43,593 bases of DNA from positions 1 through 43,593 of the forward strand of contig CAWHHI010000002.1 of NCBI GenBank assembly GCA_963829055.1, given 5' to 3'. This DNA is from an uncultured Gemmatimonadaceae bacterium. Its GTDB lineage: Bacteria > Gemmatimonadota > Gemmatimonadetes > Gemmatimonadales > Gemmatimonadaceae. Shown here in pieces: positions 1-43,593 of the stretch. A program made the translations under genes and the position numbers. The notes below the pieces were generated by a model. The model worked only from the letters and a program-made list of their open reading frames with translations, had not been told where the DNA came from and made no database searches. The first letter of the stretch is position 1, and each line of letters starts with the position of its first letter.

Positions 1-463
1 ATCAACGACGATCATCTCGCGAGGAGCTCGCGATGCGACGCTACGCCCCCCGATTTCCGTGACGTGCGCGACCTGTCACCGCGGCATAGCGCAGCCCCGC
101 CCACTGCAGCAAGTCCTGCTCGGTGCCTACGACGCCGGAGGAACGGATTCGCTCGTCAACGCGTACCGTGCACTTCGCTCGCGCTACTACGGTGCCGCCG
201 CGTACGATTTTGGCGAGGTCCCCCTCGCGGACGTCGCGTCATCGATCGGCGAGCGCGGCAAGCTGGCGGACGCCGTCCGCATCCACGTGCTCAACACGGA
301 GATGTCTCCGACCTCCGGATTCGCGCTCCGCCAGGCATCCGCAGCACAGCTGGCGTTAGGCGACACCGTGGCCGCGATCGCGAGCCTCGAGCGTGCGCTG
401 ACGCTCAACCCTAACAATGGTCAGTCTAAACGGTCGCTGGACACGTTGCGGAAGAAACCGTGA
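1..463 (+). CDS. 5'-truncated c-type cytochrome (reaction-centre cytochrome-c-like heme domain) with C-terminal TPR repeat
   Basis: VTCATCHRG heme-binding CxxCH motif followed by a TPR-like segment (LALGDTVAAIASLERALTLNPNN). Runs off the window start, with a probable indel in the first ~60 nt. Confidence 0.7.
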   Translation, partial: STTIISRGARDATLRPPISVTCATCHRGIAQPRPLQQVLLGAYDAGGTDSLVNAYRALRSRYYGAAAYDFGEVPLADVASSIGERGKLADAVRIHVLNTEMSPTSGFALRQASAAQLALGDTVAAIASLERALTLNPNNGQSKRSLDTLRKKP

Positions 464-492
464 GGCGTGGTGATCCCGGAAAGCGTCAGCTG

Positions 493-924
493 CCCGAGGA
501 GCGCAGCGACGAAGGGGGGACCTTGTGTGAGGTCATCGTAGCCGGCGTTCAGTCATCGGCCAATTTTCTCTCGAGGTCCAACAGCGACGCAGAATTCGCA
601 GGCGCGCTGTGCGCGCAACGCAGAGGGACGCAGAAAACGGCCGCTCGGGACGCCGGCGGTGCGCCGAGCGTTTTAACGAAGGAGAACGGCCTCGGAACGC
701 ATTGGCCTGCCCGAGGCCGTTCCCCCTTCTTCACGGCCCTGGCGCGATGAAGCCTGCCCCGCCGTGTGTTGCAGTTTTCTGCGTCCTTCTGCGTTGCGGC
801 CGCGAAGCGGCAGCCTGCGACTTCTGCGTCGCTGTTGGACGCGCGCACCCTGCTGTGAGCACTTCGCGCGGGACCGGCTTTGAGAACCTGACAGAAGATC
901 CCTCGCTGAACGCTCGGGATGACA
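493..924. repeat. Composite nested inverted-repeat (REP/BIME-like) cluster between convergent genes
   Basis: Outer REP-like half-sites at 493-524 and 895-924 (CCTCGCTGAACGCTCGGGATGACA). Inner inverted repeat 576-638 / 774-840 (GTCCAACAGCGACGCAGAA ... TTCTGCGTCGCTGTTGGAC). Confidence 0.8.
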
Positions 925-931
925 GACCGGC

Positions 932-3900
932 TCAGCTCACGCGTTCGAGCGCGAGCGTGAACGTCGATCCCGTTCCAGGCTCGCTCTCCACCGTCAGCTC
1001 GCCACCCATGCCGCGCGCCAGGTCTCGGCTGATCGCCAATCCGAGCCCTGTCCCCTCCGCCGGCTGCGCGAGCGTACCGAATGCAACTGCACGAACGGCT
1101 CGAAGATCGCTCCCCGGCGATCGACCGGGATGCCGATGCCCGTATCACCCACGCGAATGTAGACTCGAGCCTCGTCGTGCTCGCACACGACGTGGACACG
1201 ACCACCCGGCGGCGTGAACTTCACCGCGTTCGCCAGAAGGTTCAGCAGCACCTGCCGAACCTTCTCGGCATCCGCGCGCGCGACGATGCTGCCGAACACG
1301 GGCTCGCACACGAACTCGAGTTGCTTGGCCGCGAGCTGTGGGCGGATGAGCGACTCGAGATCCCCGAGCAGCTCCGTCACCGGAACGTTCGTCACCCGAT
1401 ACTCGACGTGCCCCGCCTCGAGCCGCGCGAAATTCAGGATGTCGTTGATGACGCTCAGCAGGTGACGCTGACTGCGCATGATGCGACCGAGGTCCTCCTG
1501 CTGCTCGGACGTCGTCGGACCGCGGAGCCCAAGGCTCATCAACTCGGCGTATCCCGAGATCGCGTTGAGCGGCGTCCGGAGCTCGTGGCTCATCGTCGCG
1601 AGGAACTGCGTCTTGGCGCGATTCGCCTCCTCCGCCGCCTGCCGTGCGCTGTGCTCCGCTTCCAGCAACCGTACGCGCTCGAACGCCTGCGTCGCCTGAT
1701 CGCCGATCGACGCGATGTAACCGCGCACGTCGTCGCTGAACACACGCCGCTCGTCGAAGCCTAACGCCACAGCACCCAGCGGCTTGCCAGTGGACGCAAT
1801 CAGCGGCAGCGCCGCCCACGCTTCCTGCGTGACCGTGCGCGCATCGGCAGGCCATGCGGGAAATCGCTGCTTGAACGCGGCTCTGTCGGGGAGGAACACC
1901 GGCTCCTGCGAACGCACGACCTCGGCGAGCGGCGTCTCACTGTCGATGGCGATACGATCGAACCGCCGGCGACTCCACGTCTCCACACCGCGCTCATCCA
2001 TCATGACGAGCTCGGGCCGTCCGTCGCTCCCGTCCTCGACACGGTAGATGGCAACGCGCGGCGTGTGAACGATCTCGCGCAGGTTCGACACCACGACCCG
2101 TGCGATCTCCTGCTCGGAGTTTGCCTCGCCGAGCGCGGCCATGATCGCCTGCAGGCGTTCCGTGCGCTCGCGCGCGATCTGTTCCGCTTCGAACGCGAGC
2201 GCGCGGGCAAGCGCCTGACCGCACTGCGCGGCGAAGAGCTCCATGAACTCGCGCTCGTCGTCCGGGAGATCGCGTACGTCCCTCCACGACAGCGTGATCA
2301 ACGCTCGCACCTGGCTGTCGGTCGCGATCGGCAGCACGACGGCGGTCTGCGTGCCCGCCTGTTCGAAGTACGGCGCTGCCGCCGGATAGCGGGTGCGCGC
2401 ATCGTCGAGCGATTCGATGAACACTCCGCGGGCGGTCGCGACGGCGTCTCGCGTGGCGGCGACGGTCGTGCGGAGCGAATACGACCGCCACGCCTGGAGC
2501 ACGTCCGCGTCGTAGCCGAACGCGGCCACGAAGCGCGTCGTGTCGCCGTCCTCCTCGATGAGCGACACCGTACCCCGTTCCGCACCGAACGCTTCGGCTG
2601 CCTCGGCGAGTATTGTTTCGGCGACAGCCATCGCCGTCGCGGCACCAGTCAGCCGCGCCGTGAGTGCGTAGAGCCGATCGGCCACGCGCGCCGAGCGCTC
2701 GGCGCGCGCGCGCGCGGCAACGGCCTGGCGATGAAGTCGGGCATGTTCGACGGCCACCGCGGCCCGCCGCGCAAGCTCGATCGCGAGTGGCAGGTCACGC
2801 TCTGAGTATCGACGACCCGATTCCGCGGACACGAGTGTGAGCGCACCGACGGCTGTGTCGCCAACGACGAGCGGCACGATCATGGCCGACCGGAGACCGA
2901 GCGTCCGCGTTATGCGCAGATGCTCGTCGTCCACCGCGCCGGCAACGAGCATCTCGTCGGTGATCTCGCTGACGGCTCGGGTCGACGCGTGCGCAACACG
3001 TTAGGCACGCCGGTCGTCGCGTCGGGTCGTGGCGGGTATCGTCGGTTGAGCTCCCGCGCCCACGTGACCTTCGTCGGATCGACGTGTGCCACCGCCAGCT
3101 GCCGAGGGGCGTCTCCGTCCTCGACGATATGCACGGAGCACCAGTCGGCGAGCTGCGGCACGACGATCTGCGCGAGCTGCTCGAGCGTCGTCTCATAGTC
3201 CAGCGACGACCCCAGCACCTCGCTCGCGCGGCCGAGGTAATGCTCGGTCTCCTCGGCTCGCTTGCGGGCGGTGACGTCCACCCATTGTGTCGCGAGACCG
3301 CCATCGGCGAGCGGAAAACACGATAGCGTCAGCCACTCGCCGCGTCCCGGATAGAACGCCTCGAACGTCACCGGGATCCGGTCGGCCGCCGCGCGACGCA
3401 TCTCGCGCTCGAACGCCGTGCCGATGATGTCAGGATACACCTCCCACAGCACGCGCCCGATGGGTGGTTGATTCGAAGCACGCGGCGACTGTCGGAAGAC
3501 CGCGGCGGCAGCGTCGTTGATGAAGAGGAAGCGCCACTTGGCGTCATGCACGACGAACGGATGCGCGATGCTGTCGAGGATGCCCTTCGTGAACAGCTCC
3601 GCCGCTTCAGCCGCGGCAGTCCGATCAGCAAGCTCCTCGGTGGACTGCTCGAGCTCCTCTGAGAGTGCCTGCGATTCCTCGAGCTGCTGTTCCAGCTCCA
3701 TCGCCTGCGACTCGAGCTCGTGGGCAAGCTCCGCGTTCTGAGCCGCTGCCATAGCCGCGGAGCGACGAGCGGTCCGCGCCGCCGTCGTGAGCATCGAAAC
3801 GGCGGTGGACGCGAATAGAAACGCCGCGAGTGGAACGAGATCTTCGGGAGTGGCCAGCGCGATTTTACCTGGCGGGCCGATGAGGTAGTAGTCGACAGCG

Positions 3901-4220
3901 AGTACCGAGAGGGCAGACGCGAGAATCGCCGGACCCAACCCACCAAACCAGGCGCTACCGATGACCGCGGGCCAGAACAGGACAAAAATTGCCCGCTGCA
4001 GCAGCGAGGCTGCGGGTAGTGTGGCCGCGAGCGCGAGTGCGGTAGCGCCAATGGCTACCAGATACCGCACGGGCTGGGGACGTTCTTCGGGGAGAAGCAC
4101 GGCGACCGCGTGGCTGGCGGTCGCCGGAATGCGCGTTGACCTGCGATGCGTCGGGTCGTTCGCCTGAAGTTCTATGCGGCCCTGACTACCATCCTGCGCG
4201 CTGGCCTCCCCACTCGTCAT
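932..4220 (-). CDS. Membrane multi-sensor histidine kinase (DUF4118-like TM region, PAS, three GAF, HisKA, HATPase), split by apparent indels
   Basis: ORFs 2910-4220 and 994-2952 join. H-box [11 protein letters not shown]-box [11 protein letters not shown]1 DTGIGI. After a shift near 1075 the frame continues [18 protein letters not shown]...[11 protein letters not shown] to TGA at 932-934. The start ATG overlaps the PP2C stop (ATGA); a later GTG start is possible. Confidence 0.85.
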
Positions 4221-5149
4221 GCGGCGAGCACCCTCGCGACGACGGCTGTCACGTTATCCGATCCACCGGCCGCGAGCGCCATGTCGATGAGCGATCGGCA
4301 TCCTGCCTCCACGTTAGGCGTGCCGGTGAGCACCTCGCGGATGCTGGCGTCAGACACGTGCTTCGTTAGGCCATCGGTGCACAGGAGCAGCGCGTCTCCG
4401 CGCTCGAGGCGGATGAAATCGACAGCCGGCGTCATGTCCCGCGCGCCGATCGCGCTCGCCAGCACGTTGTATAGCCCGGCCTCCACCGCCTTCTCCTTGG
4501 GCATCCCATGCTCGGAGACGAGCACCTCGCCAACCGTCTGATCACGGGTGAGCGGACGCATCGTGTCCCCACGAAGATGGTAGACGCGGCTATCCCCGAC
4601 ATGAACGATGTAGGCGAACGGCCAGACGACCATCGCCAGCGTGAGCGTGGTCGCAGGTCCGCCTCGCGTGTGCAGCCGGAACGTCTCGACCAGGTGATCG
4701 TGCGCGCGATGCGCAGCCGTGCGCAGATGTTCCGGGAAATCCTTTCCTTGATCGGCGCCGTAGCCGTTGTACGCACCAACCATCTCCCCGAGGTACTCGA
4801 CCATCGTCGCCACCGCGGTGGCGCTCGCGACGCGTCCGCCGGCACTCCCGCCCACGCCGTCGGCGACGACGTAGAGATACGCGCGAGGTCCGGACAGGTG
4901 ATCGAAGATGTGCGGGTCGTCGAGGTTCGTCTGGCGAAGTTGCACGGCGCGCTGCAACGCCGCCGTCACGAAGTGGTCCTCGTTCACCGACCGCACGTTG
5001 CCCACGTGAGACATGCCGTAGCTCTCGATCAGGCGCCGCACGTCGGCCGTGGTGCCTGACGAGGCGACTGCTGGTGGGAGAGCCGGCTCCGGGCGCGGGA
5101 TGATGCCAACTGCGCGGTCCGTCCCGATGGGTAGCTGTGCGTCGGTCAT
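4217..5149 (-). CDS. PP2C/PPM-family Ser/Thr protein phosphatase
   Basis: Motifs SHVGNVRSVNED, VADGVGG, HVGDSR, LCTDGL, GGSDNVT. GAGGA RBS before the ATG at 5149. Confidence 0.92.
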   Translation of the reverse strand: MTDAQLPIGTDRAVGIIPRPEPALPPAVASSGTTADVRRLIESYGMSHVGNVRSVNEDHFVTAALQRAVQLRQTNLDDPHIFDHLSGPRAYLYVVADGVGGSAGGRVASATAVATMVEYLGEMVGAYNGYGADQGKDFPEHLRTAAHRAHDHLVETFRLHTRGGPATTLTLAMVVWPFAYIVHVGDSRVYHLRGDTMRPLTRDQTVGEVLVSEHGMPKEKAVEAGLYNVLASAIGARDMTPAVDFIRLERGDALLLCTDGLTKHVSDASIREVLTGTPNVEAGCRSLIDMALAAGGSDNVTAVVARVLAA

Positions 5150-5360
5150 CGCGTGTCCTCGGTGCACCTGCGTTATCGTGGCGGCGGCCGCACGGCGCAC
5201 ACCGACTATGGGCTCCCCAAACTATGACACCGGCACGCGGGCGGCTATGCTCGGCCCATTACCCGGACTCCGGCTGCCCGGTGGTGCCGTACGCCCGGCG
5301 GTGATAAGCTGACCGCGCTTTGCACGCTTCACATTGCTTCTTGCTTCCTGGGGGAGACTC

Positions 5361-5702
5361 ATGCCGTTCGACATTCCGGGCGTTTGGCCCGACGAGAGCC
5401 ACACCGCGAGCCGCTCCGCGCCCGTCGGGGTCATCAAACTGCGCATCCGCTGTTTCGAGGATTCGTGCAAACCGGGCGCGATGACCGTGCGCGTCGTTGG
5501 CGCGACCACCGGAAGGGTCATCGCCCAGGGTACGGTTACGAGCTCGTCGACGAAGAAGCTCCACGAGCTTCCGGTGCTGGGCTCGCGATCGCGGGCGAAA
5601 ACGAACGTCCGCGTGCTGTTCTCGTGCGGCGGCGAAGAGGCGGAAGGGTGGGCAGGCCAGCTGTGGATCGGGACGGCCGAGACCCCATCGATCACCGGCT
5701 GA
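5361..5702 (+). CDS. Small hypothetical beta-rich protein
   Basis: GGGGGAG RBS before ATG 5361, GC3-rich codons, co-oriented just upstream of the peptidase. No recognisable family. Confidence 0.5.
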   Translation: MPFDIPGVWPDESHTASRSAPVGVIKLRIRCFEDSCKPGAMTVRVVGATTGRVIAQGTVTSSSTKKLHELPVLGSRSRAKTNVRVLFSCGGEEAEGWAGQLWIGTAETPSITG

Positions 5703-5819
5703 CGGGCGGACTCCGGCGCGGGGTGCACGACCGGCTGCGATGAAAGCCGGCGCGCCTCACCCCGATCGCGCGCTTTGGCCAGCAAGCCGGGGTCCACCGT
5801 CGCGTTGGAGGATCCGGCA

Positions 5820-7934
5820 ATGCCCGGCACGACAACGGACGACGCCGACGACGACACCCCAAAGACGACTCGTCCAAGTGCCTGGCGGCGGCGAGAGCCG
5901 GAACCGGCGACCACGGCGGCCGAGAACATCGGACGCAAGCTCGACGCGGTGCCAGATCGGGTGGACACACGCGACTGGTTCTTCCAGCCCCGCCTAACGC
6001 CGCTGCCGACGTCGCTCGTGAACTGCGATCACGTGCCGGCCATTCTCGATCAGGGCAACGAGGGCGCGTGCACCGGGTTCGCGCTGGCGGCGGTAGTGAA
6101 CTACCTGCTCGCGCATCAGACCGTGGATCGCAAGGTGAGCCCGTACATGCTCTACGAGCTCGCGCGAAAATACGACGAGTGGCCGGGCGAGGGATACGAG
6201 GGATCATCGGCGCGAGGCGCCATGAAGGGCTGGGTGCGCCACGGCGTGTGTCTCGAGAAATCGTGGACGAAGAAGGACAAGGGCGTCAGCTGTCTCCGGA
6301 AGACGCTGAAGAAAGGGTTCACCATCAGCGACGAGGCGCGCGCCACGCCGGGCGGCGCGTTCTACCGTGTGCAGCACGACCAGGTGCGTGACATGCACGC
6401 CGCCATCGCCGAGGCGGGCGCGATCTACTGCACGCTCATGGTGCATTCCGGGTGGGACGATCCGGGCGGAGACGCGAAGGCGCCGCGCGCACCGGTGACT
6501 GGCTCCAATACGATCGAGAGCCTGCCGATCATCCAGCGTCGCGGCCGCGCGACGGATGGTCATGCGGTCGCGATCGTCGGCTACACCGACGTGGGCTTCG
6601 TCATCCAGAACTCGTGGGGACCGACGTGGGGCGAGAAAGGGTTCGCGCTCCTGCCGTACGAAGACTTTCTCATGCACGCCACCGACGTCTGGGTGATGCA
6701 GATCGGCGTGCCGCTCAAGATCGATCTCTGGGAGCAGGGAAAGACGTTCGCCGACTCCGCGGCCGGCTTACCGCGCGCGCATCAGGCGGTGCCGCTCGAC
6801 GCGATTCGTCCGTTCGCGGTGGATGTCGGTAACAACGGCGAGCTGTCCGACACCGGCGACTACTGGACGACGCCCGACGACATCGAGCACCTGTTCGCCG
6901 TCACGATACCGGAAGCGACGAAGGCGTGGCGTCGCCGGCGCATCATGCTCTACCTGCACGGCGGCCTGAACGACGAGCGCTCCGTGGCCGATCGCATCAT
7001 CGCGTTCCGCGAGGTGATGCTCGCGAACGAGATCTATCCGATCCACATCATGTGGGAGTCCGGTGGTGTGGAGACGTTAGGCAACATGCTCCGGGACTAT
7101 CACACGGATGTGGATGACCGCGCCGGCGTCGGCGAATGGCTCAAGAAGCTGCGCGACAACCTCGTCGAGGCGAAGGACCGATCGCTCGAGGTGACGCTGG
7201 CGCGACCGGGTGGTCTCATGTGGCGCGAGATGAAGGAGAACGCGCGGCTCGCCTCGGAGCATCCGGACGGAAAGGGCGCGATGCAACTGCTCACGACGCG
7301 CGCGCGAAAGGCGGTCTCGAGTCTCGCCGAGACGACTCGTGGGTCACTCGAGCTGCACGTCGTCGGACACAGTGCCGGGAGCATCTTCGCGGCGTACGCG
7401 TTGCCGCTGCTGCTCAAGGCTGGCATCAAGCTGCGCACCATCCAGTTCATGGCGCCCGCCATCACGGTCGAGCTGTTCCGGCAACTCGTCCTGCCGCTGG
7501 TCGAAGGTGGGAAGTGCCCACACCCGACGAACTACGTGCTGAGCGATGCTGGTGAGCGGGATGACACGATCGGCCCGTACGGCAAATCGCTGCTGTTCCT
7601 GGTCAGCAACGCGTTCGAGGGAACGCGCGGCGTGCCGCTGCTCGGCATGGAGCGATTCGTCAGCGGCCGCGGCGAGATGGAAGACCGATTCCTCGGCCCC
7701 AATCGCTGGGCGAACGAATTCTTCACGAAGACCGTGGATGGAAACGCGAGCCTCGTCGTTGCGGGCAATGAAACGCTGGATCGGTTGCCGGGCGCGCTGC
7801 AGGGCGCGAGCCTGAGTCGAAGCGAGAGTCACGGCGGCTTCGACAACGACGTCGACACAATGAACTCGGTGCTCACCCGAATTCTTGGCGCGAGGCCGAG
7901 GAGGTTCTTCGAGGTCCGCGACCTGAGGTACTGA
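5820..7934 (+). CDS. Papain-like C1 cysteine peptidase fused to a C-terminal alpha/beta-hydrolase-like domain
   Basis: DQGNEGACTGF (Gln/Cys), GHAVAIVGY (His) and QNSWG (Asn). The C-terminal part has YLHGGLN, GHSAG and SHGGFDND. GGAGG RBS at 5807-5811. Confidence 0.88.
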   Translation: MPGTTTDDADDDTPKTTRPSAWRRREPEPATTAAENIGRKLDAVPDRVDTRDWFFQPRLTPLPTSLVNCDHVPAILDQGNEGACTGFALAAVVNYLLAHQTVDRKVSPYMLYELARKYDEWPGEGYEGSSARGAMKGWVRHGVCLEKSWTKKDKGVSCLRKTLKKGFTISDEARATPGGAFYRVQHDQVRDMHAAIAEAGAIYCTLMVHSGWDDPGGDAKAPRAPVTGSNTIESLPIIQRRGRATDGHAVAIVGYTDVGFVIQNSWGPTWGEKGFALLPYEDFLMHATDVWVMQIGVPLKIDLWEQGKTFADSAAGLPRAHQAVPLDAIRPFAVDVGNNGELSDTGDYWTTPDDIEHLFAVTIPEATKAWRRRRIMLYLHGGLNDERSVADRIIAFREVMLANEIYPIHIMWESGGVETLGNMLRDYHTDVDDRAGVGEWLKKLRDNLVEAKDRSLEVTLARPGGLMWREMKENARLASEHPDGKGAMQLLTTRARKAVSSLAETTRGSLELHVVGHSAGSIFAAYALPLLLKAGIKLRTIQFMAPAITVELFRQLVLPLVEGGKCPHPTNYVLSDAGERDDTIGPYGKSLLFLVSNAFEGTRGVPLLGMERFVSGRGEMEDRFLGPNRWANEFFTKTVDGNASLVVAGNETLDRLPGALQGASLSRSESHGGFDNDVDTMNSVLTRILGARPRRFFEVRDLRY

Positions 7935-7948
7935 GCACCTTCGTCTTC

Positions 7949-8284
7949 TGTCATTCCGAGCGTCAGCGAGGGACCTTTGTGAAGTGATTGTGGCCGGACC
8001 GGCTACGATGCCATCACGCCGACGAGAAAAACGCAAACAACAGCAACAACAACAGAGACAGGATTGCCAGGATTTGCAGGATTAAAGAGACGTCGTCAGG
8101 GACGGTCGCGATCCGCCCGCCCGGAATCCTGCCAATCCTGCCAATCCTGTCTGCTGTTGTTGGTTTGTCATCCCGAGCGTCAGCGAGGGACCTTCTCCGA
8201 CCGTCATCGTAGCTGGCAGTGCCTCGAGGGTGGCCCGCACTACGTCCGCCGTCCTGAGTTGCGGAACGCCAGCCAGCTACGATG
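7949..8284. repeat. Composite REP-like cluster between convergent genes
   Basis: Two direct copies of TGTCATYCCGAGCGTCAGCGAGGGACCTT (~7949 and ~8166). Between them is an inverted repeat of CAGGATT-type 9-bp units (~8039-8083 / ~8125-8167). A 13-bp inverted repeat CATCGTAGCTGGC / GCCAGCTACGATG lies at 8205-8217 / 8272-8284. Confidence 0.8.
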
Positions 8285-8302
8285 CCGTTACAGAACGGTC
8301 CC

Positions 8303-9490
8303 TTACTTCATCTGGCGCAGTGACGCGATGCGCGTCGCGCGACTCTTCGGGCTGTCGAGGCTGAACGATCGCGCGTCGCCGAGCTGATCGCGGACGAACG
8401 TCTGTGTCTCCTCGACCGCAGCCTCGAGCGCCTTGTCCTTCTTGCGGCCGAACGTCGCCCACACGATCGAGCCCGCGTCCACATCGAACTCCCACAGTCC
8501 GATGATCTGGCCGCGGTCCAGGATCGCGTGACTCGGAAGATCCATGAGCCCGCCCGCTGGCTTCGCCGACGTGTCGACGACGAACATCCGCTCACGGTCC
8601 TTCGGATCGAGGAGCGACTGCATCTCGCGCCGGTTCGCGGTGATCGGATCGAGACTGCTCACGAGCGCGTACTCGGGCTTCGTCGGTGCCTTGAACGCGG
8701 CGAATGCCTTCGCGTCGTCAGGCAGCAGCAGGCGATCGCTGCCGGTTTCGGCCGGCACGAGTCCGAGCGGCTCGACGGCCTGCTTCGTCGCCTTCACGCC
8801 GAGACCCGAGAACCACTGGAACTCGCCTAACGTCGCCGGACCGACCCAGCGGAAGAAGCGGCGCGCGAGCTCCGTGAACGCGGCGTCGAGCGACAGGGGA
8901 TATTTCGTGAGCGGATTCGGCGACCAGTTCGTGTACTTGTAGCGCTGCTGGTCCAGCCGTCCGTTCGTCGGGACGCGACGCAACTTCCCCGCGGTCTGCA
9001 ATCGTCCGAGCGCCAGCGGCAGGGTCGTCGTCAGACCCTTTTTCCTGCCTTCGTCGCCGAGACTGCGCGACGCCTTCCCGGTCGCTTCGCGAATACCGTC
9101 AGGGTCGAGCGGCCCCTTCGCGAGCGCCATCACGATGCCGTCGCAGAGCTTGTCGATCTCGTTTTCCGTGACGCCGAGCTTGAGCGCCTGCTTCATGTCG
9201 CCGCCGCTGAACTCGCGCCCGACGGTGAGCCCGAGCGCGAAGTCACTGGCGGGCAGCACGTACGTGCACCCACGTGCGGTCGGGAGCTCGTGGATCTCGA
9301 GCTTCGCCGCCGCGCGATCCGCGTCCTCGCGACTCGTGCGACCGCGGGAGAACAGCGTGAGGTACGGCCCCACTCCGCCGACGGAGCGCGCCCACCCGCA
9401 CCGCTCGAGAATCGCCGCAGGCGATTGTCCGAGGAGCGATCCATCGAGCCCTTGGCGGTGCGACCACCAGGCGCGGAGCTTGGATTCCAT
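8303..9490 (-). CDS. Winged-helix DNA-binding protein of the AlkZ/YcaQ (HTH_42) crosslink-repair glycosylase superfamily
   Basis: 395 aa. Recognisable segments ELARRFFRWVGPATLGEFQWFSGLGV and C-terminal HAILDRGQIIGLWEFD. Confidence 0.72.
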   Translation of the reverse strand: MESKLRAWWSHRQGLDGSLLGQSPAAILERCGWARSVGGVGPYLTLFSRGRTSREDADRAAAKLEIHELPTARGCTYVLPASDFALGLTVGREFSGGDMKQALKLGVTENEIDKLCDGIVMALAKGPLDPDGIREATGKASRSLGDEGRKKGLTTTLPLALGRLQTAGKLRRVPTNGRLDQQRYKYTNWSPNPLTKYPLSLDAAFTELARRFFRWVGPATLGEFQWFSGLGVKATKQAVEPLGLVPAETGSDRLLLPDDAKAFAAFKAPTKPEYALVSSLDPITANRREMQSLLDPKDRERMFVVDTSAKPAGGLMDLPSHAILDRGQIIGLWEFDVDAGSIVWATFGRKKDKALEAAVEETQTFVRDQLGDARSFSLDSPKSRATRIASLRQMK

Positions 9491-9580
9491 GTGAGTCGAT
9501 GTGAGTCGCGGGGGCAGTGGTGTTGGATCTACGGGAGACGATAACCGCTGATTCGGTGCTTGGATACTTCCCTGTTCTGC

Positions 9581-9922
9581 ATCGTCGCGCCGGGGTCGGT
9601 GGGAACTACGATTTTGCGGATCGACACTGCGAAACTACCGGATACGGCTTTGCATTCCCGGCATCTTGCGCGGGCCCGGTGGGAACGGCGATTTCGCGGA
9701 TGAAACGGAAGAATCAGGATACGTTCCCGATAAGTCCCGGCTCCGTAGCGCAACGAGCCGGGAACTTTGGGAACGGCCGCTCGGGACGTTTCATCTCCCG
9801 AGCGGCCGTTCCTCTTTCATTCAGGCCGCGGCGAGAGCCAGCGTCGAATGCAAAGCCGTATCCGGCCGTTTTCCGTGTCGGATCCGCAAAATCGTAGTTC
9901 CCACCGACCCCGGCGCGATGAT
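9581..9922. repeat. Long palindromic element, family A, copy 1 (MITE/REPIN-like)
   Basis: Arms 9581-9657 / 9846-9922 include a perfect 38-bp and a perfect 20-bp inverted match. Internal degenerate third arm at ~9668-9720 and internal hairpin GGAACGGCCGCTCGGGA...TCCCGAGCGGCCGTTCC. Confidence 0.9.
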
Positions 9923-10025
9923 CTGTGAATCGCGGGTCCGCGAAAATCGAGGTACGGAAAACACCCGACATCCCTACAGGGAATCCATTCTAGGCGGCGA
10001 CAACGCAACATCGTATCGAGCAACC

Positions 10026-11138
10026 ATGCCGACCACGCCTATCGCCCCCAAAAAATCGCGCCCGTTCCTTCGTCTCCTCCCGGACTGGGAGAGCCGCATC
10101 AATGGGCTACGCGTCCTCACCGGAAACACGCCGCTCCTCGCCATCGAATGCGAGGTCCACGGGCGCCCGCGCACCGTGTACGCCAAGGCCGAGAACCTGA
10201 ACTTCACCGGCTCGATCAAGGACCGGATGGCACTCCACATCATCCGGCGCGCCTACGAGACCGGGAAGCTTCAACCCGGAGGCCTGATCATCGAGGCCAC
10301 CAGCGGGAACACCGGCATCTCCTTCGCCGCCTTCGGCCGCGCCCTCGGACATCCAGTGACCATCTTCATGCCCGACTGGATGAGCGAGGAGCGAAAGGCG
10401 CTCATCCGGAGCTTCGGCGCGACCGTGCGCCTCGTGTCCGCTGCGGAAGGCGGTTTCCTGGGGAGCATCAGACTGGCCGAGGAACTGGCGAACGAGACTC
10501 CAGACGCGTTCCTGCCGCGACAGTTCGCGAACGAGCAGAACGTCGAAGCGCACGAGACGAGCACCGGACCCGAGCTCTGGTCCCAGATGCGCTGGCAGGG
10601 ACTCACGCCCGACGCGTTCGTCGCCGGAGTCGGTACCGGCGGGACCATCATGGGAGTCGGCCGCTTTCTGCGGCAGGTGAACCCGGCGGTCGGGATCTAC
10701 CCCGTCGAACCCGCGAACTCGCCGACCCTCAGCACCGGCCACAAAGTCGGCAAGCATCGCATCCAGGGAATTTCCGACGAATTCATCCCGCCTATCGTCG
10801 ATCTCACGGCGCTCAATCACATCATCGCGGTCGACGACGGCGACGCCATTCTCATGGCCCAGAAGCTCGCCGCCGAGGTCGGGCTCGGGGTCGGAATCTC
10901 CTCGGGCGCGAACTTCCTCGCCGCGCTCGACGTGCAGCGGCGGATCGGAACAGACTCGGTCGTGGTCACCGTGTTTCCCGACAGCAACAAGAAGTATCTG
11001 TCCACCGGCCTGCTGTCCTACGAGCCGGCGAAGCCCGGGCACATGTCGCCGCACGTGCGCGTCCTCGGGTTCCGCGCGCTGAGCCGCGTCTGCGGATCAT
11101 GCACCGATCCGACCCCTCTCGCACTCGGCCAGGGATAG
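10026..11138 (+). CDS. cysK: PLP-dependent cysteine synthase family protein
   Basis: [14 protein letters not shown] (PLP lysine), [28 protein letters not shown]. The ORF extension upstream of 10026 runs through repeat family A and is not credible. Confidence 0.9.
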
Positions 11139-11163
11139 ACGCAAGCGACGCAGTGACAGAGGG

Positions 11164-11207
11164 TTGACGCCCGCCTTGACGTTGCTTCACAAGGCCACGT
11201 CTACCTT
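11164..11207 (+). promoter_or_regulatory. Tandem TTGACG repeat operator plus putative -10 upstream of the efflux operon
   Basis: TTGACGCCCGCCTTGACG (11164-11181), then 20 nt, then TACCTT (11202-11207). A near-identical layout occurs at 21489-21532. Confidence 0.65.
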
Positions 11208-11272
11208 GACCGCCGTTAGGATCGACCTCCCCAGCAGGTCGGTCGCTCCCGATCACTCAATCGGCGGTCACC

Positions 11273-12691
11273 ATGTTGAATTCTGCTTTGGCGCATCCGG
11301 CGCGCCTCGCATTCGTTTTCTGGTTTTTCTGTTTCGCGCTCACCATTCCTGCTTCGGCCGGCATCGCGCAGCAGGCCGCCGTAAAGAACGTCACCCTCCC
11401 GCTCACACTCGCCGACGCCTGGGCCAGAGCCGAAGCGAAGAGCGATCAACTCACCATCGCCGGCGCGCGCGAGGAGCAGGCTCGGGGTAGTGCACTCGAG
11501 TCGGGCAGCCTCCGCCGCCCGCGACTGTCCGCGTTCTCATCGTACGACCGTACGCTCCAGAGTGAGTTCGAAGGAGTCACGGGTTTCGCCCCGGATTCCA
11601 CGACATCCTCGAGCGAAGACTCTGCCGAGATTCCGTTCGGCAGCGCTCACACCTATCGCGCCGGGCTGACCGCGTCCTACACGGTCTTCTCCGGCGGACG
11701 CTTCCTCGCCCAGACCCGCGCCGCCGCGAGCAGCCGTCGCGCAGCGGAGCTCGGGTTCGTCTCGACCCGCGCCCAGGTACGCCTCGACGTCACCGAGGCC
11801 TACTACGACGCGATGCTCGCCGATCGCCTCCATCGGATCGCCGAGTGGACGCTCGAACAGGCCGACAGCACGTACCACCGGATGACGCTCATGACCGGCG
11901 TGGGTCGCGCGCCGGAGTTCGACCTCGTCCGCGCCAAGGCATCACGCGATCGGCAGCGCCCGGTGGTCATACAGCGCGAGGCCGATCGAGACATCGCGAT
12001 GCTTCGCCTGCGCCAACTGCTGCATGTTCCGGCTACCGCGGAGCTCACGCTCCCGACGGACATTGTCGCGGCACCGGCAGACCGGCCAGGCGCGCCTTCT
12101 ATAGAAAGTGCGTCGAGAGAAAGTGCGTCGAGCCGCACCGCCGTCCGCGAAGCCGCGGAGTCTGTCGCCCGGGGCGAGCAGCTCGTGCTCGCGTCCGAGG
12201 CCGGTCGGTTACCGGCCGTCAGCCTCACCTCCACCTACGAGCGCGTCGCCTACCCGCTTCGGGGGAACCCGACGTGGAAGGAGTCACGCGCGAACTGGAC
12301 GCTCGGTGCTCGCGTCGATCTACCAATCCTGACGGGCGGGCACCAGAGTGGCAGCGATGCCGTAGCACACGCCGAGCTCGATGCCGCCCGCGCTCGGCTC
12401 CGCCAGACGGAGCAGCTCGCGGAGCTCGACACGCGCTCGTCGATGGCGCGCCTCGGGGCGGCAGAGGCGGCGTTCGAGGCGAGCGAGGCGAGCGTCGAGG
12501 AAGCCTCTCGCGCCTACTCGATCGCGATGCTGCGCTTTCACGAGGGCGTTTCCATCCAGCTCGAACTGACCGACGCACGCCTGCTGCTCGAGCAGGCGCG
12601 TGCGGACCAGGCACGTGCGGCGCGCGATCTCTCGGTCGCACGCGTCCGCGCTGCTCTGCTCACCGACCTGCCGTTAGGCAGCGGCCGGTGA
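11273..12691 (+). CDS. TolC-family outer membrane efflux protein
   Basis: Signal peptide, two OEP-like repeats (VTEAYYDAMLA; RFHEGVSIQLELTDAR), first gene of a tripartite efflux operon. Confidence 0.9.
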   Translation: MLNSALAHPARLAFVFWFFCFALTIPASAGIAQQAAVKNVTLPLTLADAWARAEAKSDQLTIAGAREEQARGSALESGSLRRPRLSAFSSYDRTLQSEFEGVTGFAPDSTTSSSEDSAEIPFGSAHTYRAGLTASYTVFSGGRFLAQTRAAASSRRAAELGFVSTRAQVRLDVTEAYYDAMLADRLHRIAEWTLEQADSTYHRMTLMTGVGRAPEFDLVRAKASRDRQRPVVIQREADRDIAMLRLRQLLHVPATAELTLPTDIVAAPADRPGAPSIESASRESASSRTAVREAAESVARGEQLVLASEAGRLPAVSLTSTYERVAYPLRGNPTWKESRANWTLGARVDLPILTGGHQSGSDAVAHAELDAARARLRQTEQLAELDTRSSMARLGAAEAAFEASEASVEEASRAYSIAMLRFHEGVSIQLELTDARLLLEQARADQARAARDLSVARVRAALLTDLPLGSGR

Positions 12692-12694
12692 GGA

Positions 12695-12802
12695 TGTCAT
12701 CCCGAGGAGCGTCAGCGACGAGGGACCTTCTGTGCAGTACTCGTGGCCAGACTGGCTACGATGACGTCACAGCAAGGTCCCTCGCTGCCGCTCGGGATGA
12801 CA
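12695..12802. repeat. REP-like hairpin (family B) inside the efflux operon
   Basis: TGTCATCCCGAG...GAGGGACCTT ... AAGGTCCCTC...CTCGGGATGACA inverted arms. Confidence 0.85.
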
Positions 12803-12866
12803 CATGGCTGGCGCTCGGGTGCCAGTCATTTCCACCAGTACGAACTCTTACCTAACGAGTCACACC

Positions 12867-14000
12867 ATGAGACCTACATATAAAACACCGATCGCCGCAG
12901 GCAGCCTGATCGCCGCGCTGACCTTCGCGGTGCAAGGGTGCGGCCGCAACGCCGCCGCAGCGAGTCCGCCTGCGGCACCCGTCGTGACCCTCGTCGCCGA
13001 GGACGTCGCGACGGTCGAGAGCCGAGAGCTGGCCACAGGCCCGATCATCGCCGGCACGCTGACGGCGCGCACGCACGCGACCATTCGCGCCGAAGTCGGC
13101 GGAACGGTCGTCGCGATGTTCGCCGATCGCGGCATGACCGTCGCCGCAGGCGCACGCCTGCTCCGCATCGAGGACCGCGCCATTCGCGATGCCCAGACGT
13201 CCGCGGCATTCGACGCCGCGACCGAGGAAGGAGCGCTCTTCCTCGCGGCACGCCGCCTAACGCGCTCCGAGGCGCTGCTGGCCGGTGGCGCGATCTCGAG
13301 CGAAGAGGTCGAGGACGTACGCCACGCGCTCGCTACCGCGCAGTCGAAGCTGGTGGCCGCCCATGCCCGGCTCAGTGTCGCAACGAACACGCTCGAGCGC
13401 ACCGTCGTCCGCGCGCCATTCGCCGGCGTCGTGAGCGCTCGGCCCGTGAACACGGGCGACGTCGTCGAGTCGGGTGCGGTGCTGTTCGAGGTGCTCGATC
13501 CGACGACCATGTATGTCGAGAGCGCGGTACCGTCGGCTGACCTCGCGATGATACACGTTGGTGCGCCGGTCGCTTTCACGGTGAGCGGATACCCTGACCG
13601 GACCTTCAAGGGCAGGATCGAGCGCGTGAACCCGGCGGCCGATCCGAACACACGTCAGGTGCCGGTGTTCGTCGCGATTCAGAACACTGACCGGACGCTC
13701 GTCGCGGGCCTGTTCGCCGAGGGGCACGTGGCGCCGAGCACCGGCCCCGCGCTCATCGTACCAGGTGCGGCCGTGGAGCGCACTGGCGGCGCGGCGGCGG
13801 TCGTTCGCCTCACCGGCGGACGCATCGAGCGTCGTCAGGTCGAGACGGGACGCCAGGACGGCGACGGCACGCTCGTCGAGATCCGCTCCGGCCTCACGTT
13901 AGGCGACACCGTACTGCTTGGCGTATCGCGGTCACTTCCTACGGGAACGGCGGCGCGTGTTGCCGGCGGCAAGACTGTCACGACTCCCACCGTTCGCTGA
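12867..14000 (+). CDS. RND efflux periplasmic adaptor (MFP), probable lipoprotein
   Basis: AVQGC lipobox-like signal, IRAEVGG, VRAPFAGVV, TFKGRIERVNPAADPNTRQV. Confidence 0.92.
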   Translation: MRPTYKTPIAAGSLIAALTFAVQGCGRNAAAASPPAAPVVTLVAEDVATVESRELATGPIIAGTLTARTHATIRAEVGGTVVAMFADRGMTVAAGARLLRIEDRAIRDAQTSAAFDAATEEGALFLAARRLTRSEALLAGGAISSEEVEDVRHALATAQSKLVAAHARLSVATNTLERTVVRAPFAGVVSARPVNTGDVVESGAVLFEVLDPTTMYVESAVPSADLAMIHVGAPVAFTVSGYPDRTFKGRIERVNPAADPNTRQVPVFVAIQNTDRTLVAGLFAEGHVAPSTGPALIVPGAAVERTGGAAAVVRLTGGRIERRQVETGRQDGDGTLVEIRSGLTLGDTVLLGVSRSLPTGTAARVAGGKTVTTPTVR

Positions 14001-14010
14001 GGATCACTCC

Positions 14011-17000
14011 GTGTTCATCTCCGATTTCGCCATCAAGCGACCAGTCGTCACGGTCGCGACGATGCTAGCCATAGCCGGGTTCGGCGCGTTCGCGCTGGCC
14101 GGCCTCAAGACCGACGAACTGCCTGATGTGAAGTTCCCCGTGGTCGGCGTCACGCTCGTGTACCCGGGCGCGTCGCCCGAGGGCGTCGAGCGCGAGGTGC
14201 TCGACCCCATCGAAGACCGCATCGCCGGCATCTCCGGTGTCGACAAGCTGGAGTCGACGGTGCGCGACGGCGTCGCGCAGATCGCCGTGTACTTCGACTT
14301 CGACAAGGACGTACAGACCGGGTCGCAGGAAGTGCGCGATGCGATCGCCGAGATTCGCGGCGATCTGCCACTCGAGATGGAGGAGCCGACCATCATGCAC
14401 TTCGACCCGGCGGACGCGCCGGTGATGTCGCTGACGCTCACGTCCACGAGCCTGGATGCGGCGCGACTCACGCGTGTTGCCGACCCGGGACTCACTCGCG
14501 CGCTGCTTGGCGTGCGCGGTGTGGCCCACGTGACGCTGGCCGGTGGACGCGAGCGCGAGCTCACCGTCGCGCTCGAGCCGGCGGCCATGCGCGCCCTGAG
14601 CGTCAGCGTGGCTGATATCGTGTCGGCGCTCCAGTCACAGAACCTCGCGACGCCCGTTGGCCACGTCATCGGCAGGCGGGACGAACGCAGCATCCGGTTC
14701 CGCGGCCGTCTTGCCGATCAACAGGCATTCGAGGCGGTGGTCGTCAGCCGCCGCGGCACTCAACTCGTTAGGCTCGGCGAAGTCGCCAAAATAATTGACG
14801 GCGCCGAGGAGGCTCGTTCGCTGGCGATGTTCAACGCCGAGCCGGCGCTTGGGCTCGACATCATCAAGGCCCACGGCTACAGCACGACGGCGGTGAACGA
14901 AGCGATTCACGCCGAGCTCGCGAGATTGCGCCCCACGCTGCCGGCTGGAACGCGCCTCGAGGTCGTGCAGGATGCGGGCGAGCGCGTGGCGGCGTCGGTG
15001 CACAGCGTCCAGCGCGCGTTGCTCGAGGGCGCTGTACTCACCGTGCTCGTCGTGTTCCTCTTCCTCAACTCGTGGCGCTCGACCGTCATCACCGGTCTCG
15101 CGCTCCCGATCTCGGTCCTCGCCGCCTTCGTAGCCGTGTACGCGTTCGGCTTCACCCTCAACATGATGACGCTGCTCGGCCTCTCGCTGGCGATCGGCAT
15201 CCTGATCGACGACGCCATCGTCGTGCGCGAGAACATCGTCAGGCACATCGAGCTCGGCAGCGATCACGAGACGGCGGCCCGAATCGGCACCGCCGAGATC
15301 GGCCTCGCGGTCGCCGCGACCACGCTGTCGATCGTCGCCGTGTTCGCTCCGATCGCGTTCATGGGCGGCATCGCGGGCCAGTGGTTCAAGCCGTTCGCGC
15401 TGACCATGGCGTCGTCGGTGCTGGTATCGCTGTTCATCTCGTTCTCGCTCGACCCGATGCTCTCGGCGCACTGGCCCGACCCGCACACACCCGAGCACCG
15501 CAAGGCGTGGATCACGCGGAAGCTCGATCGCTTCAACCAGTGGTTCGATCGTCTGGCGGACCGCTACCATGACGTCCTGGCGTGGGCGCTGGATCACCGG
15601 CTCGCGATGGCCGGCATCGCCGTCGGCTCACTCGTCCTGGCGATCGGGCTGCAGGCGGCCATTGGCGGAACGGACTTCATTCCGAGCACCGACCGCAGCG
15701 AGATCTCGATCGACGTCGATGCGCCGGCTGGCTCGAATCTGGAGTACACGACGCAACGTGCCGAGCACGCGGTCCGCGTGGCGCGCGCGCACGCTGAAGT
15801 GGCGTACGCGTACACGACCGTCGGCGGTGGCGGCGGTGCAATCGACAAGGCGTTGATCTACGTGAAGCTGGTGCCGCGCGACAAGCGCAGTGCGAGCCAG
15901 GACGAGATTGGTCGTCGCATCCGTCTCGAGCTCGCGCAGACCTCCGGCGCCGAGTACTCGGTGTACTCGTCAGGCAACGGCAACTTCAAGCAGATTCAAC
16001 TTCAGCTCCGTGGTCGCGACGCGCGTACGCTTACGGCCCTGGCTCAGCGCGTTGCGACCGAGGTGCGCGCCGTGCCGGGTGCCGTGGACGTCAGTCTCTC
16101 GACCAAGGGCGAGAAGCCCGAGCTCCAGGTGGATCTGGACCGTGGCCTCGCCGCCACGTTAGGCCTGTCGGCCGCGGACGTCGCGCAGGCGATCCGGCCG
16201 GCGTTCGCCGGCGTCGATGCCGGCGACTGGGTGGATCCCGACGGCGAGACGCGAAACGTGATGGTGCGGCTCACCGACGACGCGCGACGTGGCGCGACGA
16301 GCCTGGCGCAGCTGCCGCTCATCGTGGCCGATGAGTCTGGCGCCATTCAGCCGATCCCGCTCGGTCAGGTCGCGGCTATCACCGAGGGCGTGGGGCCAGC
16401 GCAGATCAATCACCTCGACCGCGATCGACTCATCAACATCCAGGCGAACGTCGACGGTCGTCCGCTTGGTGATGTGATGAAGGGGATCGACGAGCGGCTC
16501 GCGACAATCACCCTCCCGGCAGGATATCGCATCACGAAGGGCGGCGATGCCGCCGACCAGGTCGAGGTGTTCGGCCGGATCTTCTCGGCGCTCGGGATCG
16601 CGGTGCTGCTCATGTACCTCGTGCTCGTGATGCAGTTCGGGTCGTTCCTGGATCCGTTCGCGATTCTCCTGTCGCTGCCGTTGTCGCTGATCGGTGTAGT
16701 CGGCGGGCTGTTGGTGACGGGCGATTCGCTCAACCTGTTGAGCCTCATCGGCGTGATCCTGCTCATGGGCATCGTCGCCAAGAACGCGATCCTGCTGGTG
16801 GACTTCGCGAAGCATCGTCGGGCGCAGGGCTCGACGCTGCGCGTGGCGCTGATCGAGGCCGGCCGTGTGCGGCTGCGTCCGATTCTGATGACGACGTTCG
16901 CGCTCGTCGCCGGGATGATTCCGGTCGCGATCGGCGGTGGGGAAGGCGGCGACTTCTACGCGCCGTTAGGCAGAGCGGTCATCGGCGGCACGCTGACGTC

Positions 17001-17139
17001 GACGCTGCTCACGCTGCTCGTGGTGCCGACGTTCTACGAGGTGCTCGAGGAGACGAAGGAGCGCGCTCGGGGATGGATGGCCGGGTTGCGAACACGCGTG
17101 GGTTCATCACACATCGCGCCGATGGAGGCCGGTGACTGA
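14011..17139 (+). CDS. RND efflux permease (AcrB/AcrD/AcrF, HAE1 type)
   Basis: GTG start, [46 protein letters not shown]. About 1040 aa. Confidence 0.95.
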
Positions 17140-17141
17140 TT

Positions 17142-17218
17142 GTCATTCCGAGCGGAGGCTCGGCATCGAGCCGATCTGGCCACGGACATCTCGAAGTCAT
17201 CACGCCGCTCGGAATGAC
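17142..17218. repeat. REP-like hairpin (family B) between convergent genes; possible bidirectional terminator
   Basis: Perfect 14-bp arms GTCATTCCGAGCGG / CCGCTCGGAATGAC. Confidence 0.85.
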
Positions 17219-20200
17219 TAACGCTTCAACGCCTCCAGCCTTTGCCTCGCGGTAGCCAGTCGCGGAGCAAAGGCTGGATCTGCTTTGCTCCACGCGCGAG
17301 CCACAACGTCATAGTGCGCTGCAGCGCTGTCGCGAGCGGCCGCGCCCGGCATGGCGTCCCACGCCTGCGCGAGCGACTCGTGAATCTCGGCGCGCGTGAC
17401 ATAGAAGTTCGACGCCTCGAGCGATCCCCGCAGCGCCGGTTGCAGCACCACGATCGCCTCACTCGGTCGCTGCTGACGCAGTAGTGCTCTGGCGAGCGTC
17501 AGATTCGTTCGCGTGTATCCAAGGTTCCACGAGTAGATCGCGCGTCTGAGCTCAGCGATCGCCGCATCGTCCTGACCGCGAGAGACGAACAGCAGTCCAC
17601 GGACATGATGGTGGAGGCGGCGGTCCCGTTCGTAGCCGCTTCGCGCGCCCGATGTCGCCACACTGTCGGCACGCGCCGCCAATCCGACGGTGTCGCGGCC
17701 AGCCGCGAGCGCGTTTGCCGCCTGTGTCATCGCCCACGCGGTCGATCGTCCCAGCTGTGATGGCATCTCCGCATCGCTCGTCCAGCGCCCGATCGAGTCG
17801 AAGAGCGCTGCCGCTTCCGCAAACCGTCCCATCTCGAACAGCACCTGGGCCTCCATCACAGTCTGTGTTGGAGCCGCGTTGCGAGGTGTTCCCGGGGTGC
17901 GAGGAGAAATCGCCTCTACCGCCACCCGAAACTCCTTCGCGGTAGCCAACGCCTCGGCGAGCCGACCCTGCTGGCGGTAGCTGAGGGTGAGATACCAGAG
18001 CCCTTCGCGCTTCCTGTGGGGATTGCCGCTCTCGATCCACTCGCGAAGCCCACGGTCGGCATCGTCGTACGCACCGCGTGTAGATCTGGTGCTCCTCGAG
18101 CACGGGCGACTCGCTGGTCTCCGAACGTGACGGATCGAACGACGCTTCACGCTGTAACGCGGCAAGCGCCTCCGCCGCGCGGCCGCGTTGCTCCAGGACT
18201 TCGGCGAGGACGTGCCAGGGCACCGACGATTTCGGCTGGAGACGGATCCAGCGCCGCAGTTCCCGCTCCGCTGCGGGGAGCGAATCGGCGAGCTGATACG
18301 CCGAGACGATCTCGCGAAGCGCGTCGCACGCGTTGCACAGCGCACGTGCACCGGTCAGGGCGAGTGAGTCCATCGCCACCACTCGATTGAGCGGGGCGAG
18401 GGCACTGAGGAACTCACCGGCGCTGATGAGGCTCGCGCCGGTGAAGAAATAGCCTTCCACCTCGTCGGGATACCGAACGAGCAACGTGTCCGCAAGCGCG
18501 CGGAGCGCCGGCGACGACGTGATGACATGCGCTTGCCGCGCCAGAATCGTTAGGCGCTCGCGATCGGTGGTGCGTGTCGCCAGTCGGGCGGCACGCGCGA
18601 ATCGCGCGAGGGACACGTCCCGGCTCTCCCACACCGAGAGCGCACTGTAGTACGCCGCCATGGCGAACGTGCTGTCGATCGCCAGTGCCGCCTCGAACAG
18701 TCGCTCCGCACCGCGCTTGTCGTTCTCGTAATAGGTGCGGAGCCCCTGCTCGTAGAGGCGATACGCCGCCTCCGACTTGGTAGTGACGTCCGCGACTGAG
18801 CCGACCGGAGTCGCCTGCCCGAAGTCGATCGCGAGACGCGCGGTGCCGCTGTCGGCGAGCTCGAAGAGCGTCGCGCCGGTCACCGAATGCGCCTGGCGCA
18901 AGCTGCCTGTCGCCAGCTCCACACGGCGCAGATCGAGTCGCATGCCGCCGTCGGCAAGCGTGTAGAGCGCTCCGTCGAGGAGCTCCGTCGCTCCGGCCCG
19001 CCGAGCAGCGGCGACAATGGCCGCCGCGGATGTGTCACGGTCTCCGTTTTGACTCGCCAGCTCGTACATCCGCGCGGTGCTCACGACCCGCATGCGTCCG
19101 ACGCGCCCGAGATTCGTCGCCAGCATGTCGGTGAGCGGCTTGGCCAGCTCGGACGATTTGTCGTCTCTGTAGTCGTTGATGCGCCCCAGCGCCACGACCG
19201 GGATTGCGTCACCGGACTCGCCTCCGGCCGCCGACCGAGACGGCATGCGAACGAGTCCCGTCTGGACCGTGATCACTATGGCGAGCGCCGCGATGCCTAT
19301 CGTGGCGATCGCGGTCCCGACCCGACCCTGCCACAGCTGGCTGCGCGATCGTAGCGCCGGCGCGGGCGCTTGCTGCTCCGCGCGCGCCAGGTGATACGGC
19401 AACAGGCTTCGCTCGGCCGTCGCGACCATGTCCCGCCTAACGAGCACATCCGCCGCGCGGGTATGGAACGCGCGCCGCTTCGTCGCCGGAACGAGCGCGA
19501 GCACCGCTCGCGCGACGAGCGGCGACGTGAACTCGAATCGGCCCGGCTGGGTGGGCGATTCGCGCAGCACCCGCCGGTCGACCAGTTCCACGAATGCAGC
19601 CTCGGCCTCATCCGGCGGAACTTCCGCCACTTCCTCGACGACGATCGGCTCGGTCGGACCATCGAGAACGGCCATCGCCCCCGCGATCGTTACGGCCGCC
19701 GGCGCCAGGCGATCCAGTCGCGCTTTCATACGATCGCGAACGGCGGCCGGCAGCGGCAGCGGACGTCCCGCGAGCGCCGGCGACACGCGCCAGTTTCCGT
19801 CCGCATCCAACGTCAACAGGTGATCATCGACGAGCGACGCGACGATGGCCGAAATGTCGTGCGGCAGCCCGCTGCCTTCGCGCACCAACCGGCCGGCAAG
19901 CGCATGGCGTTCCTGCGGCGGGAGCGACACCATCGAACCGACCATCGCTTCCACGTCCGCAGGACCGAGCGCGTGAAGCCACATCCGCCGCAAGCCACGC
20001 GTCTCGAGCAGCGTACCGAGTTGGACGACGGGCGCCCGTTGCGCCTCGTCCGCGGTCACGACGCACAACACTCGCCCCGTTAGGCGCGAGGCGAGCATCA
20101 CCAACAGCCGGCGACTCGCTTCGTCGGCGCCATCGACACCATCGAGATAGAGAAGGACGGGCTGCTCCTCGCTGATGGCGGCGAGCGTCTGCGCGATCCC

Positions 20201-21310
20201 GTCGCAAAGGGCGGTCTCGTCACCTCGCGGCGGCGGTAGGTGGCGGAACTCCATCGCGAGCGACGGAACGAGTCGAGCGATCTCCGCGAGCGCTTCCGGC
20301 GATGCGCCCGCGCTCCCATTCGCGTCCCGAACTCCCTCGAGCACGGAAGCCGCGGCGGAGTACGGAGTGCCGTCCCCCCATCCGCGCCCGCGCAGCACGA
20401 CCGCCTTCGCCCCGACGTGCGCCGCGAGCTCGTCGCCGAGGCGGGTCATTCCGCTCCCGGCTTCGGCTTCGATGAGGACGACGACCGGCGTGCCGTCACA
20501 GGCGGTGCGCCAGGCGCTGGTGAGCTCCTCGAATTCCAGCCCGCGTCCCACGAACTGCGGTGTGTGAACCGCCGCCGACCCCCGGCCGTGTCGCGCGATC
20601 TCCGCCTTGAGGTCATCGGCCAGCCCACCACCCAGCCGGAGGAACTCCGCAGACGGCTCGACGTCGAGTGTCGTCCGAATGCGCGTCGCGAACGCGGCGT
20701 GAACGGTCGCGGCCTCCGTCGCCCGGCCGCTCATTCGAAGCGCTTCGACCAGCCGGAGGTGCGCGGTCTCATCGAACTGGAGCGCACTCGCCCATCGCTC
20801 GGCCCACGTACAGGCCTCTACCCAGTCGCCGCGAATCTCCGCATCGCCGATCAGCCGCTGCATCGCGCCGCTGAGCTGCCGGTGAAGCGCGACCCGCTCG
20901 CCCTCGATCCAACGCCGGAACGCCTCGCCGCCAATGTCTTCGGATCCGTCGAAGAAGTCGCCCTTCCATCGTTCGACCGCGGATCGGAAGTCACCGCTGG
21001 CGACGTCCCGCTCGAAGCCGGCGATGTCGAGCTCCAGCCCAGTGCCGACGACGCGAACCGTTTCCGGATCGACCTCCAGATGTTCGCCGAGCGACTGCTT
21101 GAGCTCGAGCAGCGTCTGGCGCAGCGACTGCCGGGCGCGGTCCTCACCGCGTTCTCCCCAGAACAGCGTCGCCAGCTCGGTCCGGGATGCGGGACGGGGC
21201 GCGCGACGAGCGACGTAGCTCAGTAACGCCAGCGGTTTTCGGCGGAGGGGAGGCGGGACCCCTTCGTCGGCTTCGAGTCGAAGCTCACCGAGCGTCCGTA
21301 CGTGAAGCAC
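17218..21310 (-). CDS. SARP/BTAD-family transcriptional regulator: wHTH-BTAD, AAA/STAND-like domain, TM helix, TolB-N-like and TPR region; one apparent indel near 18075
   Basis: VLHVRTLGELRL...LATLFWGE...ARQSLRQTL, DETAHLRLVEALRMSG, FVGRGLEFEEL, hydrophobic TAIATIGIAALAIVITV, TTKSEAAYRLYEQG. AGGAG RBS before the GTG at 21310. The C-terminus continues in ORF 17218-18351. Confidence 0.85.
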
Positions 21311-21488
21311 TGCGCCGTCTCCTGTTCCCGAACTTCCTTGGCCGGCTGATCGATCGCGCGGGCAGGCACCTCCTCGGGGGAAGCGGCGTCTGGCGTCGAA
21401 GATGGGGGCCGCCGGGGCAGGCGGCAAGCGTCAACAGCGGGTTCGGCCGCCGAGCTGGACTCCAGTCAATCGATTGAGCGACAGCGAC

Positions 21489-21532
21489 TTGACGCGCGCC
21501 TTGACGGTTCTGCGCAGGGGCTTCGGTAGAAT
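21489..21532 (+). promoter_or_regulatory. Tandem TTGACG repeat operator plus putative -10 upstream of the MipA/OmpV gene
   Basis: TTGACGCGCGCCTTGACG (21489-21506), then 20 nt, then TAGAAT (21527-21532). 17/18 identical to 11164-11181. Confidence 0.65.
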
Positions 21533-21613
21533 CGCTCTCGTACAACGGCACGCCAACCGGCCATGCGACGAACGCGGCGCTGGTCAACCAATCGAATACT
21601 CCGAGGCCCAGCC

Positions 21614-22432
21614 ATGCAACGCTCAATCATTTTCCCAGCCGTCCTGCTACTCACTCCGGCCATTGCCACGGCCCAGCAAGGCAACCAGCCCAAGAATTGG
21701 TCGAGCAGCATCGGCATCGGGACGGTTGCGATGCCAACCTATACCGGCAGCAATCGGTACCGCGTCCGGCCCGTGCCGCTACTCCAGCTCGAGTTCAAGG
21801 AGCGCGTATATGTCGGATCGTCCACCGGTGGTGTGGGTGGAGGTATGGGTGTTTACCTGATCCGTGGCTCGTCGCTCACCTGGTCGACAGAGTTGAGCAC
21901 CGCCGGCAAGCGCCGCGAAAGCTTTGGCGACGGACTCGCCGGTATGGGAACGCGAAACGCCGGTACGTTCGTCGGCAACAACATCTCGTACCGGGCAGGC
22001 ATGTTCACGGCTGCGGCGAACGTCGCGATCGGACTCGGGAAGGACGAAGGTTCGACCGGGTCAGTGGTCCTCGACTCGAAACACGTCTTTGGGCGCCGCT
22101 GGATCGCCAGCGTGTCGTCCGGTGCGACGTTCGCCGACAAGGACAACATGGCGTTCGACTTCGGGATCAGCTCGAGGCAGGCCGGTCGTCGTCAGGCGCT
22201 CATTGCCGCCGGTGACTCGCGGTTGTCGGCGGGTGACGGCAGCATCTACTCGCCGAAGGGCGGTCTGAAGCAGGCGCAGGTTGGTACTTCGCTCGGTTTC
22301 CTGATCACCAACCGTGCGACGGCGATGGCGTTCGGGTCGGGAACCCGTCTGGGCAGAGAAGCGGCGGCCAGTCCGCTCACCCGCAAGCGCAACGGAGTGA
22401 CGGCGGGTCTCGGAATCGTCTACGGGATCTAG
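21614..22432 (+). CDS. MipA/OmpV family outer-membrane beta-barrel protein
   Basis: Signal peptide, PTYTGSNRYRVRPVP, TFADKDNMAFDFGIS, AAASPLTRKR, terminal aromatic strand GLGIVYGI. Confidence 0.88.
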   Translation: MQRSIIFPAVLLLTPAIATAQQGNQPKNWSSSIGIGTVAMPTYTGSNRYRVRPVPLLQLEFKERVYVGSSTGGVGGGMGVYLIRGSSLTWSTELSTAGKRRESFGDGLAGMGTRNAGTFVGNNISYRAGMFTAAANVAIGLGKDEGSTGSVVLDSKHVFGRRWIASVSSGATFADKDNMAFDFGISSRQAGRRQALIAAGDSRLSAGDGSIYSPKGGLKQAQVGTSLGFLITNRATAMAFGSGTRLGREAAASPLTRKRNGVTAGLGIVYGI

Positions 22433-22434
22433 CG

Positions 22435-22586
22435 GTCATTCCGAGCGGGGTCATTCCGAGCGAGCGACAGCGAGTCGAGGAATCGTGACTGTTCCGGTAG
22501 AGGGCCCCTCTACCGGGACATCGCAGATTCCTCGACTCCGCCGCTTCGCGGCTCCGCTCGGAATGACAACCTCCGCTCGGAATGAC
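22435..22586. repeat. Doubled REP-like hairpin (family B) between convergent genes
   Basis: Two GTCATTCCGAGCG on the left and two CGCTCGGAATGAC on the right. Inner GAGTCGAGGAATC / GATTCCTCGACTC and central CCGGTAGAGG-GCC-CCTCTACCGG. Confidence 0.9.
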
Positions 22587-22591
22587 AACGA

Positions 22592-25034
22592 CTAATCCGT
22601 CTTCAGCGCGATGAGTGGATCGACCCGCGTCGCCGCACGGGCGGGAAGCCAGCACGCCAGCGCCGCCACTATGATCAGCAACCCCGACACGGATCCGACC
22701 GTGAGCGGGTCCGTCGGGCTCACCCCGTACAACACGGCACCTAACGCGCGCGTCGCCACCACGGAAATTCCGAGCCCAGCCAGCACGCCAGCGCCACTCA
22801 GCGCCAACCCTCGGCGCAGGATCATGCGCCTCACGTCGCTGGCCCGGGCGCCCAGCGCGAGACGGATGCCGATCTCCTGTGTGCGCTGCCGTACCAATGC
22901 GGCAATCACACCATAGACGCCCACGGCGGCGAGCACGAGCGCGATCACGGCGAACGTAGCGAGCACCATTGCGTTGAACCGCGGTCGCGCCAGCGATGTC
23001 GTTAGGCGCTGGCGTACGCTCGCGACCCTGGTGACCAACGCCGCCGGCTCGATCTCGGTCACGGCTCGCCTCACGTCGCCAAGTGTCATGGAGTGTCCCG
23101 GTCGGCCGCGCACGACGACGAGCGTGAGCGGCGGCAGGTTGGCGTTCTGCGCCCACGGCGTGTAGACGACCGGTCGCGGGGACGTGAGCTCGCGATACCG
23201 CACGTCGCCCGCGATGCCCACGACCGTGAACCACGGGCCGGGCGCATCAGCGTGCCCGAACTTGAGTCGTTTGCCGACGGCATCCGCCCCCGGCCACGCA
23301 CGCCGCGCCAGCGCCGCACTCACGACGACCACGGGCGAGCTCCCCGCTCTGTCGTCGGACGTGATGCCCCGCCCTCGCTGAATGGGAATTCCCATCGTCG
23401 AGAAGTAGCTCGGCAACACGGCCTGAAGGTCGAGCGGCGGGTTCGCCGCTGCGTCGCGCGCCGTTTGCGTTTCTGCCGTATAAAAGGCGTCCCATCCATT
23501 GTTGCCCGAGAACGGCGGCAGCAGAACGACGGTCGCCGACGAGTTTCCGGGCGAGCGCCGCGAGCCGTTCGGTCACGCGATCGTAGAACGCCAGCAGGCG
23601 CGGTCGACTCGTCGCGATCGTCTGCGGCAGCTCGACTTCTATGGTACTGAGCTCCGTCGTCGCGAATCCCATGTCGAGGCTCTGGAGCTTCTCCAGCGTT
23701 CTCACCAGAAGCCCCGCTCCGACCAGGACCACCATCGCGAGCGCAACCTGGGCGGCGGCGAGCGCGCTTCCGCGCCGCCCAGCGACTCGGTCGGCAGAGC
23801 CGCCACGGCCGCCCGAGCGAAGGACGCGACTCAAGTCATCGACACGAGACAGCCCGATGGCAGGCCACAGGCTGAACACGAGCGCGCTCAGCACGACCAA
23901 CGCCGCCGCCCCACCAAGCACCATCGGATCCACGCGAATCGCATCGATCCTGGGTAGTTCCACCGGCGCGAGTGCGACGAGCAGATGCACGAGCCAGGTG
24001 GCGATCAGCACTCCGGCAACGCCCCCCAGCGCCGCGAGGACCAGCCCTTCGGTGAAGAGTTGGCGCACGAGGCGCCATTCGCCGGCACCGATCGCGACGC
24101 GAACGGCGAACTCGCGGCGTCGCGCAACGCCGCGGACGACGACGAGGTTCGCGACGTTGACGTTCGCAATGAGCAGGAGAAGCGCGACCGCACCTCCGAG
24201 CGCGAGCAACGTCGGCCTGACGTCGCCGGTGATGAGCGACTCGATCGGGCGTACCGTTCCACGAACGTCGCGCGGCTCACCAGGCTCGTATGCCTTGTGC
24301 GCCAGAAAATCCGCGAGCTCCGCGCGCGCCTGCTCGACTGTGGCGTCGCGCCGGAGTCGGCCGACGAGGTTGAACGGCCACTGACCGCCACCGCTGGCCG
24401 CGTCAGGCATCACGGTGAGCACGGGTACCCACATCTCGGTGGTGCCTGGGAAAGCGAATCCGGAGGGCACGACTCCCACGATCCGGAAGGGATCGCCGGT
24501 CTGCGCGGACCGGATGGTGTGTCCAACGACCGCGGCGTCCCCTCCGAATTCGCGACGCCACAGCGCGTAGCTGATCACACCGACGCGCGGTCCCCCGGGG
24601 ACATCGTCGCTCGCCTCCAGCATCCGGCCGATCAGCGGGCGTGCACCCAAAACGCGGAATAAGTCGCCGGACGCGACACCGGTCGTGATCGAGAGGACGC
24701 GGTCGCCGTCGCGCATGGTCACGGGCCAGGAGCCGTCGTATTGCGCGCCGGCAACGGCCTCGAGTGCACGCGTCTGCGCCGCGAACGCACGCAGATCTTT
24801 CACCGAAAACGGCACCAGCGCCTCGTTCCCTACCAGCTGCTCCTTCCGCAGCACGACGACGCGCGACTGATCTCGAATGGGAAGCGGCTGGAGGAGCACG
24901 CCGTTGATCACACCGAACACCGCCGTCGCCGCACCGATGCCAACGGCGAGAGTCACGACGACAGAGAGGGTGAACAGCCCGTTCCGGCGCAGCGATCGAA
25001 CCGCGAAGGCGAGGTCGTGACCTGGGGTTGCCAT
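22592..25034 (-). CDS. Duplicated ABC-type permease (ADOP / MacB-FtsX-like), with an apparent indel near 23545
   Basis: HDLAFAVRSLRR...TLAVGIGAATAVF, LLIANVNVANL...RRREFAVRVAIGA, QRTQEIGIRLALGA, PARAATRVDPLIALKTD. Confidence 0.88.
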
Positions 25035-25259
25035 CTGGCTGATTACCAAAGTCGGAGTAGTCTCGCTATTAAAGCAGATAATGTTGCAAATCGGGCTGCT
25101 TAAATGAAGAAAACATGCAACACAACGGTATTATCGCGAGGTTCACTCCAAAGTCCGTGTAGAGTAGCAACTCTTAAGAACCGAGTAATTTCATAATGAA
25201 GCGGCTAAGTGTTAAATTGTTGCATTCGTGGGCTGGTGCTGGACTCTAAATCCGAAATA

Positions 25260-26735
25260 ATGTCATCGCGCTTTCCTCAGGTTTTCCTTTCCACTGCCAA
25301 GACAGCCGTTGCAGTCTCGAGGGCTGCCAAGAAGGGCGAGGTACGGAAGATCGGGCCACGGCTATATACCTCGCAGCTGTCGGGTGACGCGATAGAGGTG
25401 ATTCGCGCGAACCGTTGGCAGGTGGTCGCGCTCTACGCGCCCGGGGGCGTAGTCGGGTATCGGACGGCGATCGAAGGAAAGCCAACCGCCGACGGAACTG
25501 TATTTCTTTCAGGCCCGACGTTGCGGCGCATCGATCTTCCAGGACTTCGCGTTAGGGTGGTTCCGGGGCCTGATGCGCTCGAGGGAGACCGCGAGTTCAT
25601 TGGCGGACTTCGCTTCGCCTCGAGAGCGCGCGCACTTCTCGAATCGTTGCGGCCTTCCCGAGCACGAGCAACCGAAGCCCGGGGGTTATCGCGAGATACG
25701 GTCGAACAGATCCTCGATAGAGAGTTGGAACTTGGCAACGAGGCCACGCTGAATGCCCTACGTGACCAGGCGAGTAGTCTCGCGTCGCGACTCGGTGCCG
25801 AGCGAGAGTTCGAGGTACTCGACGGAATCATCGGGGCCCTGCTCGGAAGCCGAAACATCCCGGTTACAGCGGCTGGCGCCCGGGGCCGCCTCGCGGAGCC
25901 GCCGTACGACGCAAAGCGACTGACGCTGTTCGAGGAACTCCATGCTGCGCTCGTGGCGACCCCGTTACCTAACCGCGCGGACCCGGCCGCGGCGGGATCA
26001 GCCTTCCGCCACCTGGCTTTCCTCGACGCCTACTTCTCGAACTATATAGAAGGCACAGAATTCGAGCTCGACGAGGCTCGCGCACTGGTGTTCGAGGGTC
26101 GAGTCCTGCCAGACCGTCCGGCGGACTCGCATGATGTCCTAGGTACGTTCGCGTTGGTCGGGAATCGAGATTTCCTCGGCGTCGGCATCAGCGATCTCCC
26201 CGATGGTGCCGCGTTCATCGCGCGCCTCAAACAGACTCACGCCGAGATCATGCGTGGGCGCCCAGAACACGGTCCGGGGAGGTTCAAGGAGACCGTCAAT
26301 CGCGCGGGAAACTCGGTGTTCGTACATCCCGACGCCGTCACAGGGACGCTACTCCACGGGTTTACGATCGCGAGGTCGCTCGAGCGACCCTTTGCCCGAG
26401 CCGCAGCGCTGATGTTTGTCATCTCGGAGGTTCACCCGTTCGCCGATGGCAACGGACGGGTCGCACGAGTACTCATGAACGCCGAGCTGTTCGCGGCTCG
26501 CCAATGTCGCATCCTGATACCGACCGTCTTTCGGGACGACTACCTGACGGCGCTCCGGACCATGACGCGACAAGGCCACGCCGATCCTCTCGTGCAGGCG
26601 CTCGAACTGGCCCAGCGCGTGACAGCGGCAATCGACTACGCGGACCTCGATCACGCGATTGCGGCACTCGCGAACGTGAACGCCTTCGAGGAGCCGTCGA
26701 CGGGCACCAGGTTGCGCGCTCCGAATCCCCGTTAA
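25260..26735 (+). CDS. Fic-domain protein with an N-terminal wHTH-like region
   Basis: Canonical [12 protein letters not shown]ic motif and upstream SNYIEG (S/T)xxxE(G/N) inhibitory motif. Preceded by an AT-rich region. Confidence 0.9.
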
Positions 26736-26778
26736 ATCGCGCCTATATTCCGGATCCACACTTTCAAATCGCCTGATC

Positions 26779-28476
26779 GTGAGTCACGACACCGCTCCAT
26801 CCGCCGCGCACAAGGACTTCATCCGAGACATGGTCGCCGACGACGTGGCGACCAACCGCTTCGGCCGACCCGTCGCCACGCGCTTTCCGCCCGAGCCGAA
26901 CGGCTTTCCGCACATCGGGCACGTGAAGTCCGTGTGCCTGAACTTCGGGATCGCGAAGGAGTTCGGCGGTCGCTGCAACCTGCGCTTCGACGACACGAAT
27001 CCGTTCACCGAAGACGTGAAGTACGTCGAGGCCATCAAGCGTGACGTCGAATGGCTCGGCTTCACGTGGGACGCCGAGCTGTACGCGAGCGACTACTTCG
27101 AGCAGCTGTACGAGATCGCCGAAGATCTCGTGAAGCGAGGCAAGGCGTACGTCGATTCGCAGACCGAAGAGGAGATTCGCCTCAACCGCGGCACCGTCAC
27201 GACGCCGGGCGTGCCGGGCCCGTATCGCGACCGCTCGCCCGACGAGAACCTCGACCTCCTGCGTCGTATGAAGGCGGGCGAGTTCCCCGACGGCGCGCAC
27301 GTGCTGCGCGCGAAGATCGACCTCGCGCACCCGAACATGATCATGCGCGACCCGTTGCTGCTGCGGATCCGCCATGCGCCGCACTACCGGCGCGGCAATG
27401 CGTGGTGTCTCTACCCGCTGTACGATTTCGCGCACGGCCTGTCCGACGCGATCGAAGGCATCACGCACTCGCTCTGCACGCTCGAGTTCAAGGACAACAA
27501 GCGACATCTACGACTGGCTCGTGCACGAGGCGGGCTTCGAGCGTCCGCCCGAGCAGATGGAGTTCGCGCGCCTCGAAGCTGGACTACACGGTGCTCAGCA
27601 AGCGGAAGCTGCTCAAGCTCGTGAACGAGGGACGCGTGAGCGGGTGGGACGACCCGCGCATGCCGACGATCTCGGGCATGCGTCGTCGCGGCGTGACACC
27701 CGAGGGGCTGCGCAACTTCGCCGAAGCGATCGGCGTCGCGCGCAAGCCGGCGCGGACGGAGCTCGCGACGTTCGAGCACCACATCCGCGACGACCTCAAC
27801 ATGCGCGTGCCGCGCGTCATGGCGGTGGTCAACCCGCTCAAGGTCGTGCTCACGAACTACCCGGAAGATCAGGTCGACGAGCTCGAGGCGTCGTACTACC
27901 CGCACGACGTTCCGCTCACCGGCTCGCGCATGGTCCCGTTTTCGCGGGAGCTGTGGATCGAGCGGGACGACTTCATGGAGGACCCGCCCAAGAAGTTCTT
28001 CAGGCTCGCTCCGGGCCGGGAAGTGCGACTAAGGTACGGCTACTTCATCACCTGCACAGACGTCATCAAGGATGCGTCAGGCAACGTGGTGGAGCTCCAC
28101 TGCACGTACGACCCGGCGACGCGTGGCGGTGACGCCCCCGACGGCCGCAAGGTCCAGGGAACGATCCACTGGGTTTCGGCCCGGCACGCGCTCGACGCCG
28201 AGGTACGGCTCTACGACCGGCTGTTCACGGTCCCCGACCCGGAGGCGGTAGACGACGGTCAGGAATTCACTGCGCACGCTCAACCCGGACTCGCTGGTTG
28301 TCGTTCCCGGTGCTAAGATCGAGCCGAGCGTGGCGAAGGATCCCATCGGCACGCGGTATCAGTTCGAGCGCACCGGCTACTTCATTAGCGATACGATAGA
28401 TTCGACGCCGGACCGGCTCGTGTTCAATCGAACGGTGACGCTCCGGGACAGTTGGGCAAAGGTGAAGGGAAAGTAG
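26779..28476 (+). CDS. glnS: Glutamine--tRNA ligase, with apparent indels near 27500, 27575 and 28275
   Basis: [66 protein letters not shown]...[14 protein letters not shown] at 28474-28476. Confidence 0.95.
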
Positions 28477-28547
28477 TAGGCCCGTCACGAGCATGAACGC
28501 GAAGGCAAACGTGCGCGAGCGGGTCGGGCTTGTTCCGTGGTGCTCGC

Positions 28548-30281
28548 ATGTCGCTCTGTCTTCGCGGGAGTCACCGTCCCATTGCACTCGTCGCCGGCGT
28601 TGCCGCGTTAGGCTTCGGCCTGGCGGCGTCGGCGCTCACGGCGCCGCTCTCGGCCCAGGTCGTTCGCGGCACTGTCACCGAACGGGCCACTAACACGCCC
28701 GTCTCCGGCGTCCTCCTCGCGGTGCTCGATGGTCGGGACACCGTCGTCGTGCAGGCGTTGAGCAGCGAGGGGGGCGGTTTCGAGATTCGCCTTCCAGGGC
28801 CCGGGACGTATTCGCTCGACGTCAAACGCATTGGCGTCAAGCGCGTCCGACTCGCGCCCTTCACGGTCACCGAGGGCGAGTCGCGGCTGCTCGACATTTC
28901 CGTCGAACCGGTGCCCGCAGTCCTGAGCTCCATCAACATCACGGGCCGCACGTCGTGCGTTCGCAACCCGCAGACGAACGCGCGCACCGCCGCGTTATGG
29001 GAAGACGCCCGCGCCGCGCTCACCGCCGCGGTGATCACGCGCGGTCTCGTCGGCGCCGCCGACACGGTCGTCCGCTTCGAGCGGAAGCTCGACGTGCGCG
29101 ACTGGCACGTGCTCTACGAGACGCGCCGGAAGGTGTCCGCGTCCTGCGACCATCCGTTCCGCAGCCTCCCGGCGGAAGTGCTTTCCGTGGGCGGCTACAT
29201 CACGGTGAACCAGGACGGCTCGACGGACTACTACGCTCCCGACGCGGAAGTCCTGCTCTCCGATACCTTCCTCGCGGATCACTGTTTCAAGATCGTGCCC
29301 GCGGGGGAGTACGACCACGTCGGGCAGATCGGGCTCGCGTTCCAGCCGATCCCCGAGCGGAAGAAGCCCGACATCAAGGGCGTGCTCTGGATGGACGAGA
29401 AGTCGGCGGAGCTGCGCACCCTCGAGTTCAACTACACCTGGCTGCCTAACGACGTCCGCCCCGCGGATTTCGGTGGCACGGTGTCGTTCTTCCGGATGCC
29501 CGGCGGCCGGTGGATCGTCCGGAGCTGGAAGATCCGGATGCCGGAGTTCGGCAACCAGCGCACCGTGCAGACCGCGGATGGATCCTACGTTTCCGTCGGC
29601 CGCAGCAGCTCGCCGGTGGTGGCCCGCATCTCCGAAGAAGGCGGCGCCGTCCCACTCTCCACGCTGATGGGCCAGGTCGGTCAGGTGCGCGGAACCGTCG
29701 TGATGGACACGATCACGAACAAACCAATCGCCGGAATCACCGTCGCGCTCGAAGGCACGGGCGACTCGACGACGACAGGAGTGGACGGCGGTTTCGAGTT
29801 GCCGTTCGTGCAGCCGGGCTCCTACACCATCGTGATCCGGCATGCAGTGCTCGATTCGTTAGGCATCCGCCACCTCGCGCGCACGGTGGAGGTCGACGCT
29901 GGCCAATCGGCCGCGCTGGCGCTGCGCTTTCCGACGAACCAGGAGCTCGCGGGCCGCCTGTGTGACAAGCCCGTGGACTTCGCACGCCACTCGGTCATCC
30001 GATTCCTGATTGTCGATCAGGCCGGTGTGCCATTGGCGAATACGCCGGCGGTGTTCTCTCGTGTGCCGATCGACTCCACCGGCAAACCAGTCGCGGACAG
30101 TGCTACCTCCTGGGACGTCAAGCTCGACGCTGGCGGCGGCTTCCTCGGCTGCGCGCTACGCGGGGATGAGATCGTGCGGATCGAGGCGGTGCCTGAATCC
30201 GGGACGCCGTGGGGAGAGACAGTCCGCCCGCGCGTGGGCCTCATCGGGTGGCACGTGGTGCGTATCGGTAAGCGGCGATAG
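28548..30281 (+). CDS. Secreted protein with carboxypeptidase-regulatory-like (prealbumin-fold) domains
   Basis: Signal peptide ending LSAQ, then VVRGTVTERATNTPVSG. YYAPDAEVLLSDTFLADHCF core. Second VRGTV...PGSYTI repeat. Confidence 0.75.
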   Translation: MSLCLRGSHRPIALVAGVAALGFGLAASALTAPLSAQVVRGTVTERATNTPVSGVLLAVLDGRDTVVVQALSSEGGGFEIRLPGPGTYSLDVKRIGVKRVRLAPFTVTEGESRLLDISVEPVPAVLSSINITGRTSCVRNPQTNARTAALWEDARAALTAAVITRGLVGAADTVVRFERKLDVRDWHVLYETRRKVSASCDHPFRSLPAEVLSVGGYITVNQDGSTDYYAPDAEVLLSDTFLADHCFKIVPAGEYDHVGQIGLAFQPIPERKKPDIKGVLWMDEKSAELRTLEFNYTWLPNDVRPADFGGTVSFFRMPGGRWIVRSWKIRMPEFGNQRTVQTADGSYVSVGRSSSPVVARISEEGGAVPLSTLMGQVGQVRGTVVMDTITNKPIAGITVALEGTGDSTTTGVDGGFELPFVQPGSYTIVIRHAVLDSLGIRHLARTVEVDAGQSAALALRFPTNQELAGRLCDKPVDFARHSVIRFLIVDQAGVPLANTPAVFSRVPIDSTGKPVADSATSWDVKLDAGGGFLGCALRGDEIVRIEAVPESGTPWGETVRPRVGLIGWHVVRIGKRR

Positions 30282-30315
30282 CCGTGGGGCGATTGTCGCG
30301 GATCTCGGACTGCCA

Positions 30316-30664
30316 GCATCATCGCGCCGGGGCCGGTGGGAACTACGATTGGGCGGATGACACGGAAAACGGCCGGATACGGCTTTGCATCGACGCATGG
30401 CTCTCGCGCGGGACCCGTGAGAATACGATGGGAACGGCCGCCCGGGAGACTCCTGCGTCCCGAGCGGCCGTTCCCGAAACAGTCCGGCCCGTTGCGCGAG
30501 GGGCGGTCCCGGACGCAGGTCTTATCCTGCTTCTTCCGCGTCATCCGCGAGATCGCCGTTCCCACTGGCCCGGCGCGATGACGCGTCGATGCAGAGCAGT
30601 ATCCGGCAGTTTCGCAGTACAGATCCGCCGAATCGTAGTTCTCACCGGCGCGGCGGAACGATGC
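30316..30664. repeat. Long palindromic element, family A, copy 2 (reverse orientation relative to copy 1)
   Basis: CGCGCCGGGGCCGGTGGGAACTACGATT...CCGGATACGGCTTTGCATCGACGC and its inverted partner, with the same internal hairpin and degenerate third arm. Homology may extend to ~30290-30690. Confidence 0.9.
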
Positions 30665-30706
30665 CAACAGCCACGGCTCCGCGGCTATCGCAACACTAGG
30701 ATCGCG

Positions 30707-33441
<2,735 letters not shown>

Positions 33442-33471
33442 CCCGGGTCGTCGTCGAGTGCCGTTGCCGAG

Positions 33472-33503
33472 TCCCCAGTTCCCGTTCCCGATTCCCAGTC
33501 CCG
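33472..33503. repeat. Short degenerate tandem repeat of TTCCC(A/G)-type units between padR and the permease
   Basis: TCCCCAGTTCCCGTTCCCGATTCCCAGTCCCG. Confidence 0.55.
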
Positions 33504-33839
33504 TCAGCCCATATCCAGCACGAGCGACACGGCGGTCGTGAGTGTCCGCCAGGCATCGGCTTCGAGCTGGAGCTGATTGCGACCGCTGCGCGTGAGCTCG
33601 TAGTACTTCGCGCGTCGATTGTTGTCCGACGCCCCCCACTCCGCCTTGATCCACCCGCGGCGCTCGAGGCGATGCAGGGCAGGGTACAGCGAGCCCTGGG
33701 GGATCTGCAGCATCGCCTTCGAGACGTCGCGAAGACGCTCGGAGATCGCCCACCCATGCATTGGCCCGAGCGAGATGGCCTTGAGGATGAGCAGGTCGAG
33801 CGTGCCCTGTGGGAGGTCGAGCTTTTCGTGGTCTGGCAT
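33504..33839 (-). CDS. PadR-family transcriptional regulator (type associated with ADOP permeases)
   Basis: LPQGTLDLLILKA...MHGWAI...QGSLYPALHRLERRGWI...SDNNRRAKYYELTRSG. Lies directly upstream of the permease. Confidence 0.93.
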   Translation of the reverse strand: MPDHEKLDLPQGTLDLLILKAISLGPMHGWAISERLRDVSKAMLQIPQGSLYPALHRLERRGWIKAEWGASDNNRRAKYYELTRSGRNQLQLEADAWRTLTTAVSLVLDMG

Positions 33840-33843
33840 GGTT

Positions 33844-33898
33844 CCCCTGTCACTTCTACAAGAAGATGATTGCGCGGATCCTGTAGAAGCGCAAGGGG
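33844..33898. promoter_or_regulatory. Putative PadR autoregulatory operator pair
   Basis: Two CCTGT-N7-ACAGG-like sites that together form an imperfect inverted repeat (CTTCTACA 33853-33860 / TGTAGAAG 33882-33889), overlapping the padR RBS. Confidence 0.5.
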
Positions 33899-33911
33899 AG
33901 TTCTGGTCCAG

Positions 33912-34216
33912 CGCGCCGGGGCCGGTGGGAACTACGATGACGCGGATTGCACGGAAAACGGCCGGATACGGCTGCATCGACGCTGGCTCATCACCGGACC
34001 TGAATAGGAGGCCGCTCGGGATGCGCGTCTCGAGCGCCTCGAGGAATCCTGGCTCGTTCGGGCGGAGTCGGGAGTCCGGAGCATCCGATCTACCGCGGCA
34101 TCGGCCGAATCGTCGATTCCTCCAGACTGCGCCTCGATCGATGCGGGTATGCAAAGCCGATCCGGCCGTTCTGCTGTCAATCCGCCCAATCGCAGTTCCC
34201 ACCGGCCCGGGCGCGA
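33912..34216. repeat. Long palindromic element, family A, copy 3 (diverged interior)
   Basis: CGCGCCGGGGCCGGTGGGAACTACGAT...CACGGAAAACGGCCGGATACGGCT on the left and ATGCAAAGCCGATCCGGCCGTT...GTTCCCACCGGCCCGGGCGCGA on the right. Confidence 0.85.
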
Positions 34217-34301
34217 TGAGCCGTCCGCGCAATCGTCGTTCCCCCATTGTCTCCCGCCAATGTCCCGCCTTTCTTCAGGCCTTCCTTGATACGGAGGATC
34301 A

Positions 34302-34883
34302 ATGAATCAGCCTAATCGCAGTCCCGAGGAGAGGACCGGCGAAGCCTTCGAAGGCGACATTCGGCTCACCGTCGTCGGGTCGAAGCTTCACCCGGGAATG
34401 CCCGCTCCAGATTTTGCGCTCGACGCGCTCGCCCCAGGCGAAGCGCTGCCGCGCGAGGTGACGCTCGCCTCAGGTGCCGGCCGAGTGCGGCTGCTGCACG
34501 TCGTCAACTCGCTCGACACGCCCGTCTGCCACGTCGGAGCCCACCGCTTCGAGACACTCCGACAGAGCGACCTGCCCGCTGGCGTCGACGTGCTCACTGT
34601 AAGCATGGACCTGCCGTTCGCTCAGGCGCGCTGGCGGGCGGCCGAAGGGGTCGAGCACGAAGCGGTGTCGAGCCATCGAAGCGAGGACTTTGGCCGGGAC
34701 TACGGCGTGCTCCTCCGCGAGTGGCGACTGTTGCAACGCGCCGTGTTCGTCATCGACGCCGCCAATCGCGTGACCTACGCCGAGTACGTGGCCGATCAGA
34801 TGGCGGAGCCGGACTATGCCGCGGCGCTCGAAGCCGCGCGGTCGGCGGCGTCGCACGCGAACGCGGCTACCGCGGTTACATAA
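34302..34883 (+). CDS. tpx: Thiol peroxidase (Tpx-like peroxiredoxin)
   Basis: APDF, NSLDTPVC, SMDLPFAQARW, FGRDYGVL...LLQRAVFVID, EPDY. GGAGG RBS. Confidence 0.85.
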   Translation: MNQPNRSPEERTGEAFEGDIRLTVVGSKLHPGMPAPDFALDALAPGEALPREVTLASGAGRVRLLHVVNSLDTPVCHVGAHRFETLRQSDLPAGVDVLTVSMDLPFAQARWRAAEGVEHEAVSSHRSEDFGRDYGVLLREWRLLQRAVFVIDAANRVTYAEYVADQMAEPDYAAALEAARSAASHANAATAVT

Positions 34884-34903
34884 GCCACTGTAAAGCCACT
34901 GTA
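34882..34903 (+). promoter_or_regulatory. 11-bp direct repeat upstream of the LuxR-type gene
   Basis: AAGCCACTGTA x2, perfect, with a period of one helical turn. Confidence 0.45.
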
Positions 34904-35007
34904 AGTGCTGGCCAATCCTCCCATAAGCACGAGGTAAGAGCGCCCTCACAATTTCCTGCGCGTCGCCGGCACGGTGCCGGCGAGGGCGATCACAATCGGA
35001 GGCATTC

Positions 35008-35967
35008 GTGCTGGCGACTCGCGACGACGTGTACCAGAACTTCCCGTCCACGGCTCCCACCCGCTACGAGACGCTCTCGGCGGCCCAGTCCCTCGCCTCG
35101 CTCGAGCGTGCCCTCCACACTCTGCTTTCTCCCTTCGACTACTCGACCGCCGCGGAGTGGCTCGACGCTGCCTGCACCGCGATGGGCGAGGTCACCGGCA
35201 GCGAGTTCCGCATGCCGACCGTCGCGTCGGGCGAAACCGCCTGGGACGCAATCGAGCGTGCGCTCGACGCGTACGCCGCGCGTGTGAGCGCCGCGGCCAC
35301 GGCGGAGAATCTGCAGCGGGCCGCGATGATCCGCGTGCTCGTGCCCCCGTTCAAAGCTGGCGTCTCGGAATGGCGTCGCCTCGCGTCGCGTCGCACCGAG
35401 CTCGCTGCGCTGCTCGACGCGATCCCGGAGCCGGTGCTGATGTATGACGGTTCGGGTGGACTCGTCCACGCCAATCCCCGGGCGGCCGCGTTGTTCGGCA
35501 TGCCCGGCGCGGCCGGGCCGGGCGCTCAGGTTCGCACCGAAGCGCAGCGCATGGCCTGGAGCCTGGCCGCTGCGGCGCAGCGTTCGGCGAAGGATGCAGC
35601 GAACGAGTCGAAGGCCGCCAACACGCCGGCGCTTCGCGAAGTCCGAGCGGACGGTCGGGTCTACCATCTGCGCGGCACGCTGGCCACGGGGTGGATGCCG
35701 GGCGGCGAGGCCGGCGTTCTCGTGACGGCCGCGTTCGAGCTCGTGAATCCGCTGACCGACCTCGAGCTCCGTAGCCGCTACGGCCTCAGCGCGCGCGAAG
35801 TCGAGGTCGCGCGTCTTGTCGCGACCGGCTTGTCGAACCAGGAAGTCGCTGAGCAGTTGGGCGTCAGCTACTTCACCGCGCGCAACCACGTCGAGCGCGT
35901 GCTGTCGAAGCTCGGCGTCGGCAACCGTTCGCGCGTGGGCGCGGTGCTTCGGAACGAAGCCGCGTGA
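35008..35967 (+). CDS. LuxR-type HTH regulator with a PAS-like domain
   Basis: LLDAIPEPVLMYDGSGGLVHANPRA. C-terminal LSAREVEVARLVATGLSNQEVAEQLGVSYFTARNHVERVLSKLGV. GGAGG RBS. Confidence 0.9.
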   Translation: MLATRDDVYQNFPSTAPTRYETLSAAQSLASLERALHTLLSPFDYSTAAEWLDAACTAMGEVTGSEFRMPTVASGETAWDAIERALDAYAARVSAAATAENLQRAAMIRVLVPPFKAGVSEWRRLASRRTELAALLDAIPEPVLMYDGSGGLVHANPRAAALFGMPGAAGPGAQVRTEAQRMAWSLAAAAQRSAKDAANESKAANTPALREVRADGRVYHLRGTLATGWMPGGEAGVLVTAAFELVNPLTDLELRSRYGLSAREVEVARLVATGLSNQEVAEQLGVSYFTARNHVERVLSKLGVGNRSRVGAVLRNEAA

Positions 35968-35979
35968 AGATCGCGTGCC

Positions 35980-36101
35980 AGCTGGTGAGGGCAGGCGAGG
36001 CAGGCCGTATTGCCGGAATTGGCAACACGACCCCTCCAGCACGGGAGGGTCGCCTTTGCCAATTCCGGCAATGAGGCCAGAATCGCCTGCCCTCACCAGC
36101 T
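35980..36101. repeat. ~120-bp hairpin between convergent regulator genes (possible bidirectional terminator or small repeat element)
   Basis: AGCTGGTGAGGGCAGGCGA / TCGCCTGCCCTCACCAGCT (19 bp) and ATTGCCGGAATTGGCAA / TTGCCAATTCCGGCAAT (17 bp) perfect arms. Confidence 0.85.
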
Positions 36102-36113
36102 TACGCCGATCCA

Positions 36114-37968
36114 CTACCCGGCCTTGATCTCGTCGTGCAGCTCGCGGGTCTCTTCCTCCGGCTCGGCGTCCAGCTCTTTGCGAAGCCGTTCACTGAAGCG
36201 CTGGTAGAGCCGGAGCGCCTGCGATCGTTCACCGACGCGAGCATAGCACCGCATCAATGCGCGGGTCGCGTCCTCGTTCAGGTCGTCCCGCGCGAGTAGG
36301 CGGCGATACGCATCGGCCGCCTTCGCGATGCGATCCTCCGTCGCGTGCTGGTTTCCGAGCTCCATCAGCGCGTCGCTGAAGAGGCGCTGTAGTCGATCGC
36401 GATGGTCGAGCGACCAGTCGCCCGCCGGCTCGCCGTCCATGAAATCCCCTCGGAAGCGCGCGACCGCGCGCTCGAGTGCCGCAACGGCGCCCTCTTCCCG
36501 ACGTTTGAGCGCCCGCCGCGCCGCGACGATCTCCCGCTCGAACTCCGCGACGTCGAACTCCGCCACGACTTCCGGGTCAACGCGGTAGCGGTCGTTCGAC
36601 AACGTGATCCAGTCGGGGTTGCGCAGCGCTTTGCGAAGGCGATGCAGCGTGACGTGGAAGCTGTTGCGGAGCTGTGTGGACGACGCCTCCGGCCAGAACG
36701 CGAGGCCGACCTGTTCCTTCGTTCGACCGTCGGGGTGCATCAACAGGTAGACGAGCAGCTCGCGCGGCCGCGCCGATCCCCACACGGTGGTGTCGATGGC
36801 CTCGTTGCCCACGAACACCTGCAGCGGACCTAACGCGAGCACGCGCAGCATGTCCGTGGCGGGCGGAGTGACTGGCGGCACCACGGGCACGTCGCCGAGT
36901 ATGGGCACCTTGTACTCCGCGGTCTGCATGCCGCCGGCGTCGCTCGCAATCTGAGCGACTTCCTCCATGGGCATGTGGCGGCCCTCGTCGTACATGCGCT
37001 CGTAGTATCCGCCCAGCTGCTCGCGCGCGATCTTCACGAGTCGCTCGCGCTCGCCGCGGTCCGACGCCGGCAGCGCGATCGCGACGCGCTCGCGGAGCGC
37101 GTCGACCGCACCCATGAGGCGGACGCCATCCGCGTATCGCTCGCGAGCGATCACGAGGCCGGCGAGTCCCTCGAGGTCGAGCGCGAGCCCCCAGCCATCA
37201 CCGACCTCGAGATGAACGCGGAGACCATCGCTCAGTCGAGCGTACGCCTCGTCGTACTCGCCCAGCTTGCAGAGCACCCTGCCGAGCATTGCGCACGAGT
37301 GAGCGAATGACGTCCGGTGGCTGATCTGCCTGCCGAAGCGAACACCGTCCTCGAACATTTCGCGCGCGAGTTGGAGCTCGCCGCGGACGACCGCACCCCA
37401 CCCGCGCCAGAAGCGGATGAAGGAATGCAGAACCGAAAGCGGCAGGGGCTTCGCGATCTCGAACGACTCGTCCAGCAGCTGACCGGCGAGCGACGTTGTC
37501 GCCGAGCATGATGTACGTGGCGCCGAGCTTGGAGAGCACGAACGCGATGGACGAGACGTCGCCGTGGGCTCGGAACAGCGCCAGGCTCTCGGTGAACGAA
37601 CCGCGGCACTGCTCGTAGTCGCCCTGAGCGAGCGCGCTCAGACCGTCGGCCGCGAGCGCTCGCGCGCGCAGCAACGGATCGACGTCACGCGCGTTCGCGA
37701 GCGCGCGGGCGATCTGGTCGCGCGCCTGTTGAAACTGTCCCGAGCCGTACCAATACCCCGTGCCGTACCAGTACCAGAACAGCGCATCGGCGAAGCGCAG
37801 CGCCTGCTCGGCGCGTGACGGATCGCTCGCAGCCCACGCGGATGCGTCGCGGAGGTTGTCGTGTTCGACCGCAATGCGTGCGAGGAGTCCGGGCTCGTGT
37901 TCGCCGCCGATCAGCAACGGCGCAAAGCGTTCGGCAAACTCGAGGTAGTGTCGCGCGTGGCGTTGCTT
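36114..37968 (-). CDS. TPR-containing regulator with C-terminal wHTH-BTAD; N-terminus (probable NTPase) missing at the junction; indel near 37485
   Basis: RHARHYLEFAER...EHDNLRDA (post-NB-ARC region), TPRs, LRVLALGPLQV...RPRELLVYLL...AFWPEAS, EDATRALMRCYARVGERSQAL. Confidence 0.82.
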
Positions 37969-37994
37969 AACCAGTTCGCGCTCGGGCTCTACTG

Positions 37995-38214
37995 TCACTG
38001 ATCTTTCCCTCCCGTACCTCAGGTAGACGGGTACACGCCCCCGGCTCCCCCCAACACGATCCCGATCCCGAAGAAACACGTGGCTGGTCCCGACGAGCAT
38101 GTCGATGAGCCACCCAACCAGCCCCAGGGTGAGCATCCCCGCGATCAATGTCGAGACGATGGCCCACCCGGTTCCGAGACCGGACCAGGCGTCATCTGGT
38201 CGCCTGTCCGTCAT
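37995..38214 (-). CDS. AtpZ/AtpI-family small membrane protein (first gene of an atp operon), frameshifted
   Basis: DDAWSGLGTGWAIVSTLIAGMLTLGLVGWLIDMLVGTSHVF...VYLRYG. Followed by an overlapping GTG (VTVEPERELV) that is cut off by the junction. Confidence 0.7.
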
Positions 38215-38224
38215 GAGCGCACAG

Positions 38225-38254
38225 AGTATAGGGGGACGCTTTCTGGACCGTCAA
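38225..38254 (-). promoter_or_regulatory. Sigma70/HrdB-type promoter of the atp operon, nearly leaderless
   Basis: Minus strand TTGACG-18 nt-TATACT, ending 10 nt before the ATG at 38214. No Shine-Dalgarno sequence. Confidence 0.7.
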
Positions 38255-38290
38255 ACTCGTTTCCGCAGGTCAGAAGGCATGTTTCGGAGC

Positions 38291-38308
38291 TCGTGAAACG
38301 TTTCACAA
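38291..38308. promoter_or_regulatory. Rex-type operator
   Basis: TTGTGAAACGTTTCACGA (minus strand) has one mismatch to the Rex consensus TTGTGAA-N4-TTCACAA. Confidence 0.7.
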
Positions 38309-39566
38309 AGTCTTGGGGAGCTGCCGCCGGTTCAGCGAGGCGATGAAGCGCCGGAAGGCGTCGGTCCACGCCTGGATCTGCTCGGGCGTGAGCGGCGCGT
38401 ACGAGTGCAGGTCCTTCGACGCCTCGAGTGGCAGGAACACCGCTCACTGGCCGCGAGCGCCCTCAGCGCCTTCTCGGTCGCACCTGTTCGGACCGCGTCG
38501 GCGTCGGCGAACGATCGAGTCCTTCGCGGAGGGCACCGGCGTGATGTACGCGACCCATTCCGTGATCTGCGCCGCCACGTCGGGTTGGTAGACGTAGTCC
38601 ATCAGGGTGATTGCGTCGACCGGGTGCTGCGCGCCGACCGGGATCACCACGTTGTCGGTCCAGATGAGTCCGCCGTCCGTCGGCGTCGAGAACTGCAGCC
38701 CCTTGGCGCGCCCAGCCGCGTTCTCCTGGTAGATGTCGCCCGACCACGCCATCGTCGCGACGACGTCGCCGGTCGACAGCGCGTTGATGTAGTTCTGTTT
38801 GAAGAAGGTCACCTGCAACCCGTGTCGATCCGGTCGCGGAGCCAGTCGGGGGCGCGCTTCCAGTCGGCTTCGGTCGAGCTCTCGGGCTCGATCCCCGCGG
38901 CGAGCATCACGATGTTGGGCATGTCGACGTTGTCGCTGAACAGGCCCACCTTGCCGGGAAGGTCGCCGGAGAACAGCTGCTCGAGCGTCTGACCGGATGG
39001 CCGCCGGTCAGGTCGGGGTTCCATCCGATTCCCGTGACGCCCGACTGCCAGGGCATCGAGAACTGGCTTCCCAGGCTCGTAGTCCCGGTCCTTCGCGAGT
39101 CGGACGCGTAGCGGTCGAAGTTCGGCCGCATGTCGGTCGGCAGCGCCATCAGTTGGTTCAGGCCCATCATCTTGGTGAAGGTGATGCCGTTCGTGATCAC
39201 CGCGATGTCCCAGCCGCACGGCGTGCCCGCCGCGAGGTACGGCTGGATCTGCTGGTAGAACACCTCGGCGTCGGGGATCACCTCTCGGTAGTTGACCTCG
39301 ATGCCGGTGTCCTCGGTGAACCGTTGCATCGACGGCCGCACCACCTGGCCGTCGGCGTCGCGCTTGCGGTCGATGTACAGCGGCCAGTTCGCGAAGTCGA
39401 CGCGGCCGCTCGGGCCCCCGTCGAACGGACCCGAGGCCGTGTCGGCACAGGCCGCGAGGATCGGCGCCAGAGCGGCGGCACCGAGCAGACCCCCGGTCCC
39501 CCGCAGGAACGCACGGCGCGAGACGGGCCGTGCCAGGTGCCGCTGGATGTCCGGTCCGTTCGTCAT
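38303..39566 (-). CDS. potD: Polyamine (spermidine/putrescine) ABC transporter substrate-binding protein, Tat lipoprotein; many indels; 3' end approximate
   Basis: SRRAFLRG...LAAC signal, FANWPLYID, PWQSGVTGIGWN, MAWSGDIYQ, IWTDNVVIPVGAQHPVDAITLMDYVYQPDVAAQI. Confidence 0.8.
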
Positions 39567-39651
39567 CTGTCCCGGGTCCTCTCGGGCTCGCCCCACGGCT
39601 CGGCCGGCCGGGCCGCGGCCGAAGCAGGTATCGGCAGCGGGTTCGGGAACC

Positions 39652-40552
39652 TTACCGGCGCGGTTCAGTCTCCGCGCCGCGGGCACGCAGGATCTGGAGT
39701 CCCGCCGCGAAGACGCCCGCCAAGAACAGCACGGTGCCCCACACGTTGACCTGCGGCGGCACACCCAACCTGGTCGCGCCGAACACCCACGTGGGGAACG
39801 TGCTGCTGGAGCCCTTCACGAAGTTCGTGATCACGAAGTCGTCGAGCGAGAGCACGAGCGCGAGCAAGAACCCGGCGACGATGCCGGGCAGGATGATGGG
39901 CAACGTCACCCTGAAGAAGGCAACCCGCGGGTTCGCGAACAGTATCCTGGGCGGCGTTCTCCATGGACTCGTCGAGCCGTTGCACGCGCGCCCGCACCGT
40001 GATCGCGACGACGCGATCGAGAACGCGATATGCGAGACGAGGATCGACCAATAGCCGAGCGGGATGTACAGGCCGAGCGGCTTGCTGGACCCGAGCTGGA
40101 CGAAGATCGCCAGCAGCGAGGAGCCGAGCACGACTCCGGCATACCGCGTCGCGAGGAAGATGACGAAGTTCGTCAGCGCCCGGCCGCGGAACCGGTAGCG
40201 CCCGAGCACGAGCCCCACGTAACGTCCCGAGCCCCGTCGCTCAGTTACAGGCGCTGCGGGGAAGGCGACGGCCAGTGAGATCGGCGAGCGCATGGTTCAG
40301 CTCAGGGACCTTGAAGATCTTCCGCCAGTGCACGATCGTGTAGCAGTGGAGTCGCGTCGTCTGGCGTTCGCTCTCCCCGGTGTTCGGGATGATGTTGAAG
40401 CTGTACACGATCATCACCAAGACCGGGGAACGCGAGGTACACGACGATCGCGCTCGTGAACACCGGCAGGATGAACCGGGTCCATCGCTTCCGCGGCGTC
40501 CGCATGGCGCTTCGGGGATGGTGACGACGTCCTCGACGACGGCCGTGCTCAT
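39652..40552 (-). CDS. potC: Polyamine ABC transporter permease; indels
   Basis: MIVYSFN, LVSHIAFSI, VTLPIILPGIVAGFLLALVLSLDDFVITNFV, GVPPQVNV. Confidence 0.8.
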
Positions 40553-41499
40553 GCCGTCGCCGCCGCGGGGTCGTAGTCCTCGGTCCCGAGCACCCGCGTG
40601 TAGATCGACCGCGATCGACCAGCATCCCCAGCATCAGGATGACCGAGAGCGCCGCGGCGATCGGGTATCGCGGCGGACGAGGAAGAAGTCCTGGATCACC
40701 TGGCCGATCATCGTCGTTCGCGGACTGCCGAGCACGACCGAGTTCACGTAGTCGCCGGTCGCGGGCACGAACACCAGATGATCGCCGCGAAGATCCCCGG
40801 GGAACGCAACGGCAGGACGACCTTGCGGAACGCGGTCGCCTTCGACGCGTAGAGGTCCTTGGCCGCCTCCACCAGCCGGTGGTCAGATCCGCTCAGCGAC
40901 ACGTACAACGGCAACGCCGCGAACGGCATGAAGTTGTAGGTGATGCCCGCGATGATGGCCACCGGCGTGCGCAGGATCGTGAAGTCCTGCGGGACGAAGC
41001 CCAGGCTCTTCAGCGGTCCGAAGATGAGCCCGTTCGACCCGAGGATGAAGTTCCACCGCGACGGTCCTGAAATCACGAACGACACGAAGAACGGGACGAG
41101 GATCAGCATGAAGAGCGTCGACTTCCACCGGCCGCCGTAGACGCGTCCAGTACGCCATCGGATAGGCCAGGCCGAGGCACACCGCCGTCGCGGCACCCGG
41201 CGTAGAGCAGGGTCCGGAGGTAGATGTCGCCGTAGCTGCTGAGAGGGCGGTCGGGTAATTGATCATTCCCACGAGAACACCGACGTCCGCCGGTGGTGAA
41301 CAGCCCGCGGTCGACAACGACGTGTAGAGATGATGATCAGCGGCAGCACGAAGCCGCGGACCATGTAGATCCCGCCGGGAGCGAGCTGGATGTACGCGGC
41401 GGGCTGGCGCCGCCGGGCGAGCGCACGCTCGCCCTGCGCGCGGGCCGGGTTCCACCCCTTCGGGACGTGCCCCTCGACCTCCGCCGGCGCTTGGCTCAC
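40549..41499 (-). CDS. potB: Polyamine ABC transporter permease; indels
   Basis: LILVPFFVSFVI, GITYNFMPFAALPLYVSL...LVEAAKDLYAS...FRKVVLPL. ATGA overlap with potC. Confidence 0.8.
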
Positions 41500-41504
41500 G
41501 TCGC

Positions 41505-42795
41505 CTACTGCTCCCAGAAATTCGGTTCGAACGTCGCGTGCCAGGCCTTCGACTCCTCGCGACGGCGAGGTTCCGGCCGAGCGAGACCTGGCTCAACAGT
41601 TCCTGGTCGGGCCACAGCAGCGGGTTCTCCGCGGTCTCCTTGAGCTGCAGCGCGTAGTTCCCGGTCTCCGCGTCGCGTGCTTCGCGTATCAGGTCCTGGA
41701 CCGCGGGGACCGGCGACATGTACAGGATGTACTCGGTCAGCATCTGCGCGTTCGCGGGGCTGTAGTAGAAGTCCATCAGCTGCAGCGCGCCGGCGGGGTT
41801 CGCCGAGTTCGCCGGGTAATCAGCATGTTGTCGATCCACAGCAACCCGCCGTCGGCGGCTTGATGAACTTGTACGGCTTGCCGCCCCAGGTTTGTAGGAG
41901 CAGGACGTCGCCGACGATGCCATCGTGCCGGACAGGTTCTTGGCGTTCAGGTCGTCGACGTAGCCCTGGTCGTAGGCGTTGGTAGAAGGTCTCCGAGTCC
42001 CGGAGCTTCGTCAGCCACTCCGCCGCCTGATCCATTCGGGCTGCTGCGACGACTTCGGGTCGATGCCCAGGTTGATCATGACCAGGTTGGGCGCGTCTTC
42101 CTTCAGGACTCCGACCGAGCTCGGCGGGAAGAAGTCGGTGCTCATCAGATCGTCGAGTTTCGTCGGCGCCTTGACGACGAGCTCCGTGTTGTAGCCGATG
42201 CCCGTGATGCCGGACTGCCACGCCATCGTGTGCCGGTTACCCTCGTCGTAGAAGGGGCTCTTGGCCCACGACGCCGCGTTCTTGTCGAAGTTCGGACGGA
42301 ACGCGGCGTCGAGCTCGGTCGCCCACCCGTTCGCGATCAACGCGGCGAGGTACTCGCCGTTCGTCATCACGGATGATGTCGCGGCCGGTGTCCTGCCCCG
42401 CGCGCGGAGCTGCGGCAAGATCTCTACCGAAGAACGAGGCGTTGTCGTTGATCTCGTCCTTGTAGCTGACGGTGATGCTCGTCTCGTTCGTGAACTTCTC
42501 CAGCGACGGATAGGTTCCGTGCGCCTTGTCGATGTACAGGGGCCAGTTCGAGTAGTTGGACGTGGTCGGTGGCAGTCGTCGGATCGAAGCTTGACCGAGC
42601 CCGCCGGCTGGGTCCCGCCGCCGCTCCCCCCGCAAGTCGCCCGCAGCACGCCGCGCGGACCCAGGCGCGCTCAGGGGTACCGACGGAGATGCCGCCGTAG
42701 CTTGATCATGTCGCGGCGCCGCACATCCGGCGCGAGGTGAGCCCGCGCGCCAGAGCCGCGTCGAAGCCCGGCAGTCCCTGTGACCCTTTCGTCAT
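41505..42795 (-). CDS. potD: Second polyamine ABC transporter substrate-binding protein; many indels
   Basis: YSNWPLYIDK, AWQSGITGIGYN, ANPAGALQLMDFYYSP. ATGA overlap with the potA stop. Confidence 0.78.
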
Positions 42796-43593
42796 TCGTC
42801 GTCCTCCTCCATGGAGAGATCGTCTTGCGGGGCGCGACCGGGAAGGTGTATTCGGGGTTCCAGGTGAGCGTGACCGCCTCGCCCTGGCGGGGCGCCTCGT
42901 CGTCGCCGAGGTTCTGGACGTAGACCGTGAGGACGGTCCCGTCGGGTGTCGAGACCTTGTACTGCGACTGACGCCGATGTAGGTCGTGCGCGATCGTCAC
43001 CGTGCCCTCGATGCTGTTGTCTCCGTTGGGCGGAGCGTTGCCGCGGGTGATCTCGACCTTCTCCGGCGCACGCCGACCTTGACCCGGCGGGCTGCGTCGG
43101 ATGGGATGCGCGCGCCGGGGACGGTAACGGTTCCGCCGTGCGTGAGCAGCACCGTGCTGCGGCCGTTCGTCGACTCCTTCACCTCGCCCTCGAGCAGGTT
43201 CGACGCCCCGAGGAACCCGGCGACGAACTCGGTCGCTGGGTTCTCGTATAGCCGCTCGGCGAATCGCCGAGCTGCTCGATCTTGCCGTGGCGCATGACGG
43301 CGAGCCGGTCGCTCATCGTCATGGCTTCCTCCTGGTCGTGCGTCACATAGAGGAGTCGTGACCCTGATCTCCTGCTGGATCCGCTTGAGCTCGAGCTGCA
43401 TCTTCTTGCGGAGCTTGAGGTCCAGGGCTCCCAGGGGCTCGTCCAGCAAGAGGACCTTCGGGCTGTTGACCAGGGCCCGTGCGAGCGCGACCCGCTGTTG
43501 CTGGCCGCCGGACATCTGCGGCGGCCGTCGTGCCTCGAAGCCGATCAGGTCGACGAGCCGCATCGCGTCCTTGACCCGCTGTTCGACCTGATC
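42792..43593 (-). CDS. potA: Polyamine ABC transporter ATP-binding protein (5'-truncated, indels)
   Basis: [59 protein letters not shown]-like C-terminus. Confidence 0.88.

What the first reader, a model, noticed from the sequence alone, without database searches (positions are those of the whole stretch)
354..36834. Octamer CGTTAGGC is strongly over-represented, mostly inside genes, in different frames and on both strands
Seen: a manual scan found 24 exact CGTTAGGC/GCCTAACG copies. Plus strand: 354, 2999, 4312, 4364, 7075, 12672, 13897, 14766, 16157, 16964, 18548, 20078, 23000, 28606, 29857. Minus strand: 1759, 5992, 8825, 13255, 19435, 29444, 30965, 32103, 33100. There are about 35 GTTAGG cores in total, roughly one per kb. 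Assuming ~67% GC, only about 1-2 octamers are expected in 38 kb. The motif is read in different frames (TTA-GGC, GTT-AGG, CTA-ACG, CCT-AAC) and uses codons otherwise rare here, so the constraint appears to act on DNA rather than protein. Inference: a genome-wide non-palindromic signal comparable to Chi, DNA-uptake sequences, HIP1, or a nucleoid-protein or modification site. Both orientations occur, which argues against a strictly polarised KOPS-like role. I do not know of a characterised function.
Basis: partly seen in the sequence, partly recalled or inferred. Interest (0 to 1): 0.8.

Follow-up and report, generated by a model that had tools for sequence, protein, structure and literature searches.

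The report
Hyper-abundant self word CGTTAGGC
This soil bacterium has written one eight-letter DNA word thousands of times, evenly spaced and on both strands, into its genes against its own codon habits, much like the tags a few bacteria use to recognise DNA worth taking up, and what reads the word is unknown.

Summary
All 24 listed copies exist, against 0.62 expected by shuffling. The genome holds 5004 copies (2547 +, 2457 -), or 0.64 per kb, on all 20 contigs. That is 20 to 30 times a codon-aware null.

- **Form:** it is a discrete 8-mer with no conserved flanks.
- **Strand:** there is no meaningful replication-strand bias.
- **Spacing:** neighbours within about 300 bp are 2 to 5 times too rare, in either orientation. 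No control word shows this.
- **Effect on proteins:** the word has changed protein sequences.
- **Conservation:** it is kept between congeners, but its positions are not shared between word-rich genera.
- **Foreign DNA:** it is missing from foreign stretches.
- **Distribution:** it is patchy in Gemmatimonadales and in Chthoniobacterales.
- **Other contexts:** it equals the integron attC core and is dense in two phage contigs.

Best reading, with confidence about 0.4: an uptake-sequence-like tag spread by molecular drive. Vsr, RecC, AddAB-like nucleases, IntI, a methyltransferase-helicase pair and three pilus proteins do not track richness.

This scan had already noted the word on other DNA: 25 earlier findings in at least 6 genomes. 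I found no description of it in the searched literature.

The parts
354..361 (+). word copy, sense in gene 59-460, GCG-TTA-GGC (A-L-G)
1759..1766 (-). word copy, sense in GAF histidine kinase gene 997-2952 (-), GCG-TTA-GGC
2999..3006 (+). word copy, antisense in gene 2913-4220 (-), read GTG-CCT-AAC-GTG (V-P-N-V)
4312..4319 (+). word copy, antisense in PP2C gene 4220-5200 (-), ACG-CCT-AAC-GTG
4364..4371 (+). word copy, antisense in gene 4220-5200 (-), GGC-CTA-ACG (G-L-T); only 52 bp from the previous copy, a rare short gap
5992..5999 (-). word copy, antisense in gene 5775-7931 (+), CGC-CTA-ACG
7075..7082 (+). word copy, sense in gene 5775-7931 (+), ACG-TTA-GGC
8825..8832 (-). word copy, sense in AlkZ-like glycosylase gene 8306-9490 (-), ACG-TTA-GGC
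12672..12679 (+). word copy, sense in outer-membrane efflux gene 11288-12688, CCG-TTA-GGC
13255..13262 (-). word copy, antisense in HlyD-family gene 12819-13997 (+), CGC-CTA-ACG
13897..13904 (+). word copy, sense in gene 12819-13997, ACG-TTA-GGC
14766..14773 (+). word copy, sense in AcrB-family gene 14011-17136, CTC-GTT-AGG-CTC (L-V-R-L)
16157..16164 (+). word copy, sense in AcrB-family gene, ACG-TTA-GGC
16964..16971 (+). word copy, sense in AcrB-family gene, CCG-TTA-GGC
18548..18555 (+). word copy, antisense in BTAD/AAA regulator gene 17555-21310 (-), CGC-CTA-ACG
19435..19442 (-). word copy, sense in gene 17555-21310 (-), CTC-GTT-AGG-CGG
20078..20085 (+). word copy, antisense in gene 17555-21310 (-), CGC-CTA-ACG
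23000..23007 (+). word copy outside my called genes
28606..28613 (+). word copy, sense in gene 28530-30278, GCG-TTA-GGC
29444..29451 (-). word copy, antisense in gene 28530-30278 (+), CTG-CCT-AAC-GAC
29857..29864 (+). word copy, sense in gene 28530-30278, TCG-TTA-GGC
30965..30972 (-). word copy, sense in FtsX-type gene 30710-31417 (-), GCG-TTA-GGC
32103..32110 (-). word copy outside my called genes
33100..33107 (-). word copy, sense in gene 32683-33432 (-), ACG-TTA-GGC; last full copy in the window
410..36834 (.). 11 further GTTAGG cores that lack one or both flanking C: 410-, 11215+, 12851-, 22740-, 25551+, 25968-, 30728+, 32311+, 32679+, 32953+, 36829-. These are degenerate copies
   Evidence: genome-wide, C-to-T variants of the first and last letter are the commonest one-off forms
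33108..43593 (.). 10.5 kb tail of the contig without a full copy. At 0.64 per kb the chance of that is about 0.001. It holds fragmented ABC-transporter genes and may differ in origin or in assembly quality

Best explanation
CGTTAGGC is a self tag of the uptake-sequence kind. Some protein reads the double-stranded word in either orientation. Its action favours DNA fragments that carry at least one copy when DNA from relatives is taken up, or when it survives to recombine. Fragments with the word replace fragments without it more often than the reverse. The word therefore spreads through the chromosome by molecular drive, with or without a benefit to the cell. It spreads until about one copy per 1.5 kb is balanced by mutation and by the cost to proteins. 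Shown here: the abundance, the DNA-level constraint, strand symmetry, orientation-blind mutual exclusion within about 300 bp, altered proteins, maintenance within a genus, independent placement between genera, absence from foreign DNA, a patchy distribution in two phyla, and the presence of a type IV pilus, ComEA and ComEC. Inferred, not shown: that DNA uptake or recombination is biased by the word, and which protein reads it.
For: - **Density and enrichment:** 0.64 per kb, 16.9x at zero order and 20-30x over codon-aware nulls. Chi in E. coli reaches only O/E about 2.3 (PMC3784561, passages).
- **Form:** a discrete word without conserved flanks, so it is not part of a longer repeat.
- **Strand symmetry:** 2547 + and 2457 -. 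50.4% lie on the GC-skew-positive strand. Uptake sequences likewise show no orientation bias (PMC1939737, passage).
- **Even spacing:** gaps under 200 bp make up 4.3% against 12.3% for a Poisson process, and under 100 bp 1.4% against 6.3%. All 11 control words are at or above Poisson. The deficit holds for the next same-strand copy (0.26x under 100 bp, 0.55x at 100-200 bp). It is at least as strong for the next opposite-strand copy (0.19x, 0.41x, and 0.76x at 200-300 bp). So one copy in either orientation makes a second nearby copy redundant. Significant even spacing is reported for uptake sequences (PMC1939737, passage citing Karlin et al.).
- **Protein cost accepted:** 22% of [SPTA]-L-G sites, 20% of [SCRG]-L-T sites, 11% of x-V-R-[LPHQR] sites and 57% of x-P-N-[VADEG] sites carry the word. 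Pro-Asn dipeptides are in excess in rich genomes (obs/exp 1.41, 1.43, 1.83) and not in a poor one (1.09).
- **Maintenance within the genus:** against congener G005 (79% nucleotide identity), 36 of 70 copies are kept, against 19% of control 8-mers. With identical amino acids the figures are 32 of 47 against 31%.
- **Free placement between genera:** against word-rich G014 of another genus, 4 of 31 and 4 of 77 positions are shared, against a 6.4% control. Density matters; position does not.
- **Absence from foreign DNA:** three word-free stretches of 31-50 kb hold second, 47-59% identical copies of ftsK, DAHP synthase, chorismate synthase, folD and pepA. DUS are absent from recently acquired genes in Neisseria (PMC2397512, abstract).
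- **Hardware present:** ComEC in 40 of 41 relatives, ComEA-type HHH_3 in 40 of 41. G000 has pilMNOPQ with pilin genes.
Against: - Nothing here shows competence or biased uptake.
- ComEC, ComEA and the pilus are as common in word-poor relatives, so they do not discriminate.
- The three pilus proteins I tested occur in four rich genomes and also in the poor congener G294. No ComP-like receptor emerged.
- Known uptake sequences differ between families and form dialects. Here the identical 8-mer is hyper-abundant in two phyla, and a 400 kb sample of the poor relative G008 has no alternative word.
- Two true phage contigs carry the word at 1.2 and 1.8 per kb, inside portal and terminase genes. An uptake drive does not predict this, whereas a Chi-like signal does (PMC3784561).
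- The identity with the integron attC core is unexplained by this model.
Confidence: 0.4

Rival explanations
1. Chi-like signal. A helicase-nuclease that degrades linear DNA stops or switches to recombination when it meets the word. Own DNA, and phages that mimic it, are spared; DNA without the word is destroyed.
For: The word is an 8-mer, over-represented, and absent from foreign stretches. Two phage contigs carry it at or above host density, while a related phage has none in 21 kb. E. coli phages that lack RecBCD inhibitors over-represent Chi (PMC3784561, abstract and passages). In the phages, 23 copies are antisense to genes and 12 are sense. The host is 47% antisense, so p = 0.03, a weak hint of polarity.
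Against: RecC was found in 1 of 41 relatives and not in G000. AddAB-like PDDEXK_1 pairs were found in 15 of 41: 4 of 13 rich and 11 of 28 poor genomes. They were not found in G014, the richest genome (92% complete). Replication-strand bias is 50-55%. Exclusion between neighbours is at least as strong for opposite orientations; a strand-specific reader would not cause that. Enrichment is about ten times that of Chi and runs against codon usage.
Confidence: 0.1
2. Repair- or modification-coupled drive, as proposed for HIP1 in cyanobacteria (recalled, not read here). A sequence-specific enzyme, a methyltransferase with a short-patch repair partner or a nickase, converts near-cognate sites into the word in any DNA that replicates in the cell.
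For: It would act on phage DNA too. A mobile enzyme would explain the patchy spread in two phyla. Inner-position one-off variants are very rare, for example CCTTAGGC 9 and CTTTAGGC 9 copies against 457 and 323 for the reversed control words. G000 has one candidate asymmetric-site enzyme, an MmeI/Eco57I-type methyltransferase followed by an SNF2 helicase.
Against: Vsr was found in 4 of 41 relatives, all word-poor. G000 gave no match to PF00145, PF01555 or PF02384 (the genome is 86% complete). The methyltransferase-helicase pair is present in 24 of 24 family members, rich and poor alike. A site-autonomous drive gives no reason for copies to exclude each other within 300 bp. C-to-T variants of the end letters are the commonest one-offs rather than depleted.
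Confidence: 0.12
3. Integron-linked site. The word is read by an integron-integrase-type recombinase as a secondary, double-stranded target. The chromosome then offers thousands of landing or excision points for gene cassettes.
For: The word is the GTTRRRY core site (PMC3053210, passages) plus the preceding C. In word-poor relatives it occurs in same-strand runs that are attC hairpins ending in the word: 23 in 20 kb of G027:C95, plus G025:C3 and G027:C80 next to an intI fragment. Such arrays occur in viral contigs of GC 0.30 to 0.66. A core shared across phyla would explain the identical word in two phyla.
Against: IntI over the curated cut-off is present in 7 of 13 rich and 17 of 28 poor relatives. 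G014 has only fragments; G002, G004, G010 and G020 have none over the cut-off. Genome-wide copies have no hairpin or conserved flank. The base before the word is C in only 14-16% of copies, whereas it is C or T in the attC sites. Thousands of insertion points inside genes would be harmful.
Confidence: 0.07
4. Binding site of a chromosome-organising protein (nucleoid-associated, condensin-loading or similar) that needs a regular lattice of sites.
For: Even spacing, both orientations, and presence in coding and non-coding DNA.
Against: Positions are not conserved between rich genera. The distribution is patchy even within a genus: g46 has 3896 and 4141 copies against 66. No known architectural protein uses thousands of exact 8-mers. 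Phage enrichment is not predicted.
Confidence: 0.07

Closest known systems
DNA uptake enhancing sequences: USS of Pasteurellaceae and DUS of Neisseriaceae
   Same: A short non-palindromic word at roughly one per kb, on both strands equally. It is more evenly spaced than chance. It lies inside genes in several frames at a cost to proteins, is conserved in the core genome and missing from foreign DNA (my; PMC1939737 passages; PMC2397512 abstract; PMC2817400 abstract only).
   Different: No uptake bias or competence is shown. The receptor is unknown. The word is 8 letters rather than 9-12. The same word occurs in two phyla instead of family-specific dialects. It is patchy within families and even within a genus. 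It is dense in two phages. It is identical to the integron core site.
Chi (crossover hotspot instigator) read by RecBCD or AddAB
   Same: An over-represented octamer that marks own DNA. Phages of the host can be enriched in it (PMC3784561).
   Different: No replication-strand skew. RecC is nearly absent, and AddAB-like genes are uncorrelated with richness. Enrichment is about ten times stronger and runs against codon usage. Exclusion between neighbours is blind to orientation.
HIP1 (GCGATCGC) of cyanobacteria
   Same: An 8-mer at about one per kb, imposed on coding sequence, of unknown function. This comparison is recalled from my own knowledge; I read no paper on HIP1 here.
   Different: HIP1 is a palindrome linked to methyltransferases. 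Here the word is asymmetric. No Vsr or C5 methyltransferase was found in G000 or in the other rich genomes searched.
Integron attC/attI core site GTTRRRY
   Same: Letter-for-letter identity of the last seven letters. The attC sites of this order's integrons end in the full 8-mer.
   Different: Genome-wide copies have no attC hairpin, no inverse core and no conserved flank. They lie on both strands inside ordinary genes, and they do not depend on IntI.
KOPS / architecture-imparting sequences read by FtsK
   Same: An octamer spread over the chromosome. The properties of the KOPS family are recalled; I read no paper on them here.
   Different: Those words are strongly skewed towards the leading strand. 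This one is not.

Membership tests
DNA uptake sequences (DUS/USS) | Hundreds to thousands of copies of one short non-palindromic word, far above expectation | tested here: met
   5004 copies, 16.9x at zero order, 20-30x over codon-aware nulls
DNA uptake sequences (DUS/USS) | [quoted passage not shown] | tested here: met
   2547 + and 2457 -; 50.4% on the GC-skew-positive strand over 130 bins
DNA uptake sequences (DUS/USS) | More even spacing than chance | tested here: met
   Gaps under 200 bp: 4.3% against 12.3% expected. All 11 control words are at or above expectation. The effect holds for both relative orientations
DNA uptake sequences (DUS/USS) | Enriched in the core genome and missing from recently acquired DNA | tested here: met
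   Word-free stretches of 50, 47 and 31.5 kb carry divergent second copies of housekeeping genes. Congener conservation is 51% against 19% for controls
DNA uptake sequences (DUS/USS) | Competent cells preferentially take up DNA that carries the word | not testable with these tools
   Needs uptake or transformation assays in a word-rich strain
DNA uptake sequences (DUS/USS) | A dedicated receptor (ComP-type minor pilin in Neisseriaceae) that co-occurs with the word | tested here: inconclusive
   Two pilins and a 383-aa pilus-operon protein of G000 have relatives in 4 of 4 rich genomes and in 1 of 1 poor genome tested. No candidate tracks richness
DNA uptake sequences (DUS/USS) | DNA uptake machinery present (type IV pilus, ComEA, ComEC) | tested here: met
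   ComEC 40 of 41, HHH_3 40 of 41 relatives. G000 has pilMNOPQ and 7 N_methyl pilin genes. These are equally present in poor genomes
DNA uptake sequences (DUS/USS) | Lineage-specific word, with dialects between related groups | tested here: not met
   The identical 8-mer is the top word in G005 and G014. It is hyper-abundant in four Verrucomicrobiota genomes. No other hyper-abundant word was found in 400 kb of poor G008
Chi | RecBCD or AddAB present wherever the word is abundant | tested here: not met
   RecC 1 of 41. PDDEXK_1 pairs in 4 of 13 rich and 11 of 28 poor genomes; not found in G014
Chi | Strong skew towards the leading strand | tested here: not met
   50.4% overall. 55% on C16, either side of a terminus-like switch
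Integron attC site | Imperfect inverted repeat between the inverse core RYYYAAC and the core GTTRRRY, in same-strand arrays | tested here: not met
   Met for runs in poor relatives. Not met for G000's copies: no flank conservation, no hairpins beside intI, neighbours in the same orientation only 52% of the time
HIP1-type / Vsr-type drive | Palindromic word and a cognate methyltransferase with short-patch repair | tested here: not met
   The word is asymmetric. Vsr in 0 of 13 rich genomes. No PF00145, PF01555 or PF02384 match in G000
KOPS / FtsK-orienting sequences | Polar distribution that switches at the terminus | tested here: not met
   C16 left arm 158 + and 111 -; right arm 187 + and 209 -

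The most novel reading that the evidence does not exclude
The word is the tag of a DNA-acquisition system tuned to the integron cassette core. A horizontally mobile reader makes soil bacteria of two phyla prefer environmental DNA that carries the attC crossover site. They therefore fish gene cassettes, and each other's genes, out of the soil DNA pool. Their own chromosomes and their phages have filled with the tag as a by-product of that preference. This would join natural transformation and integrons into one gene-capture pathway. It would also create a shared exchange community across phyla.
Probability: 0.1. Interest if true: 0.95.

Novelty: new variant of a known kind. Interest (0 to 1): 0.78.

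Why it matters
Sequence-specific uptake tags are described in only two families of animal-associated Proteobacteria. That is how the papers seen here put it (PMC1939737 and bioRxiv 10.1101/2025.10.24.684340, abstracts).

A word with the same genomic signature in abundant, hard-to-study soil bacteria of two phyla would mean that tagged gene exchange is far more widespread than thought. It gives a concrete, testable handle, a single 8-mer, for asking whether Gemmatimonadota and Verrucomicrobiota are naturally transformable.

The identity with the integron core and the enrichment in phages do not fit the textbook model.

The word also has practical uses:
- It flags foreign or chimeric stretches in assemblies of these organisms, as at the ends of contigs C6 and C11.
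- It can link phages to their hosts.

Tried and rejected
**Gene families that do not track richness**
- IntI, Vsr, RecC, PDDEXK_1, ComEC, ComEA.
- The MmeI/Eco57I methyltransferase plus SNF2 pair.
- Pilins P0001 and P0002, and a 383-aa pilus-operon protein.

**Searches for candidate readers or local structure**
- A search for cross-phylum transferred genes, using 853 ORFs from 26 word-rich loci (25 Verrucomicrobiota, 1 Acidobacteriota) against G000 proteins, gave only conserved housekeeping matches. Median identity was 40% and the maximum 79%.
- No local clusters of the word point to a regulated gene. Only 28 windows of 1 kb hold 4 copies.
- There are no attC hairpins beside G000's own intI.
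- No prophage hallmarks were found in G000 with PF04860, PF05065 or PF03354. Word density in resident prophages therefore could not be measured.

**Viral contigs and other phyla**
- The scan for opposite-orientation pairs in viral contigs gave 39 loci, mostly chance pairs and none a new word-rich phage.
- Terminase relatives added only one informative phage, L268, with 0 copies.
- The Acidobacteriota MAG looked rich in one locus (13 copies in 20 kb). It has only 135 copies genome-wide against 475 for the control word, clustered as doublets 25 bp apart. I reject it as a third phylum.

**Sequencing runs**
- All 24 listed runs are kept as contigs, so no modification signal could be looked for.
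- Laying four runs on window 1-20000 listed 40 of 383 differences. None falls in the 16 word copies, where 0.26 would be expected. This has no statistical power.

**Technical points**
- The coding versus non-coding density (0.56 against 0.95 per kb) is not reliable, because my gene calls miss frameshifted genes.
- A first tblastn of all ORFs timed out. I replaced it with blastp against called proteins.
I re-sent it with a shorter gap.
- I did not use structure prediction, complex prediction or the large protein searches. No candidate reader justified them.


Full report
**Observation**

Dinucleotide-preserving shuffles give a mean of 0.62 and a largest value of 3. One search finds 35 GTTAGG cores against 4.96 expected; the last is at 36829-36834.

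The window is the whole of contig C2 of a 7.78 Mb, 20-contig assembly. Genome-wide there are 5004 copies, 2547 + and 2457 -. That is 0.64 per kb, and every contig lies between 0.48 and 0.80 per kb. The word is the most over-represented 8-mer at zero order, 16.9x.

It does not top the maximal-order Markov ranking. Its 7-mers and 6-mers are themselves made almost only of the word: 96% of all TTAGG are preceded by G, 88% have C before that, and 77% are followed by C. Beyond these eight letters the flanks carry almost no information, only the 3-base periodicity of coding DNA. It is therefore a free-standing word and not part of a longer repeat.

**The constraint acts on DNA**

No gene finder was available, so I called genes with a hexamer model of my own: 7870 genes covering 78.5% of the genome. 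Many genes in this assembly are broken by frameshifts. The coding fraction, and the 32% of copies 'outside genes', are therefore approximate.

Within called genes the word uses all four frames that avoid its two stop codons:

| Frame | Copies |
|---|---|
| xCG-TTA-GGC | 1355 |
| xxC-GTT-AGG-C | 467 |
| xGC-CTA-ACG | 628 |
| xxG-CCT-AAC-G | 963 |

Shuffling synonymous codons within each gene leaves 176 copies. Resampling codons from global usage leaves 114. The observed number is 3453. 46% of all TTA codons lie in the word.

Among peptide contexts that could encode the word without changing the protein, these shares actually carry it:
- 22% of [SPTA]-L-G
- 11% of x-V-R-[LPHQR]
- 20% of [SCRG]-L-T
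- 57% of x-P-N-[VADEG]

The last figure implies that proteins were changed to fit the word. Pro-Asn dipeptides have observed/expected 1.41 in G000, 1.43 in G005 and 1.83 in G014. In the word-poor relative G008 the value is 1.09. The reverse dipeptide Asn-Pro does not differ between them.

Copies are spread evenly along genes, and counts per gene are slightly under-dispersed.

**Anatomy of the distribution**

Strand use is symmetric. Over 130 bins of 50 kb, 2056 of 4078 copies (50.4%) lie on the strand with positive GC skew. On C16, which shows a terminus-like switch of skew and gene orientation near 550 kb, the share is 55%.

Spacing is the most telling feature. The mean gap is 1529 bp and the median 1101 bp. 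Gaps under 200 bp are 4.3% against 12.3% for a Poisson process, and gaps under 100 bp are 1.4% against 6.3%. Eleven control 8-mers of similar or lower abundance are all at or above the Poisson expectation.

The deficit is as strong between copies of opposite orientation as between copies on the same strand. It vanishes beyond 300-400 bp:

| Distance to next copy | Same strand | Opposite strand |
|---|---|---|
| under 100 bp | 0.26x | 0.19x |
| 100-200 bp | 0.55x | 0.41x |
| 200-300 bp | 0.89x | 0.76x |

A copy in either orientation thus makes a second nearby copy redundant. This points to a reader of double-stranded DNA that works per fragment. It does not fit a strand-specific translocase or a site-autonomous mutational process.

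There is no peak of close inverted pairs, so the copies are not terminators or attC sites. There are no local clusters.

Among one-off variants, C-to-T changes of the first and last letters are common (435 and 827 copies). Changes at letters 2, 3, 6 and 7 are very rare.

**Foreign DNA lacks the word**

The three longest word-free stretches lie at contig ends: C6:5440-55037, C11:1-46789 and the last 31.5 kb of C6. They encode housekeeping genes. For ftsK, DAHP synthase, pepA, chorismate synthase and folD, a second copy elsewhere in G000 is only 47-59% identical.

These stretches come from another organism, through chimeric assembly, mis-binning or recent large-scale acquisition. The last 10.5 kb of the window also lacks the word.

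**Evolution**

In 125 kb of orthologous coding alignment with congener G005 (79% nucleotide identity), 36 of 70 G000 copies are conserved in place, against 19% of control 8-mers in the same frames. Where the amino acids are identical the figures are 32 of 47 against 31%. The reverse direction gives 36 of 72.

Against G014, a word-rich genome of another genus (1.14 per kb in the sample), only 4 of 31 and 4 of 77 positions are shared, against a 6.4% control. Against word-poor G008 the figure is 0 of 19.

The word is therefore actively maintained within a lineage, but it was placed independently in different lineages. Density matters; position does not.

**Distribution**

I counted a genome as rich if it had at least 300 copies and more than twice the reversed control word.

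- **41 relatives:** 13 are rich. These are all 7 of the genus (2501-5112 copies), G014 (6360 in 5.1 Mb), G010, G019, G020, G036 and G040. Most others are depleted below the control.
- **Even sample of 301 genomes of the phylum:**
  - 10 of 70 in the window's family are rich.
  - 2 of 125 in a second family are rich, both in genus g74. A third genome of g74 has 579 copies against 340 for the control.
  - 0 of 3 in a third family are rich in this sample. One search found 2 of 8 rich there, and a third (G038) has 177 copies against 69.
  - 0 of 103 in the remaining nine families are rich.
  - Within genus g46, two species hold 3896 and 4141 copies and a third holds 66.
- **One genome per 185,579 species, scanned for opposite-orientation pairs 300-325 bp apart:** the scan stopped at 120 loci. 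Of the 80 with flanks, 32 are labelled Gemmatimonadota (0.93 copies per kb beyond the seeding pair). 28 are labelled Verrucomicrobiota, mostly Chthoniobacterales (0.84 per kb). 20 are from other taxa (0.04 per kb).
- **Whole-genome counts for four of the Verrucomicrobiota:** 2512, 2918, 3272 and 5186 copies, strand-symmetric, with controls near 270.
- **That order:** 5 of 121 sampled genomes are strongly rich, and most are depleted.
- **One Acidobacteriota MAG:** it looked rich locally but has only 135 copies, clustered in doublets. I do not count it.

The tallies include genomes flagged as unpublished: G013, and also G086, G125 and G204. All four are word-poor, and no claim depends on them.

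**Integron core**

Earlier notes of this scan said that the word ends integron cassettes. I tested this.

In word-poor relatives the few copies come in same-strand runs about 500-700 bp apart. Folding the 110 bases upstream shows conserved attC hairpins that end in the word: 23 in 20 kb of G027:C95, 8 in G025:C3, and 7 in G027:C80 beside an intI fragment.

GTTRRRY is the integron core site (PMC3053210, passages). Same-strand arrays with the word also dominate the hits in viral contigs of GC 0.30-0.66.

IntI does not explain the genome-wide copies, however. It is over the curated cut-off in 7 of 13 rich and 17 of 28 poor relatives. The copies beside G000's own intI have no hairpins. The base before the word differs between the two populations. 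The identity is real and remains unexplained.

**Phages**

Two IMG/VR contigs with mixed-orientation copies encode portal, large and small terminase, holin and repressor proteins. One carries 29 copies in 16.0 kb and the other 21 in 18.1 kb. Copies lie inside the terminase and portal genes.

A phage whose terminase is 38% identical to one of them has no copy in 21.4 kb. Richness therefore follows the host rather than the phage lineage.

In the two phages, 23 copies are antisense to genes, 12 are sense and 15 are intergenic. This differs weakly from the host's 47% antisense (p = 0.03).

Over-representation in phages is a known property of Chi (PMC3784561, abstract and passages). It is the main observation that the uptake model does not predict.

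None of the families I tested tracks richness.

| Family or protein | Result |
|---|---|
| Vsr | 4 of 41 relatives, all poor |
| RecC | 1 of 41 |
| AddAB-like PDDEXK_1 | 15 of 41: 4 of 13 rich, 11 of 28 poor; not found in G014 |
| ComEC | 40 of 41 |
| ComEA-type HHH_3 | 40 of 41 |

G000 has a pilMNOPQ locus with pilin genes next to aroK, aroC, smg and topA. The uptake hardware exists, but it is equally present in poor genomes.

G000 gave no match to the PF01555, PF02384 or PF00145 methyltransferases (the genome is 86% complete). Its one candidate is an MmeI/Eco57I-type methyltransferase followed by an SNF2 helicase. That pair is conserved in 24 of 24 family members.

Two pilins and a 383-aa pilus-operon protein occur in four rich genomes and in the poor congener G294. 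No gene with unusually high cross-phylum similarity turned up in the sampled loci.

**Judgement**

The signature matches uptake sequences on every genomic criterion that I could test, with one exception: the word is not lineage-specific. The matching features are abundance, a discrete word, strand symmetry, even spacing, cost to proteins, maintenance with turnover, and absence from foreign DNA.

- **Chi** fails on enzymes, skew, magnitude and the orientation-blind exclusion.
- **KOPS** fails on skew.
- **Vsr-type drive** fails on enzymes and on spacing.
- **An integron-integrase reading** fails on co-occurrence.

I put the uptake-sequence-like drive at about 0.4. The bias could act at the cell surface, or after entry on survival or recombination of fragments; both give the same genomic outcome. 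The remaining probability is spread over the rivals and something not yet imagined.

**Literature**

The exact word occurs in 223 held papers. The 20 I saw listed use it in primers or in unrelated sequences (listing only). No held paper combines 'Gemmatimonad' with 'uptake sequence'.

The uptake-sequence papers seen here speak only of Pasteurellaceae and Neisseriaceae (abstracts). I could not search subscription journals or supplements.

This scan itself has reported the word before on other DNA: 25 findings in at least 6 genomes.

Noticed in passing
window 9579-9930: An intergenic repeat of about 350 bp between the AlkZ-like and PALP genes has at least 20 further copies in G000 at 80-86% identity, matching in both orientations, so it looks like a MITE. 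The top words of the maximal-order Markov ranking (CTCGGAATG, GGATGACA) are strongly clustered at short range and may belong to such elements.
   Followed up: no
window 5701-7345: 99% identical to the end of another contig (C15:53127-54768). This is an assembly overlap or a recent duplication.
   Followed up: no
window 26779-28313 and 38447-43593: Genes are split by frameshifts: a class I Glu/Gln tRNA synthetase in two pieces, and an ABC transporter in fragments. Short-read contigs of four public runs show single-base insertions and deletions against the window (for example at 5690, 9510 and 12821). The assembly therefore carries indel errors.
   Followed up: partly
G000 C6:5440-55037, C6:591808-623330, C11:1-46789: Word-free contig ends hold second copies of ftsK, DAHP synthase, chorismate synthase, pepA and folD that are only 47-59% identical to the other copy. 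These are probably chimeric joins or DNA of another organism in this MAG. The word works as a purity marker.
   Followed up: yes
L007 (G027:C95:1-20000), L008 (G025:C3), L009 (G027:C80): Large chromosomal integron cassette arrays in word-poor relatives, with highly uniform attC hairpins ending in CGTTAGGC. 23 sites in 20 kb in one array.
   Followed up: yes
G000 C8:73551-78314 (L041:9551-14314): A conserved two-gene unit: an MmeI/Eco57I-type DNA methyltransferase (about 1080 aa in relatives) followed by an SNF2/ResIII helicase (about 950 aa). It is the only DNA methyltransferase candidate found in G000 and is present in 24 of 24 genomes of the family. Its role is unknown.
   Followed up: partly
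G322:C4:995350-1383429 (Acidobacteriota MAG reached through L274): Dozens of same-strand doublets of the word exactly 25 bp apart across about 400 kb. This is a repeat or array type different from the attC sites seen in Gemmatimonadales.
   Followed up: no
genome-wide (G000): The one-off variant CGTTATGC has 583 copies, 3.9x the zero-order expectation and 4.1x its reversed control. Other inner-position variants are depleted.
   Followed up: no
G000 C12:386533-403963 (L037): The type IV pilus locus (three small pilins, two unknown 306- and 383-aa proteins, pilM, pilN, pilO, a 115-aa gene, and a secretin with an AMIN domain) lies beside chorismate synthase, shikimate kinase, smg (DUF494) and topoisomerase I.
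   Followed up: partly
(coded runs): Near relatives of this organism (45-66% of sampled 31-mers) occur in 19 of the 24 listed runs, from rhizosphere, soil and freshwater-sediment metagenomes. A twentieth run holds 30% of the words.
   Followed up: no

Follow-up and report, generated by a model that had tools for sequence, protein, structure and literature searches.

The window analysed here, a stretch of 43,593 nucleotides from an uncultured Gemmatimonadaceae bacterium, contains three palindromic elements of one family, referred to as family A, all of which are present at the positions first noted. Copy 1 (9579..9924, plus strand) bears no gene and is composed, in this order, of a unit, a truncated unit, a core and an inverted unit. 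Its outer left unit of ~80 bp (9579..9660, plus) contains GAT/GGAT words at a spacing of 9-12 bp and a short CCGGATACGGC stem at its end, and is followed by the truncated inner left unit (9666..9723, plus; arm-match E 5e-7). The core comprises a small hairpin, GGCTC...GAGCC, assigned from fold and sequence (9739..9759), and the central hairpin (9770..9812), which is common to other arm families. The inverted right unit (9838..9924, minus) was assigned by its arm match. Folded as DNA, copy 1 reached -142.5 kcal/mol, with a z of -16.9 relative to shuffled sequences. Copy 2 (30316..30664, minus; central core hairpin at 30431..30474) has the architecture of copy 1 reversed, the two being reverse complements over their full length, in which the central hairpin and a third, degenerate unit are included. 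Copy 3 (33905..34221, minus) consists of two units flanking a core that is degenerate and contains additional inserted sequence. Just beyond the ends first assigned to copies 1 and 3, truncated extra units were found at 9925..9951 (minus; GAT-N3-GCGGAC, motif at 9936-9941) and 34222..34245 (minus; anchor at 34232-34243), and a remnant outer unit also adjoins the left side of copy 2 (30290..30315, plus; GCGGAT at 30298-30303). The motif of the copy 1 remnant is enriched outside element ends (25/113 versus 3.5% in the background). The genes on either side of copies 1 and 3 are divergent, as first noted for two of the copies, and those on either side of copy 2 are convergent. In addition, a sibling element at 576..840 carries CGCAGA-type arms, which are not of the family A type, around the same core.

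The expectation of many copies per genome was borne out: the assembly, which is 86% complete, contains 71 arm clusters, 62 of them with facing arms, and 61 complete family A copies. These consist of one to three tandem ~80-bp units, the conserved hairpin core and then one or two inverted units, their interiors have a low coding score in 59 of 61 cases, and elements also sit within one another. The two sides of the core stem diverge by 0.008 and 0.047, compared to 0.08-0.11 in the units. The core loop occurs genome-wide in both orientations (36:14), requiring 11 changes on the element tree, at least four of which are forced by well-supported branches. The tree is star-like and the copies look mosaic; a four-gamete analysis, positive for 2607 of 2880 pairs, likewise suggests mosaicism but is inflated by alignment noise and carries no weight here. 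The arm pattern was found in seven of 41 genomes, all of the same genus, and all 26 hits in a collection of species genomes are labelled Gemmatimonadaceae. Within the respective collections searched, neither the arms among viral contigs, nor the element among plasmids, nor the partner protein described below among phages yielded a match. No published account of the family was found among openly accessible articles.

Comparison with congeners, suggested at the outset as a check, revealed empty orthologous sites. The site of copy 2 is empty in four of five congeners, which have a gap of 12-29 bp in its place, and that of copy 1 is empty in the only congener that possesses both flanking genes. 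The site of copy 3 is rearranged in both congeners with the neighbouring gene and is therefore uninformative on insertion. Since the empty-site species are only ~70-87% identical, the insertion junctions cannot be read. Read mapping returned contigs of relatives only, with no joint across an element, and was informative neither on empty sites nor on expression; two RNA runs were listed, each containing 4% of the words. Inverted matches between flanks are in excess (four of 52 versus 0.25 expected; p 0.002), and at C16:801180 and C4:350283 the sequence that is mirrored is near-unique to its locus. Fold-back copying of host flanks would be a possible source, but much of this excess overlaps truncated outer units.

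An ORF-bearing form, for which a search had been suggested, exists elsewhere in the genome: an arm pair on contig C16 (G000:C16:79787-80321) encloses a GxxExxY gene in the place of the core, that is, a gene of the PD-(D/E)XK type and neither a HUH/RAYT nor an IS transposase gene. The arms are 55 bp long, 89% complementary and 411 bp apart, and align with those in the window. The gene product matches TIGR04256 at E 9e-26 (90.6 bits versus a cut-off of 35), and a second profile match (TIGR04256/PF13366) reached 89.3 bits versus a cut-off of 22. As assembled, the gene is frameshifted, and so is rpoB; an intact 172-aa ORF spanning both arms is found in metagenome contigs that are ~98% identical in the flanks. 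When the cassette was scanned for promoters and terminators, a single consensus site, in antisense orientation, was detected, and terminators were absent. With dN/dS values of 0.08-0.24 in nine of 15 pairs, the remaining six being saturated, the gene is under purifying selection. Conserved residues are D77, E87-x-K89 and Q101, with D77 invariant and E87 and K89 conserved to at least 90% among 106 homologues. A structure model (pLDDT 87) has Cas4 SSO0001 and the resolvase Hjc as its best fold matches, and most of the top structural hits, with Z of at most 8, are nucleases of the PD-(D/E)XK type; this is a range near which hits can be common according to the warning of the tool; a sequence search of solved structures gave no meaningful match. 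The protein is thus a predicted nuclease with a putative catalytic D...E-x-K on a modelled PD-(D/E)XK fold, a match that does not by itself assign a function. It is a clear member of the PDDEXK_3 / GxxExxY family (PF13366, TIGR04256), for which the tabulated entry gives function unknown and multiple transfers, the cited passage being silent on repeats (PMC3424549).

All three GxxExxY genes of the genome sit inside inverted arms. The arms of the two further genes differ from those of family A, and the gene-less families with those arms have the same core. Out of 94 core hits in the genome, 59 lie in family A; among the 35 outside it, 22 have the CAGGAT arms of the C20 gene and about four, judged by eye, have arms resembling those of the C7 gene. 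GxxExxY genes with family A arms were also found in the five congeners G001-G005, in the same neighbourhood. Of the GxxExxY loci from relatives, 26/46 score above the 99th percentile obtained with random inverted flanks, the other 20 have no strong inverted flanks, and five of the 46 also pass in direct orientation. Gene-less arms match gene arms of their own dialect best (102/102, 7/7, 21/21, 13/14 and 3/3), with the qualification that those of G003 and G004, collected with a pattern derived from G000, score highest against the gene of G000 and not against their own; the dialect match may simply reflect common descent within two or three lineages. The idea that the core is a relic of the gene was rejected, as neither protein nor DNA similarity was found. 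Because the gene-bearing arms span only the first ~55 bp of a unit and the core has no trace of the gene, the elements cannot be regarded as plain internal-deletion derivatives.

Taken together, the arms common to the repeats and the GxxExxY gene make the former likely gene-less passengers of a gene-plus-repeat system. The elements probably derive from a palindromic cassette that, when complete, includes GxxExxY, and are copies of it without the gene, carried to new intergenic sites with the aid of that predicted nuclease; we infer that the nuclease mobilises the repeats. The non-autonomous, MITE/REPIN-like character originally proposed agrees well with ~60 extragenic copies, empty sites in congeners and a gene-bearing form. 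As a possible mechanism, the GxxExxY protein would bind hairpin or cruciform DNA at the GGAT words that recur in arms of its own type and nick at these words, after which host repair synthesis would copy the element, frequently so that the new copy lies within, or encloses, a repeat already in place. Such a nick and repair-copy route would give rise to stacked units, to Russian-doll composites of several arms around one core and to loop inversions. The three paralogues would each have an arm family of their own to act on, the strongly conserved core would be a shared module used by several of them, and the GxxExxY gene itself would be almost fixed, similar to RAYT genes.

Rather less probable is an explanation in which the nuclease recognises the repeats without moving them. 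It would cut incoming or exposed single-stranded DNA at its repeat and thereby tune recombination or DNA uptake, and the repeats themselves would multiply either through gene conversion or through a different enzyme that targets the core or nested CGTC-type REPs. A precedent exists in Ssn, a small single-domain GIY-YIG nuclease whose gene lies between copies of a hairpin repeat that also occurs many times in the genome without the gene; the Ssn-NTS pair is described with a repeat-gene-repeat layout, cleavage of single-stranded DNA and modulation of transformation, and its authors remark on the mobile-element-like layout (PMC11893778). Family A shares this layout as well as the dispersed gene-less repeats (NTS/SRM). 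The core is common to more than one arm family and shows the strongest conservation of all parts, as would be expected if it were the part recognised, and the mosaic copies and star-like tree also fit this explanation. Against it, a search for genes enclosed by core arms found none, every arm type pairs with one GxxExxY paralogue, and CGTC REPs occur in only 11 of the 71 clusters. Unlike Ssn, the partner here is TIGR04256/PF13366 with a PD-(D/E)XK fold and not GIY-YIG, the family A arms are 55-80 bp long and contribute to the reading frame, and elements without the gene are arm-core-arm composites of 300-500 bp.

It is improbable that the family is maintained as a structured RNA or as a bidirectional terminator or stabiliser, with the gene-flanking arms being an incidental insertion. 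This reading drew on mirrored differences between the arms of each copy, which were taken as compensatory. The mirrored words are indeed present, the copy 2 pair with one G/G mismatch, but their compensatory nature did not withstand a permutation test: across the 51 of 61 elements compared, a left arm matches the right arm of its own element no better than that of another copy (p 0.61 for 39-nt identity, 0.85 for the whole arm), own-arm ranks span 1 to 51, with the window copies at 2, 14 and 37, and one of six variable arm sites reached p=0.02, uncorrected. Among 27 aligned copies, the arm helices do not covary (p 0.30, 1.0 and 0.77), and the covariation signal at the central hairpin arises from loop inversion. 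With compensatory changes rejected, the argument from maintained pairing is unsupported and the interest of the family as an RNA is lowered. No Rfam family was matched: no hit in the window reached the gathering score, and copy 1 gave five weak hairpin hits far below the cut-off. Between tandem genes, both orientations are equally frequent (14:14). The ragged ends, the variable number of units and the link between arms and gene across six species and three paralogues also argue against this reading, whereas the high conservation of the central stem, an excess of G-T over A-C mismatches in the arm stems (56 versus 27) and the enrichment between convergent genes (21 of 57 elements, compared with 131 of 760 windows in the background; p 7e-4) are in its favour.

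That the family is an ordinary MITE or REPIN, with an IS transposase or the RAYT of the genome as its mover, is very improbable and largely excluded. Such a reading would fit the inverted repeats at the ends, the number of extragenic copies, the empty sites and the one Y1 transposase gene present in this 86% complete genome. Against it, target-site duplication is absent, as noted from the start (direct-repeat excess p 0.26 for 47 and p 0.69 for 44 copies), GxxExxY is the only gene seen between family A arms, and that single PF01797 (RAYT-type) gene has unrelated 23-bp inverted flanks of its own, for which reason it was rejected as the partner. The GTAG noted in the arms is real but no terminal REP tag, being internal and variable (57/102 outer arms only). 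A point against the main, GxxExxY-based reading is that the RAYT, GIY-YIG and four-helix-bundle genes of the genome have repeats of their own, and their products could act in trans.

A gene-plus-repeat system built around GxxExxY is little described. It resembles REPIN-RAYT systems in its non-autonomous extragenic inverted doublets, a near single-copy partner gene and a constant neighbourhood per lineage (10.1101/2021.07.10.451892; PMC3733652). It differs in that the partner is not an HUH/Y1 transposase, the elements lack the short hairpin with a terminal GTAG/CGTC tag at its base, the units measure ~80 bp and not 20-40 bp as given for REPs (PMC3733652), and three paralogues and three arm types share one core. 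Family A is non-coding and multi-copy and has terminal inverted repeats, as is required of a MITE. With MITEs and BIMEs it has in common a modular build, a variable number of tandem units, and clustering and nesting with other repeats. The same likeness extends to pneumococcal BOX elements (PMC3049150). In contrast to all of these, family A is G+C-rich, has no target-site duplication and no IS with matching ends was found, and what is stacked, to the left and right of the core, is the arm.

GxxExxY is a widespread protein family without known function, and its pairing with the arms would account for dispersed palindromes without transposase or target duplication and would show several repeat systems jointly building mosaic elements. 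More tentatively, and with the odds against it, the system might represent a third class of bacterial gene-plus-repeat replicators beside REPIN-RAYT and Ssn-SRM. In this class, a PD-(D/E)XK nuclease of ~130-170 aa, partly encoded by its own arms, would move non-autonomous elements via a hairpin intermediate without target duplication, and paralogues with their own arm codes would load arms around a shared core and around each other, resulting in nested palindromes and flip/flop loops; each paralogue-arm pair would then be a compact, orthogonal and structure-specific nuclease. As each of the three paralogues comes with a matching arm and a gene-less family, a 3x3 specificity test is readily available, and it was through a comparable experiment that the Ssn nucleases emerged from the GIY-YIG/NTS pairing. 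Separately, the genome also contains an Ssn-like pair, consisting of a GIY-YIG gene at C3:952 with CGTC repeats.

The three palindromic elements of the original prediction (copies 1, 2 and 3 of family A; window 9579-9924, 30316-30664 and 33905-34221) were present where it had placed them and are judged real. Copies 1 and 2 are indeed reverse complements of each other from end to end, and the fold of copy 1 stands far above those of its own shuffles (z -16.9). The expectation of many copies per genome also held, as BLAST of the whole genome of the window (G000) gave 83 merged loci. An arm profile yielded 71 clusters from 203 unit matches, with facing arms in 62 clusters; leaving aside one pair without a core, 61 elements form the complete set. 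The unit measures about 80 bp, with GAT/GGAT words spaced 9-12 bp apart. After orientation, 33 elements consist of two units, a core hairpin and one unit, 14 have two units on both sides, 10 have one on both sides and 4 are built otherwise; mean identity among the 27 canonical copies is 80%. GTAG, noted before in the arms, is present in 57 of 102 arms, but its position is internal. A lone inverted repeat at window 35980-36101 (46 bp, 89% complementary, 30-nt loop) is of a different sequence type.

A search for copies enclosing a reading frame was successful: one arm pair (G000:C16:79787-80321, spacing 411 bp) surrounds a GxxExxY frame matching the profiles TIGR04256 (E 9e-26) and PF13366 (E 3e-25), and its arms align to the initial 55 bp of the units in the window. 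It is very likely that the family A elements belong with this cassette at all. The gene is frameshifted in the G000 assembly, and rpoB (G000:C19) is likewise split across two frames. The latter and a gene at window 30707-33753 are broken by single-base indels not present in the contigs of relatives. Since rpoB is split and the extra single bases of the window gene are missing in close relatives, assembly indels are likely, and the assembly probably carries long-read errors of this kind. Two metagenome contigs with flanks about 98% identical contain an intact frame of 172 aa, running from inside the left arm to inside the right arm. Identity of the G000 cassette to both drops to about 88%, with the borders falling at the arms; this sequence would be either an allele acquired by exchange or the consensus of mixed strains. 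Among 80 metagenome loci encoding relatives of this protein, five have family A arms. Palindromes resembling TTGAACATGTTCAA form an array upstream of the cassette (locus L010:1159-1274), at the start of a divergent TetR-like gene, and are probably the operators of that gene.

Family A-armed GxxExxY genes were also found in the five congeners G001-G005, with uninterrupted frames in G002-G004, a frameshift close to the end in G001 and truncation by a contig end in G005. The cassette occupies one neighbourhood at two positions, namely after a TetR gene in G000, G001 and G002 (downstream flank also in G005) and on the other side of the TetR block in G003 and G004. The gene was therefore mostly inherited in place, and the cassette appears to have made one local move. 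Values of dN/dS were 0.08-0.24 in 9 of 15 pairs, six pairs being saturated. Of 41 genomes, 7 contain the arm pattern and 5 the core pattern, all of them in this genus (the unpublished G013 enters as one zero row, on which no claim depends), and every titled arm match, as well as the named homologues, is labelled Gemmatimonadaceae. Gene-less arms match the dialect of their own lineage's gene, with that of their own species not always best; with only two or three lineages involved, this is a weak indication. Inverted flanks exceeded the 99th percentile of random scores at 26 of 46 GxxExxY loci, direct ones at 5 of 46, six loci having been left out (one duplicate, one unpublished, one without a match, three at contig edges). 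D77 and Q101 do not vary across 106 homologues, at least 90% of which retain E87 and K89. The structure model (pLDDT 87) came closest in Foldseek to Cas4 SSO0001 (E 9e-5) and the Holliday junction resolvase Hjc (E 1e-3), and a wider search returned PD-(D/E)XK-type folds (Z 7-8); such matches to a predicted structure support a nuclease fold and do not identify the substrate.

Three GxxExxY genes are present in G000, on contigs C16, C20 and C7, each within different inverted arms. A core profile found 94 sites in this genome, 59 in family A and 35 elsewhere, the latter including 22 with the CAGGAT arms of the C20 gene, about 4 with C7-like arms (assigned by eye) and 3 with CGCAGA arms. One CGCAGA-armed element round the same core lies at window 576-840; no GxxExxY gene with such arms was found in the 86% complete assembly. 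Concentric palindromes with three arm types round the core occur at G000:C6:136053-136548, C5:117162-117653 and C10:43719-44151, the order at some loci being, from the outside in, CGCAGA arms, a second type, C7-type arms and core. At congener locus L169 the two sides differ, one bearing a family A arm and the other a CAGGAT arm, and the stacking of units in family A may be understood as nesting of this kind. Conservation within the element is highest in the core stem. A core derived as a relic of a GxxExxY gene was considered and rejected; no gene enclosed by core arms was found. The core loop is oriented one way in 36 elements, inverted in 14, different in 3 and unmatched in 8. On a tree made without the loop its orientation requires 11 changes (at least 4 forced), near the shuffled mean of 13.1, which indicates that loop inversion recurs. 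The octamer GCCTAACG has 24 sites in the window, and its GTTAGGC part also lies within the element cores of congener loci L222, L226 and L228.

Empty sites in relatives, a check proposed earlier, were found for copies 1 and 2. The two genes on either side of copy 2 are separated by 425 bp in G000 and by 12-29 bp in four of five congeners, the fifth being without synteny. The copy 1 site is empty in G002, the sole one of the five congeners with the adjoining gene; G002 carries its own element on the opposite side of that gene. The reported lack of a target-site duplication was confirmed, direct repeats at element ends not being in excess. At G000:C16:801155-801539 and C4:350258-350659, a near-unique flank of about 20 bp is mirrored on either side of the element, which could have arisen through fold-back copying or by insertion into a hairpin.

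Alongside these shared arms, conserved gene, empty sites without target duplication, inverting loop and nested elements, we propose as a moderately probable mechanism that the GxxExxY protein would recognise the words repeated along its own arm where the DNA forms a hairpin or cruciform and would nick it there, and that repair synthesis would copy or rebuild the element, often at existing repeats. An Ssn-like role, with the nuclease cutting at the repeats without moving them, is a tentative alternative. Among described systems, family A works like Ssn-SRM (PMC11893778) and REPIN-RAYT (10.1101/2021.07.10.451892) and has the modularity of BOX elements (PMC3049150), yet it fails a defining test of each of these families. 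Action as RNA or terminator appears improbable. It draws on a G-T to A-C mismatch ratio of 56:27 and on a bias to convergent gaps (21 of 57 elements versus 131 of 760 in the background, p 7e-4; strands from an in-house hexamer model, 4 of 61 elements ambiguous). Element orientation in tandem-gene gaps is 14:14, no Rfam family matched the elements, and helix-level covariation was absent from the arm stems of 27 copies (p 0.30, 1.0, 0.77). The compensatory arm changes originally described were not borne out: in the 51 of 61 elements with outer arms that could be anchored, the left arm resembles the right arm of the same copy no more than that of another copy (p 0.61 over 39 nt, p 0.85 over the whole arm), and one of six variable sites gave an uncorrected p of 0.02. 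Matching words in the two arms of one copy are expected, because the arms sample a small pool of common variants; the own-arm rank of copy 1 (2 of 51) is by chance on our reading. An ordinary MITE or REPIN is highly improbable, as the sole Y1/RAYT-type gene (G000:C20:35020-35346, L085) is bordered by inverted flanks of its own, 23 bp long, that bear no relation to family A. No description of a pairing of GxxExxY (PF13366, TIGR04256) with repeats was found in main texts of the open literature; G000 contributes three paralogue-arm pairs round one core, a loop flip/flop and a negative covariation result.

Other repeats are present as well. An abundant CGTC-type REP (955 motif matches in G000; window 911-923, 7950-7962, 8167-8179, 12789-12801, 17142-17218 and 22435-22586) touches 11 of 71 family A clusters, in most cases at one and the same short stem within the unit. 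It also flanks a short GIY-YIG gene (G000:C3:952-1167, L216), and a repeat-flanked GIY-YIG gene is the layout published for Ssn-SRM (PMC11893778). Four-helix-bundle (TIGR02436) genes, with 12 matches at eleven loci (L206-L215; G000:C3:398226-398787, C16:412457-413012, C8:327606-328277), lie in some cases between inverted heptamer arrays, which is another gene-in-palindrome system. A further dispersed family of about 400 bp, whose inverted ends read GCGCTTACACGCC and which encloses no recognised gene, occurs at G000:C3:78498, C4:771881, C5:150945, C6:155018, C7:49300, C20:749180 and other sites.
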